Source: Macrostomum lignano (lineage: Eukaryota). From it: a DNA stretch of 61,539 nt. The translations under genes and the position numbers were made by a program. The notes below the pieces were generated by a model that was not told the DNA's origin, did not search any database, and was given only the letters and a program-made list of their open reading frames with translations. The stretch is taken from positions 1-61,539 of the forward strand of contig NIVC01000770.1 in NCBI GenBank assembly GCA_002269645.1, read 5' to 3'. Positions 1 to 61,539 of the stretch are shown here, in pieces; position 1 is the first letter of the stretch; each line of letters begins with the position of its first letter.

Positions 1-3000
1 CGAAGGCTTCGTGCTCCTGCAACAAGCCTCGCTCATCAGGCACTGGCAGGTCGGCTTCTTCTGCGGATGGCTTCTTCTTCGCCTCTTCCTCAACGGCCTC
101 GAGAAGTGCTTCTTCTCCTCTCGCCGCCAGAGCTCTTCCTCCCTAGCCATGCTGGTGGTACACGCTCCTCCTCGAAGTGCCGCCTCCTCCTCCCAGCTGA
201 CGCACTCTTCCGCGTACACGTACATCTTGTCGAAGGCTTCGTGCTCCTGCAACAAGCCTCGCTCATCAGGCACTGGCAGGTCGGCTTCTTCTGCGGATGG
301 CTTCTTCTTCGCCTCTTCCTCAACGGCCTCGAAGAAGTGCTTCTTCTCCTCTCGCCGCCAGAGCTCTTCCTCCCTAGCCATGCTGGTGGTACACGCTCCT
401 CCTCGAAGTGGGCCGCCTCCTCCTCCCAGCTGACGCACTCTTCCGCGTACACGTACATCTTGTCGAAGGCTTCGTGCTCCTGCAACAAGCCTCGCTCATC
501 AGGCACTGGCAGGTCGGCTTCTTCTGCGGATGGCTTCTTCTTCGCCTCTTCCTCAACGGCCTCGAAGAAGTGCTTCTTCTCCTCTCGCCGCCAGAGCTCT
601 TCCTCCCTAGCCAGCTGGTGGTACACGCTCCTCCTCGAAGTGGGCCGCCTCCTCCTCCCAGCTGACGCACTCTTCCGCGTACACGTACATCTTGTCGAAG
701 GCTTCGTGCTCCTGCAACAAGCCTCGCTCATCAGGCACTGGCAGGTCGGCTTCTTCTGCGGATGGCTTCTTCTTCGCCTCTTCCTCAACGGCCTCGAAGA
801 AGTGCTTCTTCTCCTCTCGCCGCCAGAGCTCTTCCTCCCTAGCCAGTGCTGGTGGTACACGCTCCTCCTCGAAGTGGGCCGCCTCCTCCTCCCAGCTGAC
901 GCACTCTTCCGCGTACACGTACATCTTGTCGAAGGCTTCGTGCTCCTGCAACAAGCCTCGCTCATCAGGCACTGGCAGGTCGGCTTCTTCTGCGGATGGC
1001 TTCTTCTTCGCCTCTTCCTCAACGGCCTCGAAGAAGTGCTTCTTCTCCTCTCGCCGCCAGAGCTCTTCCTCCCTAGCCAGTGCTGGTGGTACACGCTCCT
1101 CCTCGAAGTGGGCCGCCTCCTCCTCCCAGCTGACGCACTCTTCCGCGTACACGTACATCTTGTCGAAGGCTTCGTGCTCCTGCAACAAGCCTCGCTCATC
1201 AGGCACTGGCAGGTCGGCTTCTTCTGCGGATGGCTTCTTCTTCGCCTCTTCCTCAACGGCCTCGAAGAAGTGCTTCTTCTCCTCTCGCCGCCAGAGCTCT
1301 TCCTCCCTAGCCAGTGCTGGTGGTACACGCTCCTCCTCGAAGTGGGCCGCCTCCTCCTCCCAGCTGACGCACTCTTCCGCGTACACGTACATCTTGTCGA
1401 AGGCTTCGTGCTCCTGCAACAAGCCTCGCTCATCAGGCACTGGCAGGTCGGCTTCTTCTGCGGATGGCTTCTTCTTCGCCTCTTCCTCAACGGCCTCGAA
1501 GAAGTGCTTCTTCTCCTCTCGCCGCCAGAGCTCTTCCTCCCTAGCCAGTGCTGGTGGTACACGCTCCTCCTCGAAGTGGGCCGCCTCCTCCTCCCAGCTG
1601 ACGCACTCTTCCGCGTACACGTACATCTTGTCGAAGGCTTCGTGCTCCTGCAACAAGCCTCGCTCATCAGGCACTGGCAGGTCGGCTTCTTCTGCGGATG
1701 GCTTCTTCTTCGCCTCTTCCTCAACGGCCTCGAAGAAGTGCTTCTTCTCCTCTCGCCGCCAGAGCTCTTCCTCCCTAGCCAGTGCTGGTGGTACACGCTC
1801 CTCCTCGAAGTGGGCCGCCTCCTCCTCCCAGCTGACGCACTCTTCCGCGTACACGTACATCTTGTCGAAGGCTTCGTGCTCCTGCAACAAGCCTCGCTCA
1901 TCAGGCACTGGCAGGTCGGCTTCTTCTGCGGATGGCTTCTTCTTCGCCTCTTCCTCAACGGCCTCGAAGAAGTGCTTCTTCTCCTCTCGCCGCCAGAGCT
2001 CTTCCTCCCTAGCCAGTGCTGGTGGTACACGCTCCTCCTCGAAGTGGGCCGCCTCCTCCTCCCAGCTGACGCACTCTTCCGCGTACACGTACATCTTGTC
2101 GAAGGCTTCGTGCTCCTGCAACAAGCCTCGCTCATCAGGCACTGGCAGGTCGGCTTCTTCTGCGGATGGCTTCTTCTTCGCCTCTTCCTCAACGGCCTCG
2201 AAGAAGTGCTTCTTCTCCTCTCGCCGCCAGAGCTCTTCCTCCCTAGCCAGTGCTGGTGGTACACGCTCCTCCTCGAAGTGGGCCGCCTCCTCCTCCCAGC
2301 TGACGCACTCTTCCGCGTACACGTACATCTTGTCGAAGGCTTCGTGCTCCTGCAACAAGCCTCGCTCATCAGGCACTGGCAGGTCGGCTTCTTCTGCGGA
2401 TGGCTTCTTCTTCGCCTCTTCCTCAACGGCCTCGAAGAAGTGCTTCTTCTCCTCTCGCCGCCAGAGCTCTTCCTCCCTAGCCAGTGCTGGTGGTACACGC
2501 TCCTCCTCGAAGTGGGCCGCCTCCTCCCAGCTGACGCACTCTTCCGCGTACACGTACATCTTGTCGAAGGCTTCGTGCTCCTGCAACAAGCCTCGCTCAT
2601 CAGGCACTGGCAGGTCGGCTTCTTCTGCGGATGGCTTCTTCTTCGCCTCTTCCTCAACGGCCTCGAAGAAGTGCTTCTTCTCCTCTCGCCGCCAGAGCTC
2701 TTCCTCCCTAGCCAGTGCTGGTGGTACACGCTCCTCCTCGAAGTGGGCCGCCTCCTCCTCCCAGCTGACGCACTCTTCCGCGTACACGTACATCTTGTCG
2801 AAGGCTTCGTGCTCCTGCAACAAGCCTCGCTCATCAGGCACTGGCAGGTCGGCTTCTTCTGCGGATGGCTTCTTCTTCGCCTCTTCCTCAACGGCCTCGA
2901 AGAAGTGCTTCTTCTCCTCTCGCCGCCAGAGCTCTTCCTCCCTAGCCAGTGCTGGTGGTACACGCTCCTCCTCGAAGTGGGCCGCCTCCTCCTCCCAGCT

Positions 3001-6000
3001 GACGCACTCTTCCGCGTACACGTACATCTTGTCGAAGGCTTCGTGCTCCTGCAACAAGCCTCGCTCATCAGGCACTGGCAGGTCGGCTTCTTCTGCGGAT
3101 GGCTTCTTCTTCGCCTCTTCCTCAACGGCCTCGAAGAAGTGCTTCTTCTCCTCTCGCCGCCAGAGCTCTTCCTCCCTAGCCAGTGCTGGTGGTACACGCT
3201 CCTCCTCGAAGTGGGCCGCCTCCTCCTCCCAGCTGACGCACTCTTCCGCGTACACGTACATCTTGTCGAAGGCTTCGTGCTCCTGCAACAAGCCTCGCTC
3301 ATCAGGCACTGGCAGGTCGGCTTCTTCTGCGGATGGCTTCTTCTTCGCCTCTTCCTCAACGGCCTCGAAGAAGTGCTTCTTCTCCTCTCGCCGCCAGAGC
3401 TCTTCCTCCCTAGCCAGTGCTGGTGGTACACGCTCCTCCTCGAAGTGGGCCGCCTCCTCCTCCCAGCTGACGCACTCTTCCGCGTACACGTACATCTTGT
3501 CGAAGGCTTCGTGCTCCTGCAACAAGCCTCGCTCATCAGGCACTGGCAGGTCGGCTTCTTCTGCGGATGGCTTCTTCTTCGCCTCTTCCTCAACGGCCTC
3601 GAAGAAGTGCTTCTTCTCCTCTCGCCGCCAGAGCTCTTCCTCCCTAGCCAGTGCTGGTGGTACACGCTCCTCCTCGAAGTGGGCCGCCTCCTCCTCCCAG
3701 CTGACGCACTCTTCCGCGTACACGTACATCTTGTCGAAGGCTTCGTGCTCCTGCAACAAGCCTCGCTCATCAGGCACTGGCAGGTCGGCTTCTTCTGCGG
3801 ATGGCTTCTTCTTCGCCTCTTCCTCAACGGCCTCGAAGAAGTGCTTCTTCTCCTCTCGCCGCCAGAGCTCTTCCTCCCTAGCCAGTGCTGGTGGTACACG
3901 CTCCTCCTCGAAGTGGGCCGCCTCCTCCTCCCAGCTGACGCACTCTTCCGCGTACACGTACATCTTGTCGAAGGCTTCGTGCTCCTGCAACAAGCCTCGC
4001 TCATCAGGCACTGGCAGGTCGGCTTCTTCTGCGGATGGCTTCTTCTTCGCCTCTTCCTCAACGGCCTCGAAGAAGTGCTTCTTCTCCTCTCGCCGCCAGA
4101 GCTCTTCCTCCCTAGCCAGTGCTGGTGGTACACGCTCCTCCTCGAAGTGGGCCGCCTCCTCCTCCCAGCTGACGCACTCTTCCGCGTACACGTACATCTT
4201 GTCGAAGGCTTCGTGCTCCTGCAACAAGCCTCGCTCATCAGGCACTGGCAGGTCGGCTTCTTCTGCGGATGGCTTCTTCTTCGCCTCTTCCTCAACGGCC
4301 TCGAAGAAGTGCTTCTTCTCCTCTCGCCGCCAGAGCTCTTCCTCCCTAGCCAGTGCTGGTGGTACACGCTCCTCCTCGAAGTGGGCCGCCTCCTCCTCCC
4401 AGCTGACGCACTCTTCCGCGTACACGTACATCTTGTCGAAGGCTTCGTGCTCCTGCAACAAGCCTCGCTCATCAGGCACTGGCAGGTCGGCTTCTTCTGC
4501 GGATGGCTTCTTCTTCGCCTCTTCCTCAACGGCCTCGAAGAAGTGCTTCTTCTCCTCTCGCCGCCAGAGCTCTTCCTCCCTAGCCAGTGCTGGTGGTACA
4601 CGCTCTCCTCGAAGTGGGCCGCCTCCTCCTCCCAGCTGACGCACTCTTCCGCGTACACGTACATCTTGTCGAAGGCTTCGTGCTCCTGCAACAAGCCTCG
4701 CTCATCAGGCACTGGCAGGTCGGCTTCTTCTGCGGATGGCTTCTTCTTCGCCTCTTCCTCAACGGCCTCGAAGAAGTGCTTCTTCTCCTCTCGCCGCCAG
4801 AGCTCTTCCTCCCTAGCCAGTGCTGGTGGTACACGCTCCTCCTCGAAGTGGGCCGCCTCCTCCTCCCAGCTGACGCACTCTTCCGCGTACACGTACATCT
4901 TGTCGAAGGCTTCGTGCTCCTGCAACAAGCCTCGCTCATCAGGCACTGGCAGGTCGGCTTCTTCTGCGGATGGCTTCTTCTTCGCCTCTTCCTCAACGGC
5001 CTCGAAGAAGTGCTTCTTCTCCTCTCGCCGCCAGAGCTCTTCCTCCCTAGCCAGTGCTGGTGGTACACGCTCCTCCTCGAAGTGGGCCGCCTCCTCCTCC
5101 CAGCTGACGCACTCTTCCGCGTACACGTACATCTTGTCGAAGGCTTCGTGCTCCTGCAACAAGCCTCGCTCATCAGGCACTGGCAGGTCGGCTTCTTCTG
5201 CGGATGGCTTCTTCTTCGCCTCTTCCTCAACGGCCTCGAAGAAGTGCTTCTTCTCCTCTCGCCGCCAGAGCTCTTCCTCCCTAGCCAGTGCTGGTGGTAC
5301 ACGCTCCTCCTCGAAGTGGGCCGCCTCCTCCTCCCAGCTGACGCACTCTTCCGCGTACACGTACATCTTGTCGAAGGCTTCGTGCTCCTGCAACAAGCCT
5401 CGCTCATCAGGCACTGGCAGGTCGGCTTCTTCTGCGGATGGCTTCTTCTTCGCCTCTTCCTCAACGGCCTCGAAGAAGTGCTTCTTCTCCTCTCGCCGCC
5501 AGAGCTCTTCCTCCCTAGCCAGTGCTGGTGGTACACGCTCCTCCTCGAAGTGGGCCGCCTCCTCCTCCCAGCTGACGCACTCTTCCGCGTACACGTACAT
5601 CTTGTCGAAGGCTTCGTGCTCCTGCAACAAGCCTCGCTCATCAGGCACTGGCAGGTCGGCTTCTTCTGCGGATGGCTTCTTCTTCGCCTCTTCCTCAACG
5701 GCCTCGAAGAAGTGCTTCTTCTCCTCTCGCCGCCAGAGCTCTTCCTCCCTAGCCAGTGCTGGTGGTACACGCTCCTCCTCGAAGTGGGCCGCCTCCTCCT
5801 CCCAGCTGACGCACTCTTCCGCGTACACGTACATCTTGTCGAAGGCTTCGTGCTCCTGCAACAAGCCTCGCTCATCAGGCACTGGCAGGTCGGCTTCTTC
5901 TGCGGATGGCTTCTTCTTCGCCTCTTCCTCAACGGCCTCGAAGAAGTGCTTCTTCTCCTCTCGCCGCCAGAGCTCTTCCTCCCTAGCCAGTGCTGGTGGT

Positions 6001-9000
6001 ACACGCTCCTCCTCGAAGTGGGCCGCCTCCTCCTCCCAGCTGACGCACTCTTCCGCGTACACGTACATCTTGTCGAAGGCTTCGTGCTCCTGCAACAAGC
6101 CTCGCTCATCAGGCACTGGCAGGTCGGCTTCTTCTGCGGATGGCTTCTTCTTCGCCTCTTCCTCAACGGCCTCGAAGAAGTGCTTCTTCTCCTCTCGCCG
6201 CCAGAGCTCTTCCTCCCTAGCCAGTGCTGGTGGTACACGCTCCTCCTCGAAGTGGGCCGCCTCCTCCTCCCAGCTGACGCACTCTTCCGCGTACACGTAC
6301 ATCTTGTCGAAGGCTTCGTGCTCCTGCAACAAGCCTCGCTCATCAGGCACTGGCAGGTCGGCTTCTTCTGCGGATGGCTTCTTCTTCGCCTCTTCCTCAA
6401 CGGCCTCGAAGAAGTGCTTCTTCTCCTCTCGCCGCCAGAGCTCTTCCTCCCTAGCCAGTGCTGGTGGTACACGCTCCTCCTCGAAGTGGGCCGCCTCCTC
6501 CTCCCAGCTGACGCACTCTTCCGCGTACACGTACATCTTGTCGAAGGCTTCGTGCTCCTGCAACAAGCCTCGCTCATCAGGCACTGGCAGGTCGGCTTCT
6601 TCTGCGGATGGCTTCTTCTTCGCCTCTTCCTCAACGGCCTCGAAGAAGTGCTTCTTCTCCTCTCGCCGCCAGAGCTCTTCCTCCCTAGCCAGTGCTGGTG
6701 GTACACGCTCCTCCTCGAAGTGGGCCGCCTCCTCCTCCCAGCTGACGCACTCTTCCGCGTACACGTACATCTTGTCGAAGGCTTCGTGCTCCTGCAACAA
6801 GCCTCGCTCATCAGGCACTGGCAGGTCGGCTTCTTCTGCGGATGGCTTCTTCTTCGCCTCTTCCTCAACGGCCTCGAAGAAGTGCTTCTTCTCCTCTCGC
6901 CGCCAGAGCTCTTCCTCCCTAGCCAGTGCTGGTGGTACACGCTCCTCCTCGAAGTGGGCCGCCTCCTCCTCCCAGCTGACGCACTCTTCCGCGTACACGT
7001 ACATCTTGTCGAAGGCTTCGTGCTCCTGCAACAAGCCTCGCTCATCAGGCACTGGCAGGTCGGCTTCTTCTGCGGATGGCTTCTTCTTCGCCTCTTCCTC
7101 AACGGCCTCGAAGAAGTGCTTCTTCTCCTCTCGCCGCCAGAGCTCTTCCTCCCTAGCCAGTGCTGGTGGTACACGCTCCTCCTCGAAGTGGGCCGCCTCC
7201 TCCTCCCAGCTGACGCACTCTTCCGCGTACACGTACATCTTGTCGAAGGCTTCGTGCTCCTGCAACAAGCCTCGCTCATCAGGCACTGGCAGGTCGGCTT
7301 CTTCTGCGGATGGCTTCTTCTTCGCCTCTTCCTCAACGGCCTCGAAGAAGTGCTTCTTCTCCTCTCGCCGCCAGAGCTCTTCCTCCCTAGCCAGTGCTGG
7401 TGGTACACGCTCCTCCTCGAAGTGGGCCGCCTCCTCCTCCCAGCTGACGCACTCTTCCGCGTACACGTACATCTTGTCGAAGGCTTCGTGCTCCTGCAAC
7501 AAGCCTCGCTCATCAGGCACTGGCAGGTCGGCTTCTTCTGCGGATGGCTTCTTCTTCGCCTCTTCCTCAACGGCCTCGAAGAAGTGCTTCTTCTCCTCTC
7601 GCCGCCAGAGCTCTTCCTCCCTAGCCAGTGCTGGTGGTACACGCTCCTCCTCGAAGTGGGCCGCCTCCTCCTCCCAGCTGACGCACTCTTCCGCGTACAC
7701 GTACATCTTGTCGAAGGCTTCGTGCTCCTGCAACAAGCCTCGCTCATCAGGCACTGGCAGGTCGGCTTCTTCTGCGGATGGCTTCTTCTTCGCCTCTTCC
7801 TCAACGGCCTCGAAGAAGTGCTTCTTCTCCTCTCGCCGCCAGAGCTCTTCCTCCCTAGCCAGTGCTGGTGGTACACGCTCCTCCTCGAAGTGGGCCGCCT
7901 CCTCCTCCCAGCTGACGCACTCTTCCGCGTACACGTACATCTTGTCGAAGGCTTCGTGCTCCTGCAACAAGCCTCGCTCATCAGGCACTGGCAGGTCGGC
8001 TTCTTCTGCGGATGGCTTCTTCTTCGCCTCTTCCTCAACGGCCTCGAAGAAGTGCTTCTTCTCCTCTCGCCGCCAGAGCTCTTCCTCCCTAGCCAGTGCT
8101 GGTGGTACACGCTCCTCCTCGAAGTGGGCCGCCTCCTCCTCCCAGCTGACGCACTCTTCCGCGTACACGTACATCTTGTCGAAGGCTTCGTGCTCCTGCA
8201 ACAAGCCTCGCTCATCAGGCACTGGCAGGTCGGCTTCTTCTGCGGATGGCTTCTTCTTCGCCTCTTCCTCAACGGCCTCGAAGAAGTGCTTCTTCTCCTC
8301 TCGCCGCCAGAGCTCTTCCTCCCTAGCCAGTGCTGGTGGTACACGCTCCTCCTCGAAGTGGGCCGCCTCCTCCTCCCAGCTGACGCACTCTTCCGCGTAC
8401 ACGTACATCTTGTCGAAGGCTTCGTGCTCCTGCAACAAGCCTCGCTCATCAGGCACTGGCAGGTCGGCTTCTTCTGCGGATGGCTTCTTCTTCGCCTCTT
8501 CCTCAACGGCCTCGAAGAAGTGCTTCTTCTCCTCTCGCCGCCAGAGCTCTTCCTCCCTAGCCAGTGCTGGTGGTACACGCTCCTCCTCGAAGTGGGCCGC
8601 CTCCTCCTCCCAGCTGACGCACTCTTCCGCGTACACGTACATCTTGTCGAAGGCTTCGTGCTCCTGCAACAAGCCTCGCTCATCAGGCACTGGCAGGTCG
8701 GCTTCTTCTGCGGATGGCTTCTTCTTCGCCTCTTCCTCAACGGCCTCGAAGAAGTGCTTCTTCTCCTCTCGCCGCCAGAGCTCTTCCTCCCTAGCCAGTG
8801 CTGGTGGTACACGCTCCTCCTCGAAGTGGGCCGCCTCCTCCTCCCAGCTGACGCACTCTTCCGCGTACACGTACATCTTGTCGAAGGCTTCGTGCTCCTG
8901 CAACAAGCCTCGCTCATCAGGCACTGGCAGGTCGGCTTCTTCTGCGGATGGCTTCTTCTTCGCCTCTTCCTCAACGGCCTCGAAGAAGTGCTTCTTCTCC

Positions 9001-12000
9001 TCTCGCCGCCAGAGCTCTTCCTCCCTAGCCAGTGCTGGTGGTACACGCTCCTCCTCGAAGTGGGCCGCCTCCTCCTCCCAGCTGACGCACTCTTCCGCGT
9101 ACACGTACATCTTGTCGAAGGCTTCGTGCTCCTGCAACAAGCCTCGCTCATCAGGCACTGGCAGGTCGGCTTCTTCTGCGGATGGCTTCTTCTTCGCCTC
9201 TTCCTCAACGGCCTCGAAGAAGTGCTTCTTCTCCTCTCGCCGCCAGAGCTCTTCCTCCCTAGCCAGTGCTGGTGGTACACGCTCCTCCTCGAAGTGGGCC
9301 GCCTCCTCCTCCCAGCTGACGCACTCTTCCGCGTACACGTACATCTTGTCGAAGGCTTCGTGCTCCTGCAACAAGCCTCGCTCATCAGGCACTGGCAGGT
9401 CGGCTTCTTCTGCGGATGGCTTCTTCTTCGCCTCTTCCTCAACGGCCTCGAAGAAGTGCTTCTTCTCCTCTCGCCGCCAGAGCTCTTCCTCCCTAGCCAG
9501 TGCTGGTGGTACACGCTCCTCCTCGAAGTGGGCCGCCTCCTCCTCCCAGCTGACGCACTCTTCCGCGTACACGTACATCTTGTCGAAGGCTTCGTGCTCC
9601 TGCAACAAGCCTCGCTCATCAGGCACTGGCAGGTCGGCTTCTTCTGCGGATGGCTTCTTCTTCGCCTCTTCCTCAACGGCCTCGAAGAAGTGCTTCTTCT
9701 CCTCTCGCCGCCAGAGCTCTTCCTCCCTAGCCAGTGCTGGTGGTACACGCTCCTCCTCGAAGTGGGCCGCCTCCTCCTCCCAGCTGACGCACTCTTCCGC
9801 GTACACGTACATCTTGTCGAAGGCTTCGTGCTCCTGCAACAAGCCTCGCTCATCAGGCACTGGCAGGTCGGCTTCTTCTGCGGATGGCTTCTTCTTCGCC
9901 TCTTCCTCAACGGCCTCGAAGAAGTGCTTCTTCTCCTCTCGCCGCCAGAGCTCTTCCTCCCTAGCCAGTGCTGGTGGTACACGCTCCTCCTCGAAGTGGG
10001 CCGCCTCCTCCTCCCAGCTGACGCACTCTTCCGCGTACACGTACATCTTGTCGAAGGCTTCGTGCTCCTGCAACAAGCCTCGCTCATCAGGCACTGGCAG
10101 GTCGGCTTCTTCTGCGGATGGCTTCTTCTTCGCCTCTTCCTCAACGGCCTCGAAGAAGTGCTTCTTCTCCTCTCGCCGCCAGAGCTCTTCCTCCCTAGCC
10201 AGTGCTGGTGGTACACGCTCCTCCTCGAAGTGGGCCGCCTCCTCCTCCCAGCTGACGCACTCTTCCGCGTACACGTACATCTTGTCGAAGGCTTCGTGCT
10301 CCTGCAACAAGCCTCGCTCATCAGGCACTGGCAGGTCGGCTTCTTCTGCGGATGGCTTCTTCTTCGCCTCTTCCTCAACGGCCTCGAAGAAGTGCTTCTT
10401 CTCCTCTCGCCGCCAGAGCTCTTCCTCCCTAGCCAGTGCTGGTGGTACACGCTCCTCCTCGAAGTGGGCCGCCTCCTCCTCCCAGCTGACGCACTCTTCC
10501 GCGTACACGTACATCTTGTCGAAGGCTTCGTGCTCCTGCAACAAGCCTCGCTCATCAGGCACTGGCAGGTCGGCTTCTTCTGCGGATGGCTTCTTCTTCG
10601 CCTCTTCCTCAACGGCCTCGAAGAAGTGCTTCTTCTCCTCTCGCCGCCAGAGCTCTTCCTCCCTAGCCAGTGCTGGTGGTACACGCTCCTCCTCGAAGTG
10701 GGCCGCCTCCTCCTCCCAGCTGACGCACTCTTCCGCGTACACGTACATCTTGTCGAAGGCTTCGTGCTCCTGCAACAAGCCTCGCTCATCAGGCACTGGC
10801 AGGTCGGCTTCTTCTGCGGATGGCTTCTTCTTCGCCTCTTCCTCAACGGCCTCGAAGAAGTGCTTCTTCTCCTCTCGCCGCCAGAGCTCTTCCTCCCTAG
10901 CCAGTGCTGGTGGTACACGCTCCTCCTCGAAGTGGGCCGCCTCCTCCTCCCAGCTGACGCACTCTTCCGCGTACACGTACATCTTGTCGAAGGCTTCGTG
11001 CTCCTGCAACAAGCCTCGCTCATCAGGCACTGGCAGGTCGGCTTCTTCTGCGGATGGCTTCTTCTTCGCCTCTTCCTCAACGGCCTCGAAGAAGTGCTTC
11101 TTCTCCTCTCGCCGCCAGAGCTCTTCCTCCCTAGCCAGTGCTGGTGGTACACGCTCCTCCTCGAAGTGGGCCGCCTCCTCCTCCCAGCTGACGCACTCTT
11201 CCGCGTACACGTACATCTTGTCGAAGGCTTCGTGCTCCTGCAACAAGCCTCGCTCATCAGGCACTGGCAGGTCGGCTTCTTCTGCGGATGGCTTCTTCTT
11301 CGCCTCTTCCTCAACGGCCTCGAAGAAGTGCTTCTTCTCCTCTCGCCGCCAGAGCTCTTCCTCCCTAGCCAGTGCTGGTGGTACACGCTCCTCCTCGAAG
11401 TGGGCCGCCTCCTCCTCCCAGCTGACGCACTCTTCCGCGTACACGTACATCTTGTCGAAGGCTTCGTGCTCCTGCAACAAGCCTCGCTCATCAGGCACTG
11501 GCAGGTCGGCTTCTTCTGCGGATGGCTTCTTCTTCGCCTCTTCCTCAACGGCCTCGAAGAAGTGCTTCTTCTCCTCTCGCCGCCAGAGCTCTTCCTCCCT
11601 AGCCAGTGCTGGTGGTACACGCTCCTCCTCGAAGTGGGCCGCCTCCTCCTCCCAGCTGACGCACTCTTCCGCGTACACGTACATCTTGTCGAAGGCTTCG
11701 TGCTCCTGCAACAAGCCTCGCTCATCAGGCACTGGCAGGTCGGCTTCTTCTGCGGATGGCTTCTTCTTCGCCTCTTCCTCAACGGCCTCGAAGAAGTGCT
11801 TCTTCTCCTCTCGCCGCCAGAGCTCTTCCTCCCTAGCCAGTGCTGGTGGTACACGCTCCTCCTCGAAGTGGGCCGCCTCCTCCTCCCAGCTGACGCACTC
11901 TTCCGCGTACACGTACATCTTGTCGAAGGCTTCGTGCTCCTGCAACAAGCCTCGCTCATCAGGCACTGGCAGGTCGGCTTCTTCTGCGGATGGCTTCTTC

Positions 12001-15000
12001 TTCGCCTCTTCCTCAACGGCCTCGAAGAAGTGCTTCTTCTCCTCTCGCCGCCAGAGCTCTTCCTCCCTAGCCAGTGCTGGTGGTACACGCTCCTCCTCGA
12101 AGTGGGCCGCCTCCTCCTCCCAGCTGACGCACTCTTCCGCGTACACGTACATCTTGTCGAAGGCTTCGTGCTCCTGCAACAAGCCTCGCTCATCAGGCAC
12201 TGGCAGGTCGGCTTCTTCTGCGGATGGCTTCTTCTTCGCCTCTTCCTCAACGGCCTCGAAGAAGTGCTTCTTCTCCTCTCGCCGCCAGAGCTCTTCCTCC
12301 CTAGCCAGTGCTGGTGGTACACGCTCCTCCTCGAAGTGGGCCGCCTCCTCCTCCCAGCTGACGCACTCTTCCGCGTACACGTACATCTTGTCGAAGGCTT
12401 CGTGCTCCTGCAACAAGCCTCGCTCATCAGGCACTGGCAGGTCGGCTTCTTCTGCGGATGGCTTCTTCTTCGCCTCTTCCTCAACGGCCTCGAAGAAGTG
12501 CTTCTTCTCCTCTCGCCGCCAGAGCTCTTCCTCCCTAGCCAGTGCTGGTGGTACACGCTCCTCCTCGAAGTGGGCCGCCTCCTCCTCCCAGCTGACGCAC
12601 TCTTCCGCGTACACGTACATCTTGTCGAAGGCTTCGTGCTCCTGCAACAAGCCTCGCTCATCAGGCACTGGCAGGTCGGCTTCTTCTGCGGATGGCTTCT
12701 TCTTCGCCTCTTCCTCAACGGCCTCGAAGAAGTGCTTCTTCTCCTCTCGCCGCCAGAGCTCTTCCTCCCTAGCCAGTGCTGGTGGTACACGCTCCTCCTC
12801 GAAGTGGGCCGCCTCCTCCTCCCAGCTGACGCACTCTTCCGCGTACACGTACATCTTGTCGAAGGCTTCGTGCTCCTGCAACAAGCCTCGCTCATCAGGC
12901 ACTGGCAGGTCGGCTTCTTCTGCGGATGGCTTCTTCTTCGCCTCTTCCTCAACGGCCTCGAAGAAGTGCTTCTTCTCCTCTCGCCGCCAGAGCTCTTCCT
13001 CCCTAGCCAGTGCTGGTGGTACACGCTCCTCCTCGAAGTGGGCCGCCTCCTCCTCCCAGCTGACGCACTCTTCCGCGTACACGTACATCTTGTCGAAGGC
13101 TTCGTGCTCCTGCAACAAGCCTCGCTCATCAGGCACTGGCAGGTCGGCTTCTTCTGCGGATGGCTTCTTCTTCGCCTCTTCCTCAACGGCCTCGAAGAAG
13201 TGCTTCTTCTCCTCTCGCCGCCAGAGCTCTTCCTCCCTAGCCAGTGCTGGTGGTACACGCTCCTCCTCGAAGTGGGCCGCCTCCTCCTCCCAGCTGACGC
13301 ACTCTTCCGCGTACACGTACATCTTGTCGAAGGCTTCGTGCTCCTGCAACAAGCCTCGCTCATCAGGCACTGGCAGGTCGGCTTCTTCTGCGGATGGCTT
13401 CTTCTTCGCCTCTTCCTCAACGGCCTCGAAGAAGTGCTTCTTCTCCTCTCGCCGCCAGAGCTCTTCCTCCCTAGCCAGTGCTGGTGGTACACGCTCCTCC
13501 TCGAAGTGGGCCGCCTCCTCCTCCCAGCTGACGCACTCTTCCGCGTACACGTACATCTTGTCGAAGGCTTCGTGCTCCTGCAACAAGCCTCGCTCATCAG
13601 GCACTGGCAGGTCGGCTTCTTCTGCGGATGGCTTCTTCTTCGCCTCTTCCTCAACGGCCTCGAAGAAGTGCTTCTTCTCCTCTCGCCGCCAGAGCTCTTC
13701 CTCCCTAGCCAGTGCTGGTGGTACACGCTCCTCCTCGAAGTGGGCCGCCTCCTCCTCCCAGCTGACGCACTCTTCCGCGTACACGTACATCTTGTCGAAG
13801 GCTTCGTGCTCCTGCAACAAGCCTCGCTCATCAGGCACTGGCAGGTCGGCTTCTTCTGCGGATGGCTTCTTCTTCGCCTCTTCCTCAACGGCCTCGAAGA
13901 AGTGCTTCTTCTCCTCTCGCCGCCAGAGCTCTTCCTCCCTAGCCAGTGCTGGTGGTACACGCTCCTCCTCGAAGTGGGCCGCCTCCTCCTCCCAGCTGAC
14001 GCACTCTTCCGCGTACACGTACATCTTGTCGAAGGCTTCGTGCTCCTGCAACAAGCCTCGCTCATCAGGCACTGGCAGGTCGGCTTCTTCTGCGGATGGC
14101 TTCTTCTTCGCCTCTTCCTCAACGGCCTCGAAGAAGTGCTTCTTCTCCTCTCGCCGCCAGAGCTCTTCCTCCCTAGCCAGTGCTGGTGGTACACGCTCCT
14201 CCTCGAAGTGGGCCGCCTCCTCCTCCCAGCTGACGCACTCTTCCGCGTACACGTACATCTTGTCGAAGGCTTCGTGCTCCTGCAACAAGCCTCGCTCATC
14301 AGGCACTGGCAGGTCGGCTTCTTCTGCGGATGGCTTCTTCTTCGCCTCTTCCTCAACGGCCTCGAAGAAGTGCTTCTTCTCCTCTCGCCGCCAGAGCTCT
14401 TCCTCCCTAGCCAGTGCTGGTGGTACACGCTCCTCCTCGAAGTGGGCCGCCTCCTCCTCCCAGCTGACGCACTCTTCCGCGTACACGTACATCTTGTCGA
14501 AGGCTTCGTGCTCCTGCAACAAGCCTCGCTCATCAGGCACTGGCAGGTCGGCTTCTTCTGCGGATGGCTTCTTCTTCGCCTCTTCCTCAACGGCCTCGAA
14601 GAAGTGCTTCTTCTCCTCTCGCCGCCAGAGCTCTTCCTCCCTAGCCAGTGCTGGTGGTACACGCTCCTCCTCGAAGTGGGCCGCCTCCTCCTCCCAGCTG
14701 ACGCACTCTTCCGCGTACACGTACATCTTGTCGAAGGCTTCGTGCTCCTGCAACAAGCCTCGCTCATCAGGCACTGGCAGGTCGGCTTCTTCTGCGGATG
14801 GCTTCTTCTTCGCCTCTTCCTCAACGGCCTCGAAGAAGTGCTTCTTCTCCTCTCGCCGCCAGAGCTCTTCCTCCCTAGCCAGTGCTGGTGGTACACGCTC
14901 CTCCTCGAAGTGGGCCGCCTCCTCCTCCCAGCTGACGCACTCTTCCGCGTACACGTACATCTTGTCGAAGGCTTCGTGCTCCTGCAACAAGCCTCGCTCA

Positions 15001-18000
15001 TCAGGCACTGGCAGGTCGGCTTCTTCTGCGGATGGCTTCTTCTTCGCCTCTTCCTCAACGGCCTCGAAGAAGTGCTTCTTCTCCTCTCGCCGCCAGAGCT
15101 CTTCCTCCCTAGCCAGTGCTGGTGGTACACGCTCCTCCTCGAAGTGGGCCGCCTCCTCCTCCCAGCTGACGCACTCTTCCGCGTACACGTACATCTTGTC
15201 GAAGGCTTCGTGCTCCTGCAACAAGCCTCGCTCATCAGGCACTGGCAGGTCGGCTTCTTCTGCGGATGGCTTCTTCTTCGCCTCTTCCTCAACGGCCTCG
15301 AAGAAGTGCTTCTTCTCCTCTCGCCGCCAGAGCTCTTCCTCCCTAGCCAGTGCTGGTGGTACACGCTCCTCCTCGAAGTGGGCCGCCTCCTCCTCCCAGC
15401 TGACGCACTCTTCCGCGTACACGTACATCTTGTCGAAGGCTTCGTGCTCCTGCAACAAGCCTCGCTCATCAGGCACTGGCAGGTCGGCTTCTTCTGCGGA
15501 TGGCTTCTTCTTCGCCTCTTCCTCAACGGCCTCGAAGAAGTGCTTCTTCTCCTCTCGCCGCCAGAGCTCTTCCTCCCTAGCCAGTGCTGGTGGTACACGC
15601 TCCTCCTCGAAGTGGGCCGCCTCCTCCTCCCAGCTGACGCACTCTTCCGCGTACACGTACATCTTGTCGAAGGCTTCGTGCTCCTGCAACAAGCCTCGCT
15701 CATCAGGCACTGGCAGGTCGGCTTCTTCTGCGGATGGCTTCTTCTTCGCCTCTTCCTCAACGGCCTCGAAGAAGTGCTTCTTCTCCTCTCGCCGCCAGAG
15801 CTCTTCCTCCCTAGCCAGTGCTGGTGGTACACGCTCCTCCTCGAAGTGGGCCGCCTCCTCCTCCCAGCTGACGCACTCTTCCGCGTACACGTACATCTTG
15901 TCGAAGGCTTCGTGCTCCTGCAACAAGCCTCGCTCATCAGGCACTGGCAGGTCGGCTTCTTCTGCGGATGGCTTCTTCTTCGCCTCTTCCTCAACGGCCT
16001 CGAAGAAGTGCTTCTTCTCCTCTCGCCGCCAGAGCTCTTCCTCCCTAGCCAGTGCTGGTGGTACACGCTCCTCCTCGAAGTGGGCCGCCTCCTCCTCCCA
16101 GCTGACGCACTCTTCCGCGTACACGTACATCTTGTCGAAGGCTTCGTGCTCCTGCAACAAGCCTCGCTCATCAGGCACTGGCAGGTCGGCTTCTTCTGCG
16201 GATGGCTTCTTCTTCGCCTCTTCCTCAACGGCCTCGAAGAAGTGCTTCTTCTCCTCTCGCCGCCAGAGCTCTTCCTCCCTAGCCAGTGCTGGTGGTACAC
16301 GCTCCTCCTCGAAGTGGGCCGCCTCCTCCTCCCAGCTGACGCACTCTTCCGCGTACACGTACATCTTGTCGAAGGCTTCGTGCTCCTGCAACAAGCCTCG
16401 CTCATCAGGCACTGGCAGGTCGGCTTCTTCTGCGGATGGCTTCTTCTTCGCCTCTTCCTCAACGGCCTCGAAGAAGTGCTTCTTCTCCTCTCGCCGCCAG
16501 AGCTCTTCCTCCCTAGCCAGTGCTGGTGGTACACGCTCCTCCTCGAAGTGGGCCGCCTCCTCCTCCCAGCTGACGCACTCTTCCGCGTACACGTACATCT
16601 TGTCGAAGGCTTCGTGCTCCTGCAACAAGCCTCGCTCATCAGGCACTGGCAGGTCGGCTTCTTCTGCGGATGGCTTCTTCTTCGCCTCTTCCTCAACGGC
16701 CTCGAAGAAGTGCTTCTTCTCCTCTCGCCGCCAGAGCTCTTCCTCCCTAGCCAGTGCTGGTGGTACACGCTCCTCCTCGAAGTGGGCCGCCTCCTCCTCC
16801 CAGCTGACGCACTCTTCCGCGTACACGTACATCTTGTCGAAGGCTTCGTGCTCCTGCAACAAGCCTCGCTCATCAGGCACTGGCAGGTCGGCTTCTTCTG
16901 CGGATGGCTTCTTCTTCGCCTCTTCCTCAACGGCCTCGAAGAAGTGCTTCTTCTCCTCTCGCCGCCAGAGCTCTTCCTCCCTAGCCAGTGCTGGTGGTAC
17001 ACGCTCCTCCTCGAAGTGGGCCGCCTCCTCCTCCCAGCTGACGCACTCTTCCGCGTACACGTACATCTTGTCGAAGGCTTCGTGCTCCTGCAACAAGCCT
17101 CGCTCATCAGGCACTGGCAGGTCGGCTTCTTCTGCGGATGGCTTCTTCTTCGCCTCTTCCTCAACGGCCTCGAAGAAGTGCTTCTTCTCCTCTCGCCGCC
17201 AGAGCTCTTCCTCCCTAGCCAGTGCTGGTGGTACACGCTCCTCCTCGAAGTGGGCCGCCTCCTCCTCCCAGCTGACGCACTCTTCCGCGTACACGTACAT
17301 CTTGTCGAAGGCTTCGTGCTCCTGCAACAAGCCTCGCTCATCAGGCACTGGCAGGTCGGCTTCTTCTGCGGATGGCTTCTTCTTCGCCTCTTCCTCAACG
17401 GCCTCGAAGAAGTGCTTCTTCTCCTCTCGCCGCCAGAGCTCTTCCTCCCTAGCCAGTGCTGGTGGTACACGCTCCTCCTCGAAGTGGGCCGCCTCCTCCT
17501 CCCAGCTGACGCACTCTTCCGCGTACACGTACATCTTGTCGAAGGCTTCGTGCTCCTGCAACAAGCCTCGCTCATCAGGCACTGGCAGGTCGGCTTCTTC
17601 TGCGGATGGCTTCTTCTTCGCCTCTTCCTCAACGGCCTCGAAGAAGTGCTTCTTCTCCTCTCGCCGCCAGAGCTCTTCCTCCCTAGCCAGTGCTGGTGGT
17701 ACACGCTCCTCCTCGAAGTGGGCCGCCTCCTCCTCCCAGCTGACGCACTCTTCCGCGTACACGTACATCTTGTCGAAGGCTTCGTGCTCCTGCAACAAGC
17801 CTCGCTCATCAGGCACTGGCAGGTCGGCTTCTTCTGCGGATGGCTTCTTCTTCGCCTCTTCCTCAACGGCCTCGAAGAAGTGCTTCTTCTCCTCTCGCCG
17901 CCAGAGCTCTTCCTCCCTAGCCAGTGCTGGTGGTACACGCTCCTCCTCGAAGTGGGCCGCCTCCTCCTCCCAGCTGACGCACTCTTCCGCGTACACGTAC

Positions 18001-21000
18001 ATCTTGTCGAAGGCTTCGTGCTCCTGCAACAAGCCTCGCTCATCAGGCACTGGCAGGTCGGCTTCTTCTGCGGATGGCTTCTTCTTCGCCTCTTCCTCAA
18101 CGGCCTCGAAGAAGTGCTTCTTCTCCTCTCGCCGCCAGAGCTCTTCCTCCCTAGCCAGTGCTGGTGGTACACGCTCCTCCTCGAAGTGGGCCGCCTCCTC
18201 CTCCCAGCTGACGCACTCTTCCGCGTACACGTACATCTTGTCGAAGGCTTCGTGCTCCTGCAACAAGCCTCGCTCATCAGGCACTGGCAGGTCGGCTTCT
18301 TCTGCGGATGGCTTCTTCTTCGCCTCTTCCTCAACGGCCTCGAAGAAGTGCTTCTTCTCCTCTCGCCGCCAGAGCTCTTCCTCCCTAGCCAGTGCTGGTG
18401 GTACACGCTCCTCCTCGAAGTGGGCCGCCTCCTCCTCCCAGCTGACGCACTCTTCCGCGTACACGTACATCTTGTCGAAGGCTTCGTGCTCCTGCAACAA
18501 GCCTCGCTCATCAGGCACTGGCAGGTCGGCTTCTTCTGCGGATGGCTTCTTCTTCGCCTCTTCCTCAACGGCCTCGAAGAAGTGCTTCTTCTCCTCTCGC
18601 CGCCAGAGCTCTTCCTCCCTAGCCAGTGCTGGTGGTACACGCTCCTCCTCGAAGTGGGCCGCCTCCTCCTCCCAGCTGACGCACTCTTCCGCGTACACGT
18701 ACATCTTGTCGAAGGCTTCGTGCTCCTGCAACAAGCCTCGCTCATCAGGCACTGGCAGGTCGGCTTCTTCTGCGGATGGCTTCTTCTTCGCCTCTTCCTC
18801 AACGGCCTCGAAGAAGTGCTTCTTCTCCTCTCGCCGCCAGAGCTCTTCCTCCCTAGCCAGTGCTGGTGGTACACGCTCCTCCTCGAAGTGGGCCGCCTCC
18901 TCCTCCCAGCTGACGCACTCTTCCGCGTACACGTACATCTTGTCGAAGGCTTCGTGCTCCTGCAACAAGCCTCGCTCATCAGGCACTGGCAGGTCGGCTT
19001 CTTCTGCGGATGGCTTCTTCTTCGCCTCTTCCTCAACGGCCTCGAAGAAGTGCTTCTTCTCCTCTCGCCGCCAGAGCTCTTCCTCCCTAGCCAGTGCTGG
19101 TGGTACACGCTCCTCCTCGAAGTGGGCCGCCTCCTCCTCCCAGCTGACGCACTCTTCCGCGTACACGTACATCTTGTCGAAGGCTTCGTGCTCCTGCAAC
19201 AAGCCTCGCTCATCAGGCACTGGCAGGTCGGCTTCTTCTGCGGATGGCTTCTTCTTCGCCTCTTCCTCAACGGCCTCGAAGAAGTGCTTCTTCTCCTCTC
19301 GCCGCCAGAGCTCTTCCTCCCTAGCCAGTGCTGGTGGTACACGCTCCTCCTCGAAGTGGGCCGCCTCCTCCTCCCAGCTGACGCACTCTTCCGCGTACAC
19401 GTACATCTTGTCGAAGGCTTCGTGCTCCTGCAACAAGCCTCGCTCATCAGGCACTGGCAGGTCGGCTTCTTCTGCGGATGGCTTCTTCTTCGCCTCTTCC
19501 TCAACGGCCTCGAAGAAGTGCTTCTTCTCCTCTCGCCGCCAGAGCTCTTCCTCCCTAGCCAGTGCTGGTGGTACACGCTCCTCCTCGAAGTGGGCCGCCT
19601 CCTCCTCCCAGCTGACGCACTCTTCCGCGTACACGTACATCTTGTCGAAGGCTTCGTGCTCCTGCAACAAGCCTCGCTCATCAGGCACTGGCAGGTCGGC
19701 TTCTTCTGCGGATGGCTTCTTCTTCGCCTCTTCCTCAACGGCCTCGAAGAAGTGCTTCTTCTCCTCTCGCCGCCAGAGCTCTTCCTCCCTAGCCAGTGCT
19801 GGTGGTACACGCTCCTCCTCGAAGTGGGCCGCCTCCTCCTCCCAGCTGACGCACTCTTCCGCGTACACGTACATCTTGTCGAAGGCTTCGTGCTCCTGCA
19901 ACAAGCCTCGCTCATCAGGCACTGGCAGGTCGGCTTCTTCTGCGGATGGCTTCTTCTTCGCCTCTTCCTCAACGGCCTCGAAGAAGTGCTTCTTCTCCTC
20001 TCGCCGCCAGAGCTCTTCCTCCCTAGCCAGTGCTGGTGGTACACGCTCCTCCTCGAAGTGGGCCGCCTCCTCCTCCCAGCTGACGCACTCTTCCGCGTAC
20101 ACGTACATCTTGTCGAAGGCTTCGTGCTCCTGCAACAAGCCTCGCTCATCAGGCACTGGCAGGTCGGCTTCTTCTGCGGATGGCTTCTTCTTCGCCTCTT
20201 CCTCAACGGCCTCGAAGAAGTGCTTCTTCTCCTCTCGCCGCCAGAGCTCTTCCTCCCTAGCCAGTGCTGGTGGTACACGCTCCTCCTCGAAGTGGGCCGC
20301 CTCCTCCTCCCAGCTGACGCACTCTTCCGCGTACACGTACATCTTGTCGAAGGCTTCGTGCTCCTGCAACAAGCCTCGCTCATCAGGCACTGGCAGGTCG
20401 GCTTCTTCTGCGGATGGCTTCTTCTTCGCCTCTTCCTCAACGGCCTCGAAGAAGTGCTTCTTCTCCTCTCGCCGCCAGAGCTCTTCCTCCCTAGCCAGTG
20501 CTGGTGGTACACGCTCCTCCTCGAAGTGGGCCGCCTCCTCCTCCCAGCTGACGCACTCTTCCGCGTACACGTACATCTTGTCGAAGGCTTCGTGCTCCTG
20601 CAACAAGCCTCGCTCATCAGGCACTGGCAGGTCGGCTTCTTCTGCGGATGGCTTCTTCTTCGCCTCTTCCTCAACGGCCTCGAAGAAGTGCTTCTTCTCC
20701 TCTCGCCGCCAGAGCTCTTCCTCCCTAGCCAGTGCTGGTGGTACACGCTCCTCCTCGAAGTGGGCCGCCTCCTCCTCCCAGCTGACGCACTCTTCCGCGT
20801 ACACGTACATCTTGTCGAAGGCTTCGTGCTCCTGCAACAAGCCTCGCTCATCAGGCACTGGCAGGTCGGCTTCTTCTGCGGATGGCTTCTTCTTCGCCTC
20901 TTCCTCAACGGCCTCGAAGAAGTGCTTCTTCTCCTCTCGCCGCCAGAGCTCTTCCTCCCTAGCCAGTGCTGGTGGTACACGCTCCTCCTCGAAGTGGGCC

Positions 21001-24000
21001 GCCTCCTCCTCCCAGCTGACGCACTCTTCCGCGTACACGTACATCTTGTCGAAGGCTTCGTGCTCCTGCAACAAGCCTCGCTCATCAGGCACTGGCAGGT
21101 CGGCTTCTTCTGCGGATGGCTTCTTCTTCGCCTCTTCCTCAACGGCCTCGAAGAAGTGCTTCTTCTCCTCTCGCCGCCAGAGCTCTTCCTCCCTAGCCAG
21201 TGCTGGTGGTACACGCTCCTCCTCGAAGTGGGCCGCCTCCTCCTCCCAGCTGACGCACTCTTCCGCGTACACGTACATCTTGTCGAAGGCTTCGTGCTCC
21301 TGCAACAAGCCTCGCTCATCAGGCACTGGCAGGTCGGCTTCTTCTGCGGATGGCTTCTTCTTCGCCTCTTCCTCAACGGCCTCGAAGAAGTGCTTCTTCT
21401 CCTCTCGCCGCCAGAGCTCTTCCTCCCTAGCCAGTGCTGGTGGTACACGCTCCTCCTCGAAGTGGGCCGCCTCCTCCTCCCAGCTGACGCACTCTTCCGC
21501 GTACACGTACATCTTGTCGAAGGCTTCGTGCTCCTGCAACAAGCCTCGCTCATCAGGCACTGGCAGGTCGGCTTCTTCTGCGGATGGCTTCTTCTTCGCC
21601 TCTTCCTCAACGGCCTCGAAGAAGTGCTTCTTCTCCTCTCGCCGCCAGAGCTCTTCCTCCCTAGCCAGTGCTGGTGGTACACGCTCCTCCTCGAAGTGGG
21701 CCGCCTCCTCCTCCCAGCTGACGCACTCTTCCGCGTACACGTACATCTTGTCGAAGGCTTCGTGCTCCTGCAACAAGCCTCGCTCATCAGGCACTGGCAG
21801 GTCGGCTTCTTCTGCGGATGGCTTCTTCTTCGCCTCTTCCTCAACGGCCTCGAAGAAGTGCTTCTTCTCCTCTCGCCGCCAGAGCTCTTCCTCCCTAGCC
21901 AGTGCTGGTGGTACACGCTCCTCCTCGAAGTGGGCCGCCTCCTCCTCCCAGCTGACGCACTCTTCCGCGTACACGTACATCTTGTCGAAGGCTTCGTGCT
22001 CCTGCAACAAGCCTCGCTCATCAGGCACTGGCAGGTCGGCTTCTTCTGCGGATGGCTTCTTCTTCGCCTCTTCCTCAACGGCCTCGAAGAAGTGCTTCTT
22101 CTCCTCTCGCCGCCAGAGCTCTTCCTCCCTAGCCAGTGCTGGTGGTACACGCTCCTCCTCGAAGTGGGCCGCCTCCTCCTCCCAGCTGACGCACTCTTCC
22201 GCGTACACGTACATCTTGTCGAAGGCTTCGTGCTCCTGCAACAAGCCTCGCTCATCAGGCACTGGCAGGTCGGCTTCTTCTGCGGATGGCTTCTTCTTCG
22301 CCTCTTCCTCAACGGCCTCGAAGAAGTGCTTCTTCTCCTCTCGCCGCCAGAGCTCTTCCTCCCTAGCCAGTGCTGGTGGTACACGCTCCTCCTCGAAGTG
22401 GGCCGCCTCCTCCTCCCAGCTGACGCACTCTTCCGCGTACACGTACATCTTGTCGAAGGCTTCGTGCTCCTGCAACAAGCCTCGCTCATCAGGCACTGGC
22501 AGGTCGGCTTCTTCTGCGGATGGCTTCTTCTTCGCCTCTTCCTCAACGGCCTCGAAGAAGTGCTTCTTCTCCTCTCGCCGCCAGAGCTCTTCCTCCCTAG
22601 CCAGTGCTGGTGGTACACGCTCCTCCTCGAAGTGGGCCGCCTCCTCCTCCCAGCTGACGCACTCTTCCGCGTACACGTACATCTTGTCGAAGGCTTCGTG
22701 CTCCTGCAACAAGCCTCGCTCATCAGGCACTGGCAGGTCGGCTTCTTCTGCGGATGGCTTCTTCTTCGCCTCTTCCTCAACGGCCTCGAAGAAGTGCTTC
22801 TTCTCCTCTCGCCGCCAGAGCTCTTCCTCCCTAGCCAGTGCTGGTGGTACACGCTCCTCCTCGAAGTGGGCCGCCTCCTCCTCCCAGCTGACGCACTCTT
22901 CCGCGTACACGTACATCTTGTCGAAGGCTTCGTGCTCCTGCAACAAGCCTCGCTCATCAGGCACTGGCAGGTCGGCTTCTTCTGCGGATGGCTTCTTCTT
23001 CGCCTCTTCCTCAACGGCCTCGAAGAAGTGCTTCTTCTCCTCTCGCCGCCAGAGCTCTTCCTCCCTAGCCAGTGCTGGTGGTACACGCTCCTCCTCGAAG
23101 TGGGCCGCCTCCTCCTCCCAGCTGACGCACTCTTCCGCGTACACGTACATCTTGTCGAAGGCTTCGTGCTCCTGCAACAAGCCTCGCTCATCAGGCACTG
23201 GCAGGTCGGCTTCTTCTGCGGATGGCTTCTTCTTCGCCTCTTCCTCAACGGCCTCGAAGAAGTGCTTCTTCTCCTCTCGCCGCCAGAGCTCTTCCTCCCT
23301 AGCCAGTGCTGGTGGTACACGCTCCTCCTCGAAGTGGGCCGCCTCCTCCTCCCAGCTGACGCACTCTTCCGCGTACACGTACATCTTGTCGAAGGCTTCG
23401 TGCTCCTGCAACAAGCCTCGCTCATCAGGCACTGGCAGGTCGGCTTCTTCTGCGGATGGCTTCTTCTTCGCCTCTTCCTCAACGGCCTCGAAGAAGTGCT
23501 TCTTCTCCTCTCGCCGCCAGAGCTCTTCCTCCCTAGCCAGTGCTGGTGGTACACGCTCCTCCTCGAAGTGGGCCGCCTCCTCCTCCCAGCTGACGCACTC
23601 TTCCGCGTACACGTACATCTTGTCGAAGGCTTCGTGCTCCTGCAACAAGCCTCGCTCATCAGGCACTGGCAGGTCGGCTTCTTCTGCGGATGGCTTCTTC
23701 TTCGCCTCTTCCTCAACGGCCTCGAAGAAGTGCTTCTTCTCCTCTCGCCGCCAGAGCTCTTCCTCCCTAGCCAGTGCTGGTGGTACACGCTCCTCCTCGA
23801 AGTGGGCCGCCTCCTCCTCCCAGCTGACGCACTCTTCCGCGTACACGTACATCTTGTCGAAGGCTTCGTGCTCCTGCAACAAGCCTCGCTCATCAGGCAC
23901 TGGCAGGTCGGCTTCTTCTGCGGATGGCTTCTTCTTCGCCTCTTCCTCAACGGCCTCGAAGAAGTGCTTCTTCTCCTCTCGCCGCCAGAGCTCTTCCTCC

Positions 24001-27000
24001 CTAGCCAGTGCTGGTGGTACACGCTCCTCCTCGAAGTGGGCCGCCTCCTCCTCCCAGCTGACGCACTCTTCCGCGTACACGTACATCTTGTCGAAGGCTT
24101 CGTGCTCCTGCAACAAGCCTCGCTCATCAGGCACTGGCAGGTCGGCTTCTTCTGCGGATGGCTTCTTCTTCGCCTCTTCCTCAACGGCCTCGAAGAAGTG
24201 CTTCTTCTCCTCTCGCCGCCAGAGCTCTTCCTCCCTAGCCAGTGCTGGTGGTACACGCTCCTCCTCGAAGTGGGCCGCCTCCTCCTCCCAGCTGACGCAC
24301 TCTTCCGCGTACACGTACATCTTGTCGAAGGCTTCGTGCTCCTGCAACAAGCCTCGCTCATCAGGCACTGGCAGGTCGGCTTCTTCTGCGGATGGCTTCT
24401 TCTTCGCCTCTTCCTCAACGGCCTCGAAGAAGTGCTTCTTCTCCTCTCGCCGCCAGAGCTCTTCCTCCCTAGCCAGTGCTGGTGGTACACGCTCCTCCTC
24501 GAAGTGGGCCGCCTCCTCCTCCCAGCTGACGCACTCTTCCGCGTACACGTACATCTTGTCGAAGGCTTCGTGCTCCTGCAACAAGCCTCGCTCATCAGGC
24601 ACTGGCAGGTCGGCTTCTTCTGCGGATGGCTTCTTCTTCGCCTCTTCCTCAACGGCCTCGAAGAAGTGCTTCTTCTCCTCTCGCCGCCAGAGCTCTTCCT
24701 CCCTAGCCAGTGCTGGTGGTACACGCTCCTCCTCGAAGTGGGCCGCCTCCTCCTCCCAGCTGACGCACTCTTCCGCGTACACGTACATCTTGTCGAAGGC
24801 TTCGTGCTCCTGCAACAAGCCTCGCTCATCAGGCACTGGCAGGTCGGCTTCTTCTGCGGATGGCTTCTTCTTCGCCTCTTCCTCAACGGCCTCGAAGAAG
24901 TGCTTCTTCTCCTCTCGCCGCCAGAGCTCTTCCTCCCTAGCCAGTGCTGGTGGTACACGCTCCTCCTCGAAGTGGGCCGCCTCCTCCTCCCAGCTGACGC
25001 ACTCTTCCGCGTACACGTACATCTTGTCGAAGGCTTCGTGCTCCTGCAACAAGCCTCGCTCATCAGGCACTGGCAGGTCGGCTTCTTCTGCGGATGGCTT
25101 CTTCTTCGCCTCTTCCTCAACGGCCTCGAAGAAGTGCTTCTTCTCCTCTCGCCGCCAGAGCTCTTCCTCCCTAGCCAGTGCTGGTGGTACACGCTCCTCC
25201 TCGAAGTGGGCCGCCTCCTCCTCCCAGCTGACGCACTCTTCCGCGTACACGTACATCTTGTCGAAGGCTTCGTGCTCCTGCAACAAGCCTCGCTCATCAG
25301 GCACTGGCAGGTCGGCTTCTTCTGCGGATGGCTTCTTCTTCGCCTCTTCCTCAACGGCCTCGAAGAAGTGCTTCTTCTCCTCTCGCCGCCAGAGCTCTTC
25401 CTCCCTAGCCAGTGCTGGTGGTACACGCTCCTCCTCGAAGTGGGCCGCCTCCTCCTCCCAGCTGACGCACTCTTCCGCGTACACGTACATCTTGTCGAAG
25501 GCTTCGTGCTCCTGCAACAAGCCTCGCTCATCAGGCACTGGCAGGTCGGCTTCTTCTGCGGATGGCTTCTTCTTCGCCTCTTCCTCAACGGCCTCGAAGA
25601 AGTGCTTCTTCTCCTCTCGCCGCCAGAGCTCTTCCTCCCTAGCCAGTGCTGGTGGTACACGCTCCTCCTCGAAGTGGGCCGCCTCCTCCTCCCAGCTGAC
25701 GCACTCTTCCGCGTACACGTACATCTTGTCGAAGGCTTCGTGCTCCTGCAACAAGCCTCGCTCATCAGGCACTGGCAGGTCGGCTTCTTCTGCGGATGGC
25801 TTCTTCTTCGCCTCTTCCTCAACGGCCTCGAAGAAGTGCTTCTTCTCCTCTCGCCGCCAGAGCTCTTCCTCCCTAGCCAGTGCTGGTGGTACACGCTCCT
25901 CCTCGAAGTGGGCCGCCTCCTCCTCCCAGCTGACGCACTCTTCCGCGTACACGTACATCTTGTCGAAGGCTTCGTGCTCCTGCAACAAGCCTCGCTCATC
26001 AGGCACTGGCAGGTCGGCTTCTTCTGCGGATGGCTTCTTCTTCGCCTCTTCCTCAACGGCCTCGAAGAAGTGCTTCTTCTCCTCTCGCCGCCAGAGCTCT
26101 TCCTCCCTAGCCAGTGCTGGTGGTACACGCTCCTCCTCGAAGTGGGCCGCCTCCTCCTCCCAGCTGACGCACTCTTCCGCGTACACGTACATCTTGTCGA
26201 AGGCTTCGTGCTCCTGCAACAAGCCTCGCTCATCAGGCACTGGCAGGTCGGCTTCTTCTGCGGATGGCTTCTTCTTCGCCTCTTCCTCAACGGCCTCGAA
26301 GAAGTGCTTCTTCTCCTCTCGCCGCCAGAGCTCTTCCTCCCTAGCCAGTGCTGGTGGTACACGCTCCTCCTCGAAGTGGGCCGCCTCCTCCTCCCAGCTG
26401 ACGCACTCTTCCGCGTACACGTACATCTTGTCGAAGGCTTCGTGCTCCTGCAACAAGCCTCGCTCATCAGGCACTGGCAGGTCGGCTTCTTCTGCGGATG
26501 GCTTCTTCTTCGCCTCTTCCTCAACGGCCTCGAAGAAGTGCTTCTTCTCCTCTCGCCGCCAGAGCTCTTCCTCCCTAGCCAGTGCTGGTGGTACACGCTC
26601 CTCCTCGAAGTGGGCCGCCTCCTCCTCCCAGCTGACGCACTCTTCCGCGTACACGTACATCTTGTCGAAGGCTTCGTGCTCCTGCAACAAGCCTCGCTCA
26701 TCAGGCACTGGCAGGTCGGCTTCTTCTGCGGATGGCTTCTTCTTCGCCTCTTCCTCAACGGCCTCGAAGAAGTGCTTCTTCTCCTCTCGCCGCCAGAGCT
26801 CTTCCTCCCTAGCCAGTGCTGGTGGTACACGCTCCTCCTCGAAGTGGGCCGCCTCCTCCTCCCAGCTGACGCACTCTTCCGCGTACACGTACATCTTGTC
26901 GAAGGCTTCGTGCTCCTGCAACAAGCCTCGCTCATCAGGCACTGGCAGGTCGGCTTCTTCTGCGGATGGCTTCTTCTTCGCCTCTTCCTCAACGGCCTCG

Positions 27001-30000
27001 AAGAAGTGCTTCTTCTCCTCTCGCCGCCAGAGCTCTTCCTCCCTAGCCAGTGCTGGTGGTACACGCTCCTCCTCGAAGTGGGCCGCCTCCTCCTCCCAGC
27101 TGACGCACTCTTCCGCGTACACGTACATCTTGTCGAAGGCTTCGTGCTCCTGCAACAAGCCTCGCTCATCAGGCACTGGCAGGTCGGCTTCTTCTGCGGA
27201 TGGCTTCTTCTTCGCCTCTTCCTCAACGGCCTCGAAGAAGTGCTTCTTCTCCTCTCGCCGCCAGAGCTCTTCCTCCCTAGCCAGTGCTGGTGGTACACGC
27301 TCCTCCTCGAAGTGGGCCGCCTCCTCCTCCCAGCTGACGCACTCTTCCGCGTACACGTACATCTTGTCGAAGGCTTCGTGCTCCTGCAACAAGCCTCGCT
27401 CATCAGGCACTGGCAGGTCGGCTTCTTCTGCGGATGGCTTCTTCTTCGCCTCTTCCTCAACGGCCTCGAAGAAGTGCTTCTTCTCCTCTCGCCGCCAGAG
27501 CTCTTCCTCCCTAGCCAGTGCTGGTGGTACACGCTCCTCCTCGAAGTGGGCCGCCTCCTCCTCCCAGCTGACGCACTCTTCCGCGTACACGTACATCTTG
27601 TCGAAGGCTTCGTGCTCCTGCAACAAGCCTCGCTCATCAGGCACTGGCAGGTCGGCTTCTTCTGCGGATGGCTTCTTCTTCGCCTCTTCCTCAACGGCCT
27701 CGAAGAAGTGCTTCTTCTCCTCTCGCCGCCAGAGCTCTTCCTCCCTAGCCAGTGCTGGTGGTACACGCTCCTCCTCGAAGTGGGCCGCCTCCTCCTCCCA
27801 GCTGACGCACTCTTCCGCGTACACGTACATCTTGTCGAAGGCTTCGTGCTCCTGCAACAAGCCTCGCTCATCAGGCACTGGCAGGTCGGCTTCTTCTGCG
27901 GATGGCTTCTTCTTCGCCTCTTCCTCAACGGCCTCGAAGAAGTGCTTCTTCTCCTCTCGCCGCCAGAGCTCTTCCTCCCTAGCCAGTGCTGGTGGTACAC
28001 GCTCCTCCTCGAAGTGGGCCGCCTCCTCCTCCCAGCTGACGCACTCTTCCGCGTACACGTACATCTTGTCGAAGGCTTCGTGCTCCTGCAACAAGCCTCG
28101 CTCATCAGGCACTGGCAGGTCGGCTTCTTCTGCGGATGGCTTCTTCTTCGCCTCTTCCTCAACGGCCTCGAAGAAGTGCTTCTTCTCCTCTCGCCGCCAG
28201 AGCTCTTCCTCCCTAGCCAGTGCTGGTGGTACACGCTCCTCCTCGAAGTGGGCCGCCTCCTCCTCCCAGCTGACGCACTCTTCCGCGTACACGTACATCT
28301 TGTCGAAGGCTTCGTGCTCCTGCAACAAGCCTCGCTCATCAGGCACTGGCAGGTCGGCTTCTTCTGCGGATGGCTTCTTCTTCGCCTCTTCCTCAACGGC
28401 CTCGAAGAAGTGCTTCTTCTCCTCTCGCCGCCAGAGCTCTTCCTCCCTAGCCAGTGCTGGTGGTACACGCTCCTCCTCGAAGTGGGCCGCCTCCTCCTCC
28501 CAGCTGACGCACTCTTCCGCGTACACGTACATCTTGTCGAAGGCTTCGTGCTCCTGCAACAAGCCTCGCTCATCAGGCACTGGCAGGTCGGCTTCTTCTG
28601 CGGATGGCTTCTTCTTCGCCTCTTCCTCAACGGCCTCGAAGAAGTGCTTCTTCTCCTCTCGCCGCCAGAGCTCTTCCTCCCTAGCCAGTGCTGGTGGTAC
28701 ACGCTCCTCCTCGAAGTGGGCCGCCTCCTCCTCCCAGCTGACGCACTCTTCCGCGTACACGTACATCTTGTCGAAGGCTTCGTGCTCCTGCAACAAGCCT
28801 CGCTCATCAGGCACTGGCAGGTCGGCTTCTTCTGCGGATGGCTTCTTCTTCGCCTCTTCCTCAACGGCCTCGAAGAAGTGCTTCTTCTCCTCTCGCCGCC
28901 AGAGCTCTTCCTCCCTAGCCAGTGCTGGTGGTACACGCTCCTCCTCGAAGTGGGCCGCCTCCTCCTCCCAGCTGACGCACTCTTCCGCGTACACGTACAT
29001 CTTGTCGAAGGCTTCGTGCTCCTGCAACAAGCCTCGCTCATCAGGCACTGGCAGGTCGGCTTCTTCTGCGGATGGCTTCTTCTTCGCCTCTTCCTCAACG
29101 GCCTCGAAGAAGTGCTTCTTCTCCTCTCGCCGCCAGAGCTCTTCCTCCCTAGCCAGTGCTGGTGGTACACGCTCCTCCTCGAAGTGGGCCGCCTCCTCCT
29201 CCCAGCTGACGCACTCTTCCGCGTACACGTACATCTTGTCGAAGGCTTCGTGCTCCTGCAACAAGCCTCGCTCATCAGGCACTGGCAGGTCGGCTTCTTC
29301 TGCGGATGGCTTCTTCTTCGCCTCTTCCTCAACGGCCTCGAAGAAGTGCTTCTTCTCCTCTCGCCGCCAGAGCTCTTCCTCCCTAGCCAGTGCTGGTGGT
29401 ACACGCTCCTCCTCGAAGTGGGCCGCCTCCTCCTCCCAGCTGACGCACTCTTCCGCGTACACGTACATCTTGTCGAAGGCTTCGTGCTCCTGCAACAAGC
29501 CTCGCTCATCAGGCACTGGCAGGTCGGCTTCTTCTGCGGATGGCTTCTTCTTCGCCTCTTCCTCAACGGCCTCGAAGAAGTGCTTCTTCTCCTCTCGCCG
29601 CCAGAGCTCTTCCTCCCTAGCCAGTGCTGGTGGTACACGCTCCTCCTCGAAGTGGGCCGCCTCCTCCTCCCAGCTGACGCACTCTTCCGCGTACACGTAC
29701 ATCTTGTCGAAGGCTTCGTGCTCCTGCAACAAGCCTCGCTCATCAGGCACTGGCAGGTCGGCTTCTTCTGCGGATGGCTTCTTCTTCGCCTCTTCCTCAA
29801 CGGCCTCGAAGAAGTGCTTCTTCTCCTCTCGCCGCCAGAGCTCTTCCTCCCTAGCCAGTGCTGGTGGTACACGCTCCTCCTCGAAGTGGGCCGCCTCCTC
29901 CTCCCAGCTGACGCACTCTTCCGCGTACACGTACATCTTGTCGAAGGCTTCGTGCTCCTGCAACAAGCCTCGCTCATCAGGCACTGGCAGGTCGGCTTCT

Positions 30001-33000
30001 TCTGCGGATGGCTTCTTCTTCGCCTCTTCCTCAACGGCCTCGAAGAAGTGCTTCTTCTCCTCTCGCCGCCAGAGCTCTTCCTCCCTAGCCAGTGCTGGTG
30101 GTACACGCTCCTCCTCGAAGTGGGCCGCCTCCTCCTCCCAGCTGACGCACTCTTCCGCGTACACGTACATCTTGTCGAAGGCTTCGTGCTCCTGCAACAA
30201 GCCTCGCTCATCAGGCACTGGCAGGTCGGCTTCTTCTGCGGATGGCTTCTTCTTCGCCTCTTCCTCAACGGCCTCGAAGAAGTGCTTCTTCTCCTCTCGC
30301 CGCCAGAGCTCTTCCTCCCTAGCCAGTGCTGGTGGTACACGCTCCTCCTCGAAGTGGGCCGCCTCCTCCTCCCAGCTGACGCACTCTTCCGCGTACACGT
30401 ACATCTTGTCGAAGGCTTCGTGCTCCTGCAACAAGCCTCGCTCATCAGGCACTGGCAGGTCGGCTTCTTCTGCGGATGGCTTCTTCTTCGCCTCTTCCTC
30501 AACGGCCTCGAAGAAGTGCTTCTTCTCCTCTCGCCGCCAGAGCTCTTCCTCCCTAGCCAGTGCTGGTGGTACACGCTCCTCCTCGAAGTGGGCCGCCTCC
30601 TCCTCCCAGCTGACGCACTCTTCCGCGTACACGTACATCTTGTCGAAGGCTTCGTGCTCCTGCAACAAGCCTCGCTCATCAGGCACTGGCAGGTCGGCTT
30701 CTTCTGCGGATGGCTTCTTCTTCGCCTCTTCCTCAACGGCCTCGAAGAAGTGCTTCTTCTCCTCTCGCCGCCAGAGCTCTTCCTCCCTAGCCAGTGCTGG
30801 TGGTACACGCTCCTCCTCGAAGTGGGCCGCCTCCTCCTCCCAGCTGACGCACTCTTCCGCGTACACGTACATCTTGTCGAAGGCTTCGTGCTCCTGCAAC
30901 AAGCCTCGCTCATCAGGCACTGGCAGGTCGGCTTCTTCTGCGGATGGCTTCTTCTTCGCCTCTTCCTCAACGGCCTCGAAGAAGTGCTTCTTCTCCTCTC
31001 GCCGCCAGAGCTCTTCCTCCCTAGCCAGTGCTGGTGGTACACGCTCCTCCTCGAAGTGGGCCGCCTCCTCCTCCCAGCTGACGCACTCTTCCGCGTACAC
31101 GTACATCTTGTCGAAGGCTTCGTGCTCCTGCAACAAGCCTCGCTCATCAGGCACTGGCAGGTCGGCTTCTTCTGCGGATGGCTTCTTCTTCGCCTCTTCC
31201 TCAACGGCCTCGAAGAAGTGCTTCTTCTCCTCTCGCCGCCAGAGCTCTTCCTCCCTAGCCAGTGCTGGTGGTACACGCTCCTCCTCGAAGTGGGCCGCCT
31301 CCTCCTCCCAGCTGACGCACTCTTCCGCGTACACGTACATCTTGTCGAAGGCTTCGTGCTCCTGCAACAAGCCTCGCTCATCAGGCACTGGCAGGTCGGC
31401 TTCTTCTGCGGATGGCTTCTTCTTCGCCTCTTCCTCAACGGCCTCGAAGAAGTGCTTCTTCTCCTCTCGCCGCCAGAGCTCTTCCTCCCTAGCCAGTGCT
31501 GGTGGTACACGCTCCTCCTCGAAGTGGGCCGCCTCCTCCTCCCAGCTGACGCACTCTTCCGCGTACACGTACATCTTGTCGAAGGCTTCGTGCTCCTGCA
31601 ACAAGCCTCGCTCATCAGGCACTGGCAGGTCGGCTTCTTCTGCGGATGGCTTCTTCTTCGCCTCTTCCTCAACGGCCTCGAAGAAGTGCTTCTTCTCCTC
31701 TCGCCGCCAGAGCTCTTCCTCCCTAGCCAGTGCTGGTGGTACACGCTCCTCCTCGAAGTGGGCCGCCTCCTCCTCCCAGCTGACGCACTCTTCCGCGTAC
31801 ACGTACATCTTGTCGAAGGCTTCGTGCTCCTGCAACAAGCCTCGCTCATCAGGCACTGGCAGGTCGGCTTCTTCTGCGGATGGCTTCTTCTTCGCCTCTT
31901 CCTCAACGGCCTCGAAGAAGTGCTTCTTCTCCTCTCGCCGCCAGAGCTCTTCCTCCCTAGCCAGTGCTGGTGGTACACGCTCCTCCTCGAAGTGGGCCGC
32001 CTCCTCCTCCCAGCTGACGCACTCTTCCGCGTACACGTACATCTTGTCGAAGGCTTCGTGCTCCTGCAACAAGCCTCGCTCATCAGGCACTGGCAGGTCG
32101 GCTTCTTCTGCGGATGGCTTCTTCTTCGCCTCTTCCTCAACGGCCTCGAAGAAGTGCTTCTTCTCCTCTCGCCGCCAGAGCTCTTCCTCCCTAGCCAGTG
32201 CTGGTGGTACACGCTCCTCCTCGAAGTGGGCCGCCTCCTCCTCCCAGCTGACGCACTCTTCCGCGTACACGTACATCTTGTCGAAGGCTTCGTGCTCCTG
32301 CAACAAGCCTCGCTCATCAGGCACTGGCAGGTCGGCTTCTTCTGCGGATGGCTTCTTCTTCGCCTCTTCCTCAACGGCCTCGAAGAAGTGCTTCTTCTCC
32401 TCTCGCCGCCAGAGCTCTTCCTCCCTAGCCAGTGCTGGTGGTACACGCTCCTCCTCGAAGTGGGCCGCCTCCTCCTCCCAGCTGACGCACTCTTCCGCGT
32501 ACACGTACATCTTGTCGAAGGCTTCGTGCTCCTGCAACAAGCCTCGCTCATCAGGCACTGGCAGGTCGGCTTCTTCTGCGGATGGCTTCTTCTTCGCCTC
32601 TTCCTCAACGGCCTCGAAGAAGTGCTTCTTCTCCTCTCGCCGCCAGAGCTCTTCCTCCCTAGCCAGTGCTGGTGGTACACGCTCCTCCTCGAAGTGGGCC
32701 GCCTCCTCCTCCCAGCTGACGCACTCTTCCGCGTACACGTACATCTTGTCGAAGGCTTCGTGCTCCTGCAACAAGCCTCGCTCATCAGGCACTGGCAGGT
32801 CGGCTTCTTCTGCGGATGGCTTCTTCTTCGCCTCTTCCTCAACGGCCTCGAAGAAGTGCTTCTTCTCCTCTCGCCGCCAGAGCTCTTCCTCCCTAGCCAG
32901 TGCTGGTGGTACACGCTCCTCCTCGAAGTGGGCCGCCTCCTCCTCCCAGCTGACGCACTCTTCCGCGTACACGTACATCTTGTCGAAGGCTTCGTGCTCC

Positions 33001-36000
33001 TGCAACAAGCCTCGCTCATCAGGCACTGGCAGGTCGGCTTCTTCTGCGGATGGCTTCTTCTTCGCCTCTTCCTCAACGGCCTCGAAGAAGTGCTTCTTCT
33101 CCTCTCGCCGCCAGAGCTCTTCCTCCCTAGCCAGTGCTGGTGGTACACGCTCCTCCTCGAAGTGGGCCGCCTCCTCCTCCCAGCTGACGCACTCTTCCGC
33201 GTACACGTACATCTTGTCGAAGGCTTCGTGCTCCTGCAACAAGCCTCGCTCATCAGGCACTGGCAGGTCGGCTTCTTCTGCGGATGGCTTCTTCTTCGCC
33301 TCTTCCTCAACGGCCTCGAAGAAGTGCTTCTTCTCCTCTCGCCGCCAGAGCTCTTCCTCCCTAGCCAGTGCTGGTGGTACACGCTCCTCCTCGAAGTGGG
33401 CCGCCTCCTCCTCCCAGCTGACGCACTCTTCCGCGTACACGTACATCTTGTCGAAGGCTTCGTGCTCCTGCAACAAGCCTCGCTCATCAGGCACTGGCAG
33501 GTCGGCTTCTTCTGCGGATGGCTTCTTCTTCGCCTCTTCCTCAACGGCCTCGAAGAAGTGCTTCTTCTCCTCTCGCCGCCAGAGCTCTTCCTCCCTAGCC
33601 AGTGCTGGTGGTACACGCTCCTCCTCGAAGTGGGCCGCCTCCTCCTCCCAGCTGACGCACTCTTCCGCGTACACGTACATCTTGTCGAAGGCTTCGTGCT
33701 CCTGCAACAAGCCTCGCTCATCAGGCACTGGCAGGTCGGCTTCTTCTGCGGATGGCTTCTTCTTCGCCTCTTCCTCAACGGCCTCGAAGAAGTGCTTCTT
33801 CTCCTCTCGCCGCCAGAGCTCTTCCTCCCTAGCCAGTGCTGGTGGTACACGCTCCTCCTCGAAGTGGGCCGCCTCCTCCTCCCAGCTGACGCACTCTTCC
33901 GCGTACACGTACATCTTGTCGAAGGCTTCGTGCTCCTGCAACAAGCCTCGCTCATCAGGCACTGGCAGGTCGGCTTCTTCTGCGGATGGCTTCTTCTTCG
34001 CCTCTTCCTCAACGGCCTCGAAGAAGTGCTTCTTCTCCTCTCGCCGCCAGAGCTCTTCCTCCCTAGCCAGTGCTGGTGGTACACGCTCCTCCTCGAAGTG
34101 GGCCGCCTCCTCCTCCCAGCTGACGCACTCTTCCGCGTACACGTACATCTTGTCGAAGGCTTCGTGCTCCTGCAACAAGCCTCGCTCATCAGGCACTGGC
34201 AGGTCGGCTTCTTCTGCGGATGGCTTCTTCTTCGCCTCTTCCTCAACGGCCTCGAAGAAGTGCTTCTTCTCCTCTCGCCGCCAGAGCTCTTCCTCCCTAG
34301 CCAGTGCTGGTGGTACACGCTCCTCCTCGAAGTGGGCCGCCTCCTCCTCCCAGCTGACGCACTCTTCCGCGTACACGTACATCTTGTCGAAGGCTTCGTG
34401 CTCCTGCAACAAGCCTCGCTCATCAGGCACTGGCAGGTCGGCTTCTTCTGCGGATGGCTTCTTCTTCGCCTCTTCCTCAACGGCCTCGAAGAAGTGCTTC
34501 TTCTCCTCTCGCCGCCAGAGCTCTTCCTCCCTAGCCAGTGCTGGTGGTACACGCTCCTCCTCGAAGTGGGCCGCCTCCTCCTCCCAGCTGACGCACTCTT
34601 CCGCGTACACGTACATCTTGTCGAAGGCTTCGTGCTCCTGCAACAAGCCTCGCTCATCAGGCACTGGCAGGTCGGCTTCTTCTGCGGATGGCTTCTTCTT
34701 CGCCTCTTCCTCAACGGCCTCGAAGAAGTGCTTCTTCTCCTCTCGCCGCCAGAGCTCTTCCTCCCTAGCCAGTGCTGGTGGTACACGCTCCTCCTCGAAG
34801 TGGGCCGCCTCCTCCTCCCAGCTGACGCACTCTTCCGCGTACACGTACATCTTGTCGAAGGCTTCGTGCTCCTGCAACAAGCCTCGCTCATCAGGCACTG
34901 GCAGGTCGGCTTCTTCTGCGGATGGCTTCTTCTTCGCCTCTTCCTCAACGGCCTCGAAGAAGTGCTTCTTCTCCTCTCGCCGCCAGAGCTCTTCCTCCCT
35001 AGCCAGTGCTGGTGGTACACGCTCCTCCTCGAAGTGGGCCGCCTCCTCCTCCCAGCTGACGCACTCTTCCGCGTACACGTACATCTTGTCGAAGGCTTCG
35101 TGCTCCTGCAACAAGCCTCGCTCATCAGGCACTGGCAGGTCGGCTTCTTCTGCGGATGGCTTCTTCTTCGCCTCTTCCTCAACGGCCTCGAAGAAGTGCT
35201 TCTTCTCCTCTCGCCGCCAGAGCTCTTCCTCCCTAGCCAGTGCTGGTGGTACACGCTCCTCCTCGAAGTGGGCCGCCTCCTCCTCCCAGCTGACGCACTC
35301 TTCCGCGTACACGTACATCTTGTCGAAGGCTTCGTGCTCCTGCAACAAGCCTCGCTCATCAGGCACTGGCAGGTCGGCTTCTTCTGCGGATGGCTTCTTC
35401 TTCGCCTCTTCCTCAACGGCCTCGAAGAAGTGCTTCTTCTCCTCTCGCCGCCAGAGCTCTTCCTCCCTAGCCAGTGCTGGTGGTACACGCTCCTCCTCGA
35501 AGTGGGCCGCCTCCTCCTCCCAGCTGACGCACTCTTCCGCGTACACGTACATCTTGTCGAAGGCTTCGTGCTCCTGCAACAAGCCTCGCTCATCAGGCAC
35601 TGGCAGGTCGGCTTCTTCTGCGGATGGCTTCTTCTTCGCCTCTTCCTCAACGGCCTCGAAGAAGTGCTTCTTCTCCTCTCGCCGCCAGAGCTCTTCCTCC
35701 CTAGCCAGTGCTGGTGGTACACGCTCCTCCTCGAAGTGGGCCGCCTCCTCCTCCCAGCTGACGCACTCTTCCGCGTACACGTACATCTTGTCGAAGGCTT
35801 CGTGCTCCTGCAACAAGCCTCGCTCATCAGGCACTGGCAGGTCGGCTTCTTCTGCGGATGGCTTCTTCTTCGCCTCTTCCTCAACGGCCTCGAAGAAGTG
35901 CTTCTTCTCCTCTCGCCGCCAGAGCTCTTCCTCCCTAGCCAGTGCTGGTGGTACACGCTCCTCCTCGAAGTGGGCCGCCTCCTCCTCCCAGCTGACGCAC

Positions 36001-39000
36001 TCTTCCGCGTACACGTACATCTTGTCGAAGGCTTCGTGCTCCTGCAACAAGCCTCGCTCATCAGGCACTGGCAGGTCGGCTTCTTCTGCGGATGGCTTCT
36101 TCTTCGCCTCTTCCTCAACGGCCTCGAAGAAGTGCTTCTTCTCCTCTCGCCGCCAGAGCTCTTCCTCCCTAGCCAGTGCTGGTGGTACACGCTCCTCCTC
36201 GAAGTGGGCCGCCTCCTCCTCCCAGCTGACGCACTCTTCCGCGTACACGTACATCTTGTCGAAGGCTTCGTGCTCCTGCAACAAGCCTCGCTCATCAGGC
36301 ACTGGCAGGTCGGCTTCTTCTGCGGATGGCTTCTTCTTCGCCTCTTCCTCAACGGCCTCGAAGAAGTGCTTCTTCTCCTCTCGCCGCCAGAGCTCTTCCT
36401 CCCTAGCCAGTGCTGGTGGTACACGCTCCTCCTCGAAGTGGGCCGCCTCCTCCTCCCAGCTGACGCACTCTTCCGCGTACACGTACATCTTGTCGAAGGC
36501 TTCGTGCTCCTGCAACAAGCCTCGCTCATCAGGCACTGGCAGGTCGGCTTCTTCTGCGGATGGCTTCTTCTTCGCCTCTTCCTCAACGGCCTCGAAGAAG
36601 TGCTTCTTCTCCTCTCGCCGCCAGAGCTCTTCCTCCCTAGCCAGTGCTGGTGGTACACGCTCCTCCTCGAAGTGGGCCGCCTCCTCCTCCCAGCTGACGC
36701 ACTCTTCCGCGTACACGTACATCTTGTCGAAGGCTTCGTGCTCCTGCAACAAGCCTCGCTCATCAGGCACTGGCAGGTCGGCTTCTTCTGCGGATGGCTT
36801 CTTCTTCGCCTCTTCCTCAACGGCCTCGAAGAAGTGCTTCTTCTCCTCTCGCCGCCAGAGCTCTTCCTCCCTAGCCAGTGCTGGTGGTACACGCTCCTCC
36901 TCGAAGTGGGCCGCCTCCTCCTCCCAGCTGACGCACTCTTCCGCGTACACGTACATCTTGTCGAAGGCTTCGTGCTCCTGCAACAAGCCTCGCTCATCAG
37001 GCACTGGCAGGTCGGCTTCTTCTGCGGATGGCTTCTTCTTCGCCTCTTCCTCAACGGCCTCGAAGAAGTGCTTCTTCTCCTCTCGCCGCCAGAGCTCTTC
37101 CTCCCTAGCCAGTGCTGGTGGTACACGCTCCTCCTCGAAGTGGGCCGCCTCCTCCTCCCAGCTGACGCACTCTTCCGCGTACACGTACATCTTGTCGAAG
37201 GCTTCGTGCTCCTGCAACAAGCCTCGCTCATCAGGCACTGGCAGGTCGGCTTCTTCTGCGGATGGCTTCTTCTTCGCCTCTTCCTCAACGGCCTCGAAGA
37301 AGTGCTTCTTCTCCTCTCGCCGCCAGAGCTCTTCCTCCCTAGCCAGTGCTGGTGGTACACGCTCCTCCTCGAAGTGGGCCGCCTCCTCCTCCCAGCTGAC
37401 GCACTCTTCCGCGTACACGTACATCTTGTCGAAGGCTTCGTGCTCCTGCAACAAGCCTCGCTCATCAGGCACTGGCAGGTCGGCTTCTTCTGCGGATGGC
37501 TTCTTCTTCGCCTCTTCCTCAACGGCCTCGAAGAAGTGCTTCTTCTCCTCTCGCCGCCAGAGCTCTTCCTCCCTAGCCAGTGCTGGTGGTACACGCTCCT
37601 CCTCGAAGTGGGCCGCCTCCTCCTCCCAGCTGACGCACTCTTCCGCGTACACGTACATCTTGTCGAAGGCTTCGTGCTCCTGCAACAAGCCTCGCTCATC
37701 AGGCACTGGCAGGTCGGCTTCTTCTGCGGATGGCTTCTTCTTCGCCTCTTCCTCAACGGCCTCGAAGAAGTGCTTCTTCTCCTCTCGCCGCCAGAGCTCT
37801 TCCTCCCTAGCCAGTGCTGGTGGTACACGCTCCTCCTCGAAGTGGGCCGCCTCCTCCTCCCAGCTGACGCACTCTTCCGCGTACACGTACATCTTGTCGA
37901 AGGCTTCGTGCTCCTGCAACAAGCCTCGCTCATCAGGCACTGGCAGGTCGGCTTCTTCTGCGGATGGCTTCTTCTTCGCCTCTTCCTCAACGGCCTCGAA
38001 GAAGTGCTTCTTCTCCTCTCGCCGCCAGAGCTCTTCCTCCCTAGCCAGTGCTGGTGGTACACGCTCCTCCTCGAAGTGGGCCGCCTCCTCCTCCCAGCTG
38101 ACGCACTCTTCCGCGTACACGTACATCTTGTCGAAGGCTTCGTGCTCCTGCAACAAGCCTCGCTCATCAGGCACTGGCAGGTCGGCTTCTTCTGCGGATG
38201 GCTTCTTCTTCGCCTCTTCCTCAACGGCCTCGAAGAAGTGCTTCTTCTCCTCTCGCCGCCAGAGCTCTTCCTCCCTAGCCAGTGCTGGTGGTACACGCTC
38301 CTCCTCGAAGTGGGCCGCCTCCTCCTCCCAGCTGACGCACTCTTCCGCGTACACGTACATCTTGTCGAAGGCTTCGTGCTCCTGCAACAAGCCTCGCTCA
38401 TCAGGCACTGGCAGGTCGGCTTCTTCTGCGGATGGCTTCTTCTTCGCCTCTTCCTCAACGGCCTCGAAGAAGTGCTTCTTCTCCTCTCGCCGCCAGAGCT
38501 CTTCCTCCCTAGCCAGTGCTGGTGGTACACGCTCCTCCTCGAAGTGGGCCGCCTCCTCCTCCCAGCTGACGCACTCTTCCGCGTACACGTACATCTTGTC
38601 GAAGGCTTCGTGCTCCTGCAACAAGCCTCGCTCATCAGGCACTGGCAGGTCGGCTTCTTCTGCGGATGGCTTCTTCTTCGCCTCTTCCTCAACGGCCTCG
38701 AAGAAGTGCTTCTTCTCCTCTCGCCGCCAGAGCTCTTCCTCCCTAGCCAGTGCTGGTGGTACACGCTCCTCCTCGAAGTGGGCCGCCTCCTCCTCCCAGC
38801 TGACGCACTCTTCCGCGTACACGTACATCTTGTCGAAGGCTTCGTGCTCCTGCAACAAGCCTCGCTCATCAGGCACTGGCAGGTCGGCTTCTTCTGCGGA
38901 TGGCTTCTTCTTCGCCTCTTCCTCAACGGCCTCGAAGAAGTGCTTCTTCTCCTCTCGCCGCCAGAGCTCTTCCTCCCTAGCCAGTGCTGGTGGTACACGC

Positions 39001-42000
39001 TCCTCCTCGAAGTGGGCCGCCTCCTCCTCCCAGCTGACGCACTCTTCCGCGTACACGTACATCTTGTCGAAGGCTTCGTGCTCCTGCAACAAGCCTCGCT
39101 CATCAGGCACTGGCAGGTCGGCTTCTTCTGCGGATGGCTTCTTCTTCGCCTCTTCCTCAACGGCCTCGAAGAAGTGCTTCTTCTCCTCTCGCCGCCAGAG
39201 CTCTTCCTCCCTAGCCAGTGCTGGTGGTACACGCTCCTCCTCGAAGTGGGCCGCCTCCTCCTCCCAGCTGACGCACTCTTCCGCGTACACGTACATCTTG
39301 TCGAAGGCTTCGTGCTCCTGCAACAAGCCTCGCTCATCAGGCACTGGCAGGTCGGCTTCTTCTGCGGATGGCTTCTTCTTCGCCTCTTCCTCAACGGCCT
39401 CGAAGAAGTGCTTCTTCTCCTCTCGCCGCCAGAGCTCTTCCTCCCTAGCCAGTGCTGGTGGTACACGCTCCTCCTCGAAGTGGGCCGCCTCCTCCTCCCA
39501 GCTGACGCACTCTTCCGCGTACACGTACATCTTGTCGAAGGCTTCGTGCTCCTGCAACAAGCCTCGCTCATCAGGCACTGGCAGGTCGGCTTCTTCTGCG
39601 GATGGCTTCTTCTTCGCCTCTTCCTCAACGGCCTCGAAGAAGTGCTTCTTCTCCTCTCGCCGCCAGAGCTCTTCCTCCCTAGCCAGTGCTGGTGGTACAC
39701 GCTCCTCCTCGAAGTGGGCCGCCTCCTCCTCCCAGCTGACGCACTCTTCCGCGTACACGTACATCTTGTCGAAGGCTTCGTGCTCCTGCAACAAGCCTCG
39801 CTCATCAGGCACTGGCAGGTCGGCTTCTTCTGCGGATGGCTTCTTCTTCGCCTCTTCCTCAACGGCCTCGAAGAAGTGCTTCTTCTCCTCTCGCCGCCAG
39901 AGCTCTTCCTCCCTAGCCAGTGCTGGTGGTACACGCTCCTCCTCGAAGTGGGCCGCCTCCTCCTCCCAGCTGACGCACTCTTCCGCGTACACGTACATCT
40001 TGTCGAAGGCTTCGTGCTCCTGCAACAAGCCTCGCTCATCAGGCACTGGCAGGTCGGCTTCTTCTGCGGATGGCTTCTTCTTCGCCTCTTCCTCAACGGC
40101 CTCGAAGAAGTGCTTCTTCTCCTCTCGCCGCCAGAGCTCTTCCTCCCTAGCCAGTGCTGGTGGTACACGCTCCTCCTCGAAGTGGGCCGCCTCCTCCTCC
40201 CAGCTGACGCACTCTTCCGCGTACACGTACATCTTGTCGAAGGCTTCGTGCTCCTGCAACAAGCCTCGCTCATCAGGCACTGGCAGGTCGGCTTCTTCTG
40301 CGGATGGCTTCTTCTTCGCCTCTTCCTCAACGGCCTCGAAGAAGTGCTTCTTCTCCTCTCGCCGCCAGAGCTCTTCCTCCCTAGCCAGTGCTGGTGGTAC
40401 ACGCTCCTCCTCGAAGTGGGCCGCCTCCTCCTCCCAGCTGACGCACTCTTCCGCGTACACGTACATCTTGTCGAAGGCTTCGTGCTCCTGCAACAAGCCT
40501 CGCTCATCAGGCACTGGCAGGTCGGCTTCTTCTGCGGATGGCTTCTTCTTCGCCTCTTCCTCAACGGCCTCGAAGAAGTGCTTCTTCTCCTCTCGCCGCC
40601 AGAGCTCTTCCTCCCTAGCCAGTGCTGGTGGTACACGCTCCTCCTCGAAGTGGGCCGCCTCCTCCTCCCAGCTGACGCACTCTTCCGCGTACACGTACAT
40701 CTTGTCGAAGGCTTCGTGCTCCTGCAACAAGCCTCGCTCATCAGGCACTGGCAGGTCGGCTTCTTCTGCGGATGGCTTCTTCTTCGCCTCTTCCTCAACG
40801 GCCTCGAAGAAGTGCTTCTTCTCCTCTCGCCGCCAGAGCTCTTCCTCCCTAGCCAGTGCTGGTGGTACACGCTCCTCCTCGAAGTGGGCCGCCTCCTCCT
40901 CCCAGCTGACGCACTCTTCCGCGTACACGTACATCTTGTCGAAGGCTTCGTGCTCCTGCAACAAGCCTCGCTCATCAGGCACTGGCAGGTCGGCTTCTTC
41001 TGCGGATGGCTTCTTCTTCGCCTCTTCCTCAACGGCCTCGAAGAAGTGCTTCTTCTCCTCTCGCCGCCAGAGCTCTTCCTCCCTAGCCAGTGCTGGTGGT
41101 ACACGCTCCTCCTCGAAGTGGGCCGCCTCCTCCTCCCAGCTGACGCACTCTTCCGCGTACACGTACATCTTGTCGAAGGCTTCGTGCTCCTGCAACAAGC
41201 CTCGCTCATCAGGCACTGGCAGGTCGGCTTCTTCTGCGGATGGCTTCTTCTTCGCCTCTTCCTCAACGGCCTCGAAGAAGTGCTTCTTCTCCTCTCGCCG
41301 CCAGAGCTCTTCCTCCCTAGCCAGTGCTGGTGGTACACGCTCCTCCTCGAAGTGGGCCGCCTCCTCCTCCCAGCTGACGCACTCTTCCGCGTACACGTAC
41401 ATCTTGTCGAAGGCTTCGTGCTCCTGCAACAAGCCTCGCTCATCAGGCACTGGCAGGTCGGCTTCTTCTGCGGATGGCTTCTTCTTCGCCTCTTCCTCAA
41501 CGGCCTCGAAGAAGTGCTTCTTCTCCTCTCGCCGCCAGAGCTCTTCCTCCCTAGCCAGTGCTGGTGGTACACGCTCCTCCTCGAAGTGGGCCGCCTCCTC
41601 CTCCCAGCTGACGCACTCTTCCGCGTACACGTACATCTTGTCGAAGGCTTCGTGCTCCTGCAACAAGCCTCGCTCATCAGGCACTGGCAGGTCGGCTTCT
41701 TCTGCGGATGGCTTCTTCTTCGCCTCTTCCTCAACGGCCTCGAAGAAGTGCTTCTTCTCCTCTCGCCGCCAGAGCTCTTCCTCCCTAGCCAGTGCTGGTG
41801 GTACACGCTCCTCCTCGAAGTGGGCCGCCTCCTCCTCCCAGCTGACGCACTCTTCCGCGTACACGTACATCTTGTCGAAGGCTTCGTGCTCCTGCAACAA
41901 GCCTCGCTCATCAGGCACTGGCAGGTCGGCTTCTTCTGCGGATGGCTTCTTCTTCGCCTCTTCCTCAACGGCCTCGAAGAAGTGCTTCTTCTCCTCTCGC

Positions 42001-45000
42001 CGCCAGAGCTCTTCCTCCCTAGCCAGTGCTGGTGGTACACGCTCCTCCTCGAAGTGGGCCGCCTCCTCCTCCCAGCTGACGCACTCTTCCGCGTACACGT
42101 ACATCTTGTCGAAGGCTTCGTGCTCCTGCAACAAGCCTCGCTCATCAGGCACTGGCAGGTCGGCTTCTTCTGCGGATGGCTTCTTCTTCGCCTCTTCCTC
42201 AACGGCCTCGAAGAAGTGCTTCTTCTCCTCTCGCCGCCAGAGCTCTTCCTCCCTAGCCAGTGCTGGTGGTACACGCTCCTCCTCGAAGTGGGCCGCCTCC
42301 TCCTCCCAGCTGACGCACTCTTCCGCGTACACGTACATCTTGTCGAAGGCTTCGTGCTCCTGCAACAAGCCTCGCTCATCAGGCACTGGCAGGTCGGCTT
42401 CTTCTGCGGATGGCTTCTTCTTCGCCTCTTCCTCAACGGCCTCGAAGAAGTGCTTCTTCTCCTCTCGCCGCCAGAGCTCTTCCTCCCTAGCCAGTGCTGG
42501 TGGTACACGCTCCTCCTCGAAGTGGGCCGCCTCCTCCTCCCAGCTGACGCACTCTTCCGCGTACACGTACATCTTGTCGAAGGCTTCGTGCTCCTGCAAC
42601 AAGCCTCGCTCATCAGGCACTGGCAGGTCGGCTTCTTCTGCGGATGGCTTCTTCTTCGCCTCTTCCTCAACGGCCTCGAAGAAGTGCTTCTTCTCCTCTC
42701 GCCGCCAGAGCTCTTCCTCCCTAGCCAGTGCTGGTGGTACACGCTCCTCCTCGAAGTGGGCCGCCTCCTCCTCCCAGCTGACGCACTCTTCCGCGTACAC
42801 GTACATCTTGTCGAAGGCTTCGTGCTCCTGCAACAAGCCTCGCTCATCAGGCACTGGCAGGTCGGCTTCTTCTGCGGATGGCTTCTTCTTCGCCTCTTCC
42901 TCAACGGCCTCGAAGAAGTGCTTCTTCTCCTCTCGCCGCCAGAGCTCTTCCTCCCTAGCCAGTGCTGGTGGTACACGCTCCTCCTCGAAGTGGGCCGCCT
43001 CCTCCTCCCAGCTGACGCACTCTTCCGCGTACACGTACATCTTGTCGAAGGCTTCGTGCTCCTGCAACAAGCCTCGCTCATCAGGCACTGGCAGGTCGGC
43101 TTCTTCTGCGGATGGCTTCTTCTTCGCCTCTTCCTCAACGGCCTCGAAGAAGTGCTTCTTCTCCTCTCGCCGCCAGAGCTCTTCCTCCCTAGCCAGTGCT
43201 GGTGGTACACGCTCCTCCTCGAAGTGGGCCGCCTCCTCCTCCCAGCTGACGCACTCTTCCGCGTACACGTACATCTTGTCGAAGGCTTCGTGCTCCTGCA
43301 ACAAGCCTCGCTCATCAGGCACTGGCAGGTCGGCTTCTTCTGCGGATGGCTTCTTCTTCGCCTCTTCCTCAACGGCCTCGAAGAAGTGCTTCTTCTCCTC
43401 TCGCCGCCAGAGCTCTTCCTCCCTAGCCAGTGCTGGTGGTACACGCTCCTCCTCGAAGTGGGCCGCCTCCTCCTCCCAGCTGACGCACTCTTCCGCGTAC
43501 ACGTACATCTTGTCGAAGGCTTCGTGCTCCTGCAACAAGCCTCGCTCATCAGGCACTGGCAGGTCGGCTTCTTCTGCGGATGGCTTCTTCTTCGCCTCTT
43601 CCTCAACGGCCTCGAAGAAGTGCTTCTTCTCCTCTCGCCGCCAGAGCTCTTCCTCCCTAGCCAGTGCTGGTGGTACACGCTCCTCCTCGAAGTGGGCCGC
43701 CTCCTCCTCCCAGCTGACGCACTCTTCCGCGTACACGTACATCTTGTCGAAGGCTTCGTGCTCCTGCAACAAGCCTCGCTCATCAGGCACTGGCAGGTCG
43801 GCTTCTTCTGCGGATGGCTTCTTCTTCGCCTCTTCCTCAACGGCCTCGAAGAAGTGCTTCTTCTCCTCTCGCCGCCAGAGCTCTTCCTCCCTAGCCAGTG
43901 CTGGTGGTACACGCTCCTCCTCGAAGTGGGCCGCCTCCTCCTCCCAGCTGACGCACTCTTCCGCGTACACGTACATCTTGTCGAAGGCTTCGTGCTCCTG
44001 CAACAAGCCTCGCTCATCAGGCACTGGCAGGTCGGCTTCTTCTGCGGATGGCTTCTTCTTCGCCTCTTCCTCAACGGCCTCGAAGAAGTGCTTCTTCTCC
44101 TCTCGCCGCCAGAGCTCTTCCTCCCTAGCCAGTGCTGGTGGTACACGCTCCTCCTCGAAGTGGGCCGCCTCCTCCTCCCAGCTGACGCACTCTTCCGCGT
44201 ACACGTACATCTTGTCGAAGGCTTCGTGCTCCTGCAACAAGCCTCGCTCATCAGGCACTGGCAGGTCGGCTTCTTCTGCGGATGGCTTCTTCTTCGCCTC
44301 TTCCTCAACGGCCTCGAAGAAGTGCTTCTTCTCCTCTCGCCGCCAGAGCTCTTCCTCCCTAGCCAGTGCTGGTGGTACACGCTCCTCCTCGAAGTGGGCC
44401 GCCTCCTCCTCCCAGCTGACGCACTCTTCCGCGTACACGTACATCTTGTCGAAGGCTTCGTGCTCCTGCAACAAGCCTCGCTCATCAGGCACTGGCAGGT
44501 CGGCTTCTTCTGCGGATGGCTTCTTCTTCGCCTCTTCCTCAACGGCCTCGAAGAAGTGCTTCTTCTCCTCTCGCCGCCAGAGCTCTTCCTCCCTAGCCAG
44601 TGCTGGTGGTACACGCTCCTCCTCGAAGTGGGCCGCCTCCTCCTCCCAGCTGACGCACTCTTCCGCGTACACGTACATCTTGTCGAAGGCTTCGTGCTCC
44701 TGCAACAAGCCTCGCTCATCAGGCACTGGCAGGTCGGCTTCTTCTGCGGATGGCTTCTTCTTCGCCTCTTCCTCAACGGCCTCGAAGAAGTGCTTCTTCT
44801 CCTCTCGCCGCCAGAGCTCTTCCTCCCTAGCCAGTGCTGGTGGTACACGCTCCTCCTCGAAGTGGGCCGCCTCCTCCTCCCAGCTGACGCACTCTTCCGC
44901 GTACACGTACATCTTGTCGAAGGCTTCGTGCTCCTGCAACAAGCCTCGCTCATCAGGCACTGGCAGGTCGGCTTCTTCTGCGGATGGCTTCTTCTTCGCC

Positions 45001-45206
45001 TCTTCCTCAACGGCCTCGAAGAAGTGCTTCTTCTCCTCTCGCCGCCAGAGCTCTTCCTCCCTAGCCAGTGCTGGTGGTACACGCTCCTCCTCGAAGTGGG
45101 CCGCCTCCTCCTCCCAGCTGACGCACTCTTCCGCGTACACGTACATCTTGTCGAAGGCTTCGTGCTCCTGCAACAAGCCTCGCTCATCAGGCACTGGCAG
45201 GTTGGC
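1..45206 (-). repeat. Coding tandem array, 234-bp unit, ~193 copies, open-ended at window start
   Basis: The 60-nt lines recur every 2,340 bp (e.g. lines 4621, 6961, 9301), i.e. 10 x 234 bp, and the translated unit is 78 aa. Identity to the unit ends at 45,202-45,206 (ggcaggttggc vs consensus ggcaggtcggc). Hand count of unit GC is 141/234 (60%). Confidence 0.99.
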
Positions 45207-46922
45207 CTTTTTTGCTTGTTTTCTAATTGCCTTAAAAATTTGCTTCTTTTGTAAGGGTTCGGCGATTGAGAGCGTGACTTCGTATTCAGTAACAAGGATG
45301 TGTTGAAGTTCTTGTAGTTCTGAATCGACGATGGAGCCCGTCATGATAATTTTTTTTTCTCCTTTTTTTGCTTGCTGAGTTTTTAATGGGACTAAGCTTT
45401 GTTCGAGTAGAATGTAATTTTCATCTACGTGTTCACTTATTAGATTCGAATAGAGTTCTGGAATGGATTGGATAATGTTTATTTGTTGTTCCACTTGATG
45501 GCTCAGAATAACGTTCGGTGTTATTTTTCTGAGTTCGTCTGGTTGTAACATCGTCGTAGCAGCATCGGTGAACTCAGCGCTTCCACAGTCCGGGCTTGAA
45601 ACTTTGCTGCCTTTTGTAGTTTGTAGTTCGTCGACTTTTTTAACCGATTCGTTTCTTGTCTCAGTTGTGGAAAATTCTTCAAATAATGACACAGTTGCTT
45701 CATATTCAGTAATTGTTGTTTGCTGAACGATAAGCTGTTCAGGCTTAGTAAGCAATGCCATCATAGGAACTGGTTCATGGACATCTGTAGCTTCCACCAT
45801 CTCTTCTTGGAAATCACTGTTGAAAGTGTGTAGGTGCTGCTGAGCTTGAAGGTAATGGTCATTTACTTGTTCTTGAATTAGTGTCCAAGAATCTGCTCGA
45901 ACAGATTCACGATTATTTTTTGGATGTTGAACCTGATGGTTGACAACAAGAGTACTGCTTAGTGCTGTCTGTTCCTCATCTTTTAACACAGAGATCCACT
46001 CAACCTCAAGAGTCTCCCACTCAGTGGCACATGAAGAGCCGCTTGCACTTTTATTCTGAGACAATATCACTCTATTTACCAGTTCATTGTTGCCAGACGC
46101 CTCAGTACCCCAGTGGCCTAACCAATATTTAGGTTCCTTTGTTTTTTGAGCTTCTTTTTCTACTGGCTTCGAATGAGCTTCCGATTGGGCGCTTGTCGCG
46201 ATGTTTTTGCTCATTGCACTTTCGTTGCTGGGGCGAAGTCGAACTGAGCATAGCGGGCTAATCTGGTTTTCTAGTGAGCAGCGCAGACGAAAGAAGAGAG
46301 ACTGGCTTCCTGTGGCAATGCTTGGTTGATTTTGTCTGGACTCGACTGTCTGTCTGAGTGGCATTTGTTCCAAAGCTTGCGGATGCTGCCTTGCACCAAA
46401 TGACCGCTGACTATCGACATCGTGCTCTGTAGAAACTGGAGCAGCCTGATTCTTACTGACACTCCTGTGATGGGTTGGAGCCGATTCAGACCGTGTTTCG
46501 GTCGCAATCGCAAACTGCGAATGATGTAGTTGTGGTGCTCGTTCTGATCGATAATTGCTAATGATGATTGGCAAAGGGATAGGCGGCGGTTGAGTATTTG
46601 GCAGAGCGAGTCTCACTTTCAGCTTTTTTGTACTTCTATCCGCGGCGAATTCCTGGTTGATTGAAGTATTGCGCGACGCTGAATCACTGCGCGTAGAATC
46701 AATTGTGCAGAGCAATCGAAGCTCGGCCGTGCAGGTTTGATTAGACTCCTGTATTCGAACTTTGATTGGGTTCCTATGGTAATCGAAATCAGTAGTGGAA
46801 TTTTTGTCGCCAGTAGAAGTACTTACAGCATTGAAATCACAACTAAACTCGTCTTCGACTCGAGAATCGGTCTCAGCGAAGCTCGGATGAATTCGATTTT
46901 GCTTACTTTTTCTTCGTTTCAT
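1..46922 (-). CDS. Giant Glu-rich repeat protein (unique N-terminal ~570 aa + >=190 x 78-aa repeats); titin/PEVK-like by composition only; 3' end not in window
   Basis: ATG at 46,922-46,920 opens a stop-free frame through ~1.7 kb of AT-rich unique sequence that continues in frame into the repeat. The Glu-rich frame holds to ~4,605 (~14,100 aa), where a 1-bp deletion shifts it. The same peptide continues in another frame (ORF 607..4644). The literal ORF ends at 90 only through further deletions. The true start may lie further upstream. Confidence 0.8.
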
Positions 46923-46955
46923 TTGTTGAAACTTTGGTTGTCAAGAAGAGAATTC

Positions 46956-47014
46956 CTGAAATGGGTTATTTGAACGGATGCGTGCAAAATAAAGCAGAAA
47001 AATGTAAAACTTAC
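46956..47014 (-). other. Putative 59-nt intron upstream of the giant ORF
   Basis: On the minus strand: consensus donor GTAAGT (47,014-47,009), pyrimidine-rich interior, acceptor CATTTCAG ending at 46,956. Confidence 0.6.
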
Positions 47015-47040
47015 ATGAACAGGCAATGTCGCTTTCTGGT
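47015..47040 (-). other. Putative 26-nt (or 21-nt) micro-exon of the giant gene's 5' region
   Basis: Bounded by minus-strand acceptor ACTAACATTTCCAG (with a CTAAC branch-like motif) ending at 47,041 and by the GTAAGT donor at 47,014. Confidence 0.5.
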
Positions 47041-48182
47041 CTGGAAATGTTAGTTAATAAAGGTAAAAATGAGATTAACTCTACTGTTTACGCAGAATGT
47101 GAGCTTTTATTACAAGCAGCTACGCTGATTGCTTTCAAGGCGCAAGCATTTAACTGTTAGTTCAACCCACAGACGTTTTCTGTTGAGATTCTTTCTCAGG
47201 AATTCCTTGGTTTTCTTGATAAAAATATTCAATGCATTCGTTAAACCAACGAAGACCAAAATGCAAATTTTTCCCTTTAGTTTTTGAAGAGGATGCAATT
47301 TTTTTCCTTTCGTTTTTGATGAGGACGCACTTTTTCAGATTATACAGCACGGACTACTAGCAATCGGCCGCCAGAGTTTTGTCAGTTGTCTGATTTCTCA
47401 CTTTTCCGAATTTTCCCAAATGCCATCATGATCCTTCTACTGAATTTGTCCTTTGGGGTCGTACTATAAAGATGTCGTAGCGTAAGTTCGATCGTACGTC
47501 GGAACTTTTACACTGCGGAGATAGGAGCCAAGAACGATCTTATCTGGCCGGGGATCTCAGCTCTTCTTGTATTTCTAAGCTGTGTGCTCTTGCATGGTTC
47601 CATTGATAACCAATTCATAGCTGATGAATAATCAGCTTTGAAAAATGTGTGTTTTCTAGTGCTCCCAGCTACAAGACAGTAAAACACGAATTTGGAACAG
47701 AAACGAAAAGGGCCTCTAAACACGGCTTTTTAAAATTGTATAACAAATTCCAGTGCTTCTTAAAAAAACAGGAAAAGCAGTCTTGATTTAAATAAAAATT
47801 AGAACTTTTTCTTTAAAATGAGTTTACTTTTAATTCTATTACGACAACATATTAAATGCACATTGTTTTGATTCATCTTCAACAACATTAGCTATCAGTA
47901 AGAGTACTATGACGACCTTTAGACTTGTCACTTTATCCAACCAACCAGCCAAGTAAAAATAAATTGAGAACCGAAAACGGAAGTATTATACATTAATAAG
48001 TCAAATTCAAACTTTATTCGAAGATATTTCATTACATTTACTTCTCATTCAACTTTTTTTAGCAATTGTAAGCTTGTTTTCAACCTACCAATTATAGCCT
48101 GCATATATTAAATACTCACTTCAACAATACTTAGTTCGTTATTAATTGACTCTCCAAAAGGCTTACTAACCTGAACTGAACC

Positions 48183-48305
48183 ATGCTTAAGTTGGAATCG
48201 ACTGCTTTGTTCTTATCACTGTTAGTCCTGAATTCATCTGCATTCTATTTGCCAGGATTAGCACCTGTCAATTATTGTGAACAGGAAAATGAAAATAATT
48301 GCAAG
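48183..48305 (+). CDS. TM9SF2: TM9SF2 coding exon 1 (signal peptide; missed by ORF track)
   Basis: [41 protein letters not shown] followed by donor GTAAGC at 48,306. Confidence 0.93.
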
Positions 48306-51300
48306 GTAAGCAGATTTTATTTAGAGTAACTTGCTTTTAATTCAATTCTAATCTAGTATCCTAGCTAATAACTGTATGTTAAATCAACTTAAATGGTTGT
48401 TGTGTTGAGAGATATTAAGATTGGACATTTTTTAAATTAATTAGAATAATTTAAATCAATTATTAATAATTGTTATTAATATTACACAAAATTTTATCCT
48501 AAAATATAATCATAAAAAAGTCTTTAAGGTGTCTTCATTCCTTTAAATATAAATTTGTATTTTAATAATATATATTAATAGAATGTATATAAAAGGTAAG
48601 CCTATATTTAAGCTTTTAAATTTTAGATAAAATGCAACGATACCACAAAATGTAAACCCAGCATCCAAATTAAATGCTTCCTATGGTTTTAGAATTAGTT
48701 TAGTGATAAAATACCATGAATTTATATGTTAATATAATTTATAATATATAATATAATATATTAATATATATTATCAAAAGTATCAAAAAGAAAATAGATA
48801 AACAAGTAAACTGTAAAGTAGTATTCCATTGTAAAAAAAGGTTCATGTGCCATAGCCATAGCTGTAAGCAAAACTATGGCCTTTTCTAATTCTCCATATT
48901 CCATAGTTGTAGGGATCCCAATATTATCATATTCTTATAATTCCCATAGTCATAGCCATAGTCTTAACAAAAAGTCTAAGAACCAAAATATTTTGAATCA
49001 AAAAGATAACCTGCAATCTGCAATTTGATTGAATCAAAAAGATAACCTGCAAACACTTAATTGACTTTATAAGACTATATTTTATCTTTTTTATAAAGTA
49101 ACAAATAACAATACTTAATCATTATTAAAAGTACTAATGTACAATTTTTTATATTACTAAAAGTTAGAGTTTGCTTGTGTTTTATTAAACTTTATTATGT
49201 GCAGGGCCCCTCCCGATTTCTTTATAAAATAGTCACCGTTTAGTCAATTTGAATTCATGCCAAAACTAAGAAACATATTTTGTTTTAATACTTGTATTTT
49301 CTATAATATTTTGCGCTAACAAATTTTTGTTTAAAACTGTAGCAAATTTTATAGTATAAATAGAAGCATTTTTGGCAGAGGAGAGACCAACCTCGCGCAT
49401 CGCGGTTCACTAACAAAACAGTCATATCAAAGAATAATAGTTCCAAGAAAATAAGAATTGAAGAAGTGTTTTCTATGTTGATTCTTTTTAAGAAGTGAGA
49501 GTGAAATAGACTGAAGAGTATACAGTACATACTATTGAGAAGCAGCAGTATTGAGTAGTAAGAGAATACGAAGCAGATTTGAAGTGATATGTGTAAGAAT
49601 AACCGAAGGCTGTGACCCTCTGATCTTGGTAATGCCCAAGGACTTGCAAAGTACATAAAATATATATACAGTATAGCTAGTAGACTGCTCAGGCCAAAAG
49701 TACAGTGAACGCTACTGGAATCAGAATAAACGCTACCAGAATAACAGAGGAGTAAAATCTTTCAAGGCTAATAGTTTTCTAAGAATAATACTCAGACTAA
49801 ATACTCAGACCTATTCTAAGAAATATTCTCAGACTTATTCTAAGATTAATAAACTCATAATTTATTAATAGAATAGTCTTGGTGGCAGCTACCAACATTT
49901 ATAAACAGGAGTTTAGCCCTTTGACAACTTTAGTGACAGCTGTGGAATCATTTGAAGAGACAGAAGAATCAGCCCTTTGACAACTTGGTTGCAGTAGTGG
50001 GATAATTTCAGTGAGAGCAATTACGCCTTTGACAACTTTGGTGTCAGCAGTTGAGATTTAAATAGAGAGAACAAGAAACACTTTGACAACTTGGTGTCAG
50101 CAGTTGAGATTTCTAGAGAGAGCTGAAAGGCCTATGACAATTACTATTAGGTATCAACTATAAGTTTCTAAGTCTAAAATACAATTTACCAAAGTATCTT
50201 TATTTTACTCTACCTGTTTTAATGTTTAAAACTAAAATCATTTTATTTTATAACCTCATTGCTTTCAAATTATAAAAAAAACAGTTTTTGAAAAACTTGT
50301 CACCATTTTTTGATTTTGCTATATGCATATTTTTATTATATTATCTCTTATTTAGAATACCTAAATGTTTAATTAATTCTAACTTTTTAAAATTATCATG
50401 TTGATATAATTTCAACTATAAATTTAGACACTAAGTTTAAAATCTTAGAAATCAATATCAAACTAGTAGTATATATTAATGTTGCTATACTTTGTTCTAA
50501 TTTTAGCAATTTTTTGAACATTGACAAAGACAAATTAAGCAGTTTTTCCAAAGTTAATTGCCATAAACTATCACAGCTACTATACTATATGAATATAGTA
50601 GTTGACCTGTTTACTTAAGACCCAGGCTAGGTGAGAAAAAGAAAGTTGATATTCTAATTACCAAAGAAATATTTATTCTAAGGTCTAGACATAGCCTAGG
50701 TCTATTATACATTTAAGCATAGTTTAGCTATAGTTAAGTTTATTTTAATTGGGTCAATATTAGAGGAATTTTTATGAATATATTTATTTGTGTATATGTA
50801 TATATATAGAAGATGTATATTCATATAAAACTTCTAATATTATTTATTCAAATAATGAAGTATAATATAATTGAATGCTAAATATTTTTGAGAACTATTG
50901 CCCTGATCTATTATTTTAATAGTATATTTGAGCTCATATATTGTTATAGGCATAAATACAAGTCCAATTTTACTTTTATATGAATATATAGTTTATTTAC
51001 ATTTTCTTTGCTTGTAAAATTTAAATGGTGGCTTTATAGTTCTATTCTATTTAGCTGCTTAGATCAAAATGAAATTTCTTATTATTAGTAATCAAAACAA
51101 ATTGTCCTTACAAGTTCTAGCTTAGTATTGATAAATACATTTTACTACTATGCAGGGTAAAATAGTATTTTTATCTTAAAAATAATACAAGTTTAACATA
51201 TTTAAGTCCACAATCTCTTAAATATGGCTATACATTCATAGATGACAATAATTGGCAAAATTATTGTTTTACCAATGCTTATCCATGCTATCCAATTGCT

Positions 51301-54300
51301 GATTTTAGTCGCAGGTCCCGCTGTTTGTAAACAGACTGGATTCCACTCAGTCTGTTCTGCCATACGAGTATGACAGGTGAGCCCCCGCAGTCACGGTTCT
51401 GCTAAGCTGAGCTTAGTCTGCCTGTGCTCAATTCCGTTTTTTATATCATTAACTTAACTATCCACAGGTTCGACTTCTGCGAGTCGCCAAGCGACTCGTC
51501 CAGCCCGGTTGAGAACCTCGGCCAGGTTGTGTTTGGCGAGCGAATCCGGCCAAGCCCTTACACTGTGAACTTTCTCAAGGAGGTCAACTGCAAACTCGTC
51601 TGCACAAAAGAGTATACTAAAGAGTCCAAGTCTAGTCTGGAGAAGCTGCAGTTTCTGAGGAATAGCATCATATTGAACTACCAGCACCACTGGATCATGG
51701 ACAATCTGCCTGTTACCTGGTGCTATACGGTTGACAGCGGGCAGCAGTTCTGCGCGCCCGGCTTCCCTGTTGGTTGCTATGTGACCGAGAAAGGCGAACG
51801 GCGCGACGCCTGCTCAACTAGTTCCAGGTCTGCCTCACTGCACTCTTTCCCAATAGTTTCGGCTTTTTTTAGTCCCTATGACATCATACATGCGCAACCT
51901 TGGGAATCACTCGGCCGTTTCTATTGGCAACACACGCATGTAATTCGCTATTGACTGAGAGCAATCACGTGACTACTATTCCGTCCAATAGCGACTTACA
52001 TGTGTGTGTTGCCAATAGAAACGGCCGGGTGAATCCCTAGGTTGCGCCCAAGCATGTGAGGTGGGGTGGAGAAAGTTTTGTTTGGAGATTGGTCGGTTGC
52101 TGTCACCAGTGAGGTGGGGCGGATTCCACGTTTGAATTCCCGCCGGCGTTGCGTTCGCACGAATAAATCCGGAGCGTCGCACAGACGAATCACAACGAAA
52201 TTCTTTCTGCTGTTTTACTCCGACTGCCGGGGGTCCTCAAATCCCGGGGGGAGGGTAGTTGTCATCGTAGCGGAGCGGTCGTTTCTGACACCGTAAATTA
52301 ATGTGTCGATTTGTTAAACTGATTACTTTCAGTAGGGTAGAGCTGCCACCACCGTAATTTACGTATTACGGAACGAATAGGTCCCAGAGCTTTCTTTGAG
52401 TTGATAACTTTAATTGTTTTACGCCCCGTGGGCAAATGACTAAGATAGACTATGGCTTGATTGATTAACGAATAAATATGGTGTAATTTATTAGGTATTT
52501 GGTTATTATTAAACAGCAGGTTTGAAATAAATTGAAGGTTATTAATATTACTATTGCTTTAATAAATTTACGACTGAAAAGATTTCATGAGCGCCGGGGC
52601 GCTAAATATCAACTAAATAAAATAAAAGGCAAGTTACGTTAGCTAGTGTTGGTCGCACGAAGAAAATGCGAGTGCGGGAAAACACGTTAAGCAGTTAGCC
52701 GGTGAGGAGGGGAAGGAGAGAAAAGAGAGAGAGAGAGAGTGAGAGTTTTTGTTTGGAGACACTAGCAATGAGCTGTTTAATATTAGTGAAACGCATGTCA
52801 AGACATTGGTTGGATCAACGGTTGGGCATGCTTCTGGACAATAATTACAGCGCGTGGTCGAGGCACTGGACGGCCTTAAAACTGAAGGAAACGGTTGGGC
52901 ATGCTTCTGGACAAATATTACAGCGCGTGGTCGAGGCACTGGACGGCCTTAAAACTGAAGGAAACAGAAAAATTTAACAAAATGTCCAGTGGGAGGAGGA
53001 TGAATTTCCAGAAAAAGGATGCAAAACCTCCACTGGGCGGTCCGTCGGCGGGACCAAACAGGGGAAACAAATCAAATAGTGGACAAAAAATAAAGAAAAC
53101 TTTTCGCATGCATTTCAAAGTTACTAAATTTGTTAATCAAAGTCAAAGTGGCATCCCACCTGCCACACATGTATGAGATCCGAATTAGGGTCGGGTAATT
53201 TCGGATCTCAGATCTTAAAGTCAATCGAATCTGTTTCCTTGCCCAACTTTTGAATTGGATCAATGGAAAGAATAGTCAGTATGGACATACTTTATCGAGA
53301 CAAATAATAAAAACGGATCTAGTTTTCTATTCTTTATTTGTTAGGATTAAATGTAAAGTTCTTACACCCGCTTAGAAATAAATGATAATAACAATTCTGC
53401 TTCAGGTTACACCAAAAATGCTGCAGAGTCTTTTAATGCTCAAATTTCCAACTGTGAAGCCTATTTGGCATTATTGATAGATCTTAGCCTCCAGCCCACC
53501 ATAAGTTTTATGTCAATCTGTGTGCCTCAGGCGACTGTCGCACATAAATGCGATGGAGAGCGTAAAAATGCGTTGTTATAAATGCGAAATCCGATTCTAA
53601 TTCATAAAGTGACGCAGTTGAGCTTTATATGCAACTCAGTGATTCCACAGCGACTCCAGCACGCCTCATATGCGACCCTACGGCCCCAGTCATTATAGTA
53701 GCGCCTCAGAGTCACTTGCGTCGCCATAGGGTCGTTTCAGAGTCGCAGACAATCAAACGACTCTTTGACAACTTTCTGGCAACTTACCGTGACATCTCGT
53801 CGTTTAGAGTCGTCTAGACTCACTTCTTTCCTATTTTACCTGTGTTACCTGCAACGACTTTGGGCGACGCAAGTGACTCTGGGATACTACTTGGCCTAGT
53901 TACCGTTTTCATCGGGTATTCTATCGCCCATAGTAACTCGCCTCGCTCTGCAGGTACAGCTCGCCGAACACGGTGTACCTGTTCAACCATGTGCAGCTGG
54001 TGATCTCCTATCACAGCAGCGCCGAGGAAAGCTGGGGCGCCGGAATCTCCGGTCGCGGCGGGAGGATCATCTCGGTTAAAGCGCTTGTGCAAAGCTACAA
54101 GCACAGTGGCAAGGATTCTATACGATGCAACGATCAGACTCCTCCGTTAGGCATCTCGGCTACAAGCAGCGACCTGCCGGAGCCAGTTAAAGTGTTCTAC
54201 ACCTACAGCGTGTCTTACAAGCAGGATAATAGCGTTCGCTGGAGCTCCCGCTGGGATTATATCCTGGAATCCATGCCGCACTCCAATATCCAGTGGTTTA

Positions 54301-56659
54301 GCATTCTAAACTCGCTAGTCATAGTCCTGTTCCTAAGCGGCATGGTTGCTATGATCCTGCTGCGCACTCTGCACAGGGACATCTCTCGCTACAACCAGCA
54401 GGAGGCGCACGAAGAGGCCCAAGAAGAATTCGGCTGGAAGCTGGTGCACGGCGACGTGTTCCGGCCGCCAGCCAAGGGTATGCTGCTCAGCGTGTTCCTA
54501 GGCAACGGAGTCCAGATCCTGTGCATGTCGCTCATCACGCTGGCCTTCGCCTGTCTCGGCTTTCTCAGTCCGGCCAATCGCGGCGCCCTCATGACCTGCG
54601 CCATGGTGCTGTACGTCCTGCTGGGCACACCGGCTGGCTACGTGTCCGCCAGAATCTACAAGATGTTTGGCGGCCTGCGCTGGAAGCTGCACGTCTTATT
54701 AACTGCGCTGCTGTGCCCCGGCCTGGTGTTTGCCATCTTCTTCGTGCTTAACCTGGTGCTGTGGGCTAAGGGCAGCTCGGCCGCTGTGCCGTTTAGCACT
54801 ATTGTTGCCATCCTGGCTCTCTGGTTCCTCGTCTCCGTTCCGCTCTGCTTTCTAGGCGCTTATTTCGGTTTTAAGAAGCCGCCGATGGAGCATCCGGTTC
54901 GCACTAATCAGATACCCAGACAGATCCCCGACCAGAGCTTCTACACGAGGCCCCTGCCCGGCATTCTAATGGGCGGCATCCTGCCATTCGGCTGCATCTT
55001 CATCCAGCTGTTCTTCATTCTGAACTCGATCTGGGGCTCCGATGTGAGTTCGCCTACCTGTATTTCTGCTACCTCTGTGACCTTCAATGTGACACCGCTA
55101 CCCCCTGTGACATTCAATGTGATAACACTACCCCCTGTGACCTTCAATATGATACCGCTACCCCCTGTGACCTTCAATGTGATACCGCTATGCCTTTGAC
55201 CTTCAATGTGATACCGCTATCCCTTTGACCTTCAATGTGATACCGCTACCCCCTGTGACCTTCAATGTGACACCGCTACCCCTGTGACCTTCAATGTGAT
55301 ACCGCTACCCCCTGTGATCTTCAATGTGATACCGCTACCCTTGTGACCTTAAATGCCTCCCTTGAACGGAGATATAATATAGTTTCAAATGTCTTCTGTG
55401 ATAAAATAAGCAAGCAAAAATAAACCTCACTGCTTCTTTAAAACCGATTTCTACTTAACCAGGTGTACTACATGTTCGGCTTCCTGTTCCTGGTGTTCCT
55501 CATCTTGCTTGTGACCTGCTCGGAGGCCACCATTCTGCTGTGCTATTTCCACCTGTGCGCAGAGGACTATCACTGGTGGTGGCGCGCCTTCCTCACGGCC
55601 GGGTGCACAGCCATGTACCTGTTCCTCTATTCCGTGCACTATTTCTTCGCCAAGATGGAGTTGAGCGGCGCCGCTTCTACTTTCCTGTACTTCGGCTACA
55701 CCTTCATCATTGTGCTGCTGTTTTTCCTTTTCACAGGTGAGGAGCATGCATTTGAGTTTGTTGCAAATAAAACTTTATTGTGTGCCGATTTCGATAACTG
55801 TACTCCGATCCCTGATCTCCCTCAGTTCTCAGTCTGGGCCGCTGTCACCCTCCAGTTCTCAGTCTGGGCCGCTCTCACCCCCCCCATTTCTCAGTCTGGG
55901 CCGCTCTCACCCCCCCCCCATTTCTCAGTCTGGGCCGCTGTCACCTCCATTCCTCAGTCTGGGCCGCTCTCACCCCCCCCCCCAGTTCTCAGTCTGGGCC
56001 GCTCTCTCCCCCAGTTCTCAGTCTGGGCCGCTCTCTCCCCCAGTTCTCAGTCTGGGCCGCTCTCTCCCCCCTCCCCAGTTCTCAGTCTCGGCCGCTCTCT
56101 CCCCCAGTTCTCAGTCTGGGCCGCTCTCTCCCCCAGTTCTCAGTTTCGGCCGCTCTCACCCCAATTTTTCAGTCTGGGCCGCTATTACCCCCAGTTCTCA
56201 GTCTGGGCTGCTCTCACCCCCCAGTTCTCAGTCTGGGCTGCTCTCACCCCCCAGTTCTCAGTCTGGGCTGCTCTCACCCCCCCCCATTTCTCAGTCTGGG
56301 CCGCTGTCACCCCCCAGTTCTCAGTCTGGACCGCTCTCACCCCTATTTCTCAGGGGCCGCTCTCATCTCACCCAGTTCTCAGTCTGGGCCACTCTCACCC
56401 CCCAGTTCTCAGTCTGGGCCGCATTTCTCAGTCTTGGCCGCTCTCACCCCCCCATTTCTCAGTCTGGGCTGCTCTCATCTCCCTAATTCTCAGTCTGGGC
56501 CGCTCTCATCTCCCTAATTCTCAGTCTGGGCCGCTCTCATCTCCCCAGCTCAGTTCGCAGTCCAATCCGCCTATACTTTTACTCATTTTAGGCACCGTGG
56601 GCTTCTTCGCCACGTTTTGGTTTGTACGCAAAATCTACAGCGTTGTAAAGGTGGATTAA
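48183..56659 (+). CDS. TM9SF2: Transmembrane 9 superfamily member 2 (nonaspanin/EMP70 family), 6 coding exons, 660 aa
   Basis: join(48183..48305,51309..51376,51468..51827,53954..55043,55463..55736,56592..56659) = 1,983 nt, in frame, all introns GT-AG. Recognised motifs: signal peptide + [112 protein letters not shown]-terminal KIYSVVKVD*. Confidence 0.95.
49915..50145. repeat. Degenerate ~51-56-bp tandem repeat, ~5 copies, TM9SF2 intron 1
   Basis: Core ctttgacaactt(t/g)gtg.cagc at 49,919, 49,975, 50,027 and 50,081, with a decayed copy at ~50,131. Confidence 0.75.
51309..51376 (+). CDS. TM9SF2: TM9SF2 coding exon 2
   Basis: ttttag|TCG CAG GTC CCG CTG TTT GTA AAC = [22 protein letters not shown], donor GTGAGC at 51,377; alternative in-frame acceptor 6 nt downstream. 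Confidence 0.9.
51468..51827 (+). CDS. TM9SF2: TM9SF2 coding exon 3
   Basis: tccacag|G TTC GAC TTC TGC (FDFC...[22 protein letters not shown]); donor GTCTGC at 51,828 gives the phase required by exon 4. Confidence 0.9.
51892..52047. mobile_element. Foldback/MITE-like inverted repeat (62-bp arms, 32-bp spacer) in intron 3
   Basis: 51,892-51,953 versus the reverse complement of 51,986-52,047: 57/62 identical. Mobile origin is inferred; no clear target-site duplication was seen. Confidence 0.6.
52817..52965 (+). repeat. 73-bp direct tandem duplication in intron 3
   Basis: aacggttgggcatgcttctggaca...ggacggccttaaaactgaagga starts at 52,817 and 52,890. The copies differ only at ataatta/aatatta. 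Confidence 0.95.
53697..53891. mobile_element. MITE-like element with ~44-bp imperfect terminal inverted repeats, intron 3
   Basis: cagagtcacttgcgtcgcc (left arm) and ggcgacgcaagtgactctg (right arm) are exact reverse complements over 19 bp. The match extends imperfectly to agtag/ctact outside and gtcgtt.cag inside. Confidence 0.5.
53954..55043 (+). CDS. TM9SF2: TM9SF2 coding exon 4
   Basis: ctctgcag|G TAC AGC TCG ([13 protein letters not shown]...[10 protein letters not shown]); donor GTGAGT at 55,044. Confidence 0.93.
55068..55355. repeat. Minisatellite, 29-30-bp unit (ctgtgaccttcaatgtgataccgctacccc), ~9.5 copies, intron 4
   Basis: Directly visible tandem copies. Confidence 0.97.
55463..55736 (+). 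CDS. TM9SF2: TM9SF2 coding exon 5
   Basis: taaccag|GTG TAC TAC ATG ([12 protein letters not shown]...[11 protein letters not shown]...FFLFT); donor GTGAGG at 55,737. Confidence 0.93.
55821..56553. repeat. Minisatellite, ~28-32-bp unit (cccagttctcagtctgggccgctctcacc), ~24 copies, intron 5
   Basis: Directly visible tandem copies with variable C-run length. Confidence 0.97.
56592..56659 (+). CDS. TM9SF2: TM9SF2 coding exon 6 (terminal)
   Basis: cattttag|GC ACC GTG GGC ([22 protein letters not shown]) with TAA at 56,657-56,659. Confidence 0.93.
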
Positions 56660-57190
56660 TGCGGCAACTGTACGCGGCTTTGGTACTGGGATACCCGCTC
56701 GATTTTGCTGAAAACAATACGGCGGGATTGAATTTTGCACTATTTCGCCATCACTCACTTGTTACTTACTCCAGTGTACCCAGTTCTTGCTTGTGATGGG
56801 ATTCCTTGCTCTCTATATTCGTGTTTAGCCAGCATGTGATTACCTTACCGCCCCGTATATCCTTTATCAGCATCTACTATAGAAGTCTATGTATCATTTA
56901 TTGTCGATAAACGCATATATCGGTTGTTGAATATCAATAGAATGCGTAAACATTAATAATAATACGAGTGTGTAGTACCATATAAAATAGTTTCGCTAAT
57001 GGTTTTATTAGTTTTACAGTAACAACATAATTCTGCACCAAATGCGAGCTGTTATATTGATTGTGTAAGAGTAAAGGACTGGCTTTCCTAGTGAATATGT
57101 GCATGGACTATATCTGCTTTATTAATAATCCTGTCATATTTCCTAATTTTTTTCGATGTGTTAACTGTACCGGTCGTCGCCATGATCTCA

Positions 57191-57895
57191 ACCCGCTGCC
57201 ACACTGAATCCGCCCCTTCTTACCCGCTGCCACACTGAATCCGCCCCTTCTTACCCGCTGCCACACTGAATCCGCCCCTTCTTACCCGCTGCCACACTGA
57301 ATCCGCCCCTTCTTACCCGCTGCCACACTGAATCCGCCCCTTCTTACCCGCTGCCACACTGAATCCGCCCCTTCTTACCCGCTGCCACACTGAATCCGCC
57401 CCTTCTTACCCGCTGCCACACTGAATCCGCCCCTTCTTACCCGCTGCCACACTGAATCCGCCCCCTCTTACCCGCTGCCACACTGAATCCGCCCCCTCTT
57501 ATTCGCTGCCACACTGAATCCGCCCCCTCTTACCCGCTGCCACACTGAATCCGCCCCTTCTTACCCGCTGCCACACTGAATCCGCCCCTTCTTACCCGCT
57601 GCCACACTGAATCCGCCCCCTCTTACCCGCTGCCACACTGAATCCGCCCCTTCTTACCCGCTGCCACACTGAATCCGCCCCCTCTTACCCGCTGCCACAC
57701 TGAATCCGCCCTTCTTACCCGCTGCCACACTGAATCCGCCCCTTCTTACCCGCTGCCACACTGAATCCGCCCCTTCTTACCCGCTGCCACACTGAATCCG
57801 CCCCCTCTTACCCGCTGCCACACTGAATCCGCCCCTTCTTACCCGCTGCCACACTGAATCCGCCCCCTCTTACCCGCTGCCACACTGAATCCGCC
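57191..57895. repeat. Minisatellite, 31-bp unit (acccgctgccacactgaatccgccccttctt), ~23 copies, downstream of TM9SF2
   Basis: Period 31 (57,191, 57,222, ...), with two interspersed variants ccccttctta and ccccctctta. Confidence 0.98.
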
Positions 57896-59146
57896 GTCCC
57901 CCCTCTTGTGTGGCCACATGTGTAAACAATAGTTAGCCGTTTTGATTTTCCTATCTGTTATTCTAGCGACTGGATGCTATTCCCCATTAACTGGGATAAT
58001 CCCGATCAGCCATACTCCCTGTACATCCCAAATTTTGTTAAGCAATAATCAGTCCCATAAACTACGCCTGCTTATATACAATAGCAGCATATACTATAAT
58101 ACTATAAGCTATAGCTTGAAATTTGAAAACATTAATTTCACCTGGCTGACCAGGGTCCACTTAAAGTAAGCAACGTCATCCAAGTTGTTTTGTTTTAATC
58201 ATTTTTCACTTTTTTTCACCACCCTGACAGTGGCTAGTACCTTTAGTTAGCCTTGGCTGTCATTGCTGATAAATTGCCTGATAAATAAATAAATTTATGC
58301 ACGAGTTCTGTCATTGGCACCGCACTCTCAAATAAAGAGTTTATTTGATCTTGTTTTCGATTTGCTCTGTTTTTTGTATACGGATTAAACATTTTCCTGG
58401 ATAATACTAGTGTTGTGTTTTATTTTCAGCATCGCCTCTTTGCTGCCCCGTTTAATCTATAGTTATTGATTTTAGATTCTGCTCGCGTCGGCCCGTGGTT
58501 CATTTCGCTGATTTTTATTTGTTATCAATTGTCCTTTGTTTGCTACTTTGCAGTAGTGTATGATGAAAACTATTTTGTTTTGTTTATTCAATTGTAGCCA
58601 GTTTAATATTCATACTGCCCAAAGTAATAATGCCCGCTATTATTCGGTTGCAGAAATAAGCCAGCCTCCTCTTTCCCTTTTGTTTGATCGCTGTGCGCTG
58701 CTGAATTCGGCTACCAGGGTAAAATAATACAAGGCGACACTTGTCTGTCTCTGTCTCTCTCTAACTCTTCATTTTGCTATCAACACTGCAATTCTGATGC
58801 ATAGCAATCCTATGCATCCTTTTTAATAGTTTTTTGTTTATACGTAAATACGAGGGTCGCTAGTCGGGTTCAGATTAAGCAGACTTGACCGTGGTTAGTA
58901 CAGAGCAATCCGAAATAAATGCATGTGTTGTGGGAGGCTGGGAGCTTCAGAGGCATAGCTGGTTGGGTTAACAACTGAGGGACCGAATTTTTGATGACCA
59001 GGGGATGAATCTTTGATGACTGAGGGACCGAATCTGGGGGAGGGTAAGGGGCGGCGGCCCCTCAATAGGCTATAAAAAGTTATGGCGCCCTTTTCACAGT
59101 AGGTTTAGAGCCCTGTTTCCAAGTTTAGCGCTTCCCCAGCCACTAC

Positions 59147-60162
59147 TGTGGCGCCTCTTGATGCTGGCGCCACTTGGTGCTGGCGCCTCGGTGCTGGCGC
59201 CTCGGTGCTGGCGGCTCGGTGCTGGTGCCTCGGTGCTGGTGCCTCGGTGCTGGTGCCTCGGTGCTGGTGCCTCGGTGCTGGCGCCACGGTGCTGGCGCCA
59301 CGGTGCTGGTGCTCGGTGCTGGCGCCACGGTGCTGGCGCTACGGTGCTGGCGCCACGTGGTGCTGGCGCCACGGTGCTGGCACCACGGTGCTGGCGCCAC
59401 GATGCTGGCGCCTTGGTGCTGGCGCCTCGGTGCTGGCGCCACTTGGTGCTGGCGCCACTTGGTGCTTGCGCCACTTGGTGCTGGCGCCTCGGTGCTGGCG
59501 CCTTGGTGCTGGCGCCACGGTGCTGGCACCACGGTGCTGGCACCACGGTGCTGGCACCACGGTGCTGGCGCCTTGGTGCTGGCGCCTTGGTGCTGGCGCC
59601 TCGGTGCTGGCGCCTTGGTGCTGGCGCCACTTGGTGCTTGCGCCACTTGGTGCTGGCGCCACGGTGCTGACGCCACGGTGCTGGCGCTACGGTGCTGGCG
59701 CCACGGTGCTGGCACCACGGTGCTGGCGCCATGGTGCTGGCGCAACTTGGTTCTGGCGCCACGGTGCTGGCGCCTTGGTGCTGGCGCCTCGGTGCTGGCG
59801 CAACTTGGTTCTGGCGCCACGGTGCTGGCGCCTTGGTGCTGGCGCCTCGGTGCTGGAGCCTTGGTGCTGGCGCCACTTGGTGCTTGCGCCACTTGGTGCT
59901 GACGCCACGGTGCTGGCGCCACGGTGCTGGCGCCACGGTGCTGGCGCCACGGTGCTGGCGCTACGGTGCTGGCACCACGGTGCTGGCGCCATGGTGCTGG
60001 CGCCACGGTGCTGGCGCCACGGTGCTGGCGCCACGGTGCTGGCGCCACGGTGCTGGCGCTACGGTGCTGGCGCTACGGTGCTGGCACCACGGTGCTGGCG
60101 CCATGGTGCTGGCGCAACTTGGTGCTGGCGCCACGGTGCTGGCGCTACGGTGCTGGCGCCAC
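59147..60162. repeat. GC-rich satellite, 14-bp core unit (ggtgctggcgccac) with 14/16-bp variants, roughly 70 copies
   Basis: Directly visible; accounts for all overlapping APAP/WRH-type ORFs at 59.1-60.2 kb. Confidence 0.97.
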
Positions 60163-60461
60163 TTGACGCGTTACCGTCGAGCTTACAGTAGGTCGATTCA
60201 TTCGGCTAATGTTTCAGGTTGCATTTTTGCTTTCTTCCTTTCCTACTAGTTTATCGGGTTTAAGTAGTATGGTTAGTGTAGGTGAGTTAGTACAGAAGCA
60301 GTTGCGTCGGGATAAGCGAAATGAAACTTTTGAAACTTAGCATTCAAGATTTGAACATGTAAAAAGGCGCTTCAGTAGTCATTCGTATTGGAACGATCAG
60401 CCGCAGTTGATCGACTTGACGTCCTGCATAAGACCTGATTAGTCGAGAGCAACACGCGCGC

Positions 60462-60921
60462 GCTCAGTCAGAATCGGGCATAAACATTGTGTGCTCAGTC
60501 AGAATTGGGCATAAACACTTGCGTGCTAAGTCAGAATTGGGCATAAACACTTGTGTGCTAAGTCAGAATTGGGCATAAACACTTGTGTGCTAAGTCAGAA
60601 TTGGGCATAAACACTTGTGTGCTAAGTCAGAATTGGGCATAAACACTTGTGTGCTCAGTCAGAATTGGGCATAAACACTTGTGTGCTAAGTCAGAATTGG
60701 GCATAAACACTTGTGTGCTAAGTCAGAATTGGGCATAAACACTTGTGTGCTCAGTCAGAATTGGGCATAAACACTTGTGTGCTAAGTCAGAATTGGGCAT
60801 AAACACTTGCGTGCTAAGTCAGAATTGGGCATAAACACTTGTGTGCTAAGTCAGAATTGGGCATAAACACGCGCGCTTAGTCAGAATATGCCGAATAAAC
60901 ACCTACGTGATTAGTCAGAAG
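60462..60921. repeat. Minisatellite, 31-32-bp unit (cagaattgggcataaacacttgtgtgctaagt), ~13 copies plus decayed ends
   Basis: Directly visible tandem copies. Confidence 0.97.
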
Positions 60922-61539
60922 ATTGGGTAATAACCTACGCGCTTGTTCCACAGTCGTACCCATTTGTTGCGCTATTAGTATGAGCTCGTATATACATGTA
61001 TTAGCTTACATGTATTTAGCGTGTATGTGCATGCCCGTTGCAATCATCGCAGCAATTGCTTCTCAATATTTCCAAATTTTTCATTACACGAAACGCGACA
61101 GGCAGCGCAGCTCCAATTTTTCACTTCCGCTTCCAAGCCCAAGTGAATGCAGAGCCATAGTCTGACTCGAGGTGCTGCCTTTGTGCTCGACCTGATCTAC
61201 TCAGCGGGGGAGCATGTCGGCTGCTCAGTCCGAGGGGGACCCTCTCTACTCTAAATGAGTAACCGTGTTTTTTAATCACAGTGATTTTCGCCAATCTGTG
61301 ACCCCCGACTTATCTAAAGGAAAGCGCAGTGGCCCCTCTCGTGCACGCGAATTCAGGATTGGCACAGATGTCTGTCTGCAGCATCACCTCTCTCTCTCTC
61401 CATCCTTATTGCTCACGCGCCGCGCCACATGGGCTCCGCTGGATTAGGAAATTTGCCTGCCTCCCGGCTGACTCTTCATAATTATAATTGCTCCCCTTTC
61501 TGCCCAACCCCCCTCCAGTGTTGCCTCACAATATCCGCT

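What the first reader, a model, noticed from the sequence alone, without database searches (positions are those of the whole stretch)
1..46922. Giant repeat protein: >=15,600 codons, ~193 x 78-aa units, apparently in one >=46-kb exon
Seen: a stop-free frame runs from unique sequence into ~193 copies of an in-frame 234-bp unit, with no intervening non-repeat DNA and no end within the window. Per unit (hand count): 22 Glu + 3 Asp vs 6 Lys + 5 Arg (net about -14), P+E+V+K = 38/78, helix-prone EEEA/RREEKK segments separated by Pro clusters (PVP, VPP, KP). The N-terminus (MKRRKSK) has no signal peptide. Known: giant single-exon repeat cores exist (AHNAK, mucins, titin PEVK), but the long vertebrate coding exons I know of are around 20 kb. 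Inference: an intracellular megadalton (~1.8 MDa estimated) polyanionic spacer, spring or scaffold; I do not recognise the repeat unit as a named family.
Basis: partly seen in the sequence, partly recalled or inferred. Interest (0 to 1): 0.9.

Follow-up and report, generated by a model that had tools for sequence, protein, structure and literature searches.

The report
Flatworm acidic repeat gene, unmeasured length
The window is a whole contig of the public Macrostomum lignano (flatworm) genome in which a real, transcribed, species-restricted gene runs into an array of identical 78-amino-acid acidic repeats, but the "193 copies / 46-kb exon" is not a measurement, because the contig simply ends inside the array.

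Summary
The array is real: 193.2 copies of a 234-bp unit at window 1-45206. 188 units are 100% identical and there is not one substitution. The acidic frame holds for 574 unique codons plus 173 units. A 1-bp deletion at unit 174 then shifts reading into a second open frame, and the literal ORF stops at 90-92. Four of six frames of the unit are open, so stop-freeness across the array is weak evidence.

The window is contig NIVC01000770.1 (61,539 bp) of Macrostomum lignano Mlig_3_7, a PacBio CLR/Canu/Pilon assembly. The array runs to the contig end. Two sister scaffolds carry the same locus and break into N-gaps after 19.6 and 15.8 units. Copy number is therefore unknown.

Coding status is well supported:
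- continuity with a 574-codon ORF (0 stops, against 24-42 in the other frames);
- codon-position GC like the neighbouring TM9SF gene;
- a degenerate in-frame partial unit at the border;
- deposited gene models inside the array, taken to be transcript-based;
- a second, 99-aa array downstream that is open in one frame only.

No homologue was found outside M. lignano and no known domain. Verdict: a new, lineage-restricted acidic helical repeat protein of unknown size. Record size is possible but unproven.

The parts
45201..46922 (-). Unique N-terminal coding region, 574 codons (MKRRKSK...KQAKKAN). GC 43%, GC3 0.38. Predicted largely disordered or unpredictable.
   Evidence: ORF. It has 0 stops in frame against 24-42 in the other five frames. 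The deposited models P0123 (517 aa) and P0121 (331 aa) are identical to it. AF2 pLDDT is 37. An in-frame TGA lies 7 codons upstream of the ATG and a tttcag acceptor-like site about 30 nt upstream.
45201..45251 (-). Degenerate partial repeat unit at the array border. QKKQIFKAIRKQAKKAN corresponds to the unit end EKKHFFEAVEEEAKK[KPSAEE]AD, in register with the first full unit, with an in-frame 18-nt difference and A/T-rich codons.
   Evidence: BLASTP gives 47% identity over 15 aa, E = 0.023 in the small search space. The codon-by-codon comparison was read.
4719..45200 (-). 173 consecutive, 100% identical 234-bp units (78 aa each) in the acidic frame: LPVPDERGLLQEHEAFDKMYVYAEECVSWEEEAAHFEEERVPPALAREEELWRREEKKHFFEAVEEEAKKKPSAEEAD.
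   Evidence: GC1/2/3 = 0.73/0.33/0.74. AF2 gives helix-VPP-helix-linker per unit.
1..4718 (-). Last 20.2 units, up to the contig end. Units 174, 183, 191, 192 and 193 carry deletions of 1, 3, 2, 1 and 4 bp. The frame is lost at unit 174 and the literal stop is at 90-92. Read as residual long-read consensus error at a contig end.
   Evidence: Contig identity.
45340..45385 (-). ATTAAA followed by the A-rich stretch GCAAAAAAAGGAGAAAAAAAAATT inside the ORF. The deposited 517-aa and 331-aa partial gene models end exactly here (at ...KTQQ) without a stop. This is probably an internal-priming or false poly(A) cut made by the annotation pipeline.
   Evidence: Pipeline description in PMC5730564. The cause is inferred.
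51424..56659 (+). Divergently oriented neighbour: a TM9SF2-like (EMP70) gene. Exon segments lie at about 51466-51792, 53973-55043, 55463-55738 and 56594-56659, with introns largely made of minisatellites. It was used as the codon-usage reference and to place the organism in Metazoa.
   Evidence: Pfam EMP70, E = 1.9e-22, 7e-144 and 9.1e-28. 76-81% identity to animal TM9SF2. ORFs, repeats.

Best explanation
The window holds the 5' part of a real, transcribed, lineage-restricted protein-coding gene of the flatworm Macrostomum lignano (related deposited locus tag BOX15_Mlig003749g7).

Shown:
- Translation starts at the ATG at window 46922 (minus strand), crosses 574 unique codons and enters, without a stop, a tandem array of a 234-bp / 78-aa unit.
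- In sister scaffold NIVC01000167.1 a gap follows the array, then a second array of 99-aa R/E/D-rich units on the same strand.

Inferred:
- The units are kept identical by very recent unequal crossing-over and gene conversion (concerted evolution). Consensus and short-read polishing may have exaggerated the identity.
- The GC-rich codons of the array (GC3 0.74, against 0.38 in the unique part) fit GC-biased conversion or selection on codon usage.
- The product is an intracellular string of acidic modules (pI 4.5, net -14 per unit). Each module has two helices of about 35 and 28 residues split by VPP and is joined to the next by a 13-residue Pro-containing linker. It would act as a long, charged, extensible structural or spacer protein.

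Not established: the number of units. The contig ends inside the array, so 193 is what the assembler laid out, not a count.
For: Identity:
- The window equals the whole of NIVC01000770.1, 61,539 bp, GCA_002269645.1.
- PAA53305.1 is named as a Macrostomum lignano protein. NIVC00000000 is Mlig_3_7.

Coding:
- The unique ORF has 0 stops against 24-42 in the other frames.
- The array joins it in frame.
- Unit GC1/2/3 = 0.73/0.33/0.74, matching the neighbour TM9SF exons (GC3 0.73-0.83). The alternative open frame would put the GC-rich position second.
- A degenerate partial unit sits at the border, in register and with an in-frame 18-nt indel.
- The only substitution seen among copies (A42G in units 1-2 of both sister scaffolds) is synonymous in the acidic frame and K>R in the other.
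- The downstream 297-bp array is open in only 1 of 6 frames, on the same strand.

Transcription:
- The annotation deposited for this assembly is described as built only from stranded RNA-seq and transcript assemblies.
- Gene tables for the three loci list sense-strand models over the unique region (517 and 331 aa), inside the 234-bp array (380, 292 and 687 aa) and over the 297-bp array (1457 aa). One of them carries the GenBank accession PAA53305.1. The unique-region models lack a stop codon, as partial transcript-derived models do. That all the models come from the deposit is inferred, not shown.

Structure: AF2 gives helix(35)-VPP-helix(28)-linker per unit, with helix pLDDT 75-84.

Precedent in the same species: Mlig-ap2, 14,794 aa, with 21 x 255-aa and 25 x 221-aa repeats (PMC6410801).
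Against: - There is no protein-level evidence.
- No homologue outside M. lignano in a 5.8-billion-protein word-index search or an exhaustive HMMER search of 1.84 billion cluster representatives. Cross-species conservation therefore cannot be tested.
- With 188 identical units there is no within-array substitution pattern to test selection. The 297-bp array shows 5 synonymous to 10 nonsynonymous changes, which is not distinguishable from neutral.
- The unit is open in 4 of 6 frames.
- The deposited model on this contig stops at 517 aa and nothing is annotated over the array.
- The helices are not significantly amphipathic and pTM is 0.18, so no defined fold is supported.
- The function is pure inference.
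Confidence: 0.75

Rival explanations
1. The gene is real, but the size is an assembly artefact. The true array is much shorter (tens of units). The 45 kb arose because Canu chained PacBio reads from several near-identical haplotype copies through ambiguous overlaps in a perfect tandem repeat. The perfect identity is partly produced by consensus and Pilon polishing with multi-mapping reads.
For: - The array runs to the contig end, and errors pile up in the last 4.7 kb.
- The assembly is PacBio CLR + Canu 1.4 + Pilon + SSPACE, from a line with extra chromosome copies and 180-312 Mb of assembled redundancy.
- Three contigs carry the same locus with no substitutions over 3.2 kb of flank and unique CDS, yet they show 193, 19.6 and 15.8 units.
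- On NIVC01000167.1 the scaffolder put only 2,221 N between 19.6 units and the next array, which implies about 29 units.
- The A42G variant in units 1-2 of both sister scaffolds is missing from the window.
Against: - The other sister scaffold has a gap of at least 9,994 N after its 15.8 units, which suggests a long array there.
- Neither sister contig crosses the array, which would be expected if it were only about 7 kb and 130x PacBio data were available (inference).
- Collapse is at least as common as expansion in such assemblies (general knowledge).
Confidence: 0.45
2. The array is an expanded, essentially non-coding satellite or VNTR that grew out of a coding repeat. The present locus would be a non-functional or decaying allele. 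Transcripts may exist, but no giant protein is made.
For: - Perfect homogeneity over 40 kb, and a GC content (60%) and codon usage sharply different from the attached unique region.
- Four of six frames are open, so the ORF is uninformative.
- Tandem and simple repeats make up 15% of this genome.
- One sister copy has a 1-bp deletion at +282 that breaks the unique ORF.
- No orthologue is known.
Against: - The codon-position GC pattern is that of the acidic frame and matches a housekeeping neighbour.
- The amino-acid sequence is complex (W, Y, F, H, C and M are present).
- The border unit has diverged in frame.
- The same transcription unit continues into a second array that is open in only one frame.
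- Gene models taken to be transcript-based lie in the array on the sense strand.
- The +282 deletion is of the same kind as the assembly's indel errors.
Confidence: 0.12
3. The array is coding but is not one exon. Parts of it are removed by splicing between identical units, or the mRNA is cut, so the mature protein carries far fewer units than the genome.
For: - The deposited models are fragmented: 517 aa ending at an ATTAAA/A-rich site, with separate 380-, 292- and 687-aa models inside the array.
- M. lignano processes many precursor transcripts by trans-splicing.
Against: - The unit has no AATAAA or ATTAAA, and by eye none of its ten GT sites has a good donor context.
- The fragmentation is explained by the pipeline, which cuts at poly(A)-like signals and drops transcripts that overlap repeat annotation.
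- Ending at 45372 would give a non-stop mRNA.
Confidence: 0.1

Closest known systems
Mlig-ap2 / Mlig-ap1, the giant adhesive proteins of the same species (Wunderer et al. 2019, PMC6410801)
   Same: - Macrostomum lignano proteins with no homologues in nr.
- Very large (14,794 and 5,407 aa).
- Built around long tandem arrays of long units (21 x 255 aa plus 25 x 221 aa), with two different arrays in series.
   Different: - Those proteins are secreted and carry vWD, TIL, LDL-receptor, TSP1, EGF and C-type lectin domains; Mlig-ap1 is extremely basic.
- This protein has no Pfam domain and no signal peptide, and it is acidic (pI 4.5).
- They have expression, RNAi and mass-spectrometry evidence. This one has none.
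Spider aggregate spidroin AgSp1 and other spidroins (PMC6553539)
   Same: Very long coding sequence made of homogenised repeats in very large exons: a 42,270-bp CDS in two exons of about 21 kb each. These genes likewise needed spanning long reads to size.
   Different: - No spidroin N- or C-terminal domains.
- Completely different composition (E-rich and helical rather than G/P/T/Q-rich).
- The spidroins were sized with spanning nanopore reads and RNA. This array was not.
Titin PEVK / polyE segment
   Same: Rich in P, E, V and K (38/78), strongly acidic stretches and Pro clusters. The idea of an entropic spring is conceivable.
   Different: - PEVK units are about 28 residues, largely unstructured, spread over many small exons, and set in a protein full of Ig and FN3 domains.
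- Here the unit is 78 aa and predicted mostly helical. No Ig or FN3 domain was found.
AHNAK and mucin-type single-exon repeat cores (from general knowledge)
   Same: A long central repeat region apparently uninterrupted by introns, flanked by a unique N-terminus.
   Different: - AHNAK has 128-aa units and an N-terminal PDZ domain.
- Mucins are secreted and rich in S, T and P.
- Neither feature is present here.
Homogenised satellite or minisatellite DNA
   Same: A head-to-tail array with near-zero divergence between units, a degenerate unit at the edge, and copy number that differs between assembled copies.
   Different: The unit is a multiple of 3, continuous with a long ORF, shows a coding-type GC pattern by codon position, and lies within gene models taken to be transcript-based.

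Membership tests
Giant tandem-repeat protein encoded in one very long exon (AHNAK / mucin / spidroin class) | Reading frame uninterrupted from unique sequence through all repeats | tested here: inconclusive
   The acidic frame is intact for 574 + 173 x 78 codons. It is then lost to a 1-bp deletion at unit 174, and more deletions follow up to a stop at 90-92. These look like contig-end errors, but that cannot be proved here.
Giant tandem-repeat protein encoded in one very long exon (AHNAK / mucin / spidroin class) | Repeat number established by molecules that span the array | tested here: not met
   The contig ends in the array. The sister scaffolds have N-gaps after 19.6 and 15.8 units.
Giant tandem-repeat protein encoded in one very long exon (AHNAK / mucin / spidroin class) | Sense-strand mRNA colinear with the array (no introns) | not testable with these tools
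   Only indirect evidence: sense-strand gene models, taken to be transcript-based, lie inside the array on NIVC01000167.1. No reads were available.
Giant tandem-repeat protein encoded in one very long exon (AHNAK / mucin / spidroin class) | Protein product detected | not testable with these tools
   No proteomic data could be reached. The gene ID was not found in the held papers or supplements.
Titin PEVK segment | About 28-residue PPAK or polyE motifs within a titin-like protein carrying Ig/FN3 domains | tested here: not met
   The period is 78 aa. No Pfam domain at E <= 1 other than a sub-threshold DUF1153 hit. The unit is predicted helical.
AHNAK | 128-aa repeat units and an N-terminal PDZ domain | tested here: not met
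   78-aa unit; no PDZ hit.
Macrostomum adhesive proteins Mlig-ap1/ap2 | Secretory protein with vWD/TIL/EGF/TSP1/lectin domains and the published repeat units | tested here: not met
   No such Pfam domains. No N-terminal hydrophobic segment. Acidic rather than basic. Domain list from PMC6410801.
Non-coding satellite DNA | Tandem array without coding signal (no long ORF continuity, no codon-position bias) | tested here: not met
   The array is in frame with a 574-codon ORF. GC1/2/3 = 0.73/0.33/0.74, like the neighbouring gene. Gene models lie in the array.
Single alpha-helix (ER/K) domain proteins | Long runs of alternating E and K/R blocks with few hydrophobic residues, giving an isolated stable helix | tested here: inconclusive
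   Segments such as REEELWRREEKK fit. However, aromatic and hydrophobic residues are frequent and Pro breaks each unit into helices of 35 and 28 residues. There is no significant amphipathic moment.

The most novel reading that the evidence does not exclude
Macrostomum lignano really carries, and translates, an uninterrupted coding exon of more than 46 kb. It would be made of about 200 or more perfectly identical 78-aa acidic helical modules, followed by a second array of 99-aa modules, giving a protein above 1.6-2 MDa. That would be about twice the longest coding exons I could document (about 21 kb in AgSp1) and among the largest polypeptides known in animals. It would also be an extreme case of concerted evolution inside a coding sequence.
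Probability: 0.2. Interest if true: 0.7.

Novelty: new member of a known kind. Interest (0 to 1): 0.4.

Why it matters
If the array length is real, this would be a record-size coding exon and one of the largest animal proteins. It sits in a transgenic, RNAi-amenable model flatworm, so knock-down and tagging are feasible. It would also be a clean system for studying how a coding repeat is kept perfectly homogeneous.

If the length is not real, the case is a useful warning. A stop-free frame across a perfect tandem array at a contig end says nothing about protein size, and public annotation pipelines silently drop such genes because they overlap repeat masks. Either way, an uncharacterised, transcribed, species-restricted acidic repeat gene with at least two serial arrays has been delimited and can now be tested.

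Tried and rejected
- **Homology.** Pfam on the unique region plus 2 units gave nothing above threshold. The word-index search of 5.8 billion proteins found nothing; it also missed the self-hits that later found, so it counts for little on its own. The exhaustive HMMER search of 1.84 billion representatives returned only two M. lignano self-hits. A search with 99-aa + 78-aa units returned only a frameshifted M. lignano UniProt model, A0A1I8F6H6. The metagenome scan found nothing. PDB sequence searches found nothing. Foldseek against PDB found nothing significant.
- **Cluster member P0124 and metagenome contig L006.** These looked like a possible orthologue but share no similarity with the window. 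This is a clustering artefact.
- **Expression data.** Searches for Mlig003749 in the held literature and in the supplements of three papers found nothing. Wasik et al. 2015 (for PacBio read lengths) is not held.
- **Selection tests.** Impossible within the 234-bp array, which has no substitutions. Uninformative in the 297-bp array (5 synonymous, 10 nonsynonymous).
- **Helical-hairpin packing.** The hydrophobic moment of both helices is no different from shuffles, and AF2 pTM is 0.18. I do not claim a packed fold.
- **AF2 of the unique region.** pLDDT 37, uninformative.
- **Rfam and tRNA scans of the flank.** Nothing except a spurious tRNA-Ala inside a 14-bp repeat.
- **The R/S-rich second open frame as the true frame.** Rejected. 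It is not continuous with the start codon and would put the GC-rich position at codon position 2.


Full report
**1. What is in the sequence**

Tandem Repeats Finder reports one array at window 1-45206: period 234 bp, 193.2 copies, 99% matches, 0% indels. I cut the minus strand at a fixed anchor and obtained 193 units. Of these, 188 are 100% identical to each other.

The other five differ only by deletions: unit 174 (starting at window 4718) lacks 1 bp, unit 183 lacks 3, unit 191 lacks 2, unit 192 lacks 1, and unit 193 lacks 4. There is no substitution anywhere in 45 kb.

The unit translates to LPVPDERGLLQEHEAFDKMYVYAEECVSWEEEAAHFEEERVPPALAREEELWRREEKKHFFEAVEEEAKKKPSAEEAD. It has 22 E, 3 D, 6 K and 5 R, a net charge of -14 and pI 4.5. 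P+E+V+K is 38 of 78 and the unit weighs 9.3 kDa.

Upstream on the minus strand lies a 574-codon unique region, starting at the ATG at 46922. It joins the array in frame with no intervening DNA.

**2. What the open frame is worth**

The mechanical ORF at 90..46922(-) has 15,610 codons, but the acidic frame persists only through 173 exact units. The 1-bp deletion in unit 174 moves reading into a second minus-strand frame (R/S-rich) that also has no stops. Further deletions move it again until a stop at 90-92.

The consensus unit is open in 4 of 6 frames. In shuffles of the unit a given frame is open about 12% of the time, and at least one frame in 54%. Because one unit is copied 188 times, freedom from stops over 45 kb carries no more information than freedom from stops over 234 bp.

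The deletion-only variants, all within 4.7 kb of position 1, look like residual long-read consensus errors at a contig end.

**3. Where the window comes from**

The exhaustive HMMER search of 1.84 billion cluster representatives returned two hits. One is a 331-aa protein 100% identical to residues 187-517 of the unique region. The other is a 77-aa protein 91% identical to the unit.

The second hit is GenBank PAA53305.1, 'hypothetical protein BOX15_Mlig003749g7, partial [Macrostomum lignano]'. Their encoding contigs belong to GCA_002269645.1. A third model of 517 aa lies on NIVC01000770.1, whose length is 61,539 bp, the same as the window. The fetched stretch of that record equals window 35372-56922 base for base.

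The window is therefore the entire contig NIVC01000770.1 of the Mlig_3_7 assembly of the flatworm Macrostomum lignano, line DV1 (NIVC00000000, Wudarski et al. 2017, PMC5730564).

That assembly was made from PacBio CLR reads with Canu 1.4. It was polished with Pilon using Illumina and RNA-seq reads and scaffolded with SSPACE. The sequenced line carries extra large chromosomes, and the assembly contains 180-312 Mb of near-identical duplicated sequence. Tandem and simple repeats make up 15% of the genome.

**4. Consequence for the size claim**

The array runs to the end of a contig. 'No end within the window' therefore means only that the assembler stopped.

In a perfect tandem repeat, read overlaps are ambiguous in register. 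The laid-out length (193 units) is then neither a lower nor an upper bound. This is an inference from how overlap assemblers work.

Two further scaffolds of the same assembly carry the same locus:
- NIVC01000167.1 (L002) has 19.6 units followed by 2,221 N.
- NIVC01003104.1 (L003/L004) has 15.8 units, increasingly error-ridden, followed by at least 9,994 N.

Across 1.5 kb of upstream sequence and the 1.7-kb unique CDS, the three copies show no substitutions. L002 carries a 5-bp insertion at position -136, a 1-bp deletion at position +282 and a 5-bp end gap at the edge of the aligned segment. L003 is identical to the window over this stretch. Over longer flanks identity is 99.5-99.9%. They are haplotype or duplicate copies of one locus.

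None of the three crosses the array. The scaffolder's gap estimates (about 2.2 kb and at least 10 kb) disagree with each other and with 45 kb.

In both sister scaffolds, units 1 and 2 carry A42G, and every other clean unit equals the window consensus. The window's own units 1 and 2 lack A42G. This is either a real allelic difference or homogenisation by polishing.

The near-perfect identity of units is thus reproduced on separately assembled contigs of the same assembly. The copy number is not.

**5. Is it coding?**

Several independent lines say yes, in the acidic frame.

(a) The unique region has 0 stops in frame against 24-42 in the other five frames, at 43% GC.

(b) The unit has GC1/GC2/GC3 = 0.73/0.33/0.74. 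The exons of the neighbouring TM9SF gene have GC3 of 0.73-0.83 and low GC2, and the same codon preferences (GAG>GAA, AAG>AAA, TTC>TTT). The alternative open frame would place the GC-rich position second.

(c) The last 17 residues of the 'unique' region (QKKQIFKAIRKQAKKAN) are a diverged copy of the unit's end (EKKHFFEAVEEEAKK...AD). This copy sits exactly in register with the first full unit, differs by an in-frame 18-nt indel and is written in A/T-rich codons. The array has a decayed, frame-preserving edge.

(d) The single substitution seen between copies, A42G, is GAA>GAG. It is synonymous in the acidic frame and K>R in the other. This is one data point only.

(e) On L002, beyond the gap, a second array begins on the same strand. 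It has a 297-bp period (99 aa: REREREAARQEELVSHRRRERRRRDERARRDIARAERRFEDDQFKVDEIVQADEEVLVDEDVRHQIDLFDDKVLEDREASEIEEDLPPMRKEDELKAPE) and more than 10 copies. It is open in only one of six frames.

(f) The gene models deposited with this assembly are described as derived solely from stranded RNA-seq (StringTie) and de novo transcripts, with TransDecoder ORFs. The gene tables returned for these loci list sense-strand models over the unique region (517 and 331 aa), inside the 234-bp array (380, 292 and 687 aa; the 687-aa one is in the acidic frame) and over the 297-bp array (1,457 aa). One of these carries a GenBank protein accession (PAA53305.1), and the unique-region models have no stop codon. 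I take this to mean the models come from the deposited annotation, but that is an inference.

The 517- and 331-aa models end without a stop at ...KTQQ. This is exactly at an ATTAAA followed by GCAAAAAAAGGAGAAAAAAAAATT. It looks like an internal-priming poly(A) signal at which the pipeline cut the transcript. The pipeline also discards transcripts that overlap repeat annotation. That would explain why nothing is annotated over the array on this contig. This point is inferred.

**6. What cannot be shown here**

- There is no substitution variation in the 234-bp array on which to test selection.
- The 297-bp array gives 5 synonymous to 10 nonsynonymous changes, which is uninformative.
- No relative exists outside M. 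lignano in the word-index search of 5.8 billion proteins, the exhaustive search of 1.84 billion representatives, or the metagenome scan.
- A seeming metagenomic relative was a clustering artefact.
- No expression or proteomic record for Mlig003749 was found in the held literature.
- I could not walk further along the sister scaffolds to the C-terminus.

**7. What the protein would be like**

AlphaFold2, run on a single sequence of four units, predicts the same pattern in each unit: a helix of about 35 residues, a break at VPP, a helix of about 28 residues, then a 13-residue linker (KPSAEEADLPVPD). Helix pLDDT is 75-84 but pTM is 0.18, so there is local helicity and no defined global fold.

The helices are not significantly amphipathic. 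Foldseek and PDB sequence searches find nothing. The unique region is predicted at pLDDT 37.

There is no hydrophobic N-terminal segment. The start MKRRKSK is a basic cluster that could act as a nuclear localisation signal (inference).

The most likely working model is an intracellular, very long, highly acidic chain of short helical modules joined by proline hinges, that is, a charged spacer, tether or scaffold.

**8. Comparison with known things**

- **Same species.** Mlig-ap2 (14,794 aa; 21 x 255-aa followed by 25 x 221-aa repeats) and Mlig-ap1 (5,407 aa) have no homologues in nr (PMC6410801). Giant, orphan, serial-array proteins are therefore an established feature of M. lignano. Those are secreted, domain-bearing adhesives, and Mlig-ap1 is extremely basic. 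This protein is none of these.
- **Exon size.** The best documented case I could retrieve is spider AgSp1, with a 42,270-bp CDS in two exons of about 21 kb, sized with spanning nanopore reads (PMC6553539). A true exon above 46 kb would be about twice that.
- **Titin PEVK, AHNAK and mucins.** Each fails on its defining features (unit length, associated domains, secretion); see the membership table.
- **Plain satellite DNA.** This reading fails on the coding signals listed in section 5.

**9. Verdict**

The array, the unit and the junction are as described. The 'stop-free 15,600-codon frame' is broken in the acidic frame at unit 174 and is statistically uninformative.

The gene is real, transcribed, lineage-restricted and encodes an acidic helical repeat protein. 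Its size and its single-exon status are not established, because the window is a contig that ends inside the array and the two sister scaffolds have gaps there.

My estimates are:
- about 0.75 that this is a genuine coding repeat of a functional gene;
- about 0.2 that the locus really encodes 15,000 or more codons in one exon.

Novelty: a new member of a known kind (giant orphan tandem-repeat proteins, already known in this species). Interest 0.4, rising to about 0.7 if spanning reads and peptides confirm the size.

Noticed in passing
window 51424-56659 (+): A TM9SF2-like (EMP70) gene lies head-to-head with the repeat gene. Two of its introns are made up largely of minisatellites: 30 bp x 9.8 at 55068-55355 and 29 bp x 19.8 at 55819-56422. 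The exon reading frames stay open well into these arrays. A 660-aa EMP70 model is listed on both sister scaffolds, but none is listed on this contig within the range seen.
   Followed up: partly
window 52817-52965 vs L002 2860-3519: A 73-bp minisatellite in a TM9SF intron has 2.0 copies in the window and 9.0 copies in the sister scaffold NIVC01000167.1. This is a length difference between otherwise 99.5-99.9% identical copies of the locus.
   Followed up: no
window 57191-57895, 59162-60162, 60458-60920: Three more homogeneous minisatellite arrays lie downstream of TM9SF: 31 bp x 22.8 at 97% identity, 14 bp x 70, and 32 bp x 12.8-14.5. The 14-bp array is open in several frames on both strands and yields many spurious ORFs of 170-347 aa.
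   Followed up: no
window 59680-59774 (+): ARAGORN calls a tRNA-Ala(GGC) of 95 nt inside the 14-bp repeat array. Rfam finds nothing there. It is almost certainly a false positive.
   Followed up: partly
L002 17975-20993 (NIVC01000167.1): A second tandem array lies downstream of the gap: 297 bp / 99 aa, R/E/D-rich, more than 10 copies at 97% identity. It is on the same strand and open in one frame only. Copies differ by in-frame 3- and 6-bp deletions and by 1-bp homopolymer indels. A frameshifted UniProt model from the older ML2 assembly (A0A1I8F6H6) covers the same repeat.
   Followed up: partly
window 45201-46922 vs 1-45200: Composition changes abruptly inside one ORF. GC goes from 43% to 60% and GC3 from 0.38 to 0.74 at the array border. 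The unique part is far from the codon usage of the neighbouring housekeeping gene, whereas the array matches it. GC-biased gene conversion in the recombining array is one possible cause. This was not tested.
   Followed up: no
L002 about 9725 (position +282 of the ORF; window 46641): The NIVC01000167.1 copy has a 1-bp deletion that breaks the unique ORF after residue ~94. This explains why its deposited model starts at Met187 (331 aa). It could be an assembly error or a truly disrupted copy.
   Followed up: partly
The word-index protein search returned no hit for a query that has 100%-identical 331-aa and 517-aa entries in the collection. The exhaustive search found them. A negative result from the word-index tool on E-rich repetitive queries should not be trusted alone.
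   Followed up: no
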